A stretch of DNA of 64,000 bases from a virus. How positions within the stretch are numbered: position 1 is the stretch's first letter; each line of letters opens with the position of its first letter. The notes under the pieces are model-generated. The model worked only from the letters and a program-made list of their open reading frames with translations, was not told the origin of the DNA and made no database searches. A program made the translations under genes and the position numbers. The DNA lies in IMG/VR virus record IMGVR_UViG_3300036766_001793, positions 64,001 to 128,000 of that record, one strand, 5' to 3'. Positions 1 through 64,000 of this stretch are shown here, piece by piece.

Positions 1-846
1 CTCCACGCGGAGCCTGTTGATCTCGCTGAACGAGCGGTTCCTGAGGCCCTTCGACAGCTCGGCCATGTCGACCGCGCGCTCGGACTTATCAAGCTTGGAC
101 GATGACCCGACGCCGGGGGCGACGGACTTGTTGATGCGGCTGACGCCGGCGGCGTCCAGGGCCTGCCTGACGCCGCGGTTGATCATGGCCTCCAGCCGGG
201 CCGCGGTCACGAAGGTGCCCTGGCCCTTGCTGATCGGGCCCGGACCGGCGCCTGGGCCGCCCTGGACGATGGTGTCGTCCTCGCCCGGGTTCGTCTGGTC
301 GTAGGGCCGGTTGCCTGGGGCGGTGTCGTCCTTCTCGCCGAAGCTCGAGGCCGCGTCGTCCTTGGCGACCTTGGAGCCGGCCTTGCTCGTCTTGGGCCCC
401 TTGGACTTGCTGGCCTTGGACTTGCTGGTCCTGGCGAGGTTCAGGGCGTCCTCGTCCATGTCCTGGACGTCCATCGGGTCCTGCTCGCCCTCGTCCTCGT
501 CCTCGGCCTCGTCATCGAAGCCCTCGTCGTCGAAGTCCTTCGTGAGCATGGCCTTCTGGACCTTGGCCAGAGCGTTGACGCTCTTGGCCAGCGCCCCGAG
601 GCTCTGCTCGATGCGGCCCATCCTGTCGTCCGAGGAGGCCAGTTTCGTGCGCGGGCCGTGGACCCTCTTGCCCTTGTAGGCCAGGTCGTCCATGTCGTCC
701 GCGGCGTCCCCCTCGGCCATGTCGTCGTAGTACTCGTTATCGCCGGTGCCCTGGTCACCCATGCTGCCGGTCGGGTCCCCGCCGAAGCCGTCGTCGCCGT
801 CCTCCGGATTCGGGGCCAGCTTGATGAGGGTGCTCGTCTTTGACAC
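1..846 (-). CDS. Acidic scaffold-like head assembly protein (3' end runs off the window; not in the ORF track)
   Basis: AGGAG RBS then GTG at 846. Manual translation MSKTSTLIKLAPNPEDGDDGFGG...IEQSLGALAKSVNALAKVQKAMLTKDFDDEG...LSKGLRNRSFSEINRLRVE stays open to base 1. D/E-rich, with coiled-coil patches and many hydrophobic-x-K-[AGSD] sites. Confidence 0.6.
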   Translation of the reverse strand, partial: MSKTSTLIKLAPNPEDGDDGFGGDPTGSMGDQGTGDNEYYDDMAEGDAADDMDDLAYKGKRVHGPRTKLASSDDRMGRIEQSLGALAKSVNALAKVQKAMLTKDFDDEGFDDEAEDEDEGEQDPMDVQDMDEDALNLARTSKSKASKSKGPKTSKAGSKVAKDDAASSFGEKDDTAPGNRPYDQTNPGEDDTIVQGGPGAGPGPISKGQGTFVTAARLEAMINRGVRQALDAAGVSRINKSVAPGVGSSSKLDKSERAVDMAELSKGLRNRSFSEINRLRVE

Positions 847-939
847 TGTTCAGTTCTCCTGTGCGCCCTTGCTTCCGGGCGCCCCCGGTGGGACGCACGT
901 CGAGAGTATGTTACGCATGCTCCTTTGGGTAACGAAACC

Positions 940-1323
940 CTACTGGGCCCTGGCGCTCGGGTACACTTCAAAGATGGCCCTCTGCGAGAGCTGCTCCCTG
1001 CCGCTAGGGAAGAGGACCGATACCTGGATCACGTACCATCCGGGGTCCACCGGGACGGCGGATGCTGGGCTCCCGAGGGCCCAGTCGTACTCGGCCTCGC
1101 CCTTGGAGGCGTTGACGATGGTCATGGGCGCCCTGGCGAGCTCCGGCCCAAGGGGCGCCTTCCGGCGCGGATCCCACCGCCTCACGATCCCCTCGACGTA
1201 CGCCTCTCCGCCGAGGTTGACGTAGCCCCCGGAGTCCCACAGGAGGACGACCGAGATCGCCGGCCCGGTGTCCCCCGCGAACATCGGGCCGAACTTGACC
1301 GGAACCGCTATCTGCTCTGCCAT
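940..1323 (-). CDS. BppU-N-like Ig-fold structural adaptor
   Basis: GDTGPAISVVL...IVNASKGEAEYDW...PGWYVIQVSVLFPSG pattern; leaderless -10 TAGAAT 6 nt upstream. Confidence 0.6.
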   Translation of the reverse strand: MAEQIAVPVKFGPMFAGDTGPAISVVLLWDSGGYVNLGGEAYVEGIVRRWDPRRKAPLGPELARAPMTIVNASKGEAEYDWALGSPASAVPVDPGWYVIQVSVLFPSGREQLSQRAIFEVYPSARAQ

Positions 1324-1339
1324 CGCACCATTCTAGCCT

Positions 1340-4300
1340 CTAGCCCGCTGGATTGGAAGGCACAGCCGGCTCGTTGGTGCCCTCCATCCTGAGCCTGACG
1401 CGCCCGTAGTGCATCAGGAGCCTGACCGTCAGGCTGGACGTGACCGCGACCGACAGGGCCTCGGAGGCCGACGCCGAGTCGCCAGCGACGGAGTTAACGC
1501 CTGGTCGATCGACGGCGACGGCGGACTCCGCGAGGGCAATGCTGACGGCCAAGCCCTCCGAAGCGCCACCGGAGTCGCTGCTTGCGATGTCTATGATGGA
1601 CAGGATGACGGACAGGATGCCCAGGCCCCGGAGCGAGACCGTCGGGGTCTGGTCCCCGGTCGCCGCCGCGAGGTTCTCGCGGATGTCAGTCCACGCGCCG
1701 TCCGGGGGGTCGTCCATCCTCCAGGCCGGGGCCGAGTCGTTCTGGAGGCCGACGTACAGGGCCCTCGACCTGTGGTCGTAGGCCACGGCCGAGAGCAGCG
1801 ACGGCCGGTAGGGGTCTATCGGGTCGCCCACGTCCTGGAGCGTCCTCCAGCCCTGGCCCTCAGACTGCGACAGCAGTATCCTGGCGCTCCGCGCCAGGAA
1901 GCTCGGGTCGCGCCTGACCGCGTATATGGAGGATCCGCGCCTGGTCGCATCGACGAACGGCGCCCCATCGCCGTACTGCTGCGCGACTGCCCAGGTGGCT
2001 CCACTATCGTCCGAGGTCCACAGTGTGGCTGGGCCAGGCTGGTGGACCCCGATAGAGGATCCCGTTACATTATAGAATGCCACGAAGCCATATGTCCTAG
2101 GCGGAGTTACATTGCCGACCGCTGGGTAGGACGGTATCAAGATCAGGCCACCGACTATCTCCAGGGCATGCGATGTAGCGGCTACGCTAGGCGAAGCCGA
2201 CACAAAGGTCGGGGTGTTCGAGAAGCAGTCGTACTTTCTCAAGCCGCTGTTAGTGTAGCCACCGCCAGGATATAGCACGTAGGCCGCGTCCTGGTAGGCG
2301 GCGACGGCCGACACGAACCCTGGAACGCTGACGGCCCCGAGCCGCGCCATCGGCCCCGAGATCCCCACCTTGACCAGCTTGGAGTCCCCCGACCCCGGGT
2401 AGACGGTCACGAACAGGGCTGTGCCCTCGCCGGACACGGCGCATCCTGGGGTCCCGGCGTCCTCCCCGGAATCCAGCGTGAGGGCCGAGTCGCGCGTCGG
2501 GAGCGGTCCCGAGATGTCCACCTTCACGATTCTGGCTGGGGCGGTCCTCGTGACCGCGTACAGGAAGGACCCGCTCGCAGAGAGCCCGGAGGGCTCGGCC
2601 TCGCCGGCGTCGAGCGTGAGGCCCCCGTCCCTGACCATGGCCGTCGGGTCGGAGACGTCCACCTTGACTATGGTCCCTGGCGTCTTGAGGAAGGCCAGGT
2701 AGAGGTAGCTGCCCACGAGAACCGCCGACGACGGGTGGTCCTCGCCTGCGCCGAGGGCCAGCGTGCCAGCCACGCCGACGGGCTCGGTCGAGATCTGGAT
2801 CGCCGTCACGGTGGCTGGCGCCCCGGAGTCCACGACAAAAACGTGCGTGTCGTTCCCGACCGCGGTGACAACCGAGGCTCCGGTCAGGTGGTGATATTGA
2901 GATATGTTAGGGCCATAACTGAACCACCCGTCCGCGGTGATCCCCCACTTCCTCCCGGTGGAGGTGGCCCCCGCCGCCACGGCGGTCTGCGTGGAAGGAG
3001 AGGACCCTCCAGGAGTAGGAAATGAGATTATAAAGGAATTCCCATTAGAGAAGTCACTCCCTATCCGCACGTCGGCCCTGGTCCCGCCGAAGACGAGCCT
3101 CCCGCCGGCGGCGCCCACCGTGACGCTGTCGGTGTGCAGGGCGCCGGGGCCGGGATAGTGGGATACCTGGCCGACGGCCGGCAGGGCTACGGACCAGCTC
3201 TGCCCGCCGTCACGGCTCGCGGCCACCTGCAGCTCGTCGGAGAACCTAGAGCCGCGCGCGACGCCCAGGGCGGCCACGCGCAGCGGGTCGTCCGGGTCGC
3301 AGACGACGTGCGCGTAGCTCGGGTAGCTGCCGCCCGTCCCGTAGGCCTGGTCGTCCATGACGCGGCCCCAGGTGAGCCCGCGGTCGGCCGACCTGAAGAC
3401 CTGCCTCTGGACGACCGCCCACCCGCGCGGGCCGACCCCGTCCGCGTGCCCGAGGGGGTCCGGCGACGCAGGCCGCCCGCCGTCGTTCCCCACGCCGTAC
3501 AGGGAGCCGCCCGCCGCCAGGGCGATGCACGCCATCTGCGGCGGCCCGGCCGGCGCGAAGGCCCTTCCGCCGTCCCCGCTGCGCATGAGCGGCCCCCAGG
3601 CGGTCGGGCCGGTCGGGGTGCAGGCGAACACCACGCCCTTGTAGGAGACGTCGAGGTCCTCGAAGGCGAACAGCCTCGTGCGGGCCTCGTCCTGGACCGG
3701 CCCGCGGGCCTCCCAGCTGTCGCGGACGCCGGAGTGCACGTCGACCAGGCCGCCGGCGGCGGCCATGATCGCGTAGCGGACCCTGTTCTGCGCCTGGTCC
3801 GCGTAGGACCCGAGGACCCCGAAGGTCTCGAGCGCCGCCGCGCGGTCGGAGAACCGGAGGTCGAGGGCGAAGGCCTCGGCCGCCGACCCGGAGTCCGAGA
3901 CGTCCGGGCCGGCCCTGACGGAGTCCTCGCCGCGGACGGCCTCCGGGAGGAGGACAGTGAGCGAGAGCCGCTCCGCCGCGACTGCCGACAGGTCCCCCAC
4001 GGTCTGCGGCTCCGACAGGATCTGCTTGACCATGTCGAGCACCTCCGAGACCGAGCCGGACTCGGAGACGGGGACGGGAACGCCCGAGATCGTCACATCG
4101 GCGGCCATGCCTGAGTCGTCGACAAACACGTCCACCGTGACGAGAACCATATCCGCACCGATGGCCTCCTCAGAGGCCGCAGACCCGACTGTGAAGGCGA
4201 ACGACTCGGCCGCCGAGGCGGCGTCGAGGGCCGAGCGCCCTATCGGCCCGACGGAGTCCGAGGCGGATGCCGAGTCAGAGACCGACCTCGCCTCGCCGGC

Positions 4301-5527
4301 GGTGGGCACGACGTCGACCGCCGTGGCCGAGTCCGAGACCATCGGCCCGGCCACCAGGGCCTCGAGGGCGGCGGAGGTGTCCGCCACGTTCTTGAAGATG
4401 GCGACCGCGACCGAGGCGAGGTAGACCGTGTACCCGTCCAGCCCGGGGTCGACGCCCTCGGCCCACTGCAGCACCAGGCAGTTGTAGTCGCTGACGTCGC
4501 GCCCGAGCCTCAATCCCCGCCACGCGCTCGCGCCTGGGTCAGTGTCGAGGTCGTACCTCGTCGAGAGGTCGGAGGTGTAGGAGATCCTGAGCTTCCGCTG
4601 GTCGCCCGAGACGGTCTCCGTCCAGCCGACGATCCACTGGCCGAAGTACCTGGAGACGGCCTGCGAGGCCGCCTGGGCGGCCACCGTCTGGGCGGCCCCG
4701 AGAGCGTTGGTCTGGGCCTCCCAGGTCCTGAACTTGGCCGTGCCGCCCTCGACGTAGGCGATGCCGAGCCTCCCGTTGGGGGCGTCGTCAGGGTCGGGGT
4801 TCCACGCCGCGTCAAGCGGCGCCGCCGGCGTTGGGGTGACGAAGAAGGTCTGCGCGGCGACCCACGCGAGGAGGTGCTGGGTGGGGGACAGGACGGTCGC
4901 CGACCTGGAGATCCTCACGAACCCGTCTAGCTCGAACAGGAGCCCCCACCACTCCACCCCGGGGAGGAACCTCAGGACGGGCTGGATCGGCTGGGCGCCG
5001 ACGGCCGCCGCCATGGCGTCCGACGCGGTGGCGGAGCTCAGGTCGAACGGGGCGTTGGAGGCGAGGGCCCTCATGACCGCCTGGGTCGCCGTCTTCTTGT
5101 AGAAGGCGGCGGCGAGGTAGCCGTTCGAGTCGACGTCCACCACGGCGTTCGAGAGCCCCTGGGACGCGGACCCTGCCTCGACGACCGCCTCGCCGGTCGC
5201 TGCCCACCCGGACCCGTTCCAGACGAGCACCCGGTACCAGACGCCCCACGCCGAGCTGAGCGCCGGGTCCCCGGGCCTGCTGTAGACGAGGTGGACGTCG
5301 CCGGTCCCGCGGTTCATCGCGCCGGCGGGGAGGACGTCCTGCCTGCTGCTGATCTGGGACTCAGCCTCCCAGGTCTGCCCGAGGTCCGAGGACGCGCGCA
5401 TGACGAGGCCTGTCGCCCCGAGCGAGCCGGCCTGGTAGACGGCGAGCACGGTCCTCGAGATGGGGTGGGCGAAGAGAGCGGCCGCCCCGGGCGGGGAGGT
5501 CGCGGACGGCGAGGAGGACAGGCTCAC
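1340..5527 (-). CDS. Large virion fibre/receptor-binding protein with BNR/Asp-box and LVIVD-like propellers and SDSAxAxD linker repeats
   Basis: Asp-box motifs SSDLGQTW, SADRGLTW, SRDGGQSW, SDDSGATW. True start is probably GTG 5527 (GGAGG RBS, GTGA overlap with the upstream stop). Confidence 0.65.
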   Translation of the reverse strand: MSLSSSPSATSPPGAAALFAHPISRTVLAVYQAGSLGATGLVMRASSDLGQTWEAESQISSRQDVLPAGAMNRGTGDVHLVYSRPGDPALSSAWGVWYRVLVWNGSGWAATGEAVVEAGSASQGLSNAVVDVDSNGYLAAAFYKKTATQAVMRALASNAPFDLSSATASDAMAAAVGAQPIQPVLRFLPGVEWWGLLFELDGFVRISRSATVLSPTQHLLAWVAAQTFFVTPTPAAPLDAAWNPDPDDAPNGRLGIAYVEGGTAKFRTWEAQTNALGAAQTVAAQAASQAVSRYFGQWIVGWTETVSGDQRKLRISYTSDLSTRYDLDTDPGASAWRGLRLGRDVSDYNCLVLQWAEGVDPGLDGYTVYLASVAVAIFKNVADTSAALEALVAGPMVSDSATAVDVVPTAGEARSVSDSASASDSVGPIGRSALDAASAAESFAFTVGSAASEEAIGADMVLVTVDVFVDDSGMAADVTISGVPVPVSESGSVSEVLDMVKQILSEPQTVGDLSAVAAERLSLTVLLPEAVRGEDSVRAGPDVSDSGSAAEAFALDLRFSDRAAALETFGVLGSYADQAQNRVRYAIMAAAGGLVDVHSGVRDSWEARGPVQDEARTRLFAFEDLDVSYKGVVFACTPTGPTAWGPLMRSGDGGRAFAPAGPPQMACIALAAGGSLYGVGNDGGRPASPDPLGHADGVGPRGWAVVQRQVFRSADRGLTWGRVMDDQAYGTGGSYPSYAHVVCDPDDPLRVAALGVARGSRFSDELQVAASRDGGQSWSVALPAVGQVSHYPGPGALHTDSVTVGAAGGRLVFGGTRADVRIGSDFSNGNSFIISFPTPGGSSPSTQTAVAAGATSTGRKWGITADGWFSYGPNISQYHHLTGASVVTAVGNDTHVFVVDSGAPATVTAIQISTEPVGVAGTLALGAGEDHPSSAVLVGSYLYLAFLKTPGTIVKVDVSDPTAMVRDGGLTLDAGEAEPSGLSASGSFLYAVTRTAPARIVKVDISGPLPTRDSALTLDSGEDAGTPGCAVSGEGTALFVTVYPGSGDSKLVKVGISGPMARLGAVSVPGFVSAVAAYQDAAYVLYPGGGYTNSGLRKYDCFSNTPTFVSASPSVAATSHALEIVGGLILIPSYPAVGNVTPPRTYGFVAFYNVTGSSIGVHQPGPATLWTSDDSGATWAVAQQYGDGAPFVDATRRGSSIYAVRRDPSFLARSARILLSQSEGQGWRTLQDVGDPIDPYRPSLLSAVAYDHRSRALYVGLQNDSAPAWRMDDPPDGAWTDIRENLAAATGDQTPTVSLRGLGILSVILSIIDIASSDSGGASEGLAVSIALAESAVAVDRPGVNSVAGDSASASEALSVAVTSSLTVRLLMHYGRVRLRMEGTNEPAVPSNPAG

Positions 5528-8055
5528 GGGGTCCTCCTGAGGACGCTGTTGAAGGCGAGGTCCCTCTCGCGCCCGGCGGCCTGGTCTGACATGTGGAGGT
5601 TGAGGCTCCACTCCACCTGGGAGCCGCCGGCCGCGGAGAGCCTCCTCTTGGCCTCCACCGACACGACCGCCGTCCGGCCGACGGACAGGGTGCCGCCGAG
5701 TCCGAACTCCACCGGCACAGCCGCCGCCGACGAGGACCTCCCACTCGCCTCCGCGAGGAGGACGCCGGACCGGAGGACCGAGGTCCTGTCGCCGAGCAGC
5801 CAGGCTATCGCCTCGCCGGTGATAGTGAACGCGCGCGGGTCTGCGGCGGCGGCCCCGAAGGCCCCGCCGGAGAAGGGGAAGAGCTGGATCCTCTTGGACC
5901 CCGCCGCGCCCACCGCGACAACCGTCCCGTTCGGGTGCCAGCCGGCGCCCCTGGCCGAGATAGGAGCGCCGCCGAGAGACGGGGCGACCACCAGGGCCCC
6001 GAACCCGGAGGCGTCGCTCCAGTGGAAGGTGAAGGTGTACGGTGAGTTCGCGTTGCTAGTGACCGTGATGTAGTCCTGCCCAGGCGCCCACGCGACGCCG
6101 TAGGCGTTCGGCACGGGGGACGGAGGCGAGGGCATCTTCACCGTGAAGCCGGTGACGTCGTTCCACCTGTAGACCTCTATGCCCGGGCTCGTGGCAATAG
6201 ATACAGCAACAAAATTACCATTTGGTGAGAAGGCCATCTTTTGTATGCCACCAAGCGGGGGGACTCCCGGCGCTGAATAAGCTGGACCGAACCCGCCTGC
6301 CCAGCGATAGGCTCTAAGCCACGGGGTGCCCTGTGTTGCCAAGGCCACAGCGTTCCCAGACGGCGCCCAGGCGACGTCGTACACAACAGAGTCCGGAAGG
6401 GGCGACGGATTAGCGTACTTAGTCCCGAAGCCACCGGCTCTCCCGGACCACACGTAGGCATGCAGGTAAGGGGAGAGCGTGGACCCGCAGACGATAACCA
6501 GCCCGTCAGGGGAGAACTTTACCCCCAGCACCGTGCTCCCCACCGGGGTGGCCTGGTCGGCGTACCTCTTCCCCCACCCGTTCTGCCATGCCCACGCTCT
6601 GAGAAACGGGGCGGAAGTGCCTCCCTCGGCGACGGCCAGCCTATCCTTCGCGACATCTAAGCTATACCCGGCAGACGGTTCATCGCCAGGGGGGAAGTCG
6701 GTGAAGGTCTTGAGGAAGGCGGGTCCGGCCACCGTGTATCCGATGAGCCCCGAGGAAACGGCCCCCGCCTCGAAGACGGCATCCGACAGCTGCTCCTTTG
6801 CTGCGAACGAGAGGACGGCCTGTATCCCAGTGTATAGACTCGGCGGATTCCGAAAGACGTTCCACAGCGGGAGGCCACCCACCATCGGAGAGACGGAGAC
6901 GGCTGCCATCGGCCAATCTACCACCGCTACTGCCTGGGACGGGGCAAATACATCGGTCTTATAGTCCCCATTCTGACCCAAGGACGAAAGAATGGAGAAG
7001 CCGTTAGCCTCGGCTACCTGGAGACCGATGAATGAGAGCATCCTGTCATTGTAGAACTTCGTCGTCGGGTAGACCGGCGCTGGAACTGAGCTGGTTAAGG
7101 CGGAGACACTAGAGAGAGTCGGAACGGCGGACAGGTACTCCCTGGCGTTCCGGTAAACCCTCAGGATGTAAGAGTGCTTGGAGGAGGCAGCTAGCGTAAA
7201 CACCCAGGACGAAGGCTCGCCAGAGAACTCCTTGCAAAGGACAGCCCCGTAGAAGCCCCCGGATGCCAGCGACCCCCGGACCTCCCAGCCTGACAATCCC
7301 CCGGACAGGACGGCCGCCGCGCTGCCGGCGAAGACGAAGAGGAACCCAACGTCCCCGTCCTGGGTGCCGGCTGGCTTCGTGACCGAGACCCCCACCCCGG
7401 TCGTGGACATCCCGTAAGAGGAGGCAACGTAGACCGGCTGGATGTGCCTCCCGGCCCCCTTGACGACCACGGCCGCGGCCGCAAAGTCCGAGGAGGACCT
7501 GGCCATTATGAGAGCCTGCGAATAGTTCATTCGGTCCCCCGCCCCGAAGGTCGACCAGTTAAGCGGGTTTGTCTGCCCCGGGACTGTGTCGAGGAGGTTG
7601 TTGGGCGAGATGCCCCCAATCACGAGGTCCCCCGCAACCGCTCCAGCCAGGCTGAAGACGATATCGGCTGCCGACGGGACACTGGACCCCTGATTGCCGG
7701 TGGAACCGAACGGGGTGCTCTGGTTCACGTCGGAGAGTATGTAGACGGCGACTAGTGGCTGCATGCTGCCGGAGCCGCCGCGCGAGATCACCAAGCTGGT
7801 CGCGATCGCGCTCGGGCTGGCCAACCCCCAGATCTCGACCCTCTTCCTGTAGGTCGCGTCGTAGATCTGGGTCCTGGACTCGAGCAGGGTGAGGCCGACC
7901 GAGTTCCAGGTCACCGCCGAGGAGAAGTTCGTCGCCCCGGCGCCCTCTACCCAGGACACGACCGCCACCATGGCGGCGTCCGCGAGGTCGGGATAGACCT
8001 CGGCCGCCACGGAGAGGCCGCTAAGGCTCACGAAGGCCCTCTCTACCTTGGCCAC
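5524..8055 (-). CDS. Virion structural protein with C-terminal WD40-like beta-propeller
   Basis: About 7 repeats of FGxKYAxPxxxP...V(A/K)(W/F)(S/A)PxG; N-terminal KPAGTQDGD phage fibre module. Confidence 0.65.
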   Translation of the reverse strand: MAKVERAFVSLSGLSVAAEVYPDLADAAMVAVVSWVEGAGATNFSSAVTWNSVGLTLLESRTQIYDATYRKRVEIWGLASPSAIATSLVISRGGSGSMQPLVAVYILSDVNQSTPFGSTGNQGSSVPSAADIVFSLAGAVAGDLVIGGISPNNLLDTVPGQTNPLNWSTFGAGDRMNYSQALIMARSSSDFAAAAVVVKGAGRHIQPVYVASSYGMSTTGVGVSVTKPAGTQDGDVGFLFVFAGSAAAVLSGGLSGWEVRGSLASGGFYGAVLCKEFSGEPSSWVFTLAASSKHSYILRVYRNAREYLSAVPTLSSVSALTSSVPAPVYPTTKFYNDRMLSFIGLQVAEANGFSILSSLGQNGDYKTDVFAPSQAVAVVDWPMAAVSVSPMVGGLPLWNVFRNPPSLYTGIQAVLSFAAKEQLSDAVFEAGAVSSGLIGYTVAGPAFLKTFTDFPPGDEPSAGYSLDVAKDRLAVAEGGTSAPFLRAWAWQNGWGKRYADQATPVGSTVLGVKFSPDGLVIVCGSTLSPYLHAYVWSGRAGGFGTKYANPSPLPDSVVYDVAWAPSGNAVALATQGTPWLRAYRWAGGFGPAYSAPGVPPLGGIQKMAFSPNGNFVAVSIATSPGIEVYRWNDVTGFTVKMPSPPSPVPNAYGVAWAPGQDYITVTSNANSPYTFTFHWSDASGFGALVVAPSLGGAPISARGAGWHPNGTVVAVGAAGSKRIQLFPFSGGAFGAAAADPRAFTITGEAIAWLLGDRTSVLRSGVLLAEASGRSSSAAAVPVEFGLGGTLSVGRTAVVSVEAKRRLSAAGGSQVEWSLNLHMSDQAAGRERDLAFNSVLRRTP

Positions 8056-8057
8056 GT

Positions 8058-8423
8058 CTAGGCGTCCAGCCGCCTGGCCGGCACGAGGACGAGCTTCCCT
8101 GACCCGGCGAGCCAGGTGTCCCCGTTGTTCTCCACCAGCTCGAGCTCCCAGTCGTACGAGCTGCCGCCAGGCCCGCCCCTGTCGACCGTGTCGGCCGGGG
8201 CGAAGTCTATCCTCATGACCCCGCCAGGCCCGTTCGTCACGACCAGGCCGGCCCCGACGGTCTTAGTGAGCCACGGCGTCTGCGGGCCGTCCACCCCGGT
8301 ATTGGGCTCGTAGGCGGCGAAGGTCATCTGGGCCCCCACGAGGCTAATCGGCTGCCTCGTCTGGTCCTTGATGGTGAAAACATGGCGAAATGTAGTCCCT
8401 TCCGGAAACCTAATAGCTGGCAT
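8058..8423 (-). CDS. BppU-N-like adaptor (similar to 940..1323)
   Basis: GTTFRHVFTIKD...PISLVGA...GVMRIDFAPADT...YDWELEL...LAGSGKL. Confidence 0.65.
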   Translation of the reverse strand: MPAIRFPEGTTFRHVFTIKDQTRQPISLVGAQMTFAAYEPNTGVDGPQTPWLTKTVGAGLVVTNGPGGVMRIDFAPADTVDRGGPGGSSYDWELELVENNGDTWLAGSGKLVLVPARRLDA

Positions 8424-9087
8424 TTGCCCTACCTATCTTCAAAAGCTCGGCCTCTGTGAACCTCACTACCGGCAGGCCATGCTCCTCCAGCAGCCAGGCG
8501 TCTCTCGCGGCGTCCCTGGCCGGGTCGTGCCAGCGCAGGCCGTCGGCCTCGAAGGCCATGTGGACCTCAGGCACGTAGGCGTCGACGAAATACCTCCCGA
8601 ACCGCTCGCCGGTCCTGACCTCCTGGAACCCTGCCAGCAGCACTCCGACCAGTATCCTCTCTATCCGAGTCCCGCTCGTCCTAACCCCGCGAGGGCCGGA
8701 ACATGGGATGCAGGCGCACCCAGGGACTGTCCCGATATGCTTCTTCACCCCTGCGCTGATCCTGGCCTTTCGCTCTTCGGTCACCGAGACAGTCGGGCCC
8801 CTCAGGGACCTCCTCTTCTGCCCCACGGACCTAGCGGCCTCAGGGTTACATTCCATGCAGAAGGGATGAGCCTTCCCGCATGACTTCACAGTCACTAGGC
8901 CCCCACCCTCCAACTGAGCTTTAATCCGCTGGCTCATAGCTTGCCGGTGCTCCTCAGTCCGAACAGCCCCCTTGCCCCACTGATTCCCCTTGAACTTTAC
9001 AGCAGTAGCCGGGCTGCACTCGCGGCACCAGGGGTGGGCCTTCCCACAGGACTTGATCGAGAACTGGACAGGGAACAAAGGCACCAC
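8410..9087 (-). CDS. Free-standing homing endonuclease, DUF559/Vsr-like PD-(D/E)xK domain with NUMOD3 motifs
   Basis: GRYFVDAYVPEVHMAFEADGLRWH...DAARDAWL...VVRF; TEEHRQAMS; duplicated KSCGKAHPxCxEC. Confidence 0.75.
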   Translation of the reverse strand: MVPLFPVQFSIKSCGKAHPWCRECSPATAVKFKGNQWGKGAVRTEEHRQAMSQRIKAQLEGGGLVTVKSCGKAHPFCMECNPEAARSVGQKRRSLRGPTVSVTEERKARISAGVKKHIGTVPGCACIPCSGPRGVRTSGTRIERILVGVLLAGFQEVRTGERFGRYFVDAYVPEVHMAFEADGLRWHDPARDAARDAWLLEEHGLPVVRFTEAELLKIGRANASY

Positions 9088-9135
9088 CTCTCAACCCATA
9101 CTGTAAGGCCCGGGCAGCCGGGCCAGGGGCCCTTC

Positions 9136-11196
9136 TCAGCCCCCGGAGCGGCCCCTCGCCACGACGAGCACCGCCCGCGCGGCCCTCACGACGACCAGGG
9201 TCCCGCGGCCGCCGATCCTCGTGTGGTCGGGCGGCTGCCGGCCGTCGCTGTGGGACCACTGCACCGCCCCCGCTGCCAGGACCCGCCTGAGCGCCTCCGC
9301 GACGAGGCCGGCGGCGGCCCCGGAAGCCGCCTCGCTGGACTCCCAGGCCGCCGCGGCGAGCGGCGCGAGGGCCCTGGCGGACTCGGCCTGCTGGGGGCCG
9401 GCCGGCGCGAGCCTCCTGATCCGCTCCGCCGGCTGCGCGGCCGCTGCGACGAGCGCCCTCTTCCACTCCGCCGGCAGCCCGCCCTGTACCGGGAGCAGCC
9501 TCAGGACGTCGACGTTGACGCGCCCCGTCTGCGAGACTATGGTGACCGTCTGGACCAGGTGCACCGCCTCCACCCCGGCGGTGCCCTGGATCCTGGTCTT
9601 GAGGAGGGCCTCGATGGCCTCAGCGGCGGCCCGCCTGACCGCGAGGACGAACTCCGCGCCGGCCGCCCCGCTCGCCCGGAGGAGGCGGGCAGACTCCGCC
9701 GGGGCGGCCGCCGACGAGCCCGACGGCGCCAGGAACTCCCACCACCCCTGGGCGGCGGCGGGGACCTGCCGCTTGGCCTCCAGCGGGAGGGCGGCATAGG
9801 CGCCCAACAGCCTGATGGACTCCCAGTCGATGGCCGCCGCCGCGATGATGGCCGAGGACACAGCCTGGGCGGACTCGACGAGGACGACGGCCTGCCGGAG
9901 GACCCCATTGCCGTGTGCCTCCAGCCGCAGGAGGGCCGCCTGGCCGAGCCGCTCGAGGGCCTCCAAGACGAATGGGGCCGCCGACGCCAAGAGGCCGACG
10001 GCCTCGACCTCCGCGTTGGCCGATCCCGGCTCGGCCGCCTCGTTGGCCTCGGCACCGGCCGCCGCCTGGGAGAGCGCGGTCGACTGGGCCTCGACGTACT
10101 GGACCTGGTCGGAGCTCGAGTGCCCGCGGGCCTCGACCGCCTCGGCCGACTGGCCCGAGGTGTAGCCAAGTGCCTCCAGCGGCTCCGCCGCGGAGTGGCC
10201 CACCCTCTCGTTAGATTCCAACGGCCCCTCGGCCGCTGAACCTGAGGCCTGCTGGGCCTCTATGCCACCATCGGCCTGCTGGGCGGAGGCCTCGTTCGAC
10301 TCCATGGGCCCTGGGACCGGCGAGCTGAGCCGGTTCCCGAACTCTACCGGCCCCTCCGATAGCGAGTCTACCGCCTGCCCGGCCTCCAGCGGCCCCTCGG
10401 CCTGGGAGCCCACCCCCAGCTGGGCCTCCAGCGGGACGGCAGCCTGGGCCGCGCCGGGCGCCTGGGCCTCCAGCGACCCGTCCGCCTGGGAGGAGATAGC
10501 CTCGTTGGACTCTGCGCCGGTCTCCGCCTGGAAGGAGGACAGGGCCTCCGACTCGAACGGCTCCACGGCCTGCGCCGCTGAGTAACCGGCCGACTCGAGC
10601 GCCCCCACCGCCTGGGACGCCGAGTGCCCCTCGGCTTCGACCTGGGCCTCAGCACCGCCTGGGCCAGCCTTTTCGTTCGACTCGACCGGCGCCTCCGCAA
10701 CCCCTGGCCCCGCGATCTCGTTGGACTCGAGGGACGCATCTGCCTGGGAGCCAGAGGACCCCTTGGCCTCGAGCGGGGTCTCCGCCTGGGCCGCGCGGGA
10801 CGCCATGGCCTCGAGCGAGGTGCCGGCGGGCGCGTTCACGCCGAGGTTGGATTCGAGCGCAGCCTCGGCGTCCCCCGGGCCCGCCGTCTCGTTGGCCTCC
10901 AGGGCCACCTGGGAGGGCGAGTCTACTGCCTGCCCGGCCTCCAGTGGCTCCGATGCCAGGGACCCGGTGGTCTGCCCGGCCTCCAGCGGCTCCGAGGCCG
11001 GCGAGCCGACTGCCTGCCCGGCCTCCAGCGGCGCCTGGGCAGTGGCGGAGGCGTCCTCGAGGAGCCTGTACAGCTGGGCGAGCTGCAGCCCGTCGCCGGT
11101 GCCGGCGAGGGACCCGTCCGGGACGGGCAGCAGCCGTGGCGCCGGCAGCCCCAGCCCGATGAGGGAGGACCTCCGGTCCCTCGTGTCTACGGCCAC
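9136..11196 (-). CDS. Fibre-like protein built of ~14-aa (A-x-x-P-L-E-A) repeats
   Basis: Tandem AQAPLEAGQAVGSP / ASEPLEAGQTTGSL units along most of its length. Confidence 0.6.
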   Translation of the reverse strand: MAVDTRDRRSSLIGLGLPAPRLLPVPDGSLAGTGDGLQLAQLYRLLEDASATAQAPLEAGQAVGSPASEPLEAGQTTGSLASEPLEAGQAVDSPSQVALEANETAGPGDAEAALESNLGVNAPAGTSLEAMASRAAQAETPLEAKGSSGSQADASLESNEIAGPGVAEAPVESNEKAGPGGAEAQVEAEGHSASQAVGALESAGYSAAQAVEPFESEALSSFQAETGAESNEAISSQADGSLEAQAPGAAQAAVPLEAQLGVGSQAEGPLEAGQAVDSLSEGPVEFGNRLSSPVPGPMESNEASAQQADGGIEAQQASGSAAEGPLESNERVGHSAAEPLEALGYTSGQSAEAVEARGHSSSDQVQYVEAQSTALSQAAAGAEANEAAEPGSANAEVEAVGLLASAAPFVLEALERLGQAALLRLEAHGNGVLRQAVVLVESAQAVSSAIIAAAAIDWESIRLLGAYAALPLEAKRQVPAAAQGWWEFLAPSGSSAAAPAESARLLRASGAAGAEFVLAVRRAAAEAIEALLKTRIQGTAGVEAVHLVQTVTIVSQTGRVNVDVLRLLPVQGGLPAEWKRALVAAAAQPAERIRRLAPAGPQQAESARALAPLAAAAWESSEAASGAAAGLVAEALRRVLAAGAVQWSHSDGRQPPDHTRIGGRGTLVVVRAARAVLVVARGRSGG

Positions 11197-11205
11197 GCGC
11201 CACCC

Positions 11206-14200
11206 CTACTCATCGAACGCCCTCACGACGAGCACACCGGAGCCGAGGCGGACGACCGTGAGCTGCCCCTCGACGACCCTCCGGACGACGAGGGTCCCGA
11301 CGGAGTTCGGCCCCGCCGGCTCGGGGAGGAAGTCTCCGAGGTCGCCGGACTCCCAGTTGACCGCGGCCGCCGGCGGCTGGGCGCGGCCTGGGGCCTCGAC
11401 GTTCTCAGTCGCGGCCCCCGGCCCGCCGCCGGCGAGGGATTCTGCGTTCGTCTGGGCCGTCCTCCTCGCGGCCCCGAGGTGCTCCACGTTGGTCGCGCCG
11501 GCAGACGAGGCCCTCCTGTGGGCCTCCCAGCCGGCCGTGGCGGCAGAGAGGACCCGGTTGGCCGCCTCCATCTGGGTCTGGGCCTGCCACGCGGCGGCGG
11601 CGATGGTTTCGTAGGCCTCCAGCGCCTGGCGGGCGGTGGCCCTGAGCGACTCGTACCCCACCGCCGCCGCGGCGGCCGCGGCGGCGATGGACTCGTAGCT
11701 GGCCGCGGACTGCGCTGACAGCCGGGAGCTGGACTCCACCAGCACCTTGGCCGGGGCGACGATCGAGGTGCTGACGATGACGTACGGGAACTCCCACGGG
11801 ACCTCCGCCTGGGCCCTTACCGAGACGAGGAACTCCCAGCCGGAGTCCTCGGGTCCACGGGCACTCTTGAGAGCCTCGACCGCCGCCTGCGCCTGGCCGC
11901 CGACCGTCCGGAGGGCCTCGAAGACCACGAGGAACGCCGCGCTGGCCTCGAGGTTGCTCTCGACGGCCGCCAAGGCCGCAGCGGAGACGGCGGTCCCCCA
12001 CTCGATGGGGGCGGTCTGGACGCCGAACACGAACCCGCGCGCCTCGAGGCTGGCCGCGCCCGCGGAGTTCCTGTACCCTGCGGCCTCCACCTGGGCGCTG
12101 GAGGTGTTCGCCCTCCTCTGGGTTCGCTCCCAGCTCACCGCAGCGGAGGCCCTCTCCGTCTGGAGGGCCTCGAGTGTGGCCTCGGCGGTCTGGATGACAA
12201 AACCCGGGGTCTCCTCGTACGGAATTTCCACCTGCGAGACGATGCCGATGTTGAACTCGTGAGGCTCCTCCGCCGCCCCGGGCCCGGCGGTGGCGAGGGA
12301 CTCTAGATTCCCCCCTGCGGTCTGGCCGGCGGCCGCCTTGGACTCCATCGGGGCCTCGGCATAGTTGTCCCTGAGGGCGGTGAGGACCTCGAGACCCACC
12401 TCGCTCTGCTGTTTGGCCCCGAGGCTGGACTCGAGGTTGACCTCCGCCGACTGCCCCTCGGGCCCCTCGTTCGCCTCGAGGCCGGCCGCGGCCTGCGAGG
12501 CCACCACCGCCTTGGACTCCATGGGCACGGAGGCGCCCGAGCTGGCACGCCCGGCCGCCTCAACCGGCGCCTCCGCCTGCCCGGCCCCCGCGGGCTCGTT
12601 CGACTCGAAGCCTGCCGCAGCCTCCGAGGCTACCGCCCTCTTGGACTCGACTGGGGCGCCGGCCTGGCCGGCCGCGCGGCCTACGGCCTCGACTGGCGCC
12701 GCCGCGCCGCCGGGCCCCGCGACCTCGTTGGACTCGAGGCCGACCGTGGCCTGGTTGCCGGGGAGCCCGCTCGCCTCGACGTTCCCCTCGGCCGCGGCGG
12801 ACGCGGCGCCCGTCGCCTCCACCTGCGCGGCCGCCTCCTGCTGAACGAAGTACCCGCGGTTCTCGAGGTTGACCGCCGCCTGGGAGCCCTCCACGGCGAG
12901 GAGCGACTCTGCCGGCACGGCGGCGGACGAGTACACAACGGCGGCCGACTCGAGGTTGAATCTCGGGCCGCGGCGCTCCCACTGGATCTTCGCCTTGGCC
13001 CTGGCCGCCGGGCCGACGGCCTCCCACGCCGCCTCCGCGGCCTGGCTGCGGCCCGAGGTCGCCTCGACGGGGGCCACGCCGACCTGGGCCTCGCCCTCCG
13101 TGGAGCGCTGCCACTCGAGGCTGGGCGCCGCCTGGACGGACAGGAAGAGCCCGCTCTCTGCGGGGGCGGCGGCGGCCGCGGCCACGTTCCTCCCGCTCCA
13201 GTCCCACTCGACAGGGACAGTCGCGGCGCCTGGCCCGGCAGGCGCGATGGACTCGAGGCCGAGCTCCCTGGCGGAGGAGGCCCCCACGAACGGCTGCGTC
13301 TCGACGGGGACGCTGGCCTGGGCGCCCGGCTGCCCGTCAGGGAAGCCGGCGGACTCGAGGGGGGCCTCCGCCGCCGAGGACACCAGGTATCCGCGGCCCT
13401 CCAGGTTGACCACCGCGCCGGACTCGACGAGCCGCTTGCTCTCGATCTGCGCGTGGGCCAGGAACGGGGCCAGGGCCTCGAGGCCGGCCTCCGCCGACGA
13501 GGCGGTCGTCGGACGGAGGGACTCGAGGCCGGCCGCCGCGGACTGGGAGGCCGCCGCCTTCCACTCGACCGGGGCGATGGCCTCGCCGGTGAGGAGGTAG
13601 ATCTCCACCGGTATCTCGGCCTGGGCCGCGGCGGCCGCTTCCGTGCGCTCCCACGGGAGGGAGGCCGCCGCGGACACGCCAGTGTTCTTCCACTCCAGCC
13701 GCATCTCCGCGGCGGAGACTATCTCGTAGACCTCGGAGAACTGGCGCAGCCACTCGAGGTTGGCGTCTGCCTGCCGGGTCGTGGCGAGCCTTCCCTCGAG
13801 GTTCGTCTCCGCGGTCTGCGAGACGGCCCGTTTCCACTCGATCGGGATCTGGCCGAGCCCGATGAGGGGAGACTCGAACGGGATCTCAGCCGTCGAGGAT
13901 ACTGACAGCTTGGATTCGAGATTGACCTCGACGGCCCTCTCGACGAGCCCCCTGGCCTCCAGATTGATGAGGGGCAGCTGCGCCTGCTGGGTGACAGACT
14001 TTGCGGATTCCACCGGCACCGAGCTGGACTGGCCAGCCGCTGCCTTGGACTCTAGGTTTACTGTGCCCTGGCGCTGTATGAGGCCCTTGGCCTCTATGTC
14101 GATGGGGGCCTGCTGGGTGACGGACTGTCCGCTGGACTCGAGGTTGACTGAGGCCGTCTGGCTGACCGGGGTCAGGGGCGAGACGAGGTCCGGCAGGGGC

Positions 14201-14301
14201 TCGCCGGCGCGCCAGGCCTCGAACCCGGACGTCCCGGACGTGCCGAGCCCTGGGTACGGCTGCCCGCCGCGGAAGTACTCGAAGCCCTTCGTGTCCGCCA
14301 C
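11206..14301 (-). CDS. 1031-aa fibre-like protein of ~14-aa [PN]-[LVW]-E-[SA] repeats
   Basis: SQTASVNLESSGQS/VTQQAPIDIEAKGL/IQRQGTVNLESKAA...; C-terminal GTLVVRR segment similar to 9136..11196. Confidence 0.6.
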   Translation of the reverse strand: MADTKGFEYFRGGQPYPGLGTSGTSGFEAWRAGEPLPDLVSPLTPVSQTASVNLESSGQSVTQQAPIDIEAKGLIQRQGTVNLESKAAAGQSSSVPVESAKSVTQQAQLPLINLEARGLVERAVEVNLESKLSVSSTAEIPFESPLIGLGQIPIEWKRAVSQTAETNLEGRLATTRQADANLEWLRQFSEVYEIVSAAEMRLEWKNTGVSAAASLPWERTEAAAAAQAEIPVEIYLLTGEAIAPVEWKAAASQSAAAGLESLRPTTASSAEAGLEALAPFLAHAQIESKRLVESGAVVNLEGRGYLVSSAAEAPLESAGFPDGQPGAQASVPVETQPFVGASSARELGLESIAPAGPGAATVPVEWDWSGRNVAAAAAAPAESGLFLSVQAAPSLEWQRSTEGEAQVGVAPVEATSGRSQAAEAAWEAVGPAARAKAKIQWERRGPRFNLESAAVVYSSAAVPAESLLAVEGSQAAVNLENRGYFVQQEAAAQVEATGAASAAAEGNVEASGLPGNQATVGLESNEVAGPGGAAAPVEAVGRAAGQAGAPVESKRAVASEAAAGFESNEPAGAGQAEAPVEAAGRASSGASVPMESKAVVASQAAAGLEANEGPEGQSAEVNLESSLGAKQQSEVGLEVLTALRDNYAEAPMESKAAAGQTAGGNLESLATAGPGAAEEPHEFNIGIVSQVEIPYEETPGFVIQTAEATLEALQTERASAAVSWERTQRRANTSSAQVEAAGYRNSAGAASLEARGFVFGVQTAPIEWGTAVSAAALAAVESNLEASAAFLVVFEALRTVGGQAQAAVEALKSARGPEDSGWEFLVSVRAQAEVPWEFPYVIVSTSIVAPAKVLVESSSRLSAQSAASYESIAAAAAAAAVGYESLRATARQALEAYETIAAAAWQAQTQMEAANRVLSAATAGWEAHRRASSAGATNVEHLGAARRTAQTNAESLAGGGPGAATENVEAPGRAQPPAAAVNWESGDLGDFLPEPAGPNSVGTLVVRRVVEGQLTVVRLGSGVLVVRAFDE

Positions 14302-14308
14302 GGCGGGC

Positions 14309-17077
14309 CTAGGTCACCGAGAGGTCGTCGAAGAACGCCTTCCCCGTGGTGCTGCCCGGGGACCCGGGCGCGGCGAGCCTGATTGTGACGAACCCGGCGG
14401 CGGTCGGGGTGAAGGTGAGCGAGATCTGCTCCCAGGCCCCGGACGGCCCCACCATCTGGGCCTCGTCGTCGGCCACGCCGATCTCGGTGCCGCCGAGGAC
14501 CGACATCGTGGGGGCGTGGTTGAACCGGTACCCGTACATCGAGTACGCGCTGGCTGCCGCGAACTCGTTCATGCTCACCACGTACTTGCCCTTGCCGATT
14601 ACCCCGAGACCGCCGCCGGCGCCGCCGAGCACCGTGCCTGGGCTGGCCACCTTGGTCCCGAACGCGCCGGCGCTCCACGGGTAGAAGTGGATGTATGGGG
14701 AGGTCCAGGTGTGGACCCCGATGTAGTTGCCGCCGGCCAGCCAGGACAGGCCGCCGTAGTCGGCAGGGGCTCCTGGGAGGGTTCCCGGGTCAGAGACCTT
14801 GGCCCCGAAGCCGGTCGTGAAGGGCCAGACGACTATGAACGGGGTGGTCCTCCCGATCACCCCGACGTAGGCGCCGTCCGGGCTCCAGGCCAGGCCCAGG
14901 CTGTTGCCGCCCGCCAGCGTCCCGGGATCGGCGACCTTGGCCCCGAACCCGGCGCTCCACGGGTACACCGAGATGAACGGGGTGGTCGTGTGCGCCACGG
15001 CTATGTAGGTCCCGGCCGGGCTCCAGGCCACCTGGCCGCCTGTGTCGGCCGGCAGGGTCGCGGGGTCCGCTACCTTGGCCCCGAAGGCGCCCCCGCTCCA
15101 CGGGTAGACACTCACGTACGGGCTGGTATTGTGCGACACCGCTATGTAGTCGCCGGCCGGGCTCCACGCCACCGAGTGGGCCACGCCGGTCGGCAAGGTG
15201 GCCGGGTTGGAGGCCGCGGCCCCCACCGCTCCCGTGGCGGCGTCGAACGGGAAGACCTGCACGTACGGACTGCCGGAAAAACACACGGCCAGGTAGGTCC
15301 CGTCCGGGCTCCACGCGCAGGCCCCCTGGACGCCGCCCGCGAGGGTGGCCGGGTCCGGGGACCGCCTCCCCATCTGGCCTGTGGACGGGTCCAGGGAGTA
15401 GACCTGCAGAGTGACATTCCCGGAGACCGCCAGGATCCACTTCCCGCCGGGGTGCACGGCCACGTTCACGTACGGGCCCAGGACGTCCTGTATCGGGGCG
15501 ACCTGGTTGCCGTACTTGAACGCGGCGTAGTTCGAGTCGTACCTGGCGTACACTCTGACCGTCGTGGCGGCGGCGCCGACCGGCAGCAGGAAGTCCCTCG
15601 ACCCGCCCTGGTCGAACCTCAGGGAGTAGGAGCCCGTGCGGATGGTGGAGGCCTCCCTCGCCGCCGACGGCAGCTCCAGCGCGCCGGACGTCACGGTCAC
15701 CTTGGCCGACGAGGGCCTCGACGACCTGGTCAGGTCCTCGCCGGCCGGGGCCACCACCCCCTCCGCCGCCTTGCCGAGCCCGCCAACCGCGTCGAACGGC
15801 GTCCCGAACTGGAGCGGCTGGGCGCCGAACGTCCTCTCGTGGCCGAACGCGAAGAACGGCCCCGGGTTGTTCACACCGAGCAGCGACGTGTTCCCGCCGG
15901 CGGTGACGTTCGTCCCTATGGCCGGGGCGCTAGCCCCGTGGGACAGCCAGACGTTGTTGTTCTCGGTCACCTGTCCCGACGTCATGTTCAAGAAGACGGC
16001 CGTGGCGCCCCCGCCGACCATCCCGACGTTGTAGAAGAGCTTCCAGTTCCTCGTCGGCACGCCGGTCACCTTGCCGCTCGCGCTCAGGGTCGCGAGGATG
16101 TTCGACGACAGGTCCCCCATCATGAACGTGCAGTGGGTCACCGTAAGGTCGGACAGCTTGACGGCGCTGTCGGTGCCGGTTGAGCCGTTGCTAGATGCCA
16201 GCAGTATCCTGGGGACGCCCGACGGGGCCAGGCTGAGGAACATGCAGTTTCGCACCGTCATCCCGAGGGAGAACTCCGTGGTCGTCCCGCTGACGGAGTA
16301 GTTTATGTATATGTCGGGGATGTTGCCCGCGCCGGTCGTCCAGAAGTAGCACCGGTCGAGGAGTATCTCGCCCACGGACTTGGCCGACGCGGCGAGCAGC
16401 ACGTTGAAGTTCCCCCGCTCCGCGTTCACCGTGGTGGTCCCGATGGAGGACTTCAGGAACGCGCAGTCTATGAACCTGAATATGTTTCCCGCCGTGCCGT
16501 TTCCGACGGTGACGCCCTTGGCGCCGCCGGGGTTGAAGCTGACGTTGCGGAACTCCAGCGCGGTGGCGTTCCTGAGGTCGGCCGCCCCGAGCTGCACCTC
16601 TCCGGGGGAGTCCCCGGTGTGGGACCCGTCGTAGTCGCCCTGCACGACGACCGTCCCGACCTGGCCCGGTGAGGCCCCGACCGTCCAGGCGTCCGAGCGG
16701 TAGTCGCCCGGGCCGACGTACACGGCGTCCCCCGCGATCGACACCGGGGCGCCGTTGACCGTCTTCAGGTCGAACACTGCCTTCTGGAGTGTGAGGAACG
16801 CGCCGCCCACCGTCCAGGTCCGCCCGGTCTGGGTGGTGCCGAGGGCGGAGCCGAGCGTGAGCGTGTGGGCGTCGGGGACGGCGACGATCTTCCTGATCGA
16901 GACGGTCGTCGTGTTGACCTGGACGTAGTGGCCGACGTCGGCCGAGGTCCAGGCCGCGGAGGCGGACGTGAGGGTCGTGTTGCTGGCGGAGACCCCGTCC
17001 GTGCCGGTGCTGCGGACCGCGGGCGAGGTCCCGCCGTTCGCGTCGGAGCCGGCCTTCCTGACGTAGAGCGCGGTCAC
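14309..17077 (-). CDS. Virion protein: beta-helix (pectin-lyase-like) plus WD40 propeller inserted in a CBM-like C-terminal domain
   Basis: YVRKAGSDANGGTSP start, AFLTLQKA...GDAVYVGPGDY, ~7 FGAKVADPxTL...AWSPxGxY repeats, C-terminal WEQISLTFTP...AFFDD. Confidence 0.65.
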   Translation of the reverse strand: MTALYVRKAGSDANGGTSPAVRSTGTDGVSASNTTLTSASAAWTSADVGHYVQVNTTTVSIRKIVAVPDAHTLTLGSALGTTQTGRTWTVGGAFLTLQKAVFDLKTVNGAPVSIAGDAVYVGPGDYRSDAWTVGASPGQVGTVVVQGDYDGSHTGDSPGEVQLGAADLRNATALEFRNVSFNPGGAKGVTVGNGTAGNIFRFIDCAFLKSSIGTTTVNAERGNFNVLLAASAKSVGEILLDRCYFWTTGAGNIPDIYINYSVSGTTTEFSLGMTVRNCMFLSLAPSGVPRILLASSNGSTGTDSAVKLSDLTVTHCTFMMGDLSSNILATLSASGKVTGVPTRNWKLFYNVGMVGGGATAVFLNMTSGQVTENNNVWLSHGASAPAIGTNVTAGGNTSLLGVNNPGPFFAFGHERTFGAQPLQFGTPFDAVGGLGKAAEGVVAPAGEDLTRSSRPSSAKVTVTSGALELPSAAREASTIRTGSYSLRFDQGGSRDFLLPVGAAATTVRVYARYDSNYAAFKYGNQVAPIQDVLGPYVNVAVHPGGKWILAVSGNVTLQVYSLDPSTGQMGRRSPDPATLAGGVQGACAWSPDGTYLAVCFSGSPYVQVFPFDAATGAVGAAASNPATLPTGVAHSVAWSPAGDYIAVSHNTSPYVSVYPWSGGAFGAKVADPATLPADTGGQVAWSPAGTYIAVAHTTTPFISVYPWSAGFGAKVADPGTLAGGNSLGLAWSPDGAYVGVIGRTTPFIVVWPFTTGFGAKVSDPGTLPGAPADYGGLSWLAGGNYIGVHTWTSPYIHFYPWSAGAFGTKVASPGTVLGGAGGGLGVIGKGKYVVSMNEFAAASAYSMYGYRFNHAPTMSVLGGTEIGVADDEAQMVGPSGAWEQISLTFTPTAAGFVTIRLAAPGSPGSTTGKAFFDDLSVT

Positions 17078-17313
17078 GGCGACGCCACCGCCCTCTTGGC
17101 CTCGAGGGACAGCCTCACGGAGGCGGAGATCCTGGCCCGGACCTCGGGGGCTCGGGGGACGCCGCGCTTCGAGGCGGCTATGGCCTCGCGGGCCTCCGGC
17201 GTGCGGCGGCGGCCGCGGTTGGCGCGGCCGATGGCCTCCCTGGCCTCCGGGGTGTGCCGGCGCCCGTGGAAGGGGTTCGCCTCGCCTCGCCTGCCGGCCT
17301 TCGCCTGCTCCAT
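17074..17313 (-). CDS. NUMOD3-only small protein
   Basis: NPFHGRRHTPEAREAI repeats; leaderless TAAGAT. Confidence 0.6.
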   Translation of the reverse strand: MEQAKAGRRGEANPFHGRRHTPEAREAIGRANRGRRRTPEAREAIAASKRGVPRAPEVRARISASVRLSLEAKRAVASP

Positions 17314-17476
17314 GCGGGCATCTTAGGCCGCGGGGGATGGATTATGTAACCTCCGCGGCCCTCCTGGCCTTGCCCCTGCGGTAGGCGGTGTGCTGCCCCT
17401 CGGTCAGGGCGAACCCGCCGCCGGCCCTGGCCGCGGAGCGTCCTGGAGGGGGATCCACCGAGCGCGCCGCCAATGG

Positions 17477-17965
17477 CTACTGGTGGTCGGGGGGTGGATC
17501 GACGGCCTCCGACTCTCTCGGCAAGTGCGCGCCGGCCTGGCGGCGCCGCACCCACGCCTCGAACGCGGCCTGCGAGAACGACTCGCGCGCCTCGTCGTTG
17601 AACGTGCGGCCACGGCGCGCCGCTCCCATCTTTTGCTTAGTCTCGTCTGAGGCCTTCCTCCCGATGCTCGCTTCGCGGATGTGCTGTTTGTGCTCCTCGG
17701 TCAGCCTCTTCCCCGCCTGCGCCTTCTTCTGCGATTCTGACATCTTCGCCCTAGTCTCGTCGGAGCGCCTCTGGCCAGTGTGCGAGGCCGCCATCCTGGC
17801 CCTGGTCTCGTCTGAGGCCTTCCTCCCGGTGAGGGTCCGCGAGATCGCCTCTCTCTGTTCCTGGGGGATAGTTCTGCCGCGCTGGGAGTCGCTGATCTTC
17901 CTCTTGGTCTCCTCGCTCTGCGGGTGGCCAACGCGCTTCTTGGGCTCGTCGCGCGAATCATCCAT
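17477..17965 (-). CDS. NUMOD3 repeat protein
   Basis: Several SEETKRKIS/SDETRAKMS motifs, no nuclease domain. Confidence 0.7.
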   Translation of the reverse strand: MDDSRDEPKKRVGHPQSEETKRKISDSQRGRTIPQEQREAISRTLTGRKASDETRARMAASHTGQRRSDETRAKMSESQKKAQAGKRLTEEHKQHIREASIGRKASDETKQKMGAARRGRTFNDEARESFSQAAFEAWVRRRQAGAHLPRESEAVDPPPDHQ

Positions 17966-18542
17966 CCTGTCGGCCCTGTCCTTTCAGAGCACGCCGTCGC
18001 TCCATGCTCGCCCTGCTCATCGGGTTCCCATCCCCTGACGCCCTCTCGCTCGCGGCGTCCTTGACCTCCCGAGTGCGTGTCCTGCCGCGATTGGCGTCAC
18101 CGATCTTCTTGCGGGTCTCTCCAGTCGTCTCGTGCCCCATTAAGGCCGCGCTGAGCTTCTTCCGCGTCTCGTCAGATACGACTCGCCCGATCATGCTGGC
18201 CGACACCTTGGCCCTGGTCTCGGCAGAGGGAACGTAGCCTTTCGGCTGGCCATCCCCTCCGGAGGTCACGTTGAGGAGCGGCACGCCTTTCGACTTGAGC
18301 TCCGCTATCCACCATCGTTCCGCCTCGTCGATGTCCTCTGGGTCTTCCTCGAGAACGATCACGTCGGGGACGATGCCACGAGAGCGGATCCAGTCGCAGA
18401 GAGGGCTCCTCCGCTTCTTGATTGGGTGGGTCGCGGCCCAGTAATGCTGGTCGCGGCGTTTCTCAGCGGCCAGTGTCGTCTTGCCAACATACCTGACGAG
18501 GAACTTGTTCTCTGGTTCATGCAGGGCGTAGATGATCTCCAT
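17958..18542 (-). CDS. GIY-YIG homing endonuclease with NUMOD3 repeats
   Basis: IIYALHE...RYVGKT...R..QH...E..WI...LLN...GGDG; start moved to ATG 18542 (TACTAT 6 nt upstream). Confidence 0.8.
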   Translation of the reverse strand: MEIIYALHEPENKFLVRYVGKTTLAAEKRRDQHYWAATHPIKKRRSPLCDWIRSRGIVPDVIVLEEDPEDIDEAERWWIAELKSKGVPLLNVTSGGDGQPKGYVPSAETRAKVSASMIGRVVSDETRKKLSAALMGHETTGETRKKIGDANRGRTRTREVKDAASERASGDGNPMSRASMERRRALKGQGRQDG

Positions 18543-18680
18543 GAAGGCATAGTACCACAACAGAGAGATTTATTGGTTAGATAGTCTGCCCGCTAAGCTA
18601 TCTCGTGCATCTGGCGGCTGGCCCCCAAGCCGTTCCGATGGGCACAACTAGCCTGGGATGGACAAAATGTCTAGAGAGAA

Positions 18681-18704
18681 CACTGGCCGGTTTCCCGGCC
18701 AGTG
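18681..18704. terminator. Perfect hairpin downstream of 18730..19485
   Basis: CACTGGCCGG-TTTC-CCGGCCAGTG; weak U-tract. Confidence 0.4.
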
Positions 18705-18729
18705 CCCTGTCTCATAGCAGAATAGTGTT

Positions 18730-19485
18730 TTACACACTCTGCCCCGCTATTTGTGACGTATAGGTAGATTTAATGGGAGCTTCTGCTGCGCCCAGGGCGA
18801 GCTTGAGCCACACGCCGATCCTGGAGGCCGCCGCGAGGTCGGTGCCCGGGACGTTCTTGTCGGTGTCGTCGAACGTGTCGGGGTCGAGGGTGTTGGCCGC
18901 GGACGGCGCCGTGAGGCGGTTGGCCGAGGTGGCGGTGTCGTTGACGGCGGCCGCGATGAGGTGCGTGATCTTGCCGGTCGGGTCCGCCGACTGCTGGACG
19001 ACCGCGTTGAGCAGCGCCAGGGTGGCGTGGGTGTTCTTCCAGAAGAACTTCATGTAGTAGTCCTTCGCGCCGACGTCGGAGAAGGCGTTGATGAACAGCC
19101 TCGTGAAGCCGCGCTCGCCGGCCGGGATGACGCCGATGGTGGTGTCGCCCGTCGCCCTGCGGACCGTGACGGCGCCGGCCGCGTCCGAGGCCAGGAGGGC
19201 CTTCTGGACGCGCTCCACGGCGGCGAGGGTGTCGAAGGTGATGAAGGTGACCCCGGTGAGGGCCTTGGTCTGGGAGACCGTGGCGCCGCCGGCGGACCTG
19301 CCGGTCACCGTGAGGTTCATGGTGTCGCCGGCGCTCGAGGAGACGGCCTCGACGTCGTCGGTCGCGGCGATGTCGGTGAAGACGACGCGGTTGTCGACGT
19401 CGACGGCGCCGCCGACGGTCGAGGACTCGTCCTCCGGCATGCTGAGGCCGGCGTAGGCGACGAGGTCTGAGGCGACGATAGGCAT
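18730..19485 (-). CDS. Phage structural protein
   Basis: Strong codon bias, AAGGAG RBS, A/T/D-rich, GxWLKL C-terminal motif typical of virion proteins. Confidence 0.55.
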   Translation of the reverse strand: MPIVASDLVAYAGLSMPEDESSTVGGAVDVDNRVVFTDIAATDDVEAVSSSAGDTMNLTVTGRSAGGATVSQTKALTGVTFITFDTLAAVERVQKALLASDAAGAVTVRRATGDTTIGVIPAGERGFTRLFINAFSDVGAKDYYMKFFWKNTHATLALLNAVVQQSADPTGKITHLIAAAVNDTATSANRLTAPSAANTLDPDTFDDTDKNVPGTDLAAASRIGVWLKLALGAAEAPIKSTYTSQIAGQSV

Positions 19486-19574
19486 TTCTGGCTGCTCCTT
19501 GGGCCGGGCCGCCCGTGCCGGGGGCCTCTGGACTATATCCTAGGCGGGCCGGGGGCCGGCGCGAAGCCCCCGCC

Positions 19575-20204
19575 CTAGTTGAGCCTGTGCCAGCGCACGA
19601 ACGAGCCGGCCCTCACCGTGACGGCGGCCCCGCCGGCAGTCGACGAGGCGAACCTGAGGGTGAGCTCGCCGGCGGACGCCCCGTTGCGGAGCGTCCCGAC
19701 CACCTCCGCGAAGTTGTCGACGTTCGCCGCGTCCACCGAGGCGGTCGGGGCGCCGCTGTCGTACGCCCTGGCCTGCCCCAGGACCACGGAGACGAGGGAC
19801 GTGGGGATCGCGGTCTGCAGGGCCACCGAGACCGGAGACGCCGGGCCGCTCACCGCGAGGGCGATCCCCCTGTTGGTCCCGGCGGCCCTGAAGACGATCC
19901 CGAACTCGAAGTAGTAGTCCGCGCCGGCGTCCACGGGGAACGACAGGCCGGCCACGTCGGCGAAGGAGGTGGCGCTCCTCGTCTGGTCCGACCCGAGCTG
20001 GGCCGAGGACACCAGGGCCCCGGCGACCATGAGGTCCCAGAAGAGGCCGGGCGGCCGCGCGGCCGCCGAGGCGAGGTGGGCGCCGGTGCAGACGTAGGTG
20101 CCGGCGACGTCCTGGCAGGCGTCCCCGACCTCGTACAGCGCACCGTCCTGCCACGCCCCCGTCCAGGTGAAGGTGAACCTCTGGAAGGAGAGCGCGAAGG
20201 CCAT
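19575..20204 (-). CDS. Virion fibre-tip-like protein with N-terminal carbohydrate-binding-type motif
   Basis: WTGAWQDGALYEVGD...YVC...H...W; C-terminal LRFASS...VTVRAGS. Confidence 0.55.
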   Translation of the reverse strand: MAFALSFQRFTFTWTGAWQDGALYEVGDACQDVAGTYVCTGAHLASAAARPPGLFWDLMVAGALVSSAQLGSDQTRSATSFADVAGLSFPVDAGADYYFEFGIVFRAAGTNRGIALAVSGPASPVSVALQTAIPTSLVSVVLGQARAYDSGAPTASVDAANVDNFAEVVGTLRNGASAGELTLRFASSTAGGAAVTVRAGSFVRWHRLN

Positions 20205-20207
20205 GGG

Positions 20208-20558
20208 CTAGGCCGCGGGGCCGCTCCACAGCACGCCGCGGAGCCTCGGGCTCACGGCGGCTGTCACGTTGATGAACGAGACCTTCGTCGCGACGGCGAG
20301 CGCCTGGTCGGCGTAGCCCTCGCCCTCCCTGATGAGGACGTCGGTCGTGGTGGCGGTGGCGTCGAACCTGATGGCCGCGTCCCCCGGCCCCTCGTTGATG
20401 ATCGACACGTTGCGGCCGACCTTCACGCCCGGGACGAGGACGAGGTCCTCTGCCGTCGCCGGCACCGCGAGCGTGACGTCGAAGGGCGTGGCCTCGTCGG
20501 CGGCCAGGGTCGGGACGTTCACTGTCTGGGTCACGTTGACCCTCGGGTAGATTGGCAT
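20208..20558 (-). CDS. Small beta-rich structural/decoration protein (paralog A)
   Basis: GGAGG RBS; EGEGY...VSFINV...PRLRGVLWSG. Confidence 0.55.
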   Translation of the reverse strand: MPIYPRVNVTQTVNVPTLAADEATPFDVTLAVPATAEDLVLVPGVKVGRNVSIINEGPGDAAIRFDATATTTDVLIREGEGYADQALAVATKVSFINVTAAVSPRLRGVLWSGPAA

Positions 20559-20572
20559 GGCTGGACCCCCTC

Positions 20573-20875
20573 CTAGTTCCCCCAGATGATCCCCCGCACC
20601 CGCGGGGTCTCGCCCGTCACGAGGTTCACGAACCTCAGGCTGCTGAAGATGACGCCGTCCTCGGAGTAGCTCTCGCCGGCCTGCAGCTCCAGGGCGTCGT
20701 CCGGGGTCAGCTCCCCGGAGGCGTCGAACCCGATGAGGATGCCCTTGTCCGTCGTGACCGTCAGCCGGTGGCCGAAGGACATCCTGGACCGGTCTACCCG
20801 CGCGAGCGTCTCCGCCTGCCCCGCCGCGGCCAGCTGTCTGTTGAACACCTGGTGGGCCCCGTAGAGGCTGGGCAT
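20573..20875 (-). CDS. Small beta-rich structural/decoration protein (paralog B)
   Basis: AGESY...LRFVNL...PRVRGIIWGN. Confidence 0.55.
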   Translation of the reverse strand: MPSLYGAHQVFNRQLAAAGQAETLARVDRSRMSFGHRLTVTTDKGILIGFDASGELTPDDALELQAGESYSEDGVIFSSLRFVNLVTGETPRVRGIIWGN

Positions 20876-20921
20876 GGCTCCCCTGGCACCATCCTAGGTC
20901 GCGCCGCGCGCCCGCCGAAAC

Positions 20922-21977
20922 CTACTCCGCCAGGGCCGCGATGTCCGCCTCGTCGAACCGCACCACCGCCGCGAGGCCGTGGTCCCGCACCAGCGCCGCG
21001 TCCCTCTTCCTGTCACGCCACACCTGCTGCCGGGTGAGGACGTGCCACCGGGCGCCGTCCGCCTCGAAGGCGATGTTGTACTCCCTGTCGTAGAGGTCCA
21101 CGGAGTACCGGCCGAAGCCTATCTCGCACTCCACGTCGTGGCCTGCCTCACGGAGGAACCTGTAGAGTGCCGCGTGGATCCTGCTGGGCCACCTCCGGTA
21201 GCCGAGCTGCCGGGCGCTCTGCCGGCCCTTCCTCTGGTGCTCGGTCCACTGGGCGACCAGGGCCGGGTTGGTCCTGCACAGTTCGCTACGCTCGGCCCTC
21301 TGCTCGTCGGTGAACTTGCGCCCTGAGTTCGGGCCGGTCTTGCCGAGGCTGGCCCATGTCGCTCGCGAACTCTCATTTCGCGCCGCCATCACGTCTGGCT
21401 GGCAAGTCGTTGTGTAAGAATGTGGACCGCCGCACGCCCGGCAGGTCGGCTTCGCGCGGCCCGGGTGCGTCTTCCCGGCGTTGGCCTTACCAGAAATTCC
21501 ATCGTGCTTCCGACACTGGCAGCCAGATTCGCAGGCCTTCCCCGGCTGTCCTGCCCTAGCTGCCCTAATAGCAACCTTACGCGCCTCACGCTCTTCATCA
21601 GTCATGTTAGCCCAACGGAGTTTCACCAACTGCCCGATTCGAGCCTTGACTGGCTGCATCCCTGCCGAGATAGCAGCCCGACGCTTCTCAATGGTACCGT
21701 CCTCTTTAGACCGAGCCCATCCTTGCGCCGCACTGAGACTTTGCCGGTCCCTCTGTTCCTGTGTCTTCTTGACTCCAATCCGAGGTGGTCGATTCTCTTT
21801 TGGCTTAGGGCCTCCTCTGGTCCCCATGCCAGTTCGCATCTCTGTTCCGAGTAATTTGAGATGTGTCTGGATCGGCCGGAAGCTGCAGCCTATTTCCTTG
21901 CCGATAGCATTGAGGCCGGACCCCGCCTCGTACATGGACAGGATCCGGCCTGACTGTTCCTCTGTGAAGCTTATCAT
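20922..21977 (-). CDS. Homing endonuclease: HTH, NUMOD3 and DUF559/Vsr-like domains
   Basis: GRYSVDLYD...IAFEADGARWH...DRKRDA...VVRF; lower GC; start ATG 21977 after TACAAT. Confidence 0.75.
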   Translation of the reverse strand: MISFTEEQSGRILSMYEAGSGLNAIGKEIGCSFRPIQTHLKLLGTEMRTGMGTRGGPKPKENRPPRIGVKKTQEQRDRQSLSAAQGWARSKEDGTIEKRRAAISAGMQPVKARIGQLVKLRWANMTDEEREARKVAIRAARAGQPGKACESGCQCRKHDGISGKANAGKTHPGRAKPTCRACGGPHSYTTTCQPDVMAARNESSRATWASLGKTGPNSGRKFTDEQRAERSELCRTNPALVAQWTEHQRKGRQSARQLGYRRWPSRIHAALYRFLREAGHDVECEIGFGRYSVDLYDREYNIAFEADGARWHVLTRQQVWRDRKRDAALVRDHGLAAVVRFDEADIAALAE

Positions 21978-22041
21978 GCACTCATTGTACACTACTTAGC
22001 CCCAGATGTAAACAGTTGAAATTAAGTTTAGGTTATGCTCT

Positions 22042-22719
22042 CTATGAGAACGTCACCGTCTCCGAAAGCGACCAGGACGACCCCGAGCTCTTCGTGCCGA
22101 GCGACTGGACCACGCGGTTGAGCATCGAGCCGCCCGAGGCCGCGTTGAAGGTCCCGACCTCGTTCCAGACGAAGTTGGCCTCCGAGGAGCCGAAGGTGGA
22201 CTGGAAGGTGATGGTCGGGGCGGAGTCCACCGGGTAGGTGGCGTTCATGGCCTTGCGGAGCTTGTTGGACGAGGCCTGGAGGTCTGTTTGGGCCACGTTC
22301 GTGCCGGTCGTGGAGTCGCCGACGCCGAGGTAGGCGCTGGCGTTGCTGAAGACCGTGTCCGAGTCGCCCTTGAGGAGGTTCAGGAGGACCGCGATGCCGG
22401 CGGTGACGAGGATGTTGCCCTCGCGCTCGATCACCTCGTAGGGGTCCGCCTCGAGGAACATGCGGTGGAGGGCCTCGTCCACCTGGCGGCCAGGAGTCCA
22501 GAGCTCCCTGACGCGCCCGTCCAGGCCGGGCTCGGACAGCCACGCCCGGATGGTCTCGACGCCATCCATGAACCTGCGGGCGTCGAGCCCCCCGGAGGCC
22601 CTGCCGCCTGAGAGGACGCGCGCGGCGTCCCCGCGGTTCTCGAGGATGAAGTCCTCGACCGACCCGGCCCTCTTCTCGAGGCGCCACTCGGTGCGGTGGG
22701 TTGCTGAGTCGTTCGACAC
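22042..22719 (-). CDS. Phage structural (tail-fibre N-terminal-like) protein
   Basis: GNILVTAG...YLGVGDSTT...TDL...EANFVWNEVG...MLNR...LGTK. Confidence 0.65.
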   Translation of the reverse strand: MSNDSATHRTEWRLEKRAGSVEDFILENRGDAARVLSGGRASGGLDARRFMDGVETIRAWLSEPGLDGRVRELWTPGRQVDEALHRMFLEADPYEVIEREGNILVTAGIAVLLNLLKGDSDTVFSNASAYLGVGDSTTGTNVAQTDLQASSNKLRKAMNATYPVDSAPTITFQSTFGSSEANFVWNEVGTFNAASGGSMLNRVVQSLGTKSSGSSWSLSETVTFS

Positions 22720-22842
22720 TTGCCTAGCTCCTGGGCGGTTCTGCCCTGTTGATCGTATCCAGCCGGCGCCGCGTATAGAAACCTACCGCGCGGCCGAGCC
22801 ATCGGGGGCCCCGAGCCCGCGGGCTGGCACCGCCGAGCGGGC

Positions 22843-23673
22843 TTACGCCCACTCGCCGCGGGTCACCGTCGTCGCGTCGTCGGACACGGCCGAGGTCGCG
22901 ACCGGCGTGGACCCGTCGTCCTTCATGAGCGTCCCCAGGCTGGCGGTCTGGGTGATCTTGTTGCGCGCCAGCTCGAACAGCCAGTTGAGCGCGGCGAGGG
23001 CGCTGGCCGTGGCCCCTGGCACCGCCGCGAGGTCGCTCATGGCCTTCGCCCAGATCTCGTCCACCGCGTCCGAAGCCAGCGCGTCGGCGTCGATGGCCCC
23101 GGTGGCGATAGACGCCGCCGTGATGGCGCCCGATGCCCACGCTGTGCCGCCGGCCTGGACGGCGTTCACGCCGAGCTGCGCCGTGGACGTGCTGACCGCG
23201 GCGTTCGCGATGTTCTTCAGGTTCACCTCGGGGATCCCGGCCGTCGCCGGGGCCGAGACGGCTGTGCCGCTCCAGGCGTCCACGTCCGCCTTGGGCTTGG
23301 CGGCAACGCCCTCGGCCGCCATCAGGCGGAACTGGCACGCGATGAACGAGACGGTCTGGCCATCCACGGTGACCGAGGAGACCACGACCGTGAACCAGGC
23401 CCCGACGGTGTAGAACCCGGCGTCGCCGTTGTCGCCCGTGTCGATGCTGAACCCGTGGACGCCGGTGATGCCGTCGAAGTCGATGCCATCCGTGTCGAGC
23501 AGGACGTACCCGGAGTCGGACGCCCTCTGGGTCGTGCCGCCGTCCTTGTAGATCTCGATGTCAGTGACGGCCAGGCCCGTCATGGTGATGCTCGCGCCGG
23601 TCGCGCCCGCGAATGTGTCGAACATCACCGGGAGCACGTCTCCGGCCGGGACGTGGAAAACGGGGTAGCCCAT
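22843..23673 (-). CDS. Phage structural protein
   Basis: IEIYKDG...DFDGITGVH...DA(I/V)DEIW...TTVTRGEW, typical of virion proteins. Confidence 0.55.
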   Translation of the reverse strand: MGYPVFHVPAGDVLPVMFDTFAGATGASITMTGLAVTDIEIYKDGGTTQRASDSGYVLLDTDGIDFDGITGVHGFSIDTGDNGDAGFYTVGAWFTVVVSSVTVDGQTVSFIACQFRLMAAEGVAAKPKADVDAWSGTAVSAPATAGIPEVNLKNIANAAVSTSTAQLGVNAVQAGGTAWASGAITAASIATGAIDADALASDAVDEIWAKAMSDLAAVPGATASALAALNWLFELARNKITQTASLGTLMKDDGSTPVATSAVSDDATTVTRGEWA

Positions 23674-24954
23674 CTAGCCCACCAGCCTCCTGTTGCCGAA
23701 TGCTAGCAGTTTCCCGCCTACGAGGGGACCCACTTTCGATGCTGCTTCTCTGATAATGAACAACACCGTATAAAACGGCGGCTCGGCTGTGCCAGAGTCC
23801 ATGCCGGGGTCGCCCGTGCCCGCCCACGACTGAGCGGCGCCAGAGGTTGAGGCGGTGTGGGTGTGCGCCGAAACGTGCACGACGTAAGTGGGGCCCTCCC
23901 CGAGGCTAGCCGAAGAGCCAGTCGCCCCCGCCAGTGTTACCGTGCCAAGCGTGTGAGTGTGCCCTGTGGCGGTCGTGTGTGCATGGCTATACGTATGGGC
24001 GTGGGCATTGGCTCCTCCGGTTCCGCCAGCATCGCCATTGGCGCCCTTGAGCATCCTGTTATCGAGATTGGGAGTGCCGGTCCCGTTACAAAGCGACCAT
24101 CCCGCAGGAATAGAGCCGACCGTCCCTGTCCAAATGGCTATGGTGTTGACCGGCGCCGCCGTGGCGGCGTCTGCCTTAATGTGTGTCACCGCGTAGTAAG
24201 GCGGGTTGTTGCTGCCGGACCCCGAGCCCGTGGACTGCCCCGACAGCGTGTCGGTGGCGGCTGCTATCGTCCCGGAGGGGGCATGGGTATGCGAGCCGAC
24301 GAGGTACACCGTAATATAGTCGTTCGAACCCGCAGTGCCCGGTACGGTCGTACCTATCGTAAGTGTATGGTCGGTGTGCGACGGATACGTGTGGGTGTGA
24401 CTGGACTGGGTGTGAGTGTGGCTTGCCGCACCACCCGTGCCACCACCATCTCCGCCAGTAGTCATGCCTTTAAGATATTTGTCCCCTGACGACGCGAGCG
24501 CCGTGAATCCAGTCGGCGCAGACGCGCCGTCGTACCATGCAACGACACCTGTCGAGATGTCGGTGGTGCCGTTGCTCTGGATAAAAATCGCGCGGATGAA
24601 CGACGGCTCGTTGCTTATGGTGTCGCTGTTTGCGGCACTTGAGGCGCCCGAGGTTTGCGTGGAGGTGGCGTAGGTTTGGGTGTGAGTGTGGGACAGGCTG
24701 GCCCCGGTGTCATCCGTGTTAACGGGCTGCGTATCGGTCGGGATGCTCGTGTCGGCGCTAACGTGACTGTGGCTCGCAGAGTGCGTGTGGGCCGGGGTGT
24801 TGTGCAGGTGGGTTGTAGCTCCACCCGTACTGCCCACTGTGGTCAGGTTACCCTTCGGGAAGTTGGCATCTAACGCAGTGACACGCGACCAGCCAGCGGG
24901 AATGCTGGCGCTTGTGCCAGTCCACGCCATGACGATGCCGTTCGGGAGGGCCAC
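23674..24954 (-). CDS. Tail-collar-repeat fibre tip protein with many HxH metal-binding motifs
   Basis: Three (G/T)(I/V)xxxW...P(A/T)G(W/F)...KG...GG..xHxH...PP(Y/F) modules; lower GC than flanks. Confidence 0.7.
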   Translation of the reverse strand: MALPNGIVMAWTGTSASIPAGWSRVTALDANFPKGNLTTVGSTGGATTHLHNTPAHTHSASHSHVSADTSIPTDTQPVNTDDTGASLSHTHTQTYATSTQTSGASSAANSDTISNEPSFIRAIFIQSNGTTDISTGVVAWYDGASAPTGFTALASSGDKYLKGMTTGGDGGGTGGAASHTHTQSSHTHTYPSHTDHTLTIGTTVPGTAGSNDYITVYLVGSHTHAPSGTIAAATDTLSGQSTGSGSGSNNPPYYAVTHIKADAATAAPVNTIAIWTGTVGSIPAGWSLCNGTGTPNLDNRMLKGANGDAGGTGGANAHAHTYSHAHTTATGHTHTLGTVTLAGATGSSASLGEGPTYVVHVSAHTHTASTSGAAQSWAGTGDPGMDSGTAEPPFYTVLFIIREAASKVGPLVGGKLLAFGNRRLVG

Positions 24955-24956
24955 GG

Positions 24957-25172
24957 CTAGGCCGCCTTGGTGTCAGGCGCCGCCGGGAGGCTCGTGACAG
25001 CGAGTTTGAGGGCGGCGAGCTGGGAGTCGAGCTTGGCGCGCGCGAGGTTCACCGCCGCCTGCGGGAGCACGTCTGAGAGGCCCTCCAGCGCGACTACCCG
25101 GTCGCGCACGCGGACGAGGGCGCCGACCACCAGGTTTAGTTCGTCGATGAAGGCCTGCGTCTGGGAGTTCAC
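24957..25172 (-). CDS. Hypothetical coiled-coil protein
   Basis: In the operon, overlapping start/stop. Confidence 0.5.
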   Translation of the reverse strand: MNSQTQAFIDELNLVVGALVRVRDRVVALEGLSDVLPQAAVNLARAKLDSQLAALKLAVTSLPAAPDTKAA

Positions 25173-25492
25173 GGCGCGTCCCCCCTCAGCTCCGTCACGT
25201 GGGCGACGCGGTACGCCTGGCGCCTGACCGCCCGCATGGCCTTGGCCACCGCGGCGGCCTCGTCCTGGGCGATGACCTGGACCGTCGCCAGGTCCACCAG
25301 GTCCCCGCTCTCATAGTCCGCCCACTCGAAGGCCTGCACGGTCCATGAGTAGCTCGCCACGTGGGCATCCGGGCCGTCTGCCACGTCCTGGTCGTAGGGC
25401 CAGAGGTACTGGCCGTGCAGCCGCGGGCGCATGGCCGTCCCCACCGGCATCGAGGACCTGGGCATCTTTACCATTCTGTTGCTCTGGGGCAT
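25169..25492 (-). CDS. Hypothetical protein
   Basis: GGAGG RBS, operon-coupled. Confidence 0.55.
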   Translation of the reverse strand: MPQSNRMVKMPRSSMPVGTAMRPRLHGQYLWPYDQDVADGPDAHVASYSWTVQAFEWADYESGDLVDLATVQVIAQDEAAAVAKAMRAVRRQAYRVAHVTELRGDAP

Positions 25493-25493
25493 G

Positions 25494-25685
25494 CTACCTC
25501 CCGGCCGGGTGGTACGCGTCCACCAGGGCCATGATCTCGTCGACGAGGGAGTCGGCCTTCCGGAGCGCCGACAGGTCGGGCCCGCCGCGGCCGTCGGTCG
25601 GGACCATGCCGGACACGCGGTCCTCTACCTCGGCCCTGAGCTGCGCCCTGGACATGGCGCGCGCCTGGTCGTAGATGCTCCGCAT
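25494..25685 (-). CDS. Hypothetical protein (MRSIYDQ...)
   Basis: ATG overlaps the protease TGA. Confidence 0.5.
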   Translation of the reverse strand: MRSIYDQARAMSRAQLRAEVEDRVSGMVPTDGRGGPDLSALRKADSLVDEIMALVDAYHPAGR

Positions 25686-28600
25686 CAGCCCGGCCCCACC
25701 GTCGTCCGCCCGCCCGCTTCCCTCGCCGGGGCCGCGCTCTTGGCTGGGCCGCCCTTCCTGAACTGCTCCGGCTCCGCGCCTGACACCTGCCCGACCCCGC
25801 GATCGAGCGAGACCTCGAACCTCTCGCCGGCGGACACCAGCCACAGCCTGTCGATGGCGATCGGCGAGGTCTCGGTGACCGGGATGCCGCGCCGCTCGAG
25901 GTCGTCCATGCCGGCCGGGTCGTACCTGAGGGTCATGTGCGGCGTGAACCCGTGCCTCCCGTCGACCGGGACCCCGACCTCCCTGAGGGCACCGACGAGC
26001 TTGGCCCTGAACTCCGAGAGGCCAGGCACGTCCACGAGGGCGACGAGCGGGACGCGCCCGTCGTCCCCCGGGGAGAACCTGCCTAGGCCCCCGATGCTGC
26101 CGTCCATCGGCCTCTGCTCGAGGGCGCAGTGCCTCAGGACCCCGAGGGCCCTCTCGACCCCGTCGTCCCCGAGGTCGTTGGCGGCGTCGTCCGTGAGGTA
26201 CGCGATGGTGACGTGGAGCTCGTCCGCGTCCTCACCGCCGTCGGTCGCGAGCTGCCTCGCCAGGCCGCTCTCCGGGAACCAGGCCACCATGGCGCCTGGG
26301 TGCGGGCCCTCAGCCTCCAGGTGGCGCTCCTTGAACCCCTCCGGGAGGTTCTCCGGGCCGCCCTTGTTGGAGAGCCCGTCCAGGTCCTCCGGGCCCCTGA
26401 TGGTGTCGCTCTTCTCTGACTGACCGAGGTCCCCCCTGAGGCCCCGGTGGAAGTCGTCTGCCCCGCCCTTGGAGACCCTGCCGAGAGCAGCGTCGGTCTT
26501 GGCGACGTCCTTGTAGGTGCTCCCGGCGCCGGCCTCCTTGATGATCCCGTGCTCCGGCTCCTCGCCCATCCTCACGTACTGGCCGAGCGCCATGCCTTCG
26601 ATGACGCTCTCCGCGTCCTCGTAGAGGGACCCAAGCGCCGCCATGACGGTGGGGTCGAGGTTGCCTCCCCCGTCCCCGACCGCGGCCTCCAGCTGCTTCC
26701 TCACGCCGTCGAGGGCGGCCGCCGGATCGCCCCGCACGGTCGAGTCCCATGCCTTGGCGAGGCCTGACAGCGCGGACGGCGGGAGGCCGGGGGCCAGGGT
26801 GGCCGCCCTCACGATCGCCGCGGCCTTGCCGGCCGCCTGGCCGGCGGTGAGCGGGACCGACTTCCGAAGCCTCTCCTGGGCTACGCCGGCCGCGTTGAGG
26901 GCCTCCCCCGCCCCCGCCCGCGTCGCCGCGTCCCTGAGGCCCTTGAGGAGCCTCCCGAGCCTGACGTACGCCCGGTCAGGCCCGAAGGCAGTCCCGTCAG
27001 TCCAGAGGACGAAGTCGCTCCTCTGCCCCGGGATCCAGGTGAGGCTCGGGCTGCCGAACCTGATGGCCGCCGCCGCCGCCCTGGCGTCCCCCTCGAGCCC
27101 CTTGTCCAGCCTGACCGAGTCCACGGCGGCCTCCACGGCCGCGAGGACCTCCTTGATGACCATCGGCACGTACGAGTTGTCAGGGGCGGCCAGCTTCGGG
27201 GTCTTGACCTTCCCCTGCGTGACAGGCTGGACCTTCTCCTCGTCGCCCTGGACGAGCCTGAAGCCGCCATGCGACGCCCAGACGTCGCTGAGGTTGAGGT
27301 ACTGCCTCTCCCCGTCCGGGTCGGCCAGGGGGGCGTCCGGGGCGACCCCGTACGTCGGCCTGGGCCCGTACCGCTCGGCCATCTCCCGGGCGCCCGGGGT
27401 CTCCACGCCCGCCCTCGCCCGCTCGAGCTTGGCGGCGGACGCCGGGTCGAGCTTCCCCTCCTCGCCCCCCTCCTCGGCCAGGACCTTCGAGTAGTACCTC
27501 GGGTCCTCCGCGAGGTGGTCCCTCACTATGTTGGCGATGGAGCCCACGTCGCCGCCGACGCTCTCGTAGTGCTCCGCCGACTCCGTCTCCAGGCCCTCGT
27601 CGAACTCGTCGACCCCGTCCCGGGACTTCCCCACCGCGGAGGTGGCCTGCCTGGCCAGCTTCTCTATGTCGCCCGCCTGGTCCTTGAGCTCCTCCCTGAG
27701 GGCGGGGTTGTCCCCGATGTGGTCGGGCTCCCACCAGGCCAGGGCCTCGAACTGGTCCCCGTCGGGATCGTCCGGGTTGATCATCTCGTCCCGCTCCCCT
27801 AGGGGGAGGAGGTCCTCCCCGTCGATCCTCCACACGAACCCGGCGTATACTCCGTCCGGCGACTCCCACTGGGAGGCCAGCCCGCCCTCGGGCAGCGGCC
27901 TCCCGACCTCCTCTGCCCACTCCCTCTTGGCGGCCCCCAGCGGACTCTCCCCCGGCTCGAGGCGCCCCCCGGGGAACTCCCAGGTGCCGCCGGCCGGGTC
28001 GTCGCCCTCAGCCGCCCTCTGGAGCATAAGGACGCGCCCAGTGTCGCCGGCGACCACCGCCAGCCCGGCCGCCCTGACGCCGCCGCCGACCGGCCCAGGG
28101 GCGTCCTTGGCGATGGACCCGAACTCCCTGTCTATCATCGCCTGGACCCTCGGGTCCACCATCCCCCTCAGTCCCTTCAGGAACTTGGCGAACTTCGGGG
28201 TCGTCGGCTCCGGCACGAGCCGGTTGGCCGGCGAGGGCGGCGTGGCCTCCGGCCCGCTGGACTCCAGGCCCTTCGGGCCGGCCGCCTCGTCGGCGACGCC
28301 CTCGAAGAGCATCCTCCCTGACTCAGAGCGGTAGCCCTTCAGCACCATGGCCGCCTGGGCCGGGGTGACTGGGCAGCGCCCGTCCCCGCACCACGCGGAC
28401 GCGGCGAACTCGCCCGCCTCGTCGAAGGACTTCGAGATGACCGTGAACTTGGCGTCCTGGTTAACGGGGCTCTCGCAGTTGTGGACGACGCCCTCCTTCA
28501 TGGTGTAGGAGTTGTCCTCCTCGACCTCAAGGTTGTACACGGTGCCCTTATACGGCTCGGTGCCGATGGTCGTCACCCTCACGAGGGCATTCCCGGCGAA

Positions 28601-30547
28601 CTCCTCCACAATCGGGGCCACATCGAGCCCGTTCACCTCCGACTCCCAGAGCACCAGAGTCTCGTAGCCATGCTTCGCGAAGTGGTCCAGGCGGTTCTGC
28701 GGGTCTTGACCGCTGTGGAAATAGTCCCCGTAGAGCTCGATGAGCTTCGTCCCGCCGTCCCAGAAGTCCGGGCCCCTCCCGCCGATAACGAGCTGCCCGT
28801 CGCCCACGAACCTGAAGCCGTACGTCCTAGCGAGTGGCTCGAACACCTTCTCCAGCTTGTTCTGCCCGACGTTCCGCACCGCCATCTGCCTGGCCACATA
28901 TGCCGGATCCCTCCACTGGGCGGATGTGATGGCCCTCCTCTTCGCGCGGAACCCGTCGGTCTTGACAGAGGCCCTTTGGACCGCCCTGCCGGCCTCTGTT
29001 TTAATGCCGCCCTTGCCGGGATGTCTCAGCCCCCTGACCTTAGCCGCATGAGAGATAGCGCCAGGGTCGCCTGAGGCTACTGTCTTGCCCCTCCTGTTCG
29101 GGACTTTGGCCTTGCACTGGATGTCGCAGAACTTCTTAGTTGGCTTTGAGGAGAACATGGGGGCGCCACAGGCCTCGCAGAGCCGAGAAGGCTCGTGATA
29201 CGAGATGAGGTCGCCCACGACGAGGTCTTTTGCCGGCACCCACTCGTACTTCGATCCCTCGCCCCTGCCCCTATACCTCATCACCCTGAACGGGTGCTCG
29301 CCCGTCGGACTAATGATCCCCCGCTCGGTCGTGATCCTGACCAGGTCCTCGTCGACCTCCCGCTGCATGGTCCTGACGACCGGGCGCCACCTGTTCTTGT
29401 GGGTCCACACGAGGTCCCCGGTCATAACGTCCTTGATCTTTTTAAGCCCGGACTTCGTCCACACGGGCTCATTTCCCTTAAAACAAAGTGTAACTTCGTA
29501 TAGTACGATTTCGTCTATCACCCAAAAGCATGTCCCGCCCGCACACTCGTGGCGCCTGGACTCGAACGGGGCGTCGGCCGAGATGGAGAAGGCCGCGAGC
29601 TTCCCGCTCTCTATGTCGTCGATGACCTTGTCGACGATCGGCGGGCGCGCCGCGTCGGTCCTGACCCTGACCACGGTGAAGAGGCCGACCTCGTCGACTT
29701 TCGTCTCGTACCGCTCCCCGGTGCGTGGGTTGGTCCATGACGGAATGACTTCCCCGACCTGGACGTTCGAGTTATGGTAGATGACCCCCTTGCCGGCGTA
29801 GGAGTGGTCGTCCTCCACCTCGAGGTTGTACACCCACCCGTCGAACGGGATCTTCTCGGCGGAGAGGACCTCCACCCCATTCGTCACGACCTCCCTGGCC
29901 TCCTCGTTCCTCCTAGCGTTGGAGGCTTCCCTGGTCCTCTCGGTTATGTGGGACGAGTCGCCCTTGAAGAGGTAATTCCTTGGGTGCTGGTCGGCTAGCT
30001 CCCACGACCGATGGCCCTTCTTAACCAGGTGGTGGAGCATGTCCCCTGCCACAAGGTCGCCGGCTCTCGTCCACCCCTTCCCGACCACGAGCACCTGGTG
30101 CTCGTCTGTGATGTGGACTGTCTCCCCGTTGCCGAGACGGAGCTCGACGACCTCGTTTGGCCCCTTGTGCTTGAACACGTGGGTGACGGGCATGAGCCTG
30201 CCCTTGTGGGTCAGCACCCTGTCGCCCACCTTGATGACCTCTATCCTGGTGAACGTGGACCCAGAGACCCCATTGCCTCCGACCTTAATCGGGGTCCCGG
30301 CCTCAAGGCAATGGAGCAGATTGACGTTTCTGTAGTGCGGATGCGCCATGAACCTCGGGAGGTCCCTCGCGAGGGCCTCCTTCGTGATGACGTGCTTCTC
30401 GCGGTCCACGATTTGTGGCGAACTGTAGCCGGCCACGATGAGGGGCTCGCGTCCCTCGGCCTTCTGGAGGACGGAGACCGCGCCGTACCTCCTGAGCGGG
30501 TACTGCGTCACGGAGGACTCCACCACGGACGACCAGCTGTCAGCCAT
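25685..30547 (-). CDS. HK97-type prohead protease polyprotein with two inteins plus Nudix, DUF5661-like and 2H phosphoesterase domains
   Basis: Spliced extein AGYSS...VDRE...LLH|SNVQVGE...FSIS...YEVTL|CESPVNQDAKF; Nudix box GGRLEPGESPLGAAKREWAEEVG; IVRDHLAEDPRYYSK; HVTIAY and PHMTLRY 2H motifs. Confidence 0.85.
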   Translation of the reverse strand: MADSWSSVVESSVTQYPLRRYGAVSVLQKAEGREPLIVAGYSSPQIVDREKHVITKEALARDLPRFMAHPHYRNVNLLHCLEAGTPIKVGGNGVSGSTFTRIEVIKVGDRVLTHKGRLMPVTHVFKHKGPNEVVELRLGNGETVHITDEHQVLVVGKGWTRAGDLVAGDMLHHLVKKGHRSWELADQHPRNYLFKGDSSHITERTREASNARRNEEAREVVTNGVEVLSAEKIPFDGWVYNLEVEDDHSYAGKGVIYHNSNVQVGEVIPSWTNPRTGERYETKVDEVGLFTVVRVRTDAARPPIVDKVIDDIESGKLAAFSISADAPFESRRHECAGGTCFWVIDEIVLYEVTLCFKGNEPVWTKSGLKKIKDVMTGDLVWTHKNRWRPVVRTMQREVDEDLVRITTERGIISPTGEHPFRVMRYRGRGEGSKYEWVPAKDLVVGDLISYHEPSRLCEACGAPMFSSKPTKKFCDIQCKAKVPNRRGKTVASGDPGAISHAAKVRGLRHPGKGGIKTEAGRAVQRASVKTDGFRAKRRAITSAQWRDPAYVARQMAVRNVGQNKLEKVFEPLARTYGFRFVGDGQLVIGGRGPDFWDGGTKLIELYGDYFHSGQDPQNRLDHFAKHGYETLVLWESEVNGLDVAPIVEEFAGNALVRVTTIGTEPYKGTVYNLEVEEDNSYTMKEGVVHNCESPVNQDAKFTVISKSFDEAGEFAASAWCGDGRCPVTPAQAAMVLKGYRSESGRMLFEGVADEAAGPKGLESSGPEATPPSPANRLVPEPTTPKFAKFLKGLRGMVDPRVQAMIDREFGSIAKDAPGPVGGGVRAAGLAVVAGDTGRVLMLQRAAEGDDPAGGTWEFPGGRLEPGESPLGAAKREWAEEVGRPLPEGGLASQWESPDGVYAGFVWRIDGEDLLPLGERDEMINPDDPDGDQFEALAWWEPDHIGDNPALREELKDQAGDIEKLARQATSAVGKSRDGVDEFDEGLETESAEHYESVGGDVGSIANIVRDHLAEDPRYYSKVLAEEGGEEGKLDPASAAKLERARAGVETPGAREMAERYGPRPTYGVAPDAPLADPDGERQYLNLSDVWASHGGFRLVQGDEEKVQPVTQGKVKTPKLAAPDNSYVPMVIKEVLAAVEAAVDSVRLDKGLEGDARAAAAAIRFGSPSLTWIPGQRSDFVLWTDGTAFGPDRAYVRLGRLLKGLRDAATRAGAGEALNAAGVAQERLRKSVPLTAGQAAGKAAAIVRAATLAPGLPPSALSGLAKAWDSTVRGDPAAALDGVRKQLEAAVGDGGGNLDPTVMAALGSLYEDAESVIEGMALGQYVRMGEEPEHGIIKEAGAGSTYKDVAKTDAALGRVSKGGADDFHRGLRGDLGQSEKSDTIRGPEDLDGLSNKGGPENLPEGFKERHLEAEGPHPGAMVAWFPESGLARQLATDGGEDADELHVTIAYLTDDAANDLGDDGVERALGVLRHCALEQRPMDGSIGGLGRFSPGDDGRVPLVALVDVPGLSEFRAKLVGALREVGVPVDGRHGFTPHMTLRYDPAGMDDLERRGIPVTETSPIAIDRLWLVSAGERFEVSLDRGVGQVSGAEPEQFRKGGPAKSAAPAREAGGRTTVGPG
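28478..29485 (-). mobile_element. Intein 2 (336 aa) with Vsr/DUF559-like endonuclease
   Basis: CFKGNEPV...PTGEHPF...NKLE...PDF...IELYGDYFH...LVLWESE...VYNLEVEEDNSY...VHN|C. Confidence 0.9.
29771..30310 (-). mobile_element. Intein 1 (180-aa mini-intein) in prohead protease
   Basis: CLEAGTPI...ITDEH...VYNLEVEDDHSY...HN|S; no endonuclease. Confidence 0.9.
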
Positions 30548-30824
30548 TGGCTACATCGTATTTCGGGGGCCGCCCCCTGCGGAGCCCCCCGCCGGCCGTC
30601 GGGGTGCTCACGTCCCGCCCCACCATCGGGGCGCCGGTCGCCGGCCCAGCGCCGCCGTCACCCCCGCCGGCCTCCTTCATGACCGCCGCCGACAGGCGTA
30701 TGGCCAGGTCGAGCGCCGACCCGCGGGCCACCCTCCCGCGGGCGAGGGCCCTACCGGCCGCCCGCTCCCTTGGGCTCCTGCTCCTCATGAGCTGCTTCGC
30801 CACCGCCCGCCTCGGGTTCTGCAT
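30540..30824 (-). CDS. Hypothetical protein upstream of the protease
   Basis: Overlaps the protease start; VMKEAGG site. Confidence 0.4.
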   Translation of the reverse strand: MQNPRRAVAKQLMRSRSPRERAAGRALARGRVARGSALDLAIRLSAAVMKEAGGGDGGAGPATGAPMVGRDVSTPTAGGGLRRGRPPKYDVANG

Positions 30825-31071
30825 CCCCTGCCTCCAGCCTCCCCGCCGCGAGGTCGTCGGCCATGAGCCCCAGGGCGTACAGGACGTCGTCGAGCGAGCC
30901 CATGTTGAACGCTATCCCGCGGCCCGGCGTCGGAGCCCCTTTGTCGTCGGGGTAGTACTCCCTGACGTGGGCCTTCCAGGACCCCTTCCACCTCACCGCG
31001 GAGACGCGGAGCTGCGCCCGCTCGCCCCTCCTGTCGTACAGCGGGATGGAGGTGTAGATCCTGTCTGGCAC
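30751..31071 (-). CDS. PC4/YdbC-family ssDNA-binding protein
   Basis: QLRVSAVRWKG...HVREYY...PTPGRGIAF; GTG 31071 after TATAAT. Confidence 0.75.
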   Translation of the reverse strand: MPDRIYTSIPLYDRRGERAQLRVSAVRWKGSWKAHVREYYPDDKGAPTPGRGIAFNMGSLDDVLYALGLMADDLAAGRLEAGDAEPEAGGGEAAHEEQEPKGAGGR

Positions 31072-31111
31072 GCGTCGATTATAGGGCGCGGGAACCTTCA
31101 GCGCGGCCCTC

Positions 31112-31186
31112 TGGCTCCGCCCGAGGGCATCGAACCCCCGCCATCCTGGTCCAACGCCAGGCGTGCTACCACTACACCAGGGCGGA
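31112..31186 (-). tRNA. tRNA-Gln(UUG), G33
   Basis: Cloverleaf, loop CG-UUG-GA, CCA end. Confidence 0.75.
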
Positions 31187-31189
31187 GTC

Positions 31190-31263
31190 TGGCTCCATCG
31201 GATGGACTCGCACCACCGTGACATGTTTCAGAGACATGCATCCTACTGCTAGATGACGATGGA
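31190..31263 (-). tRNA. tRNA-Gln(CUG)
   Basis: Loop CU-CUG-AA, T-loop UGCGAG, CCA. Confidence 0.85.
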
Positions 31264-31272
31264 ATGCCTGGG

Positions 31273-31701
31273 TCAGTCCCACATGGACGGGAGGGCGACC
31301 GCGAGCTCCACCAGGCACCACGCCGCGAAGCGCGCGCCGTAGAACTCCTCCTCGTCCTTCTCCGGGTCGGCCTGGGCCACTTTGTAGGCGACGATCCTGT
31401 CGTAGATCCCCTGGAGGCCCGGCACCTCGCCGTGGTAGGCGGCGAACGACTCGTCGTGCTTGCAGGCCCAGACGTAACCGCCGACGAACTGCTCGAGGAG
31501 GGAGAGGACCGTGCCCTCTGTGTCCCAGTAGTGGGGCACGTCCACGTGGATAGCCCTGAACGGGTTGTCCAGGTCGTGGGTCATGTGCCCACTGAGCTTC
31601 CGCTGGACTGCGTCGTGGACGCTTGCGAACCTGTCCTCGAAGGAGGACTTGCCCTGCGGGAGGGCGGACTGGTCTTTCTTCTTCTTCAGCTTGAGATCCA
31701 T
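31273..31701 (-). CDS. Hypothetical protein
   Basis: Leaderless TACACT; phage codon usage. Confidence 0.6.
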   Translation of the reverse strand: MDLKLKKKKDQSALPQGKSSFEDRFASVHDAVQRKLSGHMTHDLDNPFRAIHVDVPHYWDTEGTVLSLLEQFVGGYVWACKHDESFAAYHGEVPGLQGIYDRIVAYKVAQADPEKDEEEFYGARFAAWCLVELAVALPSMWD

Positions 31702-31714
31702 GCCATGAGTGTAC

Positions 31715-31790
31715 TGGAGCCGCCTGCGGGGATCGAACCCGCCCCTCGCGGTCGGAGGCCGCGCGTACTAGACCATTATACTGAGGCGAC
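31715..31790 (-). tRNA. tRNA-Gly(UCC), C33
   Basis: Loop CC-UCC-GA, U73, CCA. Confidence 0.8.
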
Positions 31791-31923
31791 TGGCCACTAC
31801 GGGAGCAGCACCCACTCCAGGACAACGTGCCCGCAGGCGCAGGTGCAGACGCGGATCATGTCGTCGAGCAGCGGCCCTATTGAGTAGGAATGCGAGTGGG
31901 CCATCTTGCCCTCCTTCCTGTCT

Positions 31924-31999
31924 TGGAGCGCCAGGCGGGTCTCGAACCCGCGACCTCCTGCTTGGGAAGCAGGCACACTGCCAACTGTGCTACTGGCGC
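31924..31999 (-). tRNA. tRNA-Gly(CCC)
   Basis: Loop UU-CCC-AA, CCA. Confidence 0.9.
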
Positions 32000-32000
32000 G

Positions 32001-32074
32001 TGGGGCCGGCGGGGGGACTCGAACCCTCGCTTGCTCTTTACGGGAGAGCCGTCCTGCCTCTGGACTACGCCGGC
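32001..32074 (-). tRNA. tRNA-Thr(CGU), C33
   Basis: Loop CC-CGU-AA, CCA. Confidence 0.8.
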
Positions 32075-32146
32075 ACGCTTAAACTGAGACGTCTGGGCTC
32101 CGTCCGCCTTCGGTGGACTGATCAATCTTACATCTAGTGTATTTCT

Positions 32147-32220
32147 TGGAGCTGACTACGGGACTCGAACCCATGTTAGCATCTTACCAAGATGCCGTCC
32201 TGCCTCTAGACGAAGCCAGC
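32147..32220 (-). tRNA. tRNA-Thr(GGU)
   Basis: Loop UU-GGU-AA, CCA. Confidence 0.9.
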
Positions 32221-32221
32221 C

Positions 32222-32297
32222 TGGGGCCCTCGGCAGGGCTCGAACCTGCAGTGTCCCGCTTACAGGGCGGGCGCCGTGCCAGTTGGGCTACGAGGGC
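32222..32297 (-). tRNA. tRNA-Thr(UGU), C33
   Basis: Loop CC-UGU-AA, CCA. Confidence 0.8.
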
Positions 32298-32324
32298 GAT
32301 GGCGGGGGCGGCTGCCGAGCAGTC

Positions 32325-32855
32325 CTAGCGCCCCAGGGCTCGCATGGCGGCCCCCAGGACCCGTATCTGCTTCACGCAGTCGTCCTGCGCTACGTGGTCA
32401 GTCAGGCCAGCGCCGGCAGTCCTGTACGCGTCGCGGACGACCCCCTCCGGCACGAGCGAGAAGAGGGTCCTGAGGTCCCTGACCCCGCGGCGGCCCCAGG
32501 CCGGGGCGAGCCCGGCCTCGGCGAAACGCCTCGAAAGCATCACGGCGTCGTAGGTCGCGTGGCTCCACATGGCGGCGCACCCACTCCCGCGGTAGTACGC
32601 GTTGGCGAGGAGGAGGCCCTCCCTGAGCGGCACCCGGCCCTCGGCGCGGAACACCCCCGCGACCGCCTCAGGCGACTGCCGCAGCCACCAGAGCACGGTC
32701 TCGGTCGACGGCAGCCCACTGCACGTGAGCGGGTCGATGTCGATAGTGGCGCCCTGGAGCGGGAGGAAGTCGGCCGTGTCGAAGGCCACCATGCCCACCT
32801 GGACGAGCAGGTCATCCCCCAGGGCCTCGATGTCCACCATGCACTCTATCGCCAT
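32325..32855 (-). CDS. DEDDh 3'-5' exo(ribo)nuclease (Rv2179c/RNase T-like), paralog of 61802..62443
   Basis: MVDIEALG...WSHATYD...RDLRT...HVAQDDC. Confidence 0.75.
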   Translation of the reverse strand: MAIECMVDIEALGDDLLVQVGMVAFDTADFLPLQGATIDIDPLTCSGLPSTETVLWWLRQSPEAVAGVFRAEGRVPLREGLLLANAYYRGSGCAAMWSHATYDAVMLSRRFAEAGLAPAWGRRGVRDLRTLFSLVPEGVVRDAYRTAGAGLTDHVAQDDCVKQIRVLGAAMRALGR

Positions 32856-32868
32856 GGGCCTCTCCTTC

Positions 32869-32942
32869 TGGTAGGGCCGGGCGGAGTCGAACCGCCGTTT
32901 GGTGTTTATGAGTCACCCGCACTGCCGCTGTGCTACGGCCCC
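32869..32942 (-). tRNA. tRNA(CAU), Ile2 or elongator Met
   Basis: Loop CU-CAU-AA, CCA. Confidence 0.8.
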
Positions 32943-33167
32943 GCAGACCACAGGCCGGATCCGGCCAGCCGCTCCTTCCAGAACCTCATGGACGGGGGAG
33001 GCCTTCCTCGGGTCGTACTCGCTCGCGTGGCCGGCCTCATGGATGAACTGGCTCTCCACGACGTAGGCTGTCCCCCTGCCGCGCCCTCCTCACCATCCAG
33101 TGGGGAACGCCGCACGAGCACTCGTTCACCTCGGCGTCTGGGCCGTAGGCCACGGCACCAGCATACC

Positions 33168-33241
33168 TGGTCGGCCGGCCGAGAATTGAACTCGGATCAA
33201 GGGTTTATAAGACCCCCGTTCTTCCATTGAACTACCGGCCA
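33168..33241 (-). tRNA. tRNA-Ile(UAU)
   Basis: Loop CU-UAU-AA, CCA. Confidence 0.85.
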
Positions 33242-33246
33242 GTTCC

Positions 33247-33321
33247 TGGTCCCCCCGGAGTGAGTCGAACACTCGTTGCCGGTATATCAGACCGGCGCCC
33301 TGGCCGTTGGACGACGGGGGG
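33247..33321 (-). tRNA. tRNA-Ile(GAU)
   Basis: Loop CU-GAU-AU, CCA. Confidence 0.85.
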
Positions 33322-33323
33322 AC

Positions 33324-33394
33324 GGGTGCCGCCCGGCGGGCCCGAACCGCCTCGCCCTCGCGGGCTTCGTCCATGGGTGCGCTTCCCCGGCGGC
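33324..33394 (-). ncRNA. tRNA-like RNA without a recognisable anticodon arm
   Basis: GCCGCC.../GGCGGC acceptor-like stem, GGCGG-UUCGGGC-CCGCC T arm, GCCC-GCGA-GGGC arm, ends ACCC. Confidence 0.4.
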
Positions 33395-33399
33395 GCCTG

Positions 33400-33487
33400 T
33401 GGCGGAGGGCGGGCGACTCGAACGCCAGCGGCTCGCGCCGCCCGTCGGTTTAGCAGACCGCGCCAGGTCCACCCTGGTTCACCCTCC
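33400..33487 (-). tRNA. tRNA-Ser(GCU)
   Basis: Loop CU-GCU-AA, long variable arm, CCA. Confidence 0.85.
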
Positions 33488-33856
33488 GCGCGGCGGGAGC
33501 CCGTGCCCCTTCCTTATCTCTTCTATCGTCTTTCTGGCGACGCCGGAAAGTTCCGCTTCCTTGAGAGCCCCGAGGGCCTCCCTGATGAAGTGGCCCTGCT
33601 CCGAGGTCCCATCGAGAATGGCCCTAGCCTCCTCCATCGGCGTCCACTCCGGCTCAGGCCTGTGGGCCGGCTGGCCGCTCCCCGTCCTGCCGCTCGCCAC
33701 GATCTGGCTGGCCGACCCGGCCATGAACACCGCCTCGTCGCGGGTGTCCCCGTAAGTCACGATGGAGAACTCCCTGTCCCAGGCTACCCAGTGAGTCCCG
33801 CCGCCATTCTGGTGGCCCGGCGGGTTGGGCCTCTCAACCACGCAGAGTCTGTCCAT
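33479..33856 (-). CDS. Hypothetical protein (HicB-N-like TYGDTRDEA motif)
   Basis: GGAGG RBS; its stop lies inside tRNA-Ser. Confidence 0.5.
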   Translation of the reverse strand: MDRLCVVERPNPPGHQNGGGTHWVAWDREFSIVTYGDTRDEAVFMAGSASQIVASGRTGSGQPAHRPEPEWTPMEEARAILDGTSEQGHFIREALGALKEAELSGVARKTIEEIRKGHGLPPRGG

Positions 33857-33875
33857 CCTGGGCCTCCCTTTCTTT

Positions 33876-33951
33876 TGGTGCGCCGGGCGGGACTCGAACC
33901 CGCGGTCACCTGCATGTCGAGCAGGGGCCCTGGCCGCTGGGCGACCGGCGC
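33876..33951 (-). tRNA. tRNA-Val(GAC), C33
   Basis: Loop UC-GAC-AU, CCA. Confidence 0.8.
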
Positions 33952-33954
33952 GTC

Positions 33955-34029
33955 TGGTGCCGCCCGCCGGAGTCGAACCGGCGCACCCTGGGCTTCAACC
34001 AGGAGCTCTTCCAACTGAGCTAGGGCGGC
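33955..34029 (-). tRNA. tRNA-Phe(GAA)
   Basis: Loop UU-GAA-GC, CCA. Confidence 0.9.
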
Positions 34030-34032
34030 GTT

Positions 34033-34109
34033 TGGTAGCGTGGGGGAGGAATCGAACCTCCCGACCTCCGGGTTATGAGCCCGGTGAGCTGCCACTGCTC
34101 CACCTCGCG
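34033..34109 (-). tRNA. Initiator tRNA-fMet(CAU)
   Basis: C1 unpaired, GGG/CCC anticodon stem, CCA. Confidence 0.85.
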
Positions 34110-34151
34110 TGACTGAGTGCGCCGGGTCCGGCGCCAGGCAGGAAGCGTCTT

Positions 34152-34227
34152 TGGTGCCCCCGGAGGGAGTCGAGCCCTCAACCTGCGGTTTAAGAGACCG
34201 CTGCTCTGCCAGTTGAGCTACGGAAGC
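34152..34227 (-). tRNA. tRNA-Lys(CUU)
   Basis: Loop CU-CUU-AA, CCA. Confidence 0.9.
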
Positions 34228-34236
34228 ACATTGGGA

Positions 34237-34563
34237 TCATGCCTCTTGAGGACCCGCGCCTCTTGGGGCCCAGCCCTCCGGCGAATCCCCGTAGGGGTGT
34301 CTCCACAGCCGCGGCGCCGCCCACCCCAGGTAGTCCCGCAGTCGCTCAACGTCGTCCCTGCCTAGGTTCACCTCGGCCTGGTGCACCTGCCGCCCGCGGA
34401 GCGCGCCCCACGCCAGCCTCGCCCGCGCCAGCGGTCCGCCCGCCTGGAAGTAGCCGCCGATCTCGAGGAAGGCGATGTCCTCCTTGTCGTGGTCCTCCGG
34501 CCACGTCGTCACGGAGACGAAGTGGTTGCCGTGGCAGTCGCACCTCAGGATGATCTCTTGCAT
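34237..34563 (-). CDS. Hypothetical protein (MQEIILRCDC...)
   Basis: Fills the inter-tRNA gap, phage codon usage. Confidence 0.55.
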   Translation of the reverse strand: MQEIILRCDCHGNHFVSVTTWPEDHDKEDIAFLEIGGYFQAGGPLARARLAWGALRGRQVHQAEVNLGRDDVERLRDYLGWAAPRLWRHPYGDSPEGWAPRGAGPQEA

Positions 34564-34580
34564 GCCCCACCCGCCTTCTC

Positions 34581-34655
34581 TGGAGTCCCCTGCCGGAGTC
34601 GAACCGGCCCCTGGGAGGTTGCAGCTCCCCGTCTTCGCCACTCGACCAAGGGGAC
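34581..34655 (-). tRNA. tRNA-Cys(GCA)
   Basis: Loop CU-GCA-AC, U73, CCA. Confidence 0.9.
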
Positions 34656-34660
34656 GCGTT

Positions 34661-34736
34661 TGGTGCCCGCGGGGGGATTCGAGCCCCCACGCACCCCGTC
34701 TTAAGCGGGGCGGCTTTTCCGTTTGCCTACGCGGGC
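34661..34736 (-). tRNA. tRNA-Leu(UAA), short variable arm
   Basis: Loop CU-UAA-GA, CCA. Confidence 0.85.
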
Positions 34737-34743
34737 CTGGTCG

Positions 34744-34929
34744 CTAGGCCTCCTCTTTCCACGCCTTCTCGCAGCGGTAGCACATCGGCGCCTCCCTGAG
34801 GCGGGCGTCCTCCCGCCTGCCGCGGTCGATGAGGAAGTTGCAGAAGGTCAGGCCGTTGCGTGCCGACCCCTCCCGGTGGGCCGCCCTGCCCCTGTGGGTG
34901 AACACGCGCCAAGGCGCCTCGTTGGACAT
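34744..34929 (-). CDS. Small Cys-rich hypothetical protein
   Basis: GGAGG RBS; H...C...CYRC. Confidence 0.5.
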   Translation of the reverse strand: MSNEAPWRVFTHRGRAAHREGSARNGLTFCNFLIDRGRREDARLREAPMCYRCEKAWKEEA

Positions 34930-34954
34930 GCTGGGCCCTCCTACAGGCATTGTG

Positions 34955-35031
34955 TGGTCCGGCCGGCGGGAGTCGAACCCGCACCCACCGGGGCTTGAAC
35001 CCGGCGGCTTTGCCAATTTGCCTACGGCCGG
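34955..35031 (-). tRNA. tRNA-Leu(CAA), short variable arm
   Basis: Loop UU-CAA-GC, CCA. Confidence 0.85.
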
Positions 35032-35207
35032 GGCTGGCAGCATTCCTCGGCGAGGCCCCGATTGAACCAGATCTTCACGCACTCCTGGCACTGCCAGAGG
35101 CATAGATAGAGCTGGGGCGGGCAGCATATCTGAGCCTCCCGCTGGTCGGCGTGCCACTTCCCGCATCCGTGGCACTCCCACGCCCTCGGGACCTCTTCTG
35201 CGTTCAT
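35022..35207 (-). CDS. Small double zinc-finger-like protein
   Basis: WECHGCG...CC...WQCQEC...CC; its stop is tRNA positions 8-10. Confidence 0.5.
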   Translation of the reverse strand: MNAEEVPRAWECHGCGKWHADQREAQICCPPQLYLCLWQCQECVKIWFNRGLAEECCQPRP

Positions 35208-35234
35208 GCCCAGATCCTACCGGGAGCGTTCCGT

Positions 35235-35310
35235 TGGTGCCGACGGAGGGATTCGAACCCCCAACACTTGCGGTCTGAACGCAAGGCCTCTGCCGTTGGG
35301 CTACGCCAGC
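35235..35310 (-). tRNA. tRNA-Leu(CAG), short variable arm
   Basis: Loop UU-CAG-AC, CCA. Confidence 0.85.
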
Positions 35311-35792
35311 ACTTCTGCTCTCTTCCGATTCCCGAAGGTCTCGGTCTGAGAGTGGCAGTTTGGACACAGGAACCTGAGATTGCTCACGCGATCATCGTGC
35401 CTGTTGCCGTCCACATGATCTATCTGAAGGGTGAGTGGAACCCCTCTCCATTCGCCTGAGTTCCCGCATCCCTCACATTCCCACCGCCTCCCCAGCTCGA
35501 ATAGTGCTCTCCTTAGGAGGGCGGTCTGCTCGTATCGGCCGCCCTTTGGTTTCAGAGTCAAGATAAGCTCGGGGGTTTTCCTCTCCGGCCCTCCGCTGTG
35601 TTTAGCCCCACGTCCGCTGCCAGCCGACCCGGTGAAGTGGGAAGTATCAATCCCGAACTTACTGAGCAGCTTCTTGATGTGTGAGTGTTGACCACCACTC
35701 GGTGCCATCCCCATGGCCCTCAGGACACCGGAGACGGACTCATTCCCCTTGGTAGCCAATTCCAGTTCATCCCTGGAGTACGAATATCTCAT
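35301..35792 (-). CDS. HNH endonuclease
   Basis: CEGCG...LQIDHVDGNRHDDRVSNLRFLCPNCHSQT. Confidence 0.9.
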   Translation of the reverse strand: MRYSYSRDELELATKGNESVSGVLRAMGMAPSGGQHSHIKKLLSKFGIDTSHFTGSAGSGRGAKHSGGPERKTPELILTLKPKGGRYEQTALLRRALFELGRRWECEGCGNSGEWRGVPLTLQIDHVDGNRHDDRVSNLRFLCPNCHSQTETFGNRKRAEVLA

Positions 35793-36016
35793 GACTTGAT
35801 GATCTGATTACCGGAACAGCTCGAGGCGCTCCGACCGAATATCATCCTGAAGCAGCCGCAGCATACATAGGGGGTCAGGTTATGCCTGCGCCTCCGCGGG
35901 TCGTCCCAGGCGATCTCCTCGCCGATCTTATGAACCGCCGGGTCGCAGCAGATCCTGCATGCCTCCCCGGCGACGGACCCAGAGATGAAGTGCAGCACGG
36001 CCACCCCCAGACGCAT
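35789..36016 (-). CDS. Small Cys-rich hypothetical protein
   Basis: CRICC...HKIGEE...HNLTPYVCCGCF. Confidence 0.5.
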   Translation of the reverse strand: MRLGVAVLHFISGSVAGEACRICCDPAVHKIGEEIAWDDPRRRRHNLTPYVCCGCFRMIFGRSASSCSGNQIIKS

Positions 36017-36020
36017 TCTA

Positions 36021-36095
36021 TGGCACCCTCGGCAGGAGTCGAACCCGCAACTCGACGTTCGAAGCGTCGCGTCCTGTCCGTTGGACTACGAGGGC
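36021..36095 (-). tRNA. tRNA-Arg(UCG)
   Basis: Loop CU-UCG-AA, CCA. Confidence 0.9.
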
Positions 36096-36223
36096 ATTTT
36101 CCTGGTGCAGGCCGGATCGTCCGACCGTCCGGGCCTGTGTTTCCCGGCGGTGGAGCGTCCCGTAGGGTGCCTCAGTCGCCAGCGCACGTCCCGCATGGCG
36201 CGCCACCCCGCCACATCCTGTCC

Positions 36224-36298
36224 TGGGGCCCCCGGCGGGAGTCGAACCCGCATTCTCGATTTAGAGGACCGGCGCCCTATCCATTGGACGACGGGGGC
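36224..36298 (-). tRNA. tRNA-Arg(UCU), C33
   Basis: Loop CC-UCU-AA, A20, CCA. Confidence 0.75.
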
Positions 36299-36303
36299 GC
36301 GAA

Positions 36304-36380
36304 TGGTAGGCCGGACGGGACTCGAACCCGTAAATCTCCTCCTTCGCAGGGAGGCGCCCTATCCGTTGGGCCACCGGCCT
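36304..36380 (-). tRNA. tRNA-Arg(GCG)
   Basis: Loop CU-GCG-AA, CCA. Confidence 0.85.
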
Positions 36381-37251
36381 ATGCCCTGTACCTGTTCTTC
36401 CCGGTCCCGCCCTCGTGGGCGATCCGGTGGTACTTCATGTACTCGCACGTCCAGTGCTCCACGGCGGAGAGGCCGAGCCTGCCTCGGCCCTCTGCCGCGA
36501 CCGACGCGAAGTCAAGCCCGAGCCCGCCGAGCGTCTCGTCCTGGAGGTCCCTGAGCTGGGCCATGCACGTCACGGCCTCCCCCGGGGTGACCCGCCTGCC
36601 GAACAGCACCCCAAGCCCGCCGAGCGCGCCTGGCCCCGCCAGGGCCCACTCGTCCACGGAGGCCTGGGTCGCCGGCCTGGGGCCGTACGTCAGGTCCTGC
36701 GCCATCTGGTACCCGAGGAAGTTCCCGACGCCCGGGAGGCACCTCATGTGCTCGAAGACGTCCTGGAGGTCGGTCATCCTCTCCAGCCTCTTGGCCAGCG
36801 GGCCGGCGACCGACACCACGACCGGGAGCGCCTCCACCACAGTCTTGAGCGAGGGGGTCATGTGCGCGCCGGTGAACAGAGGCCTCCCGCTCTGCCGGCG
36901 GGCGTCCATCCTCCCGGCGAGCCACCCCTGGTCGAGGGCCTCGAGCCTGAGGAACCTGCCGCCGGTGACCTCCTCCCAGGAGTCCCGGTTGTTGAGCTCG
37001 CGGTAGAGCCACACGTTGAACACCGTGTCCGGCGCCTCGGCCCCGTCCTCCGCCGCGTCGGCCATCGCCCTCACTAGCCTGACCGTGCCGGCGTCCAGCT
37101 CCCGGAAGACGTTGGTGAACCGCCACTCCAGGAAGACCGGGTCCTCGGTCCACGGCGCCGGGAGGCCGTCCGCCCGGCGGCGCCAGATCGCCTGGCGCTC
37201 GTGGGCCAGGCGGTAGAACTCGTCGAGCTTCTCCTGGACCGGCGGCTGCAT
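36379..37251 (-). CDS. 5-hmdU DNA kinase helical-domain family (aGPT-Pplase2-like)
   Basis: ERQAIW.RR..G.P.PWTEDPV...RFTNVFRELD...G.G.FLGYQ...D...GPGA..G...EHWTCEYMKY. Confidence 0.8.
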   Translation of the reverse strand: MQPPVQEKLDEFYRLAHERQAIWRRRADGLPAPWTEDPVFLEWRFTNVFRELDAGTVRLVRAMADAAEDGAEAPDTVFNVWLYRELNNRDSWEEVTGGRFLRLEALDQGWLAGRMDARRQSGRPLFTGAHMTPSLKTVVEALPVVVSVAGPLAKRLERMTDLQDVFEHMRCLPGVGNFLGYQMAQDLTYGPRPATQASVDEWALAGPGALGGLGVLFGRRVTPGEAVTCMAQLRDLQDETLGGLGLDFASVAAEGRGRLGLSAVEHWTCEYMKYHRIAHEGGTGKNRYRA

Positions 37252-37260
37252 GCCGCTAGC

Positions 37261-37377
37261 CTACCGGCACCGGTCGCACAGGGCCACGAAGCTCGTGGCG
37301 TAGTAGTCCGCGTGCTTGACCTCGAGGGTGTCGTCGTCGTGTCGCCCCAGAATGAGGCAAAGGATCAGTTTCTTCAT
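37261..37377 (-). CDS. Very small hypothetical protein (MKKLILCLILGRH...CDRC)
   Basis: Leaderless TATGCT. Confidence 0.4.
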   Translation of the reverse strand: MKKLILCLILGRHDDDTLEVKHADYYATSFVALCDRCR

Positions 37378-37460
37378 GCTAGCCAGCATACCGCGCCCTC
37401 GCCCCGTTCCCGCTAGGGAGGTCCGCACGATTTGCCTATGCCACCTATCGTTCCCGTCTA

Positions 37461-37550
37461 TGGAGGAAGGCGCGGGACTCGAACCCGCACGCCGGCTCGC
37501 CGCCGGCCTCACCGCTTTCGAGGCGGCGTACCACTCCCTTGGGGCCTTCC
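37461..37550 (-). tRNA. tRNA-Ser(CGA)
   Basis: Loop CU-CGA-AA, long variable arm, atypical D arm, CCA. Confidence 0.75.
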
Positions 37551-37716
37551 GTTACTCCGCCCTGAACTCCCTGAGGTCCGCCTGCCTCAAGACCCGGCGA
37601 CCGCTCCTGCGCGCCAGCTTCTTGTCCGCCCTGCTGTTTTCGAAGCACTTCCAAAAGATGCACCCGGCGTGCTTCGCGGAGACCTTCTTGTAGACGTCCT
37701 GCACGCGCCCATCCTA

Positions 37717-37806
37717 TGGAGGAAGGGAGGGGAGTCGAACCCCCACGCCCCTCTCGGGGCAACCCGCTCTCAAGGCGGGCGCCGCCACCGTTCGGCTGGC
37801 CCTTCC
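37717..37806 (-). tRNA. tRNA-Ser(UGA)
   Basis: Loop CU-UGA-GA, long variable arm, CCA. Confidence 0.85.
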
Positions 37807-37807
37807 G

Positions 37808-38206
37808 CTAGCCCCAGATGCTGGTGCGCCTCGGCATGTGCGGGCGTCCCGCCAGCTTCGTCCGGTCGAAGACGGGGAACACGAGCAACGGGCGCTCCGA
37901 CTGTGCCATCCCGTCCAGGAAGTACGCCTTCCAGATGTCGCCGCCGTCCTCGCCCAACCCGGTGAGTGTGATGAGCACCCCGGGGAGCTTGGCGGAGGCG
38001 GCGATCATGTCCTCCTCCCACTGGTACCACTTCAACTCGCTGGACGACCACCCGTCCCGGTCGAAGATCTCCTCCCCGAGGGCGGCGTGCAGTGCCTCAA
38101 TGTAGTCGGCCCTCGGCGCCTGCAACGGGAGGAGCGACGTGTGCCCGTCGAGCTCTTGGTCCGTGAGCGGCCTCAGCTCCACCCTGAACTGCGTGTGATA
38201 GCCCAT
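37808..38206 (-). CDS. Hypothetical phage protein (MGYHTQF...KWY.WEEDM...G.GE...DIWK)
   Basis: AAGGAG RBS. Confidence 0.65.
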   Translation of the reverse strand: MGYHTQFRVELRPLTDQELDGHTSLLPLQAPRADYIEALHAALGEEIFDRDGWSSSELKWYQWEEDMIAASAKLPGVLITLTGLGEDGGDIWKAYFLDGMAQSERPLLVFPVFDRTKLAGRPHMPRRTSIWG

Positions 38207-38220
38207 AGCTCGTCTCCTTG

Positions 38221-38313
38221 TGGAGGAAGGTAAGGGGTTCGAACCCTTGGGCCGCGCAAACCGCGACCACGCGCTTTCCAAGCGCGCCCGATAATCCCCT
38301 CCGGCAACCTTCC
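38221..38313 (-). tRNA. tRNA-Ser(GGA)
   Basis: Loop UU-GGA-AA, long variable arm, CCA. Confidence 0.85.
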
Positions 38314-38314
38314 A

Positions 38315-38533
38315 TCAGCGGCGGATCACGTGCCCGAAGTGCCAGTACCCGCACCCGTGCAGGTAGGCGGCCATCCCCGGGTTCTCGAAGACGGCCATGG
38401 CCGCCTCAGCGTCCTCTCGGACGTAGTAGCACCTCTTGTTGGCCTGGTCGCAGAGTATCCGACCGCCCTTGGCCACGTAGGCCTTGGGCTCGTCGTTGAT
38501 CCTACCGGGCCTGAGGTAGAACTCGATAGACAT
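38315..38533 (-). CDS. Small hypothetical protein (K.CY...A...Y...CG.WH)
   Basis: Leaderless TACCAT. Confidence 0.55.
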   Translation of the reverse strand: MSIEFYLRPGRINDEPKAYVAKGGRILCDQANKRCYYVREDAEAAMAVFENPGMAAYLHGCGYWHFGHVIRR

Positions 38534-38554
38534 GCGGACATGGTACCGAGATGC

Positions 38555-38629
38555 TGGTGGATCTGGCGAGAGTCGAACTCGCATTCCCTCGTTGCGACGG
38601 AGGTGTTCTCCCATTGCCACTACAGACCC
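38555..38629 (-). tRNA. tRNA-Ala(CGC)
   Basis: G3:U70, loop GU-CGC-AA, CCA. Confidence 0.8.
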
Positions 38630-38880
38630 AACTTGGAGGCTCTCCACTTCCTCATGGAGAGTTTGTGGCACTCGCGGCACTTGCGCTTCTCCACCCGACC
38701 ATCAGCTGGACTGGCCTGCGTCTGGCGGTGCGCTCCGCGTGTAAGGCGGCCGCCTTCGCATTCCCCCAAACTCGAGAACCAGGTCGCAGTGATCAATCCG
38801 CGCCTGGTTGCTTCTGCGAGCGGTTTTGTGCCCTGGCAACGCCCCGAGGGACGTTTGGCCATGCAGTTTCCACCGTTCTC
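38620..38880 (-). pseudogene. Probable degenerate HNH-endonuclease remnant
   Basis: ENGGNCMAKR and C-terminal RKCRECHKLSMRKWR resemble HNH C-terminal segments; no intact HNH core. Confidence 0.3.
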
Positions 38881-38883
38881 CTA

Positions 38884-38959
38884 TGGTCCCTCGTACCGGA
38901 GTCGAACCGGTCGTCTCCTACTCGACAGGCAGGCATGTTGGCCGATACACCAACGAGGG
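38884..38959 (-). tRNA. tRNA-Asp(GUC)
   Basis: Loop CU-GUC-GA, CCA. Confidence 0.85.
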
Positions 38960-39088
38960 GTGTCCCGACGCCCTGCGGGGGCTTCCCCGCACTCCCCGGC
39001 CCGGCGGCCATCCCTTCGCGGGGGCGTTGCGATGCGCCGCTGGCTCGGCTAAGTCCCGGGCTGCGCCCTGGTATCCGGCGGCGGCCCC

Positions 39089-39919
39089 TTAGTCCGGGGC
39101 GTCGGTGCTGTGGTGCCGGCAGAGGGATTCGAACCCCCAATGCGCGGACGCGCCTGCTCTACAGGCAGGTGCCCTTCCTACTGGGCGTCGCCGGCGTGCT
39201 GCCCCACGATGGGGTTGCCCTGGCGGAACTCCGAGAAGGACCTGGCCCTCCCGTCGCCCCCTGGCCCCGAAGAGCTCGAGCGGCGCGAGGCCGGCGGCCG
39301 GCCTCGATGCGGCGCTGAGCCTCTGGTCCACCACCTGGCGTCCCCTGAGGTTGCTGTAGCTGGTCAGCAGGATCTCGCCCCCGGCGACGTGGGCCCTCTT
39401 GTTGCTCCTGGCCTCGCCCCGCCACTGGGAGGCCGCCCTGGCGTCCCTCGGGTCGAGGAACAGGGTCGCGTCGCTCCACGGGCCGCCGTCCCTGGAGGAC
39501 CGGCCGTCCTTGAAGGAGTACGACCCGCCCATCTTGGTCCTGAAGCCTGTCTCGCCACGCTGCAGGCGGCCAGGCTCCTGCGTCGCGCTTGGCCCGCCGC
39601 TGGGCGGCCCAGGGCTCCTGTGGGCGGCGGCCGAGCCACTGGGCAGCTGGTCGGGCCGGGCCGCCTCCGGTTTCGGCCGCCCCTGGCCGAACCGCTCACC
39701 GCGTTCCCCGTACCGTTTCGCCCACTCCTGCCTGGCCCGCTCGCCTATCGCCCTGCCTGGGTGGCCCCCTGCCGGGGCCTCGTAGTACCGCCCGCCCCTC
39801 GGGCCGACCTTGACGTCGGCGCCTGCCGGGGCTCTGCCCCTCCTGCCGAGGTGCACGCGGTTGACCTCGCCGGAGAGCGCGATGACTGAGTCCAGGGTGG
39901 AGGCGAGGTCCATCCGCAT
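39089..39919 (-). CDS. GPRGG-motif protein; possible frameshift near the 3' end
   Basis: RVHLGRRGRAPAGADVKVGPRGGRYYE; the annotated frame runs through tRNA-Tyr. Confidence 0.55.
   Translation of the reverse strand: MRMDLASTLDSVIALSGEVNRVHLGRRGRAPAGADVKVGPRGGRYYEAPAGGHPGRAIGERARQEWAKRYGERGERFGQGRPKPEAARPDQLPSGSAAAHRSPGPPSGGPSATQEPGRLQRGETGFRTKMGGSYSFKDGRSSRDGGPWSDATLFLDPRDARAASQWRGEARSNKRAHVAGGEILLTSYSNLRGRQVVDQRLSAASRPAAGLAPLELFGARGRREGQVLLGVPPGQPHRGAARRRRPVGRAPACRAGASAHWGFESLCRHHSTDAPD
39111..39195 (-). tRNA. tRNA-Tyr(GUA)
   Basis: Loop CU-GUA-GA, long variable arm, CCA. Confidence 0.85.
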
Positions 39920-39960
39920 ACCATACCGCCGGCACCAACGGAATGGTACCCTTGTGCTGC

Positions 39961-40034
39961 TGGCTCCGGCGCAGGGAGTCGAACCCCGATGAACAGGTTA
40001 ACAGCCTGTCGTCTTACCCTTGGACGACGCCGGA
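39961..40034 (-). tRNA. tRNA-Asn(GUU)
   Basis: Loop CU-GUU-AA, CCA. Confidence 0.9.
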
Positions 40035-40054
40035 ATGCATAGCTGACGCTGCTT

Positions 40055-40122
40055 TGACGCGGGCCGTCCGTCTCGAGCGGACGCCTCCCCGAGGGGGTGT
40101 GCTGTCTTTACACCAGGCCTGC
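40055..40122 (-). ncRNA. tRNA-like RNA with collapsed anticodon loop
   Basis: GCAGGCC/GGCCCGC acceptor, GUGU-AAAGACA-GCAC D arm, CCCC-CUC-GGGG arm, GUCCG-CUCGAGA-CGGAC T arm, ends GUCA. Confidence 0.55.
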
Positions 40123-40125
40123 GCT

Positions 40126-40198
40126 TGGAACCCGCCGGCCGAGTCCAACGGCCACCTCCGGCCCCGCGGCCGGTGCGCTGACGCTACGCCAGACGGGT
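40126..40198 (-). ncRNA. tRNA-like RNA with 6-nt anticodon loop
   Basis: ACCCGUC/GGCGGGU-U-CCA, CCGGC-CGCGGG-GCCGG, T loop UUGGACU. Confidence 0.6.
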
Positions 40199-40203
40199 TG
40201 CTT

Positions 40204-40289
40204 TGGTCGAAGAGGAGGGGGTCGAACCCTCACGCCCTTCCGGGCACAGGCCTCTCATGCCTGCGCGTATGCCGTTTCGCCACTCTCCG
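40204..40289 (-). tRNA. tRNA-Leu(GAG)
   Basis: Loop AU-GAG-AG, long variable arm, CCA. Confidence 0.85.
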
Positions 40290-40499
40290 GTTCTTGTGGG
40301 GGCGCGCTGAGCTCCAGTTGCTTTACGCCAGCGGCCCTGTGGGGCCTGTACCTCCCCCTGCTTGGCTATGCCCGGGAGCCGTCCTCCGACCCGGTGGTCG
40401 CCGGGCGCGGCGGGCCCTTGGGCCCAGACGGCCCCTGCGGGGACGCCTGGGTCTGCGGCTCCGGGGCCTTCGGTCTCTCGAGCACCTGCGTCTGGGCCG

Positions 40500-40757
40500 T
40501 CATGCGGTCGCCGGCTTGGGCACGTTTCCGTACCAGCGCTCTATGACCTCCAGCGGGCGCCAGGCCTCTGCCGGGCACTCGGAGAACCCTTCCTGGGCCC
40601 GCCCGGTGAAGTTCACCCTCCGCTCGAGGCGGGCCGCCTGGAGCTCGGGGTACCTGTCGCAGTATTCGCAGGCCGCCGGCGCGTGGAGGACCTGCGCGTC
40701 GCAGTGCGGGAACGGCGCGTCGGAGTCGAACCCGTCGCGCTCCCTGGTGAATCTCAT
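40500..40757 (-). CDS. Hypothetical phage protein (FPHCD..VLHAP..CEYCD..P.LQ..R...VNFTG)
   Basis: AGGAG RBS. Confidence 0.6.
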   Translation of the reverse strand: MRFTRERDGFDSDAPFPHCDAQVLHAPAACEYCDRYPELQAARLERRVNFTGRAQEGFSECPAEAWRPLEVIERWYGNVPKPATA

Positions 40758-40778
40758 CTCGTGTTCTCCTACTCTTCT

Positions 40779-40853
40779 TGGTACCTCCGGCGGGATTCGA
40801 ACCTGCACTTCCTGGATTAAAAGTCCAGTACGCTGCCATTACGTCACAGAGGC
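40779..40853 (-). tRNA. tRNA-Lys(UUU)
   Basis: Loop CU-UUU-AA, CCA. Confidence 0.9.
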
Positions 40854-40866
40854 ACCTTACACATTC

Positions 40867-40942
40867 TGGAGCGGCCGGCGGGGCTCGAACCCGCGGTCTC
40901 CGCCTTGGCGAGGCGGCGCGCTGCCAGCTGCGCCACGGCCGC
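40867..40942 (-). tRNA. tRNA-Gly(GCC), C33
   Basis: Loop UC-GCC-AA, CCA. Confidence 0.85.
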
Positions 40943-41082
40943 GAAGGGGGGGCGCATTGCGCCCCCGGTGGAATCCTACTCCGGGGACTGGCCCCGTTTC
41001 AGATTCGCTATTGCGGGGGACCGCCTGCCCCTTCCCCACGCACTCCGGCCCCCTCACCTGCGGGGCCGGCCCCGGACTTCCT

Positions 41083-41159
41083 TGGTCAGTGAGGAGGGAG
41101 TCGAACCCACGGCCTCTTCGTCCCGAACGAAGCGCTCTGCCAGACTGAGCTACACACTG
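41083..41159 (-). tRNA. tRNA-Pro(CGG)
   Basis: Loop UU-CGG-GA, CCA. Confidence 0.9.
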
Positions 41160-41171
41160 ACATTCTAGGCC

Positions 41172-41330
41172 GCCACGCGGCTGGTCACCAATTTTGGTTC
41201 GGCCCTCGCCAGGCCCAGCGGCGGTCAAGCCTCTGGCTCTCCCCGGGTCGGGCCTCCCCTCAACGACTGTCGACCGTCCGACCCGGCCCGGTGACTAGCC
41301 GACACCTGGTCCTGACAGCCTCACGTAGCC
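41172..41330 (-). ncRNA. Candidate structured ncRNA, copy A (GGCYAGUCACCG family)
   Basis: Closing stem GCUACGUGAGGCUGUCA/UGACCAGCCGCGUGGC; CGGC-UA-GUCA/UGAC-C-GCCG; no credible ORF. Confidence 0.45.
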
Positions 41331-41430
41331 TAATCGGCAACGCCCGCTTCCCGCGCGCCGGTATGCCCTCTCGCTGGCCTCCGCCTGGCTGAGGCGCGCG
41401 ATCGGTCTTGGGAGGGGGCCGACCGCGCCG

Positions 41431-41486
41431 CGGCGGTCAACCCGCGAGGGCCGGCCCCCTCCCTCGGGGGCGGTGACTGGCCGCCG
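41431..41486 (-). ncRNA. Candidate structured ncRNA, copy B
   Basis: GCGGC-CA-GUCACCG...GUUGAC-C-GCCGC. Confidence 0.35.
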
Positions 41487-41518
41487 TCCTCTCATCAGTC
41501 CGATCCTAATACAACCTT

Positions 41519-41592
41519 TGGTCAGGGAGGAGGGGGACGATCCCTCTCCACGCGGTCCCAAACCGCGAATGCAGCCCCTACACCACTCCCTG
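41519..41592 (-). tRNA. tRNA-Pro(UGG)
   Basis: Loop UU-UGG-GA, atypical T loop AUCGUCC, CCA. Confidence 0.8.
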
Positions 41593-41645
41593 GTTAGCGT
41601 CGCCCAGTCCTACTCCGATATGGCCATCTCTCAAAGAGTACCGAG

Positions 41646-41750
41646 CTCTCGGTTGGGCCGCCCGCCAGCATCTCCCGGGGGGCGGTCGTCCCTCAGCGCC
41701 TTTCGCCCTCTCCCCGGCGTCGGTGACTGGCCGACACAGGTTACCGAGAG
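41646..41750 (-). ncRNA. Candidate structured ncRNA, copy C
   Basis: CUCUCGGU/ACCGAGAG closing stem; GUGUCGGCCAGUCACCG...CCGGG...CGAAAG.CGCUGAGGG...CCCGGGAGA, colinear with copy A. Confidence 0.45.
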
Positions 41751-41761
41751 ATCATCGCAAT

Positions 41762-41838
41762 TGGTCAAGCTGGCGGGGATCGAACCCACGGCCTCGTGAC
41801 CCCCAGTCACGCGCGCTGCCAAACTGCGCCACAGCCTG
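41762..41838 (-). tRNA. tRNA-Pro(GGG)
   Basis: Loop CU-GGG-GG, CCA. Confidence 0.9.
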
Positions 41839-42013
41839 ATGGCCCCGCGGCGCCAGGTTCGCCCCTGCAATCCCCCTCTTCGGGGGCCGGGGCCCTCCGG
41901 CCCTCGGGGCCGGCCTGGCGTGAAGGGAGTTACCGCCCGGCGGGGGGAGCTTGCCTTGCCACCCGCCGGGGGCCCGAGGTGGTCAGCGGACGGCAAGCCG
42001 CCCGCGGGGTTTC

Positions 42014-42087
42014 TGGGGTGCAGGACGGGATTCGAACCCGTATCAGCTGGGTCACAGCCGGCCGTTCTGCCCTTGAACTACCCGCAC
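42014..42087 (-). tRNA. tRNA-His(GUG), no encoded G-1
   Basis: Loop CU-GUG-AC, C73, U at position -1. Confidence 0.85.
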
Positions 42088-42188
42088 ATGGGGCCCCGTT
42101 GACTGCGGGCCCATTCCGCGACCGGCACGGAGCTCACACCGGCAGCTTGGCCTGGCCCTCGCGGACGCGTAGGAGGCTCTAAGGTGGA

Positions 42189-42262
42189 TGGTGGCCTCGA
42201 GGGGACTCGAACCCCTTCCTCGTCCTTGAGAGGGACGTGTCCTGCCGTTAGACCACGAGGCC
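42189..42262 (-). tRNA. tRNA-Glu(CUC)
   Basis: Loop CU-CUC-AA, CCA. Confidence 0.9.
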
Positions 42263-42299
42263 GCGGCCTGAGGCCGCGCTCTCGGCCTGGCTGGGTGGG

Positions 42300-42374
42300 T
42301 GGTGGTCCCGGCGGGGGTCGAACCCGCCCCTGGCGCTTGAAAGGCGCCCGTCCTGACCGCTAGACCACGGGACC
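42300..42374 (-). tRNA. tRNA-Glu(UUC)
   Basis: Loop CU-UUC-AA, CCA. Confidence 0.9.
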
Positions 42375-42537
42375 GTGGCTGCTTGCCCCCGGGTGAGCCA
42401 GTTCTTCGCTGGCGGCCGAGTCGGTACCGGTTTTCCCCGGGCGCAGTGGCCCGCCACTATTCGCGGCGCGGCGACTGGCGGCTCGTTCGGCCCTCCGACC
42501 GGGCCTGGCCGCTACGCTGCGCGCCGCTAGGCGGATG

Positions 42538-42612
42538 TGGTACCCGCGCCGGGAGTCGAACCCGGACCTCAACTTTAGGGGAGTTGCGTCCTATCCATTG
42601 GACCACGTGGGC
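42538..42612 (-). tRNA. tRNA-Arg(CCU), C33
   Basis: CAACU-CC-CCU-AA-AGUUG, CCA. Confidence 0.8.
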
Positions 42613-42632
42613 ATCTGTCTGGCGGCGGGGAT

Positions 42633-42765
42633 GGCGCCCCGCCGCGATCTGAAGGTTCCCGCTGAGACCAGCCCCGCGGGAAGTGACCCCCGGTGACTAC
42701 TAGCCGGCGGACTATACCCCCCTGGGGCCGTCCTGAACCGCGATCGGAGGGCGCCGCGCGCCCGC
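42633..42765 (-). ncRNA. Candidate structured ncRNA, copy D (rod-like)
   Basis: GGCGCC/GGCGCC and CGCGGUU/GAUCGCG closing stems; GGCUAGUAGUCACCG; UUCCCGC/GCGGGAA hairpin. Confidence 0.35.
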
Positions 42766-42771
42766 CTTCTC

Positions 42772-42846
42772 TGGTGCCCCAGGACGGAATCGAACCGCCT
42801 GCTCCCTCCGTGTAGAGGAGGAGCTCTTCCGGTGAGCTACTGGGGC
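42772..42846 (-). tRNA. tRNA-Val(UAC), C33
   Basis: Loop UC-UAC-AC, CCA. Confidence 0.8.
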
Positions 42847-42982
42847 GAGTCATCCCCCAGATAGTACCGGGGGCGGATTAGGTATTCGCGGGGCTCTCCG
42901 GCCCCTTGGCGGGCCGCCGGGCGGGGCGTAGCCCCGCCGCTGGCTGGTGTGAATCTGCCATAGCGACCCCTTTCGGCTTGAT

Positions 42983-43057
42983 TGGCAGGAGCGGCGGGAA
43001 TCGAACCCGCATCTTCAGTTTTGGAGACTGGCGCCCTAGCCTTTGGACGACGCACCT
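42983..43057 (-). tRNA. tRNA-Trp(CCA)
   Basis: Loop CU-CCA-AA, CCA. Confidence 0.9.
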
Positions 43058-43117
43058 ACTGCCTGAATGACAGGATACCGCGCCGGCCGCGGCTTGTACA
43101 CCCCGCCCGGGCGCTTT

Positions 43118-43555
43118 TCAGTGTTTCCCCAGCCGCTCGAGGAATGAGATGAAGCGCCCGTTGGTCAGGGCCCCGGGCCTCCTGGACCTCATGTACCTGA
43201 TGAGCTCCGGCCCGGATCTGCCCGTCAGCTTGTGGACGGCCATCGCGTTGACGAGGGAGGACCTGTTCAGGCCGGCCGCGCAGTGGACCAGCACGCGCCC
43301 GCCGGACGACACGGCGGAGCACACCCTGGAGACCACCTCGTCGAGGTCCTCGCGGTCCGGGAGTGGCCCGTCCTCTATCTGCCACCTGAGCTCTGTGAAC
43401 GGCCCGCGGCCGCCGCCGCCGGAGAACGGTGGGTCCCCGTTGAGGTTCACCACGTAGTCTATGCCGAGGTCGAGGACCTCGCCCTCGCCCTCCCGGCCCT
43501 GGACAGACCCGGACTGCCAGAGCCTGCCGGGGATGATCTCATAGAGCTCGGTCAT
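43118..43555 (-). CDS. Dual-specificity (PTP-fold) phosphatase
   Basis: VLVHCAAGLNRS (HCx5R) and IEDGPLP. Confidence 0.9.
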   Translation of the reverse strand: MTELYEIIPGRLWQSGSVQGREGEGEVLDLGIDYVVNLNGDPPFSGGGGRGPFTELRWQIEDGPLPDREDLDEVVSRVCSAVSSGGRVLVHCAAGLNRSSLVNAMAVHKLTGRSGPELIRYMRSRRPGALTNGRFISFLERLGKH

Positions 43556-44550
43556 CCGGCCGCCCGCCGGGAGCTGACGGCCGCGACGACCGCCGCCGGG
43601 AAGACCCCCTTGGCCAGAAGGCCGCTGACGAGTATGGCCTCGTCGTGTGAGTAGCTCTTCTGCGAGAGGAGCGGGTCCACCTCGATGTCGATCTCTTGGT
43701 CGCCGAACAGGTCCGCCATCGGGTCGCTCTTCATGGCCTCCACGATGACGTGGTCGTCCTCCGCGGTCACGTCCAGGTCAGAAGCCCCGAGGGCCCTCTC
43801 CACGAGCCTGGTCGCCTTCTCCGCCTCTCCGTCGCTCCTGCCGCGCCCGTAGACCTCGAAGCAATCGTCTCGTGCGCTGATCTCGTACCCCGCGGTGGAC
43901 CTGCCGTCCGCGAGCTTCCTGGCCTGCGGGATCTTGGCGGCGGAAAGGATTTCCCTGATCCTGGCAATGGTGCTCTCGAATGGCTCCTCGACGTCCACCG
44001 TCTGGGAGGTCCTCGGGGTTGGCTTGACCTCTCTGGTGGGGTTGGAGCTGGGCTGCTCGGCGACCACCGCCATCGACCCCGCCCCGCGCTTCGCTCCGGC
44101 CTCCTGGGCGGCCTTCCCGCGGGTGGGAACCTCGAAGAACCTGCCGCCGCGTGGGCCCTCCTGGACGAACACAGACGGCGGGGCCTCCTCCCCCTCGCGC
44201 AGGTACTGGCGCTCCTTCGGGAGCGGGGACCTCTCCCCGGAATCGGTCTCTTTGACGGCGAAGTACTCCTGCTTCGTCTTCTGCCTGGTGAGTGCCGTCG
44301 GATCATGCTCCGGGCCGCCGCGGCGCCCTTGCGCCTTGGCCACGAACCTGGATACCTCCGCCGCCAGATCGACTAGGCTATTGGCATAGCTGTTGGTCAT
44401 CTTGGACTCCCTATCTGACTCCTCGAAGGACTTCCCCTGGTAGCCGTGGGCGTACGCAGCCCTGGCCTGGCGCTGGGCGCCAGCCTCGCTGGGGTACACG
44501 TGTCCGTGCTCGCCCCACTTGTAGCCGCCCTTGACCTTGTGAACTGGCAC
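43552..44550 (-). CDS. Modular putative internal head protein with GPRGG motif
   Basis: MPVHKVKGGYKWG...RQARAAYAHGY N-terminal module; RQYLREGEEAPPSVFVQEGPRGGRFF; leaderless TAGGAT. Confidence 0.6.
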   Translation of the reverse strand: MPVHKVKGGYKWGEHGHVYPSEAGAQRQARAAYAHGYQGKSFEESDRESKMTNSYANSLVDLAAEVSRFVAKAQGRRGGPEHDPTALTRQKTKQEYFAVKETDSGERSPLPKERQYLREGEEAPPSVFVQEGPRGGRFFEVPTRGKAAQEAGAKRGAGSMAVVAEQPSSNPTREVKPTPRTSQTVDVEEPFESTIARIREILSAAKIPQARKLADGRSTAGYEISARDDCFEVYGRGRSDGEAEKATRLVERALGASDLDVTAEDDHVIVEAMKSDPMADLFGDQEIDIEVDPLLSQKSYSHDEAILVSGLLAKGVFPAAVVAAVSSRRAAG

Positions 44551-44559
44551 CGTTCTATC

Positions 44560-45558
44560 CTACGCCAGCGCCGGCCTGCCACCAAACCTGCGGGACACCG
44601 AGGTGGCCAGGTCCATCGCGTCCTCCAGCTCTGACTGCGGCGACGGGCCCTCCCGCCTGATGCGCTCCGCCACCAGCCTCACGGTCCCCTCCCATTCCTT
44701 CCGCTGTCCGTGGAGGGTCATGGATCCGCCCTGCGAGAACCAGAGCCGGTCATATTCCTCGGGGTGGTAGGTCTCCATCCAGCTCTCGTAGAACTGGGCC
44801 GGCACCCACCTGTGTACCTGCTCGCGGCACTCGAGCTCGGCCCTGTCGGCTTCCTTCATCTTCTGGTAGGTTCGCCCACCGAGGCCCCAGTGGTCCCAGG
44901 GGAAGTCCATCCACTTGCCTCCGCCGGCTGGCTCCCACCCGTCCTTGAAGACGAGCTCCCTGGAATCGAGGTCATCGAGGATGGCCATTCCGTACTGGCC
45001 GTCGCTGAACTCGGCGACTGCGGCCACGTCCCTGCTCAGGTATCTCTGGACAGCCGCTCTCTGCCTGTCCCTCATGCCCCTGACGAACGGCGCGTACCGG
45101 CCGTCGTCCCGCCCCATCGCCTTGCCGGCGGCCTTAGCGACCTTCCCGCCGCCTCTGACGGCTATCGGCCTGGCTTCGAGCTCCATGAGCTCCCCCGCCG
45201 ACAGGTCGCGCGGTCTCGGTTCCCTCCTGAGCTCGAGCTTGGCCCTCGCCCTCGCCGCCTTCCGCCGCCCCGCAGTCCACTCCCTGTGGGCGTCGCTGCC
45301 GTCGGGAACGAAGAAGCGCCCACCGCGCTGGCCGGTCTGGACGTCCGCCCCCTGTGGGCCCTCCTCACCCTCGCGGAGGTACGTGCGGCGGCCGTCCTCT
45401 GGCGCCGCCTTCTCCTCCAGGGTGGCGCCCTCACGGATCTCCCTGATGGCCGCCACCATGTCAGAGTCGTCATTGAGGTCGTATTCGGAGTCGTCGGAAG
45501 CCCACGGCACGACCCCCCTGGGAAGCTGGATCGGGACCGGTCGGTCAGGCATCGCCAC
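44560..45558 (-). CDS. GPRGG-motif protein
   Basis: EEKAAP...RTYLREGEEGPQGADVQTGQRGGRFF. Confidence 0.6.
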   Translation of the reverse strand: MAMPDRPVPIQLPRGVVPWASDDSEYDLNDDSDMVAAIREIREGATLEEKAAPEDGRRTYLREGEEGPQGADVQTGQRGGRFFVPDGSDAHREWTAGRRKAARARAKLELRREPRPRDLSAGELMELEARPIAVRGGGKVAKAAGKAMGRDDGRYAPFVRGMRDRQRAAVQRYLSRDVAAVAEFSDGQYGMAILDDLDSRELVFKDGWEPAGGGKWMDFPWDHWGLGGRTYQKMKEADRAELECREQVHRWVPAQFYESWMETYHPEEYDRLWFSQGGSMTLHGQRKEWEGTVRLVAERIRREGPSPQSELEDAMDLATSVSRRFGGRPALA

Positions 45559-47041
45559 CCCTTCCCCTCTCGTAGTACCTCTGCCCTATAGCGTACCCGG
45601 GGGACCCCTCCTCGAGGCTCTTGGCCCCGTCCCAGTCGTCGACGTAGTCGCTGAGGAGGAACGCCTTGCCGAGGTGCCCGCTCCCCTGCTTAGATTTGGT
45701 GCTCCAGGCGTGCTCCTTACCGTCGTCCAGGGCCGCAAAGTCCCATGCATGCTCCAGCCCGCCGTTCTCCCTCGAGAGCCTCTCGAACCTCGCGGCGTCT
45801 GAGTTGGCAAGCACCTGGCGCATCCCCTGCGACCCGAGAACCATCCTCTCGTCTCCCATCCTCACCACGTAGTGGTTTGGTCCCTCGATGCCGACGACCT
45901 CGCCATCGCCATGCTGGCTGTCAAACCTGGCGCCGACGGCTGGCTTGGTCGCGAGGTACCCCCTCAGCCGGCCCCTCATCTCCTCGGCCGCGCGGGAGCC
46001 TCTGAAGTCGTAGCCTTGGAGGGCCCACACGTATTTCCCCACGTCTATGTCGGCGTTCAGGTAGATGGAGGTGAGGCCGGCCGCCCTGTAGCTCTCCTCG
46101 GCCCTCTCGTTCAGCCTGGCGGCGAGCCCGCGGCCCTGGTGCTCGGAGGAGATCACGAAGGTGTCGTGCTCCACGGACCCGTCCGCGTTGAACGACCTCA
46201 GCATCGTGCCGACGTCCCTGCCAGTCTCCGGGTCGGTGATTGTGAACCGGACCTTCACGAACTCGTTCCCGCGCTCATCCACCTCGGCGCGGACTGAGAC
46301 CCCGGCCCCTCCATACAGCCTGGAGAAGTCCGCCGGGCTGCCGCGCTCTATCAGGTCCTCGAACCGCATGGAGGCCCTCGCCTGGATCTCGGCCCTGCCA
46401 GACTGGAGGGCGGAGCGGATCTGGTCCTCCGGGATCTCAGCGTCCCCGTCTGGGCCGCGAATCAGGGCCAAGCCCTCACGGACGTCGAGCACGTCGAACC
46501 GCTTCCCGCCGACGCTGATGGTCTCCCCGACGAGGTCGTTCCCGACGCCGTCGCCGTCGTCGTCCTCCATGGAGAGGCGGTCGTCGATCGAAGCCTCGTC
46601 CTCCACCGAGACCGCCCCGCTGCTGAGGTTCTTCACCTCGTACAGGCCGTTGCCTATGGCGCGCTGGACGCGGTAGACCTCCCCGCCGCCGACCCACTCA
46701 GCACCTGTGTAGTCGTCCCCCGGGTCGTCCTCCTCGTCTGGGGCCTGGGTGATCGTCCCCGCTGACGCCATGGCCACCACGTCCTCCCTGGGCACCCCGT
46801 CGTAGACCCTGCCGTCGTCCCTGAGCAGGACCCACGTGCCGTCGGCCGCCTCGTCCACGACCGTGAAGGACCTGCCGTTGGGGTCGTCCCACGCGAGGCC
46901 TGAAAGCCCTCCGGAGAGGCTGGTGGCCACCTCGCTGGTCTCGTAGTAGAGGCCTCCGCGCGGGCCCTCCTCCACCGTGGTGCCCGTGGGAGCCTCACCT
47001 GGGTCGTCCACGTATGTCTTTGGTTCGTCCAGATGCACCAT
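45545..47041 (-). CDS. GPRGG-motif protein with GNAT acetyltransferase-like domain
   Basis: KTYVDDPGEAPTGTTVEEGPRGGLYY at the N-terminus; HQGRGLA...IYLNADIDVGKYVWALQGYDF; probable start ATG 47041. Confidence 0.7.
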   Translation of the reverse strand: MVHLDEPKTYVDDPGEAPTGTTVEEGPRGGLYYETSEVATSLSGGLSGLAWDDPNGRSFTVVDEAADGTWVLLRDDGRVYDGVPREDVVAMASAGTITQAPDEEDDPGDDYTGAEWVGGGEVYRVQRAIGNGLYEVKNLSSGAVSVEDEASIDDRLSMEDDDGDGVGNDLVGETISVGGKRFDVLDVREGLALIRGPDGDAEIPEDQIRSALQSGRAEIQARASMRFEDLIERGSPADFSRLYGGAGVSVRAEVDERGNEFVKVRFTITDPETGRDVGTMLRSFNADGSVEHDTFVISSEHQGRGLAARLNERAEESYRAAGLTSIYLNADIDVGKYVWALQGYDFRGSRAAEEMRGRLRGYLATKPAVGARFDSQHGDGEVVGIEGPNHYVVRMGDERMVLGSQGMRQVLANSDAARFERLSRENGGLEHAWDFAALDDGKEHAWSTKSKQGSGHLGKAFLLSDYVDDWDGAKSLEEGSPGYAIGQRYYERGRGGDA

Positions 47042-47062
47042 CACATCATCCTGCCGAGGGCT

Positions 47063-47095
47063 AAAAAAGGGGGCCCCCACCGTGGCGGGGCCCCC
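47063..47095 (-). terminator. Intrinsic terminator
   Basis: GGGGGCCCC...GGGGCCCCC hairpin followed by U6 on the minus strand. Confidence 0.8.
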
Positions 47096-47116
47096 TCTGG
47101 TCTGAGGACCAGCCTA

Positions 47117-49771
47117 CTAGATCCGCTTGGACCGCGCGGTGCCGGCCACTGCCGCCAGGGCCAGGGCCAGAACGAACGTCAGGAGGACGAAGTCACCGAG
47201 GCCGACACCGCCGCCTCCAGCTTGCGGCGTCTGGCCGCCGTTGCCGGTGTTAGGGGCGATGGGGGTTGGCGGCGCGCCGACCGAGCGAGGGGTCGGAGGC
47301 GCCTGAGTCGGGGTCGCGTTGCCAGCCGGCGGCGGGATGGCCGTCGGCGGCGTTGCGGTCGCCGTCGGCGACGCCTGGGCAGGAGCGGTCGGGGTGACGG
47401 CCGGCCCGCAGCCGATCAAGCACCCTGGCTCGTTCTTGACGTTGGTGAAGAACAGCGTCTGGACGCCGTCCGGCGAGGCGAAGACCGCAGTCTGGACCGG
47501 GCTGAGGGCTGTCCACCCAGGCGCGCCCGCCTCGGCGACGGTGTAAACGCACCCGGCCACCAGGTCCATGGGGCCGAAGACGACGTTGCCGCCGACATCG
47601 GTGACCTTGGACCCGGAGGCCCCGCACCCGCTGATGGTGAACACCCAGCCCTGGCCGTTGAAGCTGCCTGCGCCGGATGTCTCCGTCTTGTGGGCGTTGA
47701 GCGTCACGAACGCCCGCCGGTGGGTATTGGTGACGGTCGCGGAGGCCGCGCCGCCAGATGTCACGCTGACGCTGACCCCGCTTCCGGACACGGTCCAGTC
47801 AGGGCCGGGGTCGCTCTCGGCCACCGCGTAGGTGCCCGGAAGGAGGCCGGTGAAGACGCGGACCTGGCCCGCGGTGTACTGGTCGCACTCGCTGAGCGAC
47901 GGCCCGCTGACGCAGATCCGGAAGCTCGCGCTCGGGCTCGCCGGCCAGTTTTGCCAGTTGACCGTCTTGCCCACCTGAAGGCTGCCCTTCGGCAGGTGGC
48001 AAGTGACGACGACGAACGCGTCGGCATGCTCGGACGACTCGCCGAAGTACACCGTGGCGGTGTTCTGACGAACCACCGAGCCGGTCAGGCTCTGCGGGTT
48101 GTACTCGATGCCCTCGCAGGTGCGGGCCACCTCGTACTGGAAAGTCCGGGTCCCGGAGACGCCGGTGTTCGGGCCGCCTGGGTTGCTGTCTGTGACCGCG
48201 GCGGTCGCGTTGATCTGCCTGCCGGCGACGAATTGAATCGGCGCCTGAGCCGACGCCGACTCGCCCTGGCCGAAGCCGACTGTGGCAACGTTCAGGAACT
48301 GGTCGGCGTTCCCCCTCGTCCCGATGAATGAGCAGACGACCTGGGCCGAGGGCGGGAGGTCGAACGGCACGCCGCCAGGGCACACTACGGTCGCGCCTGG
48401 GTCGGAGACCGAGGTCACGTGGACGTTGTACGTTGCGTTCGGGTTTGTGACCGTGATGGTCCCGTTGAACGCGAAGTTGGAGTTGGTGGGGCCGGTCCGC
48501 GTCACCGTGACGGTGTAGTGGCTCGAGCCGCTGCCGCCGACGCCGAGGTCCAGGGCCGCCTGGTCGACGGACTTGGAGATGCCCCAACCGTAGGTCTGGT
48601 CGTACGTGCCGCCACCGGACTTCTTGGAAACGGCGGGGGCCTTGAGCTGTTCCTGCGGGTCCTGGTTAGTCACTGTGCACGTGATGTCCCCGACGCCGGC
48701 GGGGACGGTGATCTGGTGGCCTGCGTTCGGCGCGAGGCCTGAGTCGCACGCGTACCCGACCAGCGTAAAGCCGGCCGGCCCTGTCTCTCCGAGTGTGTAG
48801 GTGCCACCGATGGCCGCGGCCACGGAAGTGCTCCCGGCGCCGCTGCCGGCCGGGGCCCCGGAGATGGACACCGTGAAGGCGCTGGCCGGAGAGGTGCCCA
48901 GGCTGTGGTCTCCGTGGGCCACGGCCTTGTTCAGGATGAGCTTTCGCGCCGGCGGTGTGGTCTTATTGTAGGCGCAGACGTGGAGGGTGCCCTGCCCGCT
49001 CCATCCGCCGGCGGGGACGTCGGCTGCGGCCGCGAACGGCCCGTTGAACGCGTCTCCGTGCTCGCACTGGCTATTGCCAGGGGCCGGGACGGTGAACCCA
49101 GTCAGCTGATACCCGGCCTTGGCCTGCTCAGTCACCCAGACTTCCTGGTTGGGGGAATCGAGGAGGCCGAGCTGGTGGCCGCTGCCGTAGGACTGGCCTA
49201 CGGCCGATCCGGTGCGCACATCGAAGGTGAACTGCTCCTGGCCGGCTCCTTGATTCTGCCAGTGGCCGCCGTCCCAGAGGTACTTGTGCACCTGGATCTT
49301 GCAGGGGTCGACGGTCACGCGGGCGGTGGCGTCGGAGTCCATGCCGTCGCCCTGGAGGCCGTCGCTGTCGTTTTGGACATCCTTCCTGATGATCCAGCCG
49401 CCGTGTCCGTCACTCTTGGCGTAGTAGAGCTCCGCGAGCACATCCACGTCTGCCGGAGCCGCGTACGTCTTCACGAAGACGTCGTTTGTGTCGACGGCGA
49501 TGAACGCCGGGCCGCCGCGCAAAGTGTACTGACCGTTCCCGTGGGGCCTGTCATAAAAGTACAGGATGCGCCCAGGGGAGTTGATCTGCACCCCGTTCAC
49601 GTGAGCAGTCCGGCTCCCGCAGGAGCCTGACACCGTGACGGTAGGGCGGTTGGCGAAGGCCGTCCCGAAGAACAGCAACGCCGCGACGGCCGCGAGGAGC
49701 ATCGCTCCGACGCCCCCGGCCACCAGGCCGGCCCGGCGCCGCGGCGACTTGCCGTGTAGGGCAAGCGTCAT
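47117..49771 (-). CDS. Secreted sortase-type surface protein with SpaA/prealbumin-like domains
   Basis: Signal peptide ending AFA; K...YxxxE...C.VTN repeats; Pro/Thr linker; APNTG then TM helix then RSKRI; AAAGAGG RBS before ATG 49771. Confidence 0.75.
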   Translation of the reverse strand: MTLALHGKSPRRRAGLVAGGVGAMLLAAVAALLFFGTAFANRPTVTVSGSCGSRTAHVNGVQINSPGRILYFYDRPHGNGQYTLRGGPAFIAVDTNDVFVKTYAAPADVDVLAELYYAKSDGHGGWIIRKDVQNDSDGLQGDGMDSDATARVTVDPCKIQVHKYLWDGGHWQNQGAGQEQFTFDVRTGSAVGQSYGSGHQLGLLDSPNQEVWVTEQAKAGYQLTGFTVPAPGNSQCEHGDAFNGPFAAAADVPAGGWSGQGTLHVCAYNKTTPPARKLILNKAVAHGDHSLGTSPASAFTVSISGAPAGSGAGSTSVAAAIGGTYTLGETGPAGFTLVGYACDSGLAPNAGHQITVPAGVGDITCTVTNQDPQEQLKAPAVSKKSGGGTYDQTYGWGISKSVDQAALDLGVGGSGSSHYTVTVTRTGPTNSNFAFNGTITVTNPNATYNVHVTSVSDPGATVVCPGGVPFDLPPSAQVVCSFIGTRGNADQFLNVATVGFGQGESASAQAPIQFVAGRQINATAAVTDSNPGGPNTGVSGTRTFQYEVARTCEGIEYNPQSLTGSVVRQNTATVYFGESSEHADAFVVVTCHLPKGSLQVGKTVNWQNWPASPSASFRICVSGPSLSECDQYTAGQVRVFTGLLPGTYAVAESDPGPDWTVSGSGVSVSVTSGGAASATVTNTHRRAFVTLNAHKTETSGAGSFNGQGWVFTISGCGASGSKVTDVGGNVVFGPMDLVAGCVYTVAEAGAPGWTALSPVQTAVFASPDGVQTLFFTNVKNEPGCLIGCGPAVTPTAPAQASPTATATPPTAIPPPAGNATPTQAPPTPRSVGAPPTPIAPNTGNGGQTPQAGGGGVGLGDFVLLTFVLALALAAVAGTARSKRI

Positions 49772-50044
49772 GTGTGGTACCTCTTTCCTTGTCTGTGCGC
49801 AGCCGGGCATCGCCCCGGCCCCTCGTCCCCGACGGGGGATTTGATGTCTCTATAGTACCGCGCTCAGCGCCTGCCGCGGGCCCGCCTGGACCGCCTGACC
49901 GCGTCGGAAAGCCGCGTGGACTGGGTGCCCCTCACCCTCACCGAGAAGGCGAGCCGGCTCCAGCCCGGGAGGAGCACGAGGTGCGTCCCGGTCCAGGTGG
50001 CGCTCAGCCCGAGCGAGGTAGCCACCCAGTCCGCCCTGGCCAGC

Positions 50045-50248
50045 CTACCGGCCAGCGTCCTCGACCGCCACGATGTCATACGGATGGGCTTGAAAATAGC
50101 CTAAACCCTCCCCCCAGAGGATGACCACATCGTCGCTGACGGCCTCCACCCTTGCCACGAGGAGCCTGGACATCCGCCCGTCCCCTCCCCTCGCCCAGAC
50201 GCAGTCCCCCGGGGCCACGTCCTTCGCCGCCACCACCGCGGCCGCCAT
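50045..50248 (-). CDS. Hypothetical protein
   Basis: Coupled by a TGATG overlap. Confidence 0.45.
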   Translation of the reverse strand: MAAAVVAAKDVAPGDCVWARGGDGRMSRLLVARVEAVSDDVVILWGEGLGYFQAHPYDIVAVEDAGR

Positions 50249-50577
50249 CAGGCGGCCGCCGCGACGCCGACGGCGACCGCGGCCATCACTGTGAGGTGCA
50301 GGGCCTGGTCAGCCCGATAGTCGATGATGTTCCTGACCTTGCCCAGATCGACGGCGAAGTGGCTGACCCCGACCAGCAGCGAGACGACGGCCCACGGGCC
50401 GCCGAGGACGGCCGCGGCCACGCCGGCCGAGCCTGCCTGCACGGCGGCGTGGGCCACGAGCGCCCAAGTCCCCTCGAAGGTTCTGAGGGCTGCGCGCTTG
50501 GCCTCGGCGAGGTACTGGCCCTGGAGCGGGTAGTCCGCCACGAAGTGGGAGAGGGCGAGCGCGAGCAGGAGTTCCAT
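50248..50577 (-). CDS. DUF3307-like membrane protein
   Basis: HFVADYPLQ...H...SHFAVD...DQALH; leaderless TACCAT. Confidence 0.75.
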   Translation of the reverse strand: MELLLALALSHFVADYPLQGQYLAEAKRAALRTFEGTWALVAHAAVQAGSAGVAAAVLGGPWAVVSLLVGVSHFAVDLGKVRNIIDYRADQALHLTVMAAVAVGVAAAA

Positions 50578-50604
50578 GCAACCATGGTACCGGGCGTCAG
50601 AAGA

Positions 50605-53187
50605 TCACTCGTGGTCCATGTATATGGGATACACCGCCTCGACGAGGCGCTTGCCGCTCGAGATGATGACGGTCTGGGTCGGCCTGGAGGCCTTCCCGTA
50701 GGCCCTCAGGTACCAGTTGCTCCCGCCGTCGAGGGTGCCGTTCTGGATGACCGGCACCCCGTTGACCTCGAGCATCGAGAACTCGTGCCTGTGCCCGAGG
50801 AGGAGCAGCTCGGGCCTCGCCCCGAAGATGTCCGCGAGCGTCCACTGGGGGAGCAGCTCCCGGATCTTGATCAAGGGACCATGCCACTGGTCCCCATGCA
50901 TCGCCACCACCTGATGGCCGCACACGCTGAACCTGGACCACCAGTTCTCCTCGATGTGCCAGTTGATGTTGTCCTGGAGCTGGGCCTTGTCCCTGGCCCA
51001 CATGCAGGCGAGCGAGTCGAAGTTGTCCTCCGGGTCGGCGAAGTCGTTCTTTCCGTTGGCCCTCCCGTGGTTCCCCGGGACGGAGTAGACGTCGACCCCC
51101 TTCACATACGAGGCCAAATCCATCGCGACCCCGGCCTGGAGGTCAGCGGTCACCATGATCTGCTTTGTGAGACGGTGGGAATTGCCAGACCGATCAAGCC
51201 CAGTTATATTTTGACCGGCATAGATGAAGCAGTTGTGTCCGACGAGCCCATTGGCTGTGTAATTCTCCAGACCTTCCACCGTCAGATTGTACACGGGTTC
51301 CGCCAGGCTGGACTTGCTAACCTCCAGCACCTTCGTATACCTGGTCCCAGCAAGGGGGGCAATCCAGCCCTTCAGGTCCGTCCTGTATTCTGGTCTCCTT
51401 CTCGGCTGTGTTCTCTGCCCTGCCGAGAATCTCTCCTGATACCTAGGGTCGTGCGACCCTATCTCGCAATTGAGGCTGGGGGCTCCGAGTGTGAGAGTAT
51501 AAAGGTCCCTCTCTATTATCCTTCCGGTGGGCAGCTTTGTCCTCCCTGGCCGGTAGTGCACCTCTGTAGCCACCAACCCTAGCCCGTCGCAAAGGTGCCG
51601 GATGTCCTCCATCAGCTGTCCGTTAACGGACCCGAACACTACGACGCCATCCTTTGTCACGTGTCCGTCCGAGTCGATGTACCCCCGGAGGAAGGCCGCC
51701 CTCAGGTCCCTCCTAAGCCCGAACACCCAGCCTGGCACCCGCTTCTCGCGGGCCCTGCCTCCAAGGCCGAGGTCCAGTATCATCTGGGCCGCCGCGGTTG
51801 ACCCGAAACGGGCCATTCCGTCAGACCAGGCTGAGAACTTCACCGGATCCCCGTTCGCCTTGAAGAAGACCTTCTCGGCACCCTCGAGATATCGGGCGAT
51901 CCACTGAACCGCATTCTCCGCGAAGGCGATGCACACCACGTTCGGTTTCCCATCCCTGCCGCGTCCGAGGCACCCGTCGCCAAGGTAGAGCCCCAGGAAT
52001 TCCATGAGCTCCACGGAAGCATCGGTCCCCAGCGGGGTAGCGGCGTTCCCGCCGTCCGAGAATCTTTCCACCATCGCCACCAGGTCGCCAGGTTGCACCT
52101 CTCCTGCGCGTACGTAATTCAGGGTTACCTCGTACCGGTGCCGGTTCCGATACGAAGACCCAGACACCTCTGTGCGGCGCATGACCAAGAAGGGATGCTC
52201 GCCGTTCGCCCTAACCGTCCTGTCCCTGGTCCTGATTGTGTAGAGTGGGTCAATTCCAGTCATGGCCGCCGCGGATACTATAGCCCTCTCAAATCCCTCC
52301 CGACCGAGGGCCCATACTTCATCACCAGCGATGAAACTCTCTATCGGCTTCGGACCGTCTGGCGTGTCCACCAAGGTGCCGGCTGGGAGGCAGCCTTCTA
52401 GCATGTCTCCGGCGAACACCAGGTGGGCCCTATCCACCGAGTAGCCGGAGTCCCGGTACTGCTTCACGATTTCGTAGGTGGCCGCCATGAGCCTCGGGAC
52501 GCGCTGCTCCACGACGGCCCTCACACCGATGCCATTCTCCATTTTGCCTACCTGCCAATCCGAGCACAGGACGATGACCTCCCGCGCCCCCTTCGGCTTG
52601 TCGACGTCCCCCGGTCCCGGTTGCCTTCGCTCCGGGAGCAGCCACCGATTCTCCGTCAGGACCTTATTCACCTGGTACCTGAGGAACTCGCGCTGCGAGG
52701 TGAGCTGCTGCACCTTGCGCTGGAGGCGGTTCTTTTGGCCGAACGCCCTCGCGGCCATCTCCGTGCCGCTGGCCTCCGGGTAGAGGGATCCCTCCTCTGC
52801 GAGGATCTCCTCCTTCGTCCAGAGGCGCTCCGACCGCCTGCAGTCTGGGTGGTGATACCAGTGGCCGTCGTTCACAGGGGTGAACCGCTCTATGCAGTCG
52901 CGGTTCATGCAGCGGCGCCTGACCGCGAAGGGAAGGCCCTCGCCGTCGTCATCCCAGAAGTCGCCCACTGGCGCCGAAGGTTCGGCAGCCTGGCGGACTT
53001 CTCCGCTTTTCCGGTAACGATCGGCCCGGAGGCCCCTCATGTTCATCCTCTTGGCGATGCTGTCGTACTTTACGACCCCGTCGAACCCGTGCCGGCGAAG
53101 GACCTCCTGGGCGGCCTTCCCGCCGCCCGACGGGTACACCAGGCTGATCTCCTCCCAGACGCCGTCCGGAATAAGGCTGCGAGCCAC
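50605..53187 (-). CDS. Calcineurin-like metallophosphoesterase with LAGLIDADG intein
   Basis: SDWQVG, GDMLEG|CF, PGNHG, HGDQ, GHRH motifs. Confidence 0.85.
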   Translation of the reverse strand: MARSLIPDGVWEEISLVYPSGGGKAAQEVLRRHGFDGVVKYDSIAKRMNMRGLRADRYRKSGEVRQAAEPSAPVGDFWDDDGEGLPFAVRRRCMNRDCIERFTPVNDGHWYHHPDCRRSERLWTKEEILAEEGSLYPEASGTEMAARAFGQKNRLQRKVQQLTSQREFLRYQVNKVLTENRWLLPERRQPGPGDVDKPKGAREVIVLCSDWQVGKMENGIGVRAVVEQRVPRLMAATYEIVKQYRDSGYSVDRAHLVFAGDMLEGCLPAGTLVDTPDGPKPIESFIAGDEVWALGREGFERAIVSAAAMTGIDPLYTIRTRDRTVRANGEHPFLVMRRTEVSGSSYRNRHRYEVTLNYVRAGEVQPGDLVAMVERFSDGGNAATPLGTDASVELMEFLGLYLGDGCLGRGRDGKPNVVCIAFAENAVQWIARYLEGAEKVFFKANGDPVKFSAWSDGMARFGSTAAAQMILDLGLGGRAREKRVPGWVFGLRRDLRAAFLRGYIDSDGHVTKDGVVVFGSVNGQLMEDIRHLCDGLGLVATEVHYRPGRTKLPTGRIIERDLYTLTLGAPSLNCEIGSHDPRYQERFSAGQRTQPRRRPEYRTDLKGWIAPLAGTRYTKVLEVSKSSLAEPVYNLTVEGLENYTANGLVGHNCFIYAGQNITGLDRSGNSHRLTKQIMVTADLQAGVAMDLASYVKGVDVYSVPGNHGRANGKNDFADPEDNFDSLACMWARDKAQLQDNINWHIEENWWSRFSVCGHQVVAMHGDQWHGPLIKIRELLPQWTLADIFGARPELLLLGHRHEFSMLEVNGVPVIQNGTLDGGSNWYLRAYGKASRPTQTVIISSGKRLVEAVYPIYMDHE
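51232..52392 (-). mobile_element. Intein 3 (387 aa) with LAGLIDADG endonuclease
   Basis: CLPAGT...ANGEHPF...LGLYLGDG...FLRGYIDSDG...VYNLTV...GHN|C. Confidence 0.9.
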
Positions 53188-53254
53188 ATAAGCCTCCTGT
53201 GGGGGTTGGGCGCAACCCCCTCGGTCTCTAACGGCAGGGTGCAGGGGTTACCTG

Positions 53255-53722
53255 CTAGCGGTTGATGCTCGCCGAGAGCTCTTGGACAAAGTCAAGCGCC
53301 TTGGACAGCTCGGCCCTGTTCAGGCCAGCCTGCGACCCTGGAGCGGCCTTGGCTGGCCAGCCGCTGAAGCCCAAGGACGGCTTCGCCGCGGGGGCGAGTG
53401 GCTTGGGCCTGGCGGGGAGACTGAAGCCAGTGCTGGCGGCCGGTGCTTTCTGGGGGGCGGACCCCTTCGGCTTGCCCCATTTGGCCACCTCCGAAGAGAC
53501 GGCCTCCGCCTTGCGGGCCATCCTCAAGAGGTCGTCCGCGGAGTCTCCGCCTCCGCCGCTCTCCGAGCGGTCCCCGCTGCCCCAGTCCTCGTCAGCCTTC
53601 TGCCCGCTGTCGTAGGCCCCGCCGTCGGCGCCCTCGATCGGGTCTTCCGTCGGGTCCATTGCCTTCTGGACGGCGAGGTTGAATCTGATGTCCGCGGTAG
53701 TGCCTTGTCTCTGCATGGTCAA
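53255..53722 (-). CDS. Low-complexity protein with K-[AG] sites (putative head protein)
   Basis: VQKAMD, ARKAE, LSKALD. Confidence 0.5.
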   Translation of the reverse strand: MTMQRQGTTADIRFNLAVQKAMDPTEDPIEGADGGAYDSGQKADEDWGSGDRSESGGGGDSADDLLRMARKAEAVSSEVAKWGKPKGSAPQKAPAASTGFSLPARPKPLAPAAKPSLGFSGWPAKAAPGSQAGLNRAELSKALDFVQELSASINR

Positions 53723-53769
53723 TCCCCCAGGGTTAGGTTACCGGGCAGGGGACCTGTATGGGAGCCTAT

Positions 53770-54555
53770 TCACCGTGTCCAAGGCGGGGTCCATGACTGA
53801 TCGTCTTGCACATCCCAGAGGGACCACCTGTTCCTCTGCCACTGGGTCTTGCCTATCCCGTACGTCTTGTAAAGCAGGCGCCTCCTTTCGGCGAAGGCAC
53901 GTTGCACCCTAGGCGGCAGCCCGGCCAACGAGACCGGAGTCCTCCCACGGTGCTCCCTGTCCAGCTCCCGCTGGGTGGCCGCGATGACCAGTTCCACCTG
54001 TGAGTCAGGCACCGGCTCTATGCCCTCGTCGACCCCAGGGTACCAGAGGTCTGAGTCGTCGAATGCCTGGCACGCCTGGGCCAGCTCATAGCCGATGAGC
54101 CACCCCAGGTCCTGGAGGCCGTAGTGGAGCTCAGGGTCCTTGGCGGTCGTGATCCCCTGGTGTATCGAGCTCATCTCGGTCACCATGTGCCGCGACGGGT
54201 CTATGCCGTCGAGGTTGATCCTGAGCTCTATGGATCCCAGCAGGTCGTGGAGGCTACCGTCCGCGAGGCACCTGTCCATCAGCTCGCCGTAGGTCATGTC
54301 CATGAGAGGAGACCCCGACTTGTCGAGTTCCTCTATAATCCTGGTGGCCCCCTTCGACTTGAGGACGGGCTCGACGAGCCACAGGAGAGCCCTCTCCCGG
54401 CGGCCCGCCATCGGCTTCCCCTTCGGGATGGACCTGATCTTCCTGACCGGCGTGGACCTGAAGTCCCCGTTGGTAACGGCCGAGAGGTCCTCTGGGGCCG
54501 GGGCTTGGGCCCCGTAGAGGGTCTCGTAGTCATAGCCGTAGAAATAGCCAGGCAC
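53770..54555 (-). CDS. Hypothetical protein
   Basis: Long ORF, phage codon usage. Confidence 0.6.
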   Translation of the reverse strand: MPGYFYGYDYETLYGAQAPAPEDLSAVTNGDFRSTPVRKIRSIPKGKPMAGRRERALLWLVEPVLKSKGATRIIEELDKSGSPLMDMTYGELMDRCLADGSLHDLLGSIELRINLDGIDPSRHMVTEMSSIHQGITTAKDPELHYGLQDLGWLIGYELAQACQAFDDSDLWYPGVDEGIEPVPDSQVELVIAATQRELDREHRGRTPVSLAGLPPRVQRAFAERRRLLYKTYGIGKTQWQRNRWSLWDVQDDQSWTPPWTR

Positions 54556-54796
54556 TCTAGACGTCCTCGTCCTGGGCAGACGGCCCAGGGACCATGTTCA
54601 GTGAGACAAGCTCTCCGCCACTATCCTACCACGCCCGAAGAGATCTGGGCGACCCGCTATGGCTCCACGTCTGGGGACGCCAGTTCGCGCTGCTGCTGGG
54701 GGCAAATCTCGTCTGGGGAGACGTGCGTCTCCCTCCAGGGGGCGGCGTCGGGGGAGGTGGCCGGGGCGATAGTCGGTGTGGTCGTGGTCGTGGGCA

Positions 54797-55213
54797 TCAG
54801 TCTGCCTTCTTTCCCTTTCTGTACTCGCTCTCGAAGAGCGGCATCATGATGGAGACGTCTACCTGCGAGTCCACCGGCTCCTCGGAAATCGCCTGCCAGC
54901 CCACTCGCAGGGCCACCCTGGCCGCGAAGGCCTTGCGGAGGACGGGCTTCCCGAGTGGGGAACCGCCTGAGGATTTCGCCTCCTGCGGAACCGCGTAGTC
55001 GATCGCGAAGCAGTCGTCCAGGGAGAGCGACAGACAGGCCTCCGGCTGTCCGTTTTCCTCGCAGAAGAGGATGCCCGTCGCTATCTGGTCATTGAGCTCC
55101 TGGCTTGTCGGAGGGATCTTCCACTGGTCCTGGCCGGACATCTCGTGGCGCACCTTGCTCTGGAGCAGCCACAGCTCCTCGAGCGTGAATGTGACCGGGG
55201 TTCTCTCAGGCAT
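54797..55213 (-). CDS. Hypothetical protein (MPERTPVTF...)
   Basis: GGAGG RBS. Confidence 0.55.
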   Translation of the reverse strand: MPERTPVTFTLEELWLLQSKVRHEMSGQDQWKIPPTSQELNDQIATGILFCEENGQPEACLSLSLDDCFAIDYAVPQEAKSSGGSPLGKPVLRKAFAARVALRVGWQAISEEPVDSQVDVSIMMPLFESEYRKGKKAD

Positions 55214-55293
55214 CTGTGCCTCCGCCGGATTACTATGCGCCCGCCGGGGTGGGATTGGGGCCTGCCATCGGCCACACTTTGCGAAGTTTCCCG

Positions 55294-57483
55294 TTACCCG
55301 CACCTCTCGAACGAGCAGGAGGGGCAGTGGGCGCACCCATTGGCGTGCCTCATCATCTGGCCGCACGCCGGGCAGGTCTCCCCGGTGAGGGCCCCGATGA
55401 TGGCCTCCTCAGCCCCTTGCGGGACCGCCCCGCCCCACCTGATCTCCATGTAGCGGACGATGTAGTCGATTATCGAGGAGGCGAACGGGATGTCGGGGTT
55501 GGCGGTCCGGCCTGCCGGGGCGAAGACCTGGCCGGTGAGCTTCTCGGTGAGAGCCCCGAAGTCCACCCCGTACTGGAGGCAGTACGACAGGAGCATCGCG
55601 ACGACGTCCATGAGGCCGTTCATCGTGCTGCCCTGCTTGGAGATGTTGATGAACACCTCCCCAGGCGCGCCGTCCTCGAAGAGGCCGACGGTGAGGTACC
55701 CCTCGACCCCGTCCACCTCGAACTTGTGGTTGACCGCGGACCGATCTGTCGGGAGCCTCCTGCGCTTCTGCGGCCGGGCGGGACTGTCCGGCTCCGCCTG
55801 CTGCTCCGCCATGGAGGCGGCGGTATGGAGCACCTGGGCGGCCCGGCTACCGTCGCGGTAGACGGACAGGCTCTTGCAGCCCTCGTCGTAGGCGAACATG
55901 TAGATGCGGGCTACGTCTTCCACGGTCGCGCTGTTCGGCAGGTTTGCTGTCTTCGAGATGGAGCTGCACACGAACTCTTGGGCGGCCGCCTGCATGAGCA
56001 CGTGCTCTTCCGGGGTCACGTCCATGGCGGCGACTACGTAGGCGGGCCTGGCGATTTTGTCCTCATAGGTGTCGGCCCAGTCGCTCTTGACCCAATACTC
56101 GCCGAGGCGGTCCCTCCTGAAGTACTTGAAGTCGAAGTACGGCTCGATGCCTGAGTTCACGCCTGTCATCTGCGAGATGGTCCCGGTGGGCGCGACCGAA
56201 AGGAGGTAGCAGTTCCTGATGCCGTACTCAGAGATGCCCCGACGAATGTCCACCGGCAGCCTCTTGATGAAAGGGCGCTTGAGGTACTCCTCGGCGATGA
56301 ACTCCGGGAATGGGCCGCGCTCGGCAGACAGGGCGACGCTCGCCCGGTACGACTCGTCGCGGAGCGTCCTGAATACCCTGGAGGTGAAGGCGAGGGCCTC
56401 CTCGGATCCGTACCTCAGCCTCAGGTCGAGGAGGGCGTCCGCCAGACCCATGACCCCTATGCCCATGCGCCTGATGCGCTGCTGGCTATCCCGGCACTCT
56501 GGGAGTGGATAGTGGCTCAGATCGACTATGTTGTCGTTGAACCTGACTGCGATTGGGGCGTACTGCTTGAGCTCCTCGAAGTCGAACACCTTACCAGTTC
56601 CGTTGGGGTCCTGCTTGACGAATGCCCTGAGGTTGAATGACCCGAGGAGACAGGCTCCGTAAGGGCCGAGAGTTTGCTCCCCGCACGGATTTGAAGCATA
56701 TTGCGTTTCGAAGTACCCTGAGTTGGCCTCCTTGTTGGCCCTCTCCATGAAATAGATCCCCGGCTCCGCGGATCTCCAGGCCGCCGCCACGATCTCGTCC
56801 CAGATCTGCCTAGCCCTCACGGTCCTGTAAACGCGCCCGCCCCACCTGAGCTCCCAGTCGTCGTTCCGCTTGACCGCCTCCATGAAGGAGTCCGAGAGGC
56901 AGACCGACATGTTGCATCCTTCGAGCCGCCCGGGGATCTCCTTGGCGTGGATGAACTCGAACACGTCGGGGTGGTCGCAGTCGATCATGATCATCGCGGC
57001 GCCCCGCCGGCTGCCGCCCTGGACGACCACGTCGTGGGAGACGTACGCGAAGAGCTGGGCCCACGTGACCGGCCCAGAGGACGTTCCGTTGACGCCCCTC
57101 ACCGGGTCCCCGGATGGGCGGAGCGAAGAGATGTTGATGCCCACCCCGCCACCCTTGGACTGGATCTCCGTCCACTGCATGAGGGACGTCCCGACGATGC
57201 CCTGCCTGCTGTCCTCGGGGCTGGGGAGGACGAAGCAGTTGAGGGCGGTGACGCCGGCCCCCGTGCCCATGGCGGCGAGTATGCGCCCCCCAGGGACGTA
57301 CCTGGAGTCCTCCATCAGTGAGTAGAACCTCTGGGCCCACTCCTCTCGCGCCGGCTCTGCCTCGGCCTCGGCGACGGCGCTGGACACCCTCCGCCACGCT
57401 TGGTGCGGGAACTGCTCCCCGTCGTGCGCGTAGCGGTCCTGGAAGGTCAGGACCTGGACATCTGAATAGACAGCACTAGTCAA
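55294..57483 (-). CDS. nrdJ: Class II (adenosylcobalamin-dependent) ribonucleotide reductase with C-terminal TSCPD-like and Zn-ribbon domains
   Basis: PGGRIL, LNCFV, GGSRRGA, NPCGEQ, GIGVMG, APTGT, SISKT, YRDGSR; CPACG...CPSC. Confidence 0.92.
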   Translation of the reverse strand: MTSAVYSDVQVLTFQDRYAHDGEQFPHQAWRRVSSAVAEAEAEPAREEWAQRFYSLMEDSRYVPGGRILAAMGTGAGVTALNCFVLPSPEDSRQGIVGTSLMQWTEIQSKGGGVGINISSLRPSGDPVRGVNGTSSGPVTWAQLFAYVSHDVVVQGGSRRGAAMIMIDCDHPDVFEFIHAKEIPGRLEGCNMSVCLSDSFMEAVKRNDDWELRWGGRVYRTVRARQIWDEIVAAAWRSAEPGIYFMERANKEANSGYFETQYASNPCGEQTLGPYGACLLGSFNLRAFVKQDPNGTGKVFDFEELKQYAPIAVRFNDNIVDLSHYPLPECRDSQQRIRRMGIGVMGLADALLDLRLRYGSEEALAFTSRVFRTLRDESYRASVALSAERGPFPEFIAEEYLKRPFIKRLPVDIRRGISEYGIRNCYLLSVAPTGTISQMTGVNSGIEPYFDFKYFRRDRLGEYWVKSDWADTYEDKIARPAYVVAAMDVTPEEHVLMQAAAQEFVCSSISKTANLPNSATVEDVARIYMFAYDEGCKSLSVYRDGSRAAQVLHTAASMAEQQAEPDSPARPQKRRRLPTDRSAVNHKFEVDGVEGYLTVGLFEDGAPGEVFINISKQGSTMNGLMDVVAMLLSYCLQYGVDFGALTEKLTGQVFAPAGRTANPDIPFASSIIDYIVRYMEIRWGGAVPQGAEEAIIGALTGETCPACGQMMRHANGCAHCPSCSFERCG

Positions 57484-57543
57484 CTCGATCCATCTCCTCT
57501 GATGTCGTAGAAAACTCTAAGCAGTAACTAGGCAGGTGTGTCC

Positions 57544-59130
57544 CTACTTCAGCGGGCGCTGGGCGTAGGCGGCCCCCTTGTACACATTGGCCGAGCTCGG
57601 GACGACCACGGGATCTGAAGACCAGCGACCCATGCTCGGGTTGCGCTCGCCCGGACTCAGGGACGGGTGGTCGTTCCGAGCAGGGTCTTCATCGAGCCCA
57701 GCCGCAAACTCGGAGAAGATGTCCTCGGCGACGACCATGGCCGCCTGCTTGGCGACGTCTGGGTCCTCGTGCGGGTTAGTCCTCATGAACAGGTCTGCGA
57801 GCGGGTCCACGAGGTCGTAGGCGTCGTCGTGGCTGAGGTCTCCCGCCCTGGCGGACCTGGCCCACTCCCGCTTGAACTGGCCCTGCAGCCGCCCTCCCGC
57901 CGGATCGTTGTCCGCCATGTCTCGCATGCGCTCGCCGTAGTCGTCGGCCGTGGCCTCACTCTCCTCCCTCGACCTCTGCGGCCTGCGGACCTTCAGCGAC
58001 TGGACCTCCTCCACGTCCTTGGGGTGGAGCTGCCCGCCGCTGTCCGTGACGAACCGGCCGCCGCGCGGCCCCTGCTGGACGTTGGTCCCCTGCGGCGGCT
58101 GCTCGTCCGGCCTCAGGTAGCGGACGTCTTCGGCCGCCTTCTCCTCCCGGCGCTCGGCCGGCCAGTGACCCGTGCCCTCGTGCTCGGCCCAGGCGCAGAA
58201 GGCGTGCGGGTCGTCGACTGTGCCGCCGACGTGCTCCATGCACTTCGAGTGCGGCCCCTTCGAGACCGACTCCCAGAACTTCCTGGACGAGCCCCTGCCC
58301 CATCCCTTCGGCTTGCCGGCCTTGTTGGCGACCTCGCCGCTGGTCACGCTGCCGGAGTAGGGGCCCTCCGTCTCCGGGTGCTCTATGTCGTGCGCCACCG
58401 ACCCGTAGGCCGGGCGGGCCATCGACCCGTGGATCCCGTCGTCCTCCGGCTCGTCGGCCGGGTAGGACGGCTCGCCGACCGCCTTCAGGATCGAGTCGCT
58501 GACCATGACGACCGCGTCGAGGGACCAGGAGACTGAGCTCTCGAGCTCTTCGTCTGGGTCCACCTCTGGGCCCCTGGCCTTCGCGAGCCCCTCGCCCTTG
58601 AACGTCTTCCCGCTGCGGAGGGACGCCGTCTGGGTCAGGAGGTTGCTGCCGCTCGGCCTCCGCGGCGCCGGTTGGGCCGGCGGGGCCTTCGGCTTGAGGC
58701 TGAAGGTGTGCCCCTGGACGTCGGCGCCCTCGAGCATGTCGTCCCCGAGGATGCGTCGCGCGTCCGTCTCCCTGGTGGCCTGGATCTCCTGCAGCCTCCC
58801 GCGGAGCTCCTGGATGCGCCTCATCTCCGGCGGGTTGCACTCGCCCTTCCTGGCCTTGTCGTACAGGTCCTTGTACTCGTCGATGATCTTGTCTTCCTCG
58901 CCGTGCATCGGGTCGGCCGAGGCCTTCCTGTGCCTGAGGGTGACCGGGTGCTCCTCCGGATGGCCGAAATGGCGGTGGGTCAGCACCTTCCGATCTGGGC
59001 CGGTCTCCGCGACGTGAACCGGCCTCTGCGTATAGGAGGCCTCCACCGCCGGCACCGGGCCGAGCGGGGCTTGGGTCCCGACGGACATCCCCTGCTTGTT
59101 GACGACTGACTGGCCTACGGCGATAGTCAT
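57544..59130 (-). CDS. Modular putative internal head protein with GPRGG motif
   Basis: KCMEH...DDPHAFCAW...GHWP module; EEKAAEDVRYLRPDEQPPQGTNVQQGPRGGRF; many K-[AG] sites. Confidence 0.6.
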   Translation of the reverse strand: MTIAVGQSVVNKQGMSVGTQAPLGPVPAVEASYTQRPVHVAETGPDRKVLTHRHFGHPEEHPVTLRHRKASADPMHGEEDKIIDEYKDLYDKARKGECNPPEMRRIQELRGRLQEIQATRETDARRILGDDMLEGADVQGHTFSLKPKAPPAQPAPRRPSGSNLLTQTASLRSGKTFKGEGLAKARGPEVDPDEELESSVSWSLDAVVMVSDSILKAVGEPSYPADEPEDDGIHGSMARPAYGSVAHDIEHPETEGPYSGSVTSGEVANKAGKPKGWGRGSSRKFWESVSKGPHSKCMEHVGGTVDDPHAFCAWAEHEGTGHWPAERREEKAAEDVRYLRPDEQPPQGTNVQQGPRGGRFVTDSGGQLHPKDVEEVQSLKVRRPQRSREESEATADDYGERMRDMADNDPAGGRLQGQFKREWARSARAGDLSHDDAYDLVDPLADLFMRTNPHEDPDVAKQAAMVVAEDIFSEFAAGLDEDPARNDHPSLSPGERNPSMGRWSSDPVVVPSSANVYKGAAYAQRPLK

Positions 59131-59372
59131 GACCTGGTTATCTCCCTGAGGGTGACTGGCCTCAGGCCCCCGCGGGGCTGCGGGTCAGCGCGCAGATCCC
59201 AGTTTACCCTGCGCCTCCTGATCTGGGGGACCCTGGAGACCGGGGCCGTGGCCATCATGAGGAGCTGGAACCACCTCACCCTGATCGTGCACCTGGAGCA
59301 CTTCTCGACCCCGAGCAGCTTGGCCGGGACCCAGAGCACCGCGGTAAGCAGGCGGTCGACGAGATCTACCAA
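59127..59372 (-). CDS. Hypothetical protein
   Basis: Operon-coupled. Confidence 0.4.
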   Translation of the reverse strand: MVDLVDRLLTAVLWVPAKLLGVEKCSRCTIRVRWFQLLMMATAPVSRVPQIRRRRVNWDLRADPQPRGGLRPVTLREITRS

Positions 59373-59827
59373 GATCTGTCCTCGCCGCAGTTGCAGCCAC
59401 CCTTCTTGAGCGGTATGGGGCCGAAGATGGCGCTCGCAAACCTGGTCGCCGCGTACTCAATGGGCATGCCCTTGGTGACCTTCGGGATCTGGTAGATACC
59501 GCCGTGCCCCCCGTCCTCAGACTTCCGGATCGCCTGGCCGGAGAGCTCGGCCCCAGTGACCGCGTACCAGCTGCCGCCCTTGTGCCAGAGCTCCGCGTAT
59601 CCCGCCGCGTTGTCCACGGAGATGACGTGCTGGAGCCCGCCGTCCACCGCCTTGGAGAGGTCGGGCCACCTGGTGGTCCTCGCTTTCTTGGCGATCCCCA
59701 GCAGGCCCCCGGCGGCGCCCGAGTACTCCGCGGCCCTGGAGATGGCGCTGGCCGACTCCTGCGGGCTGAACCCCGGCACGACCAGCGCCTGGTCGGCCTT
59801 CACGATGCTGAGAAAATCATGTGCCAT
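59366..59827 (-). CDS. Hypothetical protein with K-[AGS] sites
   Basis: IVKAD, LSKAV, IRKSE, VTKGM. Confidence 0.55.
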   Translation of the reverse strand: MAHDFLSIVKADQALVVPGFSPQESASAISRAAEYSGAAGGLLGIAKKARTTRWPDLSKAVDGGLQHVISVDNAAGYAELWHKGGSWYAVTGAELSGQAIRKSEDGGHGGIYQIPKVTKGMPIEYAATRFASAIFGPIPLKKGGCNCGEDRSW

Positions 59828-59847
59828 ATTTCGGCCCCCTCAGAATC

Positions 59848-60357
59848 CTAAGCCATCTTCTCGGTCCGAGGGGCCCTCTTCCCCTTGGCGGCGACCGGCT
59901 TAGCCACCTCGACGGGCGACCAACTGGCGGCGTCCCAGCCCGCCACGAGCGTCTCCTCCACGTAGTCTAGGCCCGCTTCCTCGAGGCCCCGCTCATCAAC
60001 GCTCGGGGCTGGCCCGGGGCCATCAGCTCCGTTTGCCGTCGTTGGCTTCGCCCAAGGGGAAGCTGAGTCGAGGGCTGGGGACTCGTCGAACAGGCCCGAT
60101 TCAGCTACGCCAATGAAGTAGGCGGAGCCGAGCCTGTTCGTCGAGAACCCCCACTCCTCGTTGTTCCAGAGGAGGAGCGACTCGATCTTCCCGACCGGGA
60201 CCTGGCTGTCGATGATCTCTCCCTGGGCGGTGAAGTCGCCGGCAGAGGCGAGGACCAGGAAGTCCCCCGCGTCCGTCTTGCGCTCCCCGACCACCTCCCC
60301 GGAGACGACGCCGGCTCCCCTGAGGATGATCACCACGAACCCGCTGATTTCTGTCAT
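59848..60357 (-). CDS. Hypothetical protein
   Basis: Minus-strand ORF in gene order. Confidence 0.5.
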   Translation of the reverse strand: MTEISGFVVIILRGAGVVSGEVVGERKTDAGDFLVLASAGDFTAQGEIIDSQVPVGKIESLLLWNNEEWGFSTNRLGSAYFIGVAESGLFDESPALDSASPWAKPTTANGADGPGPAPSVDERGLEEAGLDYVEETLVAGWDAASWSPVEVAKPVAAKGKRAPRTEKMA

Positions 60358-60370
60358 GCCCTAGTACCCC

Positions 60371-60610
60371 TTACTCCTCGTCGAACTGCACCCCGGCGGA
60401 CAGGTCATTCCCTGGCACGTCGGGGGCGTCCTTAACTGATGCTATCGTGAGGGCCACGTTCCCCGCCAGTTGGTACGAGGCCGCGGCGTCCTTCCACTGG
60501 CCGGCCTGCGAGGCGAGCTTGCCGTTCTCCATGAAGCTCTCGAACACCCGGGCAAGCCTCTCCGACACCTCCGCCTTCGTCGGGCCGAGGGCCTTCGTCT
60601 CCTCTGTCAT
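60371..60610 (-). CDS. Hypothetical protein (MTEETKALG...)
   Basis: ATGA overlap with the upstream gene. Confidence 0.5.
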   Translation of the reverse strand: MTEETKALGPTKAEVSERLARVFESFMENGKLASQAGQWKDAAASYQLAGNVALTIASVKDAPDVPGNDLSAGVQFDEE

Positions 60611-60966
60611 TTCCCCAACACGTCCTGGATTGAGAAGCTCCTCTCGTTGAGGGCTGCCCTCCATGCGGCGGCCGCGACTATCCTGAAGATGAGCTGATTC
60701 ACCCGGTCGAGGCTCCTTTCGAACGGCTGCCCGCGGCCGGCGTCGCTGACGACCGACTGGTAGATGGCGGTCATGTTGGCCTTGAGCGCTCGGTTGAGTG
60801 AGTAGTCCTTCTCGAGCCATGCCCTGAGGGAGGGCTCCTCTCTCTCGAGGTGCTCCAACGCCTCGTCGACCCACAGGTCTGCCGCGCGGATCTCTACCAG
60901 GGCCCCATGGTCCAGCTGCTGCCTCAGCAGCCTAGCGAACACCCCTCTTGCCGAGGCAGCAGGCAC
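60607..60966 (-). CDS. Hypothetical protein
   Basis: TATAAT promoter upstream. Confidence 0.55.
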   Translation of the reverse strand: MPAASARGVFARLLRQQLDHGALVEIRAADLWVDEALEHLEREEPSLRAWLEKDYSLNRALKANMTAIYQSVVSDAGRGQPFERSLDRVNQLIFRIVAAAAWRAALNERSFSIQDVLGK

Positions 60967-60988
60967 TTCAACACCCCCCTAGCACAGA

Positions 60989-61342
60989 TTATACCGTCCT
61001 GGACTCAAGCCACCGCTCCAGTCGGCAGATTCTGATGTCCCTCTCCTGGATTATCGTGCTGAGCCTCACTATCTCGATTTCCTTCTCCATGACGAGGGCC
61101 TCGAGCCTGGAGATCTCTGCCCTTGACTCCTCCTTGGCCTGGGCTATCTCCTCTCGGAGGCTGTTGACCTGCTCGTTGAGGAAGTCCCGCTGCTTCTGGC
61201 TCTCCTGCCAGAGGTCTGTGGCGTCGGAGGTCGCTATCCTCCCCGAGGACGTCCTCCTGGCGGCGAAAAAGGCAAAAATGGGAGCCATCACGACCCCGAG
61301 TATTCCAAGCGCTACTGGCCACCACGCGTCAATCACGCCCAT
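60989..61342 (-). CDS. Membrane-anchored coiled-coil protein (holin/lysis-associated-like)
   Basis: N-terminal TM then heptad coil. Confidence 0.5.
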   Translation of the reverse strand: MGVIDAWWPVALGILGVVMAPIFAFFAARRTSSGRIATSDATDLWQESQKQRDFLNEQVNSLREEIAQAKEESRAEISRLEALVMEKEIEIVRLSTIIQERDIRICRLERWLESRTV

Positions 61343-61557
61343 CAAGACAGCCGCCCTGAGGGGATAACCAGCCCGGCGAGGTAAGCAAGCGACAGGAGAG
61401 CCCACGACCCGGCGACAGCCAGCCACCCCAGGGTGAGAAGAACCACAAGGTTAGCCCCCATGGTGCCGGCCAAAGCCACAGAAATGGGGACCAGGTTCCT
61501 CAGATGGAACCTACGCCATGAGTCGCATCCACGCCGAAAGTTCCCTGTGGCCATCAC
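61342..61557 (-). CDS. Small two-TM membrane protein
   Basis: Hydrophobic helices; TGATG coupling. Confidence 0.4.
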   Translation of the reverse strand: MMATGNFRRGCDSWRRFHLRNLVPISVALAGTMGANLVVLLTLGWLAVAGSWALLSLAYLAGLVIPSGRLS

Positions 61558-61592
61558 CCATTATTCCCGCAGGACGACGGTTTCGGGGGCCC

Positions 61593-61805
61593 TCACTCGA
61601 CCGCTATTCTCGGCCCCAGATCCACTATCGGAGAGACCGCCAGCTCGAACAGGTCCCCCACCAGCGGCGCCGAGTCCGGACGAACCTGCATAGAGAGCTG
61701 CACCGCCCCGTCCAGGCTCCGGCAGGACACCATCACTAGCTCCTCGCCCGGCGGCTGCTGGGCCCTCATGAGGGTGGTCTGAAACACCCTCACCTGGACG
61801 GTCAC
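61593..61805 (-). CDS. Hypothetical protein
   Basis: GTGA overlap. Confidence 0.45.
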   Translation of the reverse strand: MTVQVRVFQTTLMRAQQPPGEELVMVSCRSLDGAVQLSMQVRPDSAPLVGDLFELAVSPIVDLGPRIAVE

Positions 61806-62443
61806 AGCACGAGCTCCTCCGGCTCGGCGGCCGGGGAGTCTGGCGTGCTGGACGCGTCAATCGATCCCTGAGTCGATGAGTTGACGGACCTCCCACGGAG
61901 CATGGCGATGCACCTCTGGAGGTGCTCCGCCTGGGCGACGCAGTCGTTGAGCGCGTTGTGACCGCCGCCTCTGGTGTCGGCGTTGGGGAGCTTGGCCCCG
62001 GCGAGCCTGAAGACGGTCCTGGTGTCGTTGCAGTCCCAGAACTCCCACGGAGGCTTGTGGCCTATCCTGGCGTACGCCTCGGAGATGATGGGGATGTCGA
62101 ACGTGGCCCCGTGGCTCCAGACGCACGTCTTGTACCTGACGGCGTGGGACTTGTACCACGAGCTGAAGGCGGAGAGCACCTGCCCGACGGGCTCTGGCCT
62201 GGGGTCCGTCAGCGCCCGCCTAGCCGCGTCCTCCTTGCCGAACCACCACATCACCGTGGAGCCGTCCACCCTCAGGCCTAGATCTATGCAGGACTGGGCG
62301 TCGACGTTCCTGTAGAACGCCCTCTGGCCACCAAAGGGCACTCCGTCTGAGAACGGGTCGAACGCCACGGCTCCTATCGAGAGGAAGGCGGTGTCGCCCC
62401 GCGTCCCAAGGGTCTCGAGGTCGACCATAATGTCAAGAGGCAT
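61802..62443 (-). CDS. DEDDh 3'-5' exo(ribo)nuclease (Rv2179c/RNase T-like)
   Basis: MVDLETLG...SIGAV...WSHGATFD...DTRT...HNALNDC. Confidence 0.85.
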   Translation of the reverse strand: MPLDIMVDLETLGTRGDTAFLSIGAVAFDPFSDGVPFGGQRAFYRNVDAQSCIDLGLRVDGSTVMWWFGKEDAARRALTDPRPEPVGQVLSAFSSWYKSHAVRYKTCVWSHGATFDIPIISEAYARIGHKPPWEFWDCNDTRTVFRLAGAKLPNADTRGGGHNALNDCVAQAEHLQRCIAMLRGRSVNSSTQGSIDASSTPDSPAAEPEELVL

Positions 62444-62499
62444 CCGCGGCTCCTTAGCTCGATTGGCTGCACCTTCTAGGATACCGGCATTTCTGCGTT

Positions 62500-62964
62500 C
62501 TACACCAGACCGAGCCTAACCACGTCGGCAATCCACAGGGCGTCTGCCTCGTTGTCGTCGGAGACCTTGATCCCCCATTTAGCCTCGGCAGCAGACACCA
62601 TCTCGCCCTTCCCAGCATTGCCCCGCCCTGTGCCGTGCCGCTTGGCAGTCCCAACCGGGACGCCGGCGTACGGGACCCCGAGCTCCTCGCACACCCGCGT
62701 GACCGTGGCGACGACCCCGCCGTAGATGTGGGCGGCGTCCGTCCCCATGTGCCGACGGACCTCCTCGAACCCCACCACCGTCTCAGCTGGGTCGGAGAGC
62801 AGCTCCCTGACGTGGCGGTCGAGCCTGACGAACCTCATCCCGGCCCCGTCGAATCTGCCGCCAGAGAGCCTCCAGGTGCCGCTGGCGACCCTGAGGCCTG
62901 ATTCGTCGAGGACCGCCCACCCACAGTTCATTCCAGGGTCTATGCCGACATATCTCTTCACCAC
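62500..62964 (-). CDS. ruvC: RuvC-like Holliday junction resolvase
   Basis: GIDPG...FEE...K...TGRGNAGK...DDNEADAL. Confidence 0.85.
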   Translation of the reverse strand: MVKRYVGIDPGMNCGWAVLDESGLRVASGTWRLSGGRFDGAGMRFVRLDRHVRELLSDPAETVVGFEEVRRHMGTDAAHIYGGVVATVTRVCEELGVPYAGVPVGTAKRHGTGRGNAGKGEMVSAAEAKWGIKVSDDNEADALWIADVVRLGLV

Positions 62965-62966
62965 GC

Positions 62967-63329
62967 CTATACTGTACCCTGAAGACCATCCCTCCCAATC
63001 TCCGTCGGCCCCACCCCCATTCGTTCAGCCCTCTCCCTCGCCGCATTTTCCCGCCACTTGGTCTCCTGCTCTGCGTTAAGTCTGTTCATCCTGTCCCACG
63101 GATCCTCGTCTATGTAAAGAGTGAAGCACACACAGCAAACGTGCTCTCCGTCCAGGGTCCCGCCGTACATGCCGGAGTGCGGGACGAAGCAAACGACCCC
63201 GTCCTCCCTAAGGAATAGCGAGCCTACCTCGGCGGGTCCGAGCTCGGCGGGCCACGCGTCTTGACGGCTCCTGCACATCTCGCAGATCGCTCGCGGGAGC
63301 TCGACCGGGTAGCGGCACTTCTTCTTCAT
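62967..63329 (-). CDS. Cys-rich hypothetical protein (MKKKCRYP...)
   Basis: TAATG coupling to the PNK stop. Confidence 0.5.
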   Translation of the reverse strand: MKKKCRYPVELPRAICEMCRSRQDAWPAELGPAEVGSLFLREDGVVCFVPHSGMYGGTLDGEHVCCVCFTLYIDEDPWDRMNRLNAEQETKWRENAARERAERMGVGPTEIGRDGLQGTV

Positions 63330-64000
63330 TAGAAGTTGCCCTCGGCGACCTGGAGGCAGGTCAGCCCGAGCGACCGCCAGAGCTCTACCACCTGGTTGCG
63401 GTCGTCTAGGACGAAGTGGACGTTGAACTTCCCCCTCACGTGGGCGTCGAAGAGCTCTGCCTTGACCACAGCGTCCTTCCTGCTGTCCCCGCCCTTCCTC
63501 ATGTGGAGCTCGTAGTGGTGCCCGAAGTGCTTCTCCAGGAAGTCGACGGTCTGCCGCCGATAGAGGTCCTCGCGGCCCGACATGAAGATGATGTCTGGCG
63601 CGGCCGCACACAGAAGCGACTCCAGAAGGAGGAGGACCGGCGCGTTTGGGGTGTCGAGGTGGGCCGTGGCCGCGTTGTACGGGCTGCGGTGGTTCAGGCC
63701 GCATCCGCACCCGTGCCGCTGGCAGAAGAGCGCCACGGTCCCGTCCAAGTCGCATAGCACGGCCCAGGGGAGCCCGGGGGTCTCTCTGTACGGCTCCAGC
63801 TCCCATGGGGTGCCGATGAACCGCCTGGCCATGTCCCTGATGACCGCCTCGCCGACTGGCCTCGCCCGGCGGGAGTCCCTGGCGATCGCCTCCTCCACCT
63901 CCACGTCGAAGCGCTTCACCTCGACCCGCGCCCCGAACGGCCTCGCGATCTCGTACATCCTGCGGATGTGCTTGTCCTCGAAGTTCGTGTCGTCCACGAT
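63329..64000 (-). CDS. pnk: Polynucleotide kinase/3'-phosphatase (T4 PseT-like), 5' end outside the window
   Basis: DDTN...RD..R...VGE.VI kinase end; HAD motifs DLDGT, SGR, MR..GD.RKD..VK, DDRNQVV. Confidence 0.88.
   Translation of the reverse strand: MVDDTNFEDKHIRRMYEIARPFGARVEVKRFDVEVEEAIARDSRRARPVGEAVIRDMARRFIGTPWELEPYRETPGLPWAVLCDLDGTVALFCQRHGCGCGLNHRSPYNAATAHLDTPNAPVLLLLESLLCAAAPDIIFMSGREDLYRRQTVDFLEKHFGHHYELHMRKGGDSRKDAVVKAELFDAHVRGKFNVHFVLDDRNQVVELWRSLGLTCLQVAEGNF

Follow-up and report, generated by a model that had tools for sequence, protein, structure and literature searches.

Five proteins encoded in the window, by which we mean the whole 64,000-nucleotide stretch of viral DNA under analysis (positions 64,001 to 128,000 of the IMG/VR record IMGVR_UViG_3300036766_001793), share a module of about 30–35 residues centered on GPRGG, which is predicted to be a small, autonomously folding adaptor domain rather than a short peptide tag and which, judging by the company it keeps, most likely marks capsid-internal proteins. 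The fuller reading that we favor, and consider probable, is that the module marks proteins and polyprotein segments which would be built into the capsid interior, docked there to a head component, cut at the flank of the module and delivered together with the DNA. To our knowledge, little is understood of how tailed phages beyond T4 and the phiKZ-like giants select proteins for packaging and injection, and effectors carried in the head are at present predicted from their fusion to MuF, portal or protease. A module of this type would flag cargo encoded anywhere in the genome, as in the phage described here.

The earlier note on this DNA had reported the motif at five sites. The motif is real and present in all five open reading frames (ORFs), while the strand and one frame had to be corrected: translation at the five positions gives it on the minus strand and not on the plus strand, and the second site (44131–44212, 82 bases) is off frame as written, its in-frame reading being KERQYLREGEEAPPSVFVQEGPRGGRFF within the ORF 43552–44550. 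All five carrier ORFs have high third-position GC, as in coding sequence. The genes and their module copies, in window coordinates, are the following.

39089..39919, minus strand: P0011 gene, within the tRNA array, supported by GC3 and by a homolog (see below)
39770..39877, minus strand: module copy 1, P0011 residues ~15–50, profile score 50.0 bits, sequence LSGEVNRVHLGRRGRAPAGADVKVGPRGGRYYEAPA
43552..44550, minus strand: P0012 gene, 332 aa, module in the middle of the protein
44122..44229, minus strand: module copy 2, P0012 residues ~108–143, 57.2 bits, the copy used for folding
44560..45558, minus strand: P0013 gene, 332 aa, with an uncharacterized C-terminal domain
45298..45405, minus strand: module copy 3, P0013 residues ~52–87, 57.0 bits, seven residues past LEEK|AA
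45545..47080, minus strand: P0014 gene, 511 aa, module plus GNAT-like acetyltransferase domain (Acetyltransf_1, 21.8 bits)
46931..47038, minus strand: module copy 4, extreme N-terminus of P0014, 53.2 bits
57544..59130, minus strand: P0015 gene, 528 aa
58036..58143, minus strand: module copy 5, P0015 residues ~330–365, 57.7 bits, four residues past REEK|AA

P0011 probably starts at the ATG at 39913 (MDL...) and combines an N-terminal helix and the module with a conserved domain of no assigned function; the 3′ end of its ORF overlaps tRNA-Tyr, and it is a real gene, as shown by its homolog P0158 from another source (58% identity over 247 aa). In P0012 a small N-terminal KGGYKWGEHG motif matches phrog_31267 and the C-terminal domain is uncharacterized; the module is kept in its ortholog P0098. 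With the ATG at 47041 taken as the start of P0014, the module begins at residue 7, and this stretch gives the only PHROGs match to the module itself, to positions 18–50 of phrog_24083 (function unassigned). P0015 has a small Cys/His-rich domain (phrog_6439) before the module and an uncharacterized domain behind it. The ESM Atlas gave no usable match for P0013 and P0015. With the module masked, BLASTP detected no similarity among the five window proteins, in agreement with their earlier description as otherwise unrelated. Each has one or two recognizable domains and carries a single passenger instead of forming a polyvalent chain. P0011 and P0014 have the module at the N-terminus, while it is internal in P0012, P0013 and P0015, in the last two behind EEKAA; the pattern of N-terminal or post-EEK-A placement pointed out previously for three of the five proteins accordingly holds for four.

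A six-frame scan of the 165,484-bp genome (68% GC) of this uncultured phage with a profile made from the five window segments found nine copies, all on the minus strand and scoring 50–58 bits, and the next best match reached 8.5 bits, which places the motif far beyond chance. The four further copies lie outside the window, at genome positions 5999–7258, 7262–8770, 59433–60539 and 162883–164466; the protein of the last locus is a paralog of P0014, and the two, with their common GNAT-like C-terminal domain, are the sole related pair among the nine carriers. The nine genes are scattered, several of them beside nucleotide-metabolism genes and tRNAs and not in a head cluster, and the linkage of the window copies to head genes is loose (the tRNA array and a distance of 9–17 kb separate four of the genes from that of the protease). 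This scatter is a counter-point to a role in the head. No relative of the 20-kb region was detected among GenBank phages by megablast.

The module follows the pattern [LIV]-x-K-[AGS]-[RK]-V-Y-L-x-P-G-E-x-[AP]-P-x-G-V-x-V-Q-x-G-P-R-G-G-R-Y-Y-E. AlphaFold, run on the P0012 copy with a 95-sequence alignment, predicts a three-stranded beta-meander (strands RQYLR, VQE and RFFEV) with pLDDT of 80–87 and disordered flanks. Searches of Pfam with the whole window proteins and with 40-aa module segments gave no family for the module at E ≤ 10; no Pfam family covers it, and the model found no analog by Foldseek in the PDB (best E 3.1) or by VIA-align wide (best Z 2.2). The combination of P-x-G-[VW]...G-R-x-Y-Y with a three-stranded meander presumably amounts to a resemblance to WW domains, while neither Pfam on the 40-aa segments (E ≤ 10) nor the fold searches returned a WW profile or fold match. 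A literature search on the GPRGG motif yielded nothing relevant. Net charge of the module averages +0.7 with a range of about −4.5 to +5 (+5 to −6 for the window copies); since it varies and tracks whole-protein composition, a conserved basic surface is not a feature of the module.

The nearest described family is PF08789, the PBCV basic adaptor, found on the virion-packaged chlorovirus kinases A278L and A282L, present at ~400–530 copies per virion (PMC3281028). Both elements are adaptors of small size, joined to kinases among other enzymes, and have in common the hairpin x-V-x-x-G-P-R-G-G-x-Y-Y, but the strand order differs: in the PBCV type K-V-Y-V follows the hairpin, whereas the phage R-V-Y-L precedes it across a P-G-E-x-A-P-x-G loop. 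PF08789 (threshold 20.4 bits) had no match at E ≤ 10 in the six-frame genome, the five 40-aa segments, P0022, P0023 or P0140; it did match P0057 (73.4 bits) and P0157 (43.6 bits), both of which are also retrieved by the module profile. In hhalign the two families reached a local probability of 95.9% over only 15 columns, namely the hairpin, and 75% globally. By these profile comparisons only the GPRGG-YY hairpin of the module resembles PF08789, and the module itself is absent from Pfam. A literature search on PF08789 found no paper.

Searched among 1.84 billion, the module profile retrieved the module in 449 cluster representatives at E ≤ 1e-3, many of them with 2–6 copies. Head-protease and toxin-type domains, whose co-occurrence the earlier note had proposed to test, are among the partners. 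Pfam partners in 112 matches were Topoisom_I (10), Peptidase_S78 (7, plus one S78_2), DUF5661 (6), Phage_portal, DRAT, ADPrib_exo_Tox and PI3_PI4_kinase (five each), and GNAT, Zeta_toxin, SAM lyase and PolyA_pol (three each); ferritin-like and rubrerythrin passengers also occur among the carriers. Many homologous carriers elsewhere, unlike those of the window, combine two or more effector-type domains in one polypeptide. In 146 proteins the module starts ≤40 aa from the N-terminus in 50 and lies ≤40 aa from the C-terminus in only 6, with a median of 265 aa behind the last copy and 289 aa between copies. It is thus almost never C-terminal and heads each ~290-residue unit of the polyproteins. 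A homologous-protein search with the module alignment gave 13 matches bearing no names or Pfam domains. Against cultured phages, tblastn of the module-rich P0023, P0019 and P0018 gave no module matches, and P0031 alone led to haloviruses, the cultured haloarchaeal carriers being HVTV-1, HCTV-1 and HCTV-5. Halophilic and DPANN-associated archaea as well as bacteria of high and of low GC are among the hosts, and the module is present in low-GC (28–40%) viral contigs too. As for cellular occurrence, a degenerate DNA pattern matched 69 loci in 185,579 prokaryote genomes, of which only 2 are real modules, both on small, viral-looking contigs in DPANN archaeal MAGs; on this sequence evidence, the module is restricted to viruses.

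In the family as a whole, in contrast to the loosely linked window copies, the module is fused to or located beside portal, MuF or prohead protease. The module stands behind the portal domain in portal fusions and directly behind the protease domain in protease proteins; in locus L017 the order is S78 protease, module and zeta toxin, with a capsid gene just downstream. In HVTV-1 the modules belong to genes 113, 115 and 116, which lie in the interval bounded by gene 112 (portal) and genes 119/120 (protease and capsid), and the product of gene 116 consists almost only of modules. In at least 16 of the 23 IMG/VR loci with full modules the module is in or adjoins portal, protease, MuF-like or capsid genes, a raw count taken without matched control and including some near-duplicate loci. 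The same capsid family was found in three of five further module-bearing contigs, the other two being only 24% and 46% complete. A second counter-point is that modules persist in proteins already fused to the portal or protease, which would need no separate loading signal.

The presumed processing enzyme of this phage is encoded in the window as well.

25685..30547, minus strand: head-maturation protease polyprotein, 1620 aa, identified by PHROG and by iterative search from HVTV-1 proteins

Its S78/HK97-type protease domain is split by two inteins and followed by NUDIX, DUF5661 and 2H-phosphoesterase domains; the polyprotein has no GPRGG module and carries VISK|SF directly behind the protease domain. 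Six-frame genome searches gave no match to PF05065 and PF04586 and, at E ≤ 1, none to the S77 (T4-type) protease family PF03420. Both the protease and the capsid protein of the genome were detected only by PHROG and by the iterative search from HVTV-1 proteins, and the proteases here are divergent S78 members, mostly at or below the Pfam threshold. In the family, the residues N-terminal to the module read [LIV]-x-K(68%)-[AGS](55%)-[RK](98%), similar to an x-K-[AS]-D that is conserved close to the N-terminus of the capsid protein in relatives and to x-K-[AS] directly behind their protease domains. It also resembles TFNK103|S104 of HK97, where the S78 protease cuts the scaffolding (delta) domain at K103/S104 and the residues immediately ahead of this site attach to the inside of the capsid as an extra strand of the P-domain sheet (PMC10275583). 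The HK97 F-N-K|S and the module flank [LIV]-x-K|[AGS] have the same form, and by analogy strand addition offers a plausible model for docking of a small beta module, although HK97 itself has no cargo proteins and no GPRGG module. On its own the cut-site reading of the flank is weak because K-[AS] dipeptides are common; in this phage an upstream x-K-A site accompanies four of nine copies, 7–10 residues from the module and not adjacent to it.

The tag had been compared previously with the capsid-targeting sequence (CTS) of T4, where the internal proteins IPI–III and Alt, which travel in the head and enter the host together with the DNA, have an N-terminal peptide of ~10 residues that is cut off after L/I-x-E by the S77 prohead protease gp21. 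The likeness lies in a portable element on otherwise unrelated proteins, linked to a head-protease cut site. In contrast to the CTS, the module has ~30–35 aa, is predicted to be folded, is often internal and is repeated in polyproteins, and the cut-site-like motif is N-terminal to it and ends in K, so that the module would be retained. A T4-type targeting peptide removed by the prohead protease was thus rejected on length, internal position, absence of an S77 match and a flank on the wrong side. What stands of the proposed cargo tag, as judged from sequence relationships, is an apparently portable, virus-confined element on diverse enzyme and effector domains, linked to head morphogenesis. Encapsulin cargo-loading peptides are likewise short portable elements sending diverse enzymes into an HK97-fold shell. 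Those tags are short, mostly C-terminal linear peptides.

In our preferred reading the module would belong to a broad lineage of tailed bacterial and archaeal viruses, characterized by a capsid protein like that of HVTV-1 together with a portal and a maturation protease of divergent S78 (HK97) type. During procapsid assembly it would dock its passenger to a conserved internal head component, with the scaffold or the interior side of the capsid protein as the likeliest partner. Cleavage of [LIV]-x-K|[AGS] just before the module by the head protease may follow, either separating polyprotein units or trimming an N-terminal leader helix, and the module would then remain the N-terminal part of the mature enzyme up to the exit of the enzyme from the capsid, together with the DNA, at infection. 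The enzymes so carried would be acetyltransferase, kinase, ADP-ribosyltransferase, topoisomerase IB, zeta-toxin kinase and others.

An unlikely alternative, although the best surviving one, is that the module is a mere recognition or cleavage cassette for the S78-type head protease, its meander presenting the [LIV]-x-K|[AGS] bond in front of it for the cutting of polyproteins into units, with no docking. The location of modules at polyprotein unit boundaries with domain-sized spacing, the abutting flank that matches the HK97 site and the capsid and protease sites of relatives, and the co-occurrence with S78 proteases would all suit such a cassette. However, cut-site-like motifs without the module occur in the same protease lineage, both at the N-terminus of the capsid protein and past the protease domain, and the module is therefore not needed for protease recognition. 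About one third of the carriers have it at the extreme N-terminus with nothing to release, some small proteins such as the HVTV-1 gene 116 product are almost wholly modules, and a protease site normally needs less than a highly conserved 30-residue fold.

Distinctly unlikely is a nucleic-acid-binding adaptor that would tether enzymes to the viral genome, in the particle or after entry, as proposed for the PBCV basic adaptor. The shared hairpin and the retrieval of P0057 and P0157 by both profiles point this way, and the adaptor-bearing PBCV-1 kinases A278L and A282L co-purify with released DNA (PMC3281028). Frequent partners, topoisomerase IB and poly(A) polymerase/CCA-type enzymes for example, also have DNA or RNA as their substrate. 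These observations are set against the variable charge with no conserved basic surface and the lack of a PF08789 match for the window copies even at E ≤ 10; moreover, in the established assembly pathway of tailed phages the internal proteins are already in the procapsid when the DNA arrives, which excludes DNA binding as the step that loads them.

We regard as quite improbable that the module acts after delivery or in the cytoplasm, on a universal host target or through like-with-like association of carriers, its link to head genes being secondary. Such a role would fit the dispersal of carriers among non-structural genes of this phage and a three-stranded, aromatic-rich meander, which is the peptide-binding kind of fold known from WW-type domains. 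Yet neither WW nor any other family was detected by sequence or fold, the portal and protease fusions and the portal–capsid clustering would be hard to account for, and few common targets are to be expected in hosts that span halophilic and DPANN-associated archaea and diverse bacteria. Finally, a compositional accident of a GC-rich genome with Gly/Pro/Arg-rich frames has practically negligible probability, for although the bare GPRGG DNA pattern gives 16 matches in this 68% GC genome, reverse-pattern controls included, and 67 of the 69 pattern matches in prokaryote genomes are not modules, it is refuted by the separation of the full-length profile from its background, the 449-cluster family and the low-GC contigs, along with retention by orthologs and the predicted fold.

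The view of packaged, injected enzymes has a precedent, and to speak of an undescribed virion cargo system, as the earlier note did, is too strong, given the hairpin likeness to PF08789 and the polyvalent and head-fused phage effectors for which packaging and injection were predicted (Iyer, Burroughs, Anand, de Souza, Aravind 2017, PMC5512222; Iyer et al. 2022, PMC9503650). Module carriers and polyvalent effectors have the same repertoire (ART, GNAT, NUDIX, 2H, zincin, kinases) and the same fusions to portal, MuF and capsid-processing serine protease; polyvalent proteins contain two to 15 effector-type domains, and the window carriers fall below that. Term searches of the main texts of PMC5512222 and PMC9503650 found no description of the inter-domain module.

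With the module as a marker of capsid-internal proteins, a set of candidate injected enzymes is defined, comprising acetyltransferases, kinases, ADP-ribosyltransferases, topoisomerase IB, zeta-toxin kinases and SAM lyases, and a compact handle (~35 aa) becomes available for tag-reporter packaging assays. The prediction is directly testable because the module occurs in the cultured HVTV-1 and HCTV-1/5. That the module partly resembles the chlorovirus adaptor is a hint that virion-cargo systems may be more deeply connected. A bolder reading, possible though in our opinion doubtful, is that the GPRGG meander may be a docking domain, universal and transferable, that fits the inner capsid surface throughout one large HK97-fold lineage and is used in bacterial and archaeal tailed viruses by their own protease, by scaffold proteins and by freely swapped injected enzymes, with PF08789 as a strand-permuted relative surviving in chloroviruses. 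If so, virion cargo in viruses of all three domains of life would have one ancient "address domain" in common, usable for loading chosen proteins into capsids.

A conserved upstream amphipathic helix was also considered as a family feature and was rejected, the wider family having no conservation beyond position −6. Within this phage, several copies begin with an L-D-x-h-h-x-L-S helix.

Plus-strand translation of the five coordinate ranges where the earlier note had placed a shared GPRGG motif gave no motif. The motif at these sites is real and lies on the minus strand, four ranges reading it directly and the second being one frame off, with the motif correct within ORF 43552-44550. Scanning every six-frame ORF of the whole genome (an IMG/VR virus record of 165,484 bp, 68% GC, ~87% complete, with the window at bases 64001-128000) with the segment profile revealed nine module copies at 50-58 bits, all on the minus (coding) strand, the best background score below them being 8.5 bits.

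Module-bearing ORFs (window coordinates unless marked as genome)
39089-39919, minus, ORF with module (P0011)
43552-44550, minus, ORF with module (P0012)
44560-45558, minus, ORF with module (P0013)
45545-47080, minus, ORF with module (P0014)
57544-59130, minus, ORF with module (P0015)
Genome 5999-7258, minus, extra copy from the profile scan
Genome 7262-8770, minus, extra copy from the profile scan
Genome 59433-60539, minus, extra copy from the profile scan
Genome 162883-164466, minus, extra copy from the profile scan

As had been proposed, the remaining parts of these proteins differ: with the module masked, no similarity is detectable among the five window proteins, and the sole related pair among the nine carriers is P0014 and the protein from genome position 162883, which share a GNAT-like domain. 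In P0011 and P0014 the module stands at the N-terminus, in P0013 and P0015 behind EEKAA. Carrier genes are scattered over the genome, one at a distance of ~2 kb from the capsid gene, another four on the upstream side of the tRNA array, which precedes the protease gene, and the others near the record ends or adjoining ribonucleotide reductase. P0011 lies inside this array of 41 tRNA genes (window 31112-43057, minus), which thus embeds at least one protein gene; as a module-bearing protein from another source shares 58% identity with it along 247 aa, P0011 is a real gene. Its ORF runs into tRNA-Tyr (39111-39195) at the 3′ end, and one tRNA gene of the array (40126-40198) was left unassigned by ARAGORN (“anticodon cg”). 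Directly downstream of three consecutive module genes, window 43118-43555 encodes a dual-specificity protein phosphatase (DSPc, E 3.9e-11) that lacks the module and weakly matches also the polymorphic-toxin DSP-PTPase family. Directly upstream of P0014, window 47117-49810 encodes a protein of 897 residues that has prealbumin-fold domains of SpaA type, a possible surface or fibre component of the virion; if so, P0014-P0012 may belong to a late operon.

Head genes of the phage
Genome 62520-63938, capsid gene, assigned by phrog_24667
Genome 132119-137419, portal gene
Window 25685-30547, head protease, N-terminal part of a 1620-residue protein

In the last of these, two inteins (Intein_splicing, Hint) interrupt the protease domain, and NUDIX, DUF5661 and 2H-phosphoesterase domains come after it. 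Its intein-free relative L028 scores just below the threshold for S78 (HK97-type) proteases, and no S77 (T4-type) protease was found in the genome. The portal homologue, located outside the window, lies in an open frame of 1767 residues whose portal similarity falls into three blocks set apart from each other, which suggests two inserted elements, perhaps inteins. An intein with LAGLIDADG homing endonuclease interrupts the 860-residue exonuclease (phrog_284, window 50605-53187) as well; the phage carries several inteins, in the exonuclease, the protease and probably the portal.

In a profile search over 1.84 billion cluster representatives, 449 proteins passed E<=1e-3 and 61 of these also E<=1e-10; many span 400-1800 residues and hold two to six module copies each. 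The consensus of 230-249 instances reads [LIV]-x-K-[AGS]-[RK]-[VI]-Y-[LIV]-x-P-G-E-x-[AP]-P-x-G-[VA]-x-V-Q-x-G-P-R-G-G-[RKL]-Y-Y-E, where P is invariant and Y and the glycines of G-x-x-G-G are conserved at 96-98%. AlphaFold2, run on an alignment of 95 sequences, models the module as three beta-strands (R-x-Y-L, V-Q-x and R-F/Y-F/Y-E; pLDDT 80-87) between disordered flanks, and on this modelled fold a linear peptide tag was rejected. None of the solved structures resembles the model. The module heads its chain rather than closing it: of 146 proteins, 50 have its start no more than 40 residues from the N-terminus, and just 6 have it that close to the C-terminus. Median distances are 265 residues from the last copy to the protein end and 289 from one copy to the next, the latter approximately a domain length.

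Mainly cellular occurrence, which the earlier note had regarded as speaking against its reading, is not what was found: a degenerate DNA pattern for the module, applied to 185,579 prokaryote genomes, hit 69 loci, only two of them with real modules, both on small contigs in DPANN archaeal MAGs, so that by sequence distribution the module is a virus element. One of them, the 7.7-kb “Pacearchaeota” MAG contig NZCX01000018.1 with five consecutive ORFs each starting with the module, looks like a viral fragment binned into the MAG. The same pattern revealed 27 loci in IMG/VR, 23 with full modules, and in at least 16 of these 23 the module is in or adjoins a portal, protease, MuF-like head-assembly or capsid gene. 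The capsid family of this phage is encoded also on three of five further module-bearing contigs (41-73% identity), the other two reaching just 24% and 46% completeness. HVTV-1, a cultured halovirus, has modules in genes 113, 115 (“zeta toxin”, module N-terminal) and 116 (two copies); this whole set is flanked by the portal gene (112) on one side and by the protease and capsid genes (119/120) on the other.

Among 112 carriers, the Pfam counts are Topoisom_I (10), Peptidase_S78 (7, plus one S78_2), DUF5661 (6), Phage_portal, DRAT, ADPrib_exo_Tox and PI3_PI4_kinase (5 each), and GNAT, Zeta_toxin, SAM lyase and PolyA_pol (3 each); ART-PolyVal, anthrax-LF-type zincin, HD and ferritin-like domains are also present. 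Where the module is fused to a portal domain it comes after that domain, and in protease proteins it stands directly behind the protease domain, as on contig L017, where an S78 protease (30.8 bits) is followed by the module and a zeta toxin (E 1.8e-26), with the capsid gene just downstream. Head-packaged, protease-processed cargo and head-fused effectors are already known from T4 CTS, polyvalent proteins and SPN3US/phiKZ ejection proteins. The domain repertoire of the carriers is that of the head-fused “polyvalent” effectors of Iyer et al. (PMC5512222; PMC9503650). No Pfam family matches the module, and term searches within these two Aravind-group texts returned no description of it; it appears to be an undescribed family, partly linked to PF08789.

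The module is rather likely an adaptor domain that would dock passengers to a conserved internal head component and, once the head protease has cut, would stay on the mature cargo. By analogy, the HK97 scaffolding segment beside the cut site, which binds the capsid by contributing an extra strand to its P-domain sheet (PMC10275583), might be a concrete model for binding of such a small beta module. A DNA tether is suggested by PF08789, the only known relative, which shares the V-x-x-G-P-R-G-G-x-Y-Y hairpin with the module (hhalign 95.9%, only 15 columns), matches P0057 and P0157, proteins also retrieved by the module profile, and occurs on kinases of PBCV-1, which number ~400-530 copies in each virion and are found attached to the DNA after its release (PMC3281028). 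However, window copies fail PF08789 outright, and the module is not consistently basic (mean net charge +0.7; +5 to -6 in window copies). P0057 itself (3223 aa, representative library) contains 34 alternating 59/75-residue repeats, each with a GPRGG-YF hairpin matching PF08789, and ends in a UTP-glucose-1-phosphate uridylyltransferase domain.

The N-terminal flank of the module is hydrophobic at -6 (63%), with K at -4 (68%), A/G/S at -3 (55%) and R/K at -2 (98%). HK97 capsid protein is cleaved at K103/S104 (PMC10275583) within T-F-N-K-S-L-G; x-K-[AS]-D occurs near the N-terminus of all relatives' capsid proteins (ISK-ADG in this phage) and x-K-[AS] directly behind their protease domains (VISK-SF here). 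This likeness fits a single putative protease rule, hydrophobic-x-K/small residue, which would leave the module at the new N-terminus. In this phage a K-A site is present only in 4/9 copies, 7-10 residues upstream of the module. A module serving purely as cleavage cassette is less likely, because cut-site-like motifs exist without it and in a third of carriers it stands at the extreme N-terminus.

The protease-module polyprotein at L019:4077-5648 (-) holds an internal copy of the capsid-protein N-terminal segment (K-SDAP-VTTTTEGVYNPVYG), including the capsid cut-site-like motif, which may act as a decoy or as an additional substrate site. Several carriers, including P0012 (at its N-terminus, window 44445-44550) and the L019 and L040 polyproteins, share small motifs of 35-40 residues that stand ahead of the modules or separate them. 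These motifs are of the types W-x-V-Y-S-x-x-G-K-x-L-G-x-H-x-[ST]-K-E-x-A-x-x-Q and K-P-F-A-G-Y-x-x-F-x-x-C and may be further small passengers or spacers.

Follow-up and report, generated by a model that had tools for sequence, protein, structure and literature searches.

Do the spacers of a large phage tRNA operon hold RNAs in their own right, and which of them would be functional? In large phage tRNA arrays, annotation usually recognises tRNAs and, between them, 'spacers'. The window examined here is a stretch of 64,000 nucleotides (positions 64,001 to 128,000 of the IMG/VR record IMGVR_UViG_3300036766_001793). Its source contig comes from an uncultured phage, spans 165,484 bases with 68% GC and is 87% complete. 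ARAGORN places 41 tRNA genes on it, all on the minus strand and in one co-oriented array. The initial annotation proposed that several spacers of this array encode an unnamed multi-copy non-coding RNA. This proposal stands in part: the spacers do contain a family of modules which match no Rfam family, and one of them, element D, is conserved at the level of the tRNAs, but three others, called copies A, B and C, have no counterpart at the corresponding spacers of the relatives which span that region. We favour, with a probability of about 0.55, the reading in which D is a conserved structured RNA cut from the tRNA operon and A, B and C are lineage-specific local duplicates.

The elements under discussion are the following, all on the minus strand:

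41083-41159, minus: tRNA-Pro(CGG), called by ARAGORN
41204..41314, minus: copy A, with the box GGCUAGUCACCG at 41289-41300, then a CCGGGUCGG/CCGACCCGG hairpin, then GGCUUGACCGCCGC
41401..41506, minus: copy B, with the box GGCCAGUCACCG at 41471-41482 in a hairpin loop closed by GGCGG/CCGCC
41519-41592, minus: tRNA-Pro(UGG), called by ARAGORN and missed by the Rfam tRNA model
41646..41749, minus: copy C, with the box GGCCAGUCACCG at 41721-41732 in a hairpin loop closed by GUCGG/CCGAC
41762-41838, minus: tRNA-Pro(GGG), called by ARAGORN
42469..42480, minus: CGCCAGUCGCCG, a second 'variant' of the box with two mismatches (chance level), outside the family
42622..42740, minus: element D, a clade-conserved candidate spacer RNA between tRNA-Val(UAC) and tRNA-Arg(CCU)
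42691..42705, minus: GGCUAGUAGUCACCG, the box variant inside D, 5′ strand of the bulged helix P3

Three tRNA-Pro genes (41083..41838) frame A, B and C. The spacers had been described as free of open reading frames and indeed encode no recognisable protein; the small ORFs which run over them belong to no Pfam family. The modules lie between co-oriented tRNA genes, and a scan of 40700-43300 found no promoter-like or terminator-like site of their own, as is expected of tRNA-operon spacer RNAs. The CTTGACC of A and B was considered as part of a sigma-70 promoter and discarded, as a -10 element is absent and the region scan gave no promoter. Closure of the spacers by an acceptor stem with CCA showed no enrichment (19 candidates against 12.7 +/- 4.1 in shuffles).

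The feature which first drew attention to these spacers is a short box. In the window, GGCYAGTCACCG is matched perfectly three times, always on the minus strand (41289-41300, 41471-41482 and 41721-41732). Over the whole contig the count is the same, with 0 forward and 3 reverse matches, all on the tRNA sense strand and within 450 nt of each other. The repetition of GGCYAGUCACCG reported earlier is therefore real, with three exact copies found nowhere else in the contig. When two mismatches are allowed, 23 matches are obtained and 22.75 are expected. Because such matches are at chance level, the 'variant' previously proposed at 42470-42480 carries no weight and was dropped; the spacer which holds it is only ~42% identical in the related contig L181. 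The variant proposed at 42691 fared better: GGCUAGUAGUCACCG, with its UAG insertion, is conserved in six related contigs. The shorter motif GGCYAGUC has 6 of its 17 sense-strand sites in the tRNA array, but an enrichment was rejected since the contexts of the additional sites are unrelated. An exact search of IMG/VR with the 15-mer GTCGGCYAGTCACCG returned 58 single matches, all unrelated and most within coding sequence.

The paralogy of A, B and C is significant, with z scores of about 9-10. As the initial annotation had recognised, A and C are colinear; their alignment extends over ~70-80 nt (local alignment z 9.9), and that of B and C over 53 nt (z 9.0). A profile HMM of the three finds just these copies in the contig, A with an E value of 1.5e-22. 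The 12-nt box is perfect in all three, and its flanks are just ~68-72% identical. The closing stems differ in sequence, again as described before: CUCUCGGU/ACCGAGAG in C, GAUCGG/CCGAUC in B and CCAGG/CCUGG in A. By a rough estimate, the 8-bp stem of C is the sole one unlikely to arise by chance. A MITE-like element, whose copies would have terminal inverted repeats and target-site duplications in common, was considered and set aside, as the closing stems of A, B and C differ and shared ends are not seen.

An invariant box within diverged flanks and separate closing stems could point to a functional multi-copy RNA family, whose members would be tRNA-processing products and act via the box, for instance as the ligand of a single factor from phage or host. 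The box of B and C occupies the 7-nt loop of a local hairpin (probability ~0.9); its stem has 5 bp, and a single stem position shows one U-A / G-C / U-G change. Furthermore, the minimum free energy (MFE) of B and C is low, with z scores of -3.5 and -2.0. However, A has no significant fold (z -0.84), and B is equally stable on both strands (-3.5 on each), so that its stability reflects a DNA palindrome. The folds given by RNAalifold, by MFE and by the model of the initial annotation disagree. In that model the box pairs with UUGAC-C-GCCG; such a pairing is possible in A and B but differs from the predicted fold, and both strands are invariant. Selection on structure, as claimed for these copies, could not be upheld: three sequences offer no usable covariation, and the copies are missing from the spacers of L181 and L187. 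We regard a functional family of A, B and C as rather unlikely.

Part of copy B resembles a tRNA. Its box hairpin is followed by a 22-bp hairpin whose 3′ part resembles the anticodon-to-T-arm portion of tRNA-Pro(UGG), the best match among the 41 tRNAs (score 28, z 5.9). This partial likeness to a decayed tRNA-Pro is a further argument against an RNA gene family. None of the 41 array tRNAs is significantly similar to A, C or D, and the idea that A and C are decayed tRNAs was rejected, as their similarity is at background level. No tRNA cloverleaf was called in the spacers by ARAGORN at normal thresholds or by the Rfam tRNA model; a relaxed ARAGORN threshold gave only a poor cloverleaf, in D. 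As to the T-loop likeness suggested earlier, neither A nor C contains a UUCGA-type loop.

Comparison with relatives points in the same direction. The tRNA-Pro spacers are covered by L181 (fully), L187 (63 nt) and L062 only, and A, B and C were not found in the orthologous spacers of these three contigs. L181 and L187 have a different sequence at the spacer orthologous to that of C, and copy A has no orthologue in L181. In L062 the three tRNA-Pro genes are nearly contiguous, with UGG and CGG 5 nt apart; its Pro(GGG)-Pro(UGG) interval contains an odd tRNA-Met call and no copy of the box. Judged from the few genomes that cover their spacers, A, B and C look like lineage-specific duplicates. For these copies, an identity as duplicates that are still evolving is more probable than an established RNA gene family with several members.

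Element D presents a different picture. Relatives were sought via the neighbouring phosphatase gene, which led to L062 only in IMG/VR and to nothing syntenic in JGI metagenomes; a protein-database search via the neighbouring gene gave usable relatives, and the next gene upstream gave nothing useful. Six related contigs carry D, one of them in part. Among the window, L181, L185 and L187 its core is 86-92% identical, and D is near-identical in L183, L184, L186 and L194 (partial). For comparison, the DNA of the phosphatase gene is 69-80% identical, the Trp-Val spacer 64-78% and the tRNAs 69-97%. By these alignments, D is as conserved as the tRNAs across relatives, and among the motif-bearing spacers only this one, between tRNA-Val and tRNA-Arg, is gene-like in its conservation across related phages. 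A covariance model of D (R1) scores complete copies at 137-153 bits. An 18-mer from D gave 13 chance matches in viral and genome collections, 0 of which fit the D model, and a 22-mer from the other conserved spacer matched just the contig of L062.

RNAalifold folds the D copies into a three-way junction, with these predicted helices:

42735-42740 with 42653-42658, minus: helix P1, three-way junction
42709-42733, minus: helix P2, three-way junction
42659-42707, minus: helix P3, long and bulged, with the box as its 5′ strand
42622-42645, minus: helix P4, a GC-rich 3′ hairpin

The box variant is nearly invariant across the D copies: position 2 is U in L183, L185 and L187, and L187 has an additional C-to-U change which retains a wobble pair. 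In P3, variable positions are unpaired or change from C-G to U-G and from G-U to G-C, and P4 has one compensatory pair. With this single compensatory pair the covariation lacks significance (its score is reached in 76 of 500 shuffles), and the MFE z of the D core is unremarkable (+0.5 to -0.9). In an alternative fold with local hairpins, three cells of the box hairpin are broken, and in L181 and L185 the junction fold is the more stable one. In addition, the diverged orthologue of D in a distant relative, G001, folds on its own into P1-P2-P3 and P4 with different helix sequences; this comparison is made at the level of helices, with the alignment done by eye.

The conservation of D and the repetition of the box might also be explained at the level of DNA. 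The box and D would then be sites of a phage DNA-binding protein or hot spots of recombination and duplication, and A, B and C neutral debris of tRNA-Pro duplication. The near-palindromic character of GGCYAGUC (GACTAGTC type) fits such an explanation, as do the strand-symmetric fold of B, its resemblance to a tRNA-Pro fragment and the restriction of A, B and C to one lineage. However, all copies of the box lie on the tRNA sense strand, and the U-G and G-U wobble pairs retained by the changes in P3 are specific to RNA. The stems of D are kept despite varying loop length, and the G001 orthologue retains the helices and not the sequence. We consider an explanation by DNA sites alone improbable, and the reading of D as a structured RNA is retained.

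How closely is D related to the three copies? Their tie is the 15-nt box with its 3-nt indel. The covariance model of D misses A, B and C, with B as the top match (4.4 bits, E 0.31), the HMM of A, B and C does not detect D in the contig, and local alignments of D with each copy are not significant. It is conceivable, if rather unlikely, that all four represent a novel class of RNA from phage tRNA operons, in which the bulged CGGCYAG(UAG)UCACCG helix would dock one factor; the three-fold amplification of this site between the tRNA-Pro genes of the present phage would then serve to increase the amount of a decoy or scaffold. Such a factor might be a host RNA-processing protein, a defence protein of the anticodon-nuclease type or a quality-control protein independent of Ro60.

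A role of Ro60 itself had been suggested by the initial annotation, which likened the bulged helix to the Ro60-binding stem of Y RNAs. YrlA RNAs are accompanied, at a distance of up to about 4 kb and in the same orientation, by a Ro60/TROVE gene; they bear a GNCGAAN0-1G (CGAA) box in their bulged terminal stem, close to the 5′ end, and a tRNA-like domain with a T arm and a D arm (PMC4201824). Phage pairs of Ro60 and Y-like RNAs are documented (PMC4201824, PMC12135203). On this reading A-D would be YrlA-type RNAs, whose GGCYAGUC / UUGAC-C-GCC helix binds Ro60/Rsr from the host or from a region of the phage genome which the contig lacks. CGGC/GCCG and GUCA/UGAC helices with a 2x1 internal loop can form in A and B and recall the YrlA consensus stem cggCga...UuGucGccg, and GGCGAAAG in C fits GNCGAAN0-1G (PMC4201824). 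However, GGCGAAAG occupies an internal hairpin loop and does not occur in A, B or D; no CGAA box was found in a terminal stem of A-D, and GGCYAGUCACCG itself does not fit the consensus. Neither a T arm nor a D arm was found in A-D, nor were the GGUUCGA and UAGCUCA..GGUAGAGC blocks of the YrlA consensus. The region 41150-42780 gave no match to YrlA (RF02553) or Y_RNA (RF00019) at E up to 10. The resemblance fails on each defining feature tested in A-D.

In the distant relative G001, the tRNA array includes a 504-aa TROVE (Ro60-like) gene and a YrlA-like RNA which scores 28.7 bits; this lends the Y RNA comparison some substance. This RNA, however, has a different position in the array and a sequence unrelated to A-D, and its spacer has no homologue in the present genome, where the Ro60 site of G001 corresponds to a 387-nt spacer. 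G001 in turn lacks the box even when one mismatch is allowed; with two, matches occur at chance level. The PF05731 HMM and the TROVE protein of G001 as query found no TROVE gene in the 165 kb contig, an absence which is not absolute because the contig is 87% complete. That A-D are Y RNAs appears very unlikely to us.

Other known families were also compared. An Rfam scan which included GOLLD, ROOL, T-box and 6S returned only tRNA-class matches, both at the gathering score and at E up to 5-10, and the covariance models of self-cleaving ribozymes gave no match in the region. The CUGAUGAG of B is not a hammerhead core, because a GAAA partner is absent; Rfam gave no match to it either. The foremost candidate for a functional spacer RNA is D, which matches no Rfam family.

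How could D be produced and used? The stretch probably represents the promoter-proximal portion of a single long phage tRNA operon, whose spacers appear to hold related non-coding modules that share the box. D, predicted to form the three-way junction of P1, P2 and P3 followed by P4, would be co-transcribed with the tRNAs and freed when RNase P and 3′-end nucleases release the flanking tRNAs. The excised D may act as a stable small RNA or, alternatively, as a cis-acting module for folding and processing, perhaps with a protein bound through the bulged helix. A, B and C would have arisen by local duplication, B keeping the piece which resembles tRNA-Pro(UGG).

Within a clade of uncultured high-GC phages, one spacer is as constant as the tRNAs, keeps its helices in a diverged relative and matches no RNA family, which adds evidence that tRNA operons deliver other small RNAs too. 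The locus also illustrates that conservation between genomes, even of a less exact copy (D), is stronger evidence of function than exact repetition inside a single genome (A, B and C). If the box is a protein-binding site, a pull-down with the 15-nt bulged helix would offer a handle on function.

The modules can finally be related to known systems. GOLLD and ROOL are ornate phage-associated RNAs of 500-800 nt which often adjoin tRNA genes (PMC12286853); the modules described here are likewise phage non-coding elements near tRNA genes, but they comprise only 100-130 nt and match no Rfam family. YrlA (RF02553; PMC4201824) and the phiLo RNAs Yrl1 and Yrl2 (PMC12135203) are small structured RNAs, some of them in or near phage tRNA clusters, and their terminal helix with an internal loop is similar to the present modules, whereas the Ro60 gene, the CGAA box in the terminal stem, the T and D arms and a covariance-model match are all missing here. 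With tRNA pseudogenes and fragments the locus shares its position between paralogous tRNA-Pro genes and the long hairpin of B, which aligns with the anticodon arm to the T arm of the adjacent tRNA-Pro(UGG); in contrast, A, C and D lack significant tRNA similarity and the box has no tRNA counterpart.

The tRNA cluster of phage T4 contains the stable RNAs 'species 1 and 2' (rnaC and rnaD), small non-tRNA RNAs which lie between tRNA genes, are co-transcribed with them and are released by tRNA-processing nucleases. They have no known function. The elements described here, predicted from sequence, similarly lie between tRNA genes and have no sequence relation to rnaC or rnaD. Whereas T4 has two single genes, the present operon combines one clade-conserved module with three lineage-specific paralogues which share its box.

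The tRNA operon lies in an IMG/VR virus contig of 165,484 bases (GC content ~68%; CheckV completeness estimate 87%), whose bases 64001-128000 make up the window. ARAGORN places 41 tRNA genes between 31112 and 43057, every one on the minus strand; the majority are confirmed by Rfam, and no other family reaches the gathering score. Candidate RNA-end-modifying enzymes flank the operon at head and tail, and ribonucleotide reductase and exonuclease genes are located farther past the tail. The region bearing the box GGCYAGUCACCG occupies the first third of the operon, from tRNA-Val(UAC) to tRNA-Pro(CGG).

43118-43555, minus strand: dual-specificity phosphatase gene, immediately upstream of the first tRNA
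42622-42740, minus strand: element D, between tRNA-Val(UAC) and tRNA-Arg(CCU)
41646-41749, minus strand: copy C, between tRNA-Pro genes
41401-41506, minus strand: copy B, between tRNA-Pro genes
41204-41314, minus strand: copy A, between tRNA-Pro genes
25685-30547, minus strand: 1620-aa ORF with intein/Hint, NUDIX and 2',5'-RNA-ligase-type (2H phosphoesterase) domains, immediately downstream of the last tRNA

Because neither promoter-like nor terminator-like sites were found inside the box-bearing region, and a promoter-like sequence (GUGUACAAGC..17 nt..UAUCCU) lies upstream of tRNA-Trp (43058-43117, minus strand), the spacers are most likely co-transcribed with the tRNAs. This sequence was recognized by our own reading, scores under the threshold of the consensus scan and is kept in the related contigs L062 and L181. 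Upon tRNA processing the spacers would most likely be released; the freed RNAs may be stable and could have a partner. tRNA-Pro(UGG) (41519-41592, minus strand) is an ARAGORN call that the Rfam tRNA model misses even when E is relaxed to 10; the T loop of this gene is AUCGUCC in place of UUCGAAU. A tRNA-Sec model match of 50.6 bits (gathering score 47) occupies 33403-33488 (minus strand) in a spacer with no ARAGORN call; it has a weak equivalent at the syntenic position, 691-760, of L208, a region of G001, the phage of L062.

The initial annotation described a repeated structured RNA family marked by the box. GGCYAGTCACCG indeed matches perfectly at 41289, 41471 and 41721, on the minus strand only, and nowhere in the rest of the 165,484-base contig. 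With up to two mismatches, 23 matches are observed and 22.75 expected from shuffles, so the variant proposed at 42470-42480 is noise. The 42691 variant, which lies in D, is real: together with its surroundings it recurs in near-identical form in the Val-to-Arg spacer of the related contigs L181, L183-L187 and L194.

These relatives were reached through the phosphatase; motif scans of IMG/VR returned chance matches only. The phosphatase search of IMG/VR yielded one syntenic relative, L062 (51% identity; array order Trp-Val-Arg-Glu-Glu-His-Pro-(Met)-Pro-Pro-Gly-Lys), and a JGI metagenome scan none closer. Closer homologues (62-73% identity) came from the protein database, on contigs L181, L183-L187, L188, L193 and L194; L181 (7.6 kb) is syntenic with the window from Trp across all three Pro genes. 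Among the window, L181, L185 and L187, pairwise identity is 86-92% for the D core, 69-80% for the phosphatase gene DNA, 64-78% for the Trp-Val spacer and 69-97% for the flanking tRNAs. A covariance model of D gives every complete copy 137-153 bits, and the invariant 18-mer of D has chance matches only in IMG/VR and 185,579 prokaryote genomes. An additional conserved module, GGUGGGUGUGCCGG...CCGGGUAAACAGCG...CGCGGCAGCC, lies downstream of D in relatives (L181 6120-6279; L185 1066-1131; L187 1600-1667) and is absent from the window; L181 carries another insertion of ~90 nt.

RNAalifold on six sequences predicts a junction fold for D:

P1: AGGUUC/GAACCU
P2: hairpin with a loop variable in length and sequence
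P3: long bulged helix, its 5' strand being the box, CCGGCUAGUAGUCACCGGGGG
P4: a linker, then a 9-bp GC hairpin

The variable positions of P3 are all unpaired or Watson-Crick to wobble changes, and P4 holds one compensatory change, C-G to A-U. Covariation is not significant (97.9% of cells pair, matched by 76/500 shuffles). An alternative fold places the box in the loop of a local hairpin; three cells of this hairpin are broken, and in L181 and L185 the junction fold is the more stable of the two. The strongest support for the predicted fold comes from the G001 orthologue, which is diverged and has largely lost the box (GGAGUCGCGGCG); folded by itself, this orthologue gives an MFE structure with the same P1/P2/P3/P4 layout and different helix sequences, in a comparison made at helix level with anchors chosen by eye.

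Copies A, B and C present another picture. All-against-all spacer comparison, followed by local alignments with shuffles, indicates that C is paralogous to A (z 9.9, upholding the relationship initially proposed) and to B (z 9.0). The stems able to close the copies differ in sequence from copy to copy, as had been described, and neither the box nor its proposed partner, UUGACCGCC, varies. A profile HMM from the three found no fourth copy in the window's contig or L062, and the D covariance model recovered none of them (top, the box region of B aligned to P3: 4.4 bits, E 0.31). For B and C a hairpin with a 5-bp stem is predicted to present the box in its 7-nt loop (probability ~0.9), the box of A is predicted to pair far downstream, and RNAalifold on A/B/C (n=3) gives pairing unlike the other models. 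Folding z-scores are -0.8 for A, -3.5 for B (the same on both strands) and -2.0 for C.

Judging from the few genomes at hand, the three copies are specific to the window's lineage, because they are missing from the Pro spacers of relatives. In L181, neither the Pro(GGG)-Pro(UGG) spacer nor the one from Pro(UGG) to Pro(CGG) contains a box copy, and their significant similarity to A/B/C is limited to a 17-nt tail, GCGGCCCAACC..; the start of the corresponding spacer in L187 is equally unrelated to the window's. In L062, only 5 nt separate tRNA-Pro(UGG) from tRNA-Pro(CGG); between Pro(GGG) and Pro(UGG) there is an odd tRNA-Met call and no box copy. The 22-bp hairpin of B aligns to tRNA-Pro(UGG), anticodon arm to T arm (score 28, z 5.9), the best match to B among the 41 tRNAs; A and C are at background. 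Since A, B and C sit exactly between three paralogous tRNA-Pro genes and are absent in relatives, the simplest origin is a local duplication that took in spacer and tRNA fragments. The box, perfectly kept in A/B/C and the same in D except for a 3-nt indel, suggests either that it was copied recently from D or that it is under selection. Given the discordant predicted folds and restricted occurrence, we consider a functional multi-copy family made of A-C unlikely. We favour, at a probability of roughly 0.55, a combined reading in which D functions as a structured spacer RNA or a cis module, with A-C being lineage-specific duplicates that share its box. A DNA-level feature or debris only is quite improbable.

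Other spacers are also conserved. The module at 36096-36223 (minus strand) shares 76% identity over 96 nt with L062 11808-11944, between two distant phages, including a nearly uninterrupted identical block of ~46 nt with ACGCUCCACCGCCGGGAAACACAGGCCCGGACGGUCG. Its tRNA neighbours differ (Arg-Arg in the window, Pro-Met in L062) and it has no Rfam match; it is a candidate second conserved spacer RNA. The His-to-Pro(GGG) spacer (41839-42013, minus strand) is strongly kept in L181 (z 16), present in L187 too, and closed end to end by a perfect 7-bp stem, with GCCA at the end; a fair cloverleaf, called by ARAGORN at relaxed threshold only, spans its final 72 nt (41840-41911). The Glu(CUC)-to-His spacer (42088-42188, minus strand) has a long block, GCUCCGUGCCGGU..CGCGGAAUGGGCC.GCAGUCAACGG.GCCCCA, common to L187; in L181 these two tRNAs are just 5 nt apart.

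A likeness to Ro60-binding Y RNAs had also been proposed. Three Rfam searches (gathering score; E up to 5 over the array; E up to 10 over 41150-42780) returned tRNA-class matches only, and none to Y_RNA, YrlA, GOLLD, ROOL, T-box, 6S or ribozymes in the spacers, in line with the novelty initially suggested. A YrlA RNA is defined by carrying GNCGAAN0-1G in its terminal stem, by having both a T arm and a D arm, and by lying no more than 4 kb from a Ro60 gene (PMC4201824); the CGAA box is described in a bulge (PMC12135203). Among A-D a box of this type occurs only in C (GGCGAAAG), there in an internal loop; all four lack T and D arms, and no TROVE gene was found in the contig, by HMM or with the relative's protein as query. 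The contig of L062 does encode such a protein, a 504-aa TROVE/Ro60-like ORF in the tRNA array between tRNA-Val(GAC) and tRNA-Ile(GAU):

L208 (G001:C1:40605-43874) 859-2755: TROVE ORF and YrlA-like RNA region

This gene is preceded by a YrlA-like RNA, which has both arms and scores 28.7 bits, short of the gathering score of 69, and by three tandem related modules, GAGGCGAnnGU..GGGnUACUUC. At this position the window has only an unrelated 387-nt spacer (33489-33875) containing a 125-aa ORF. The window also holds no homologue of the YrlA-like RNA of G001. Ro60/Y-like modules thus occur in this phage group, and A-D are distinct from them; the likeness does not hold, and a Y-like RNA is very improbable here.

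Phage tRNA operons with non-tRNA RNAs are of a known kind, as illustrated by T4 rnaC/rnaD. Y-like RNAs are further non-tRNA RNAs inside such operons (PMC4201824). D is a new, clade-restricted candidate RNA of this kind without a database family.
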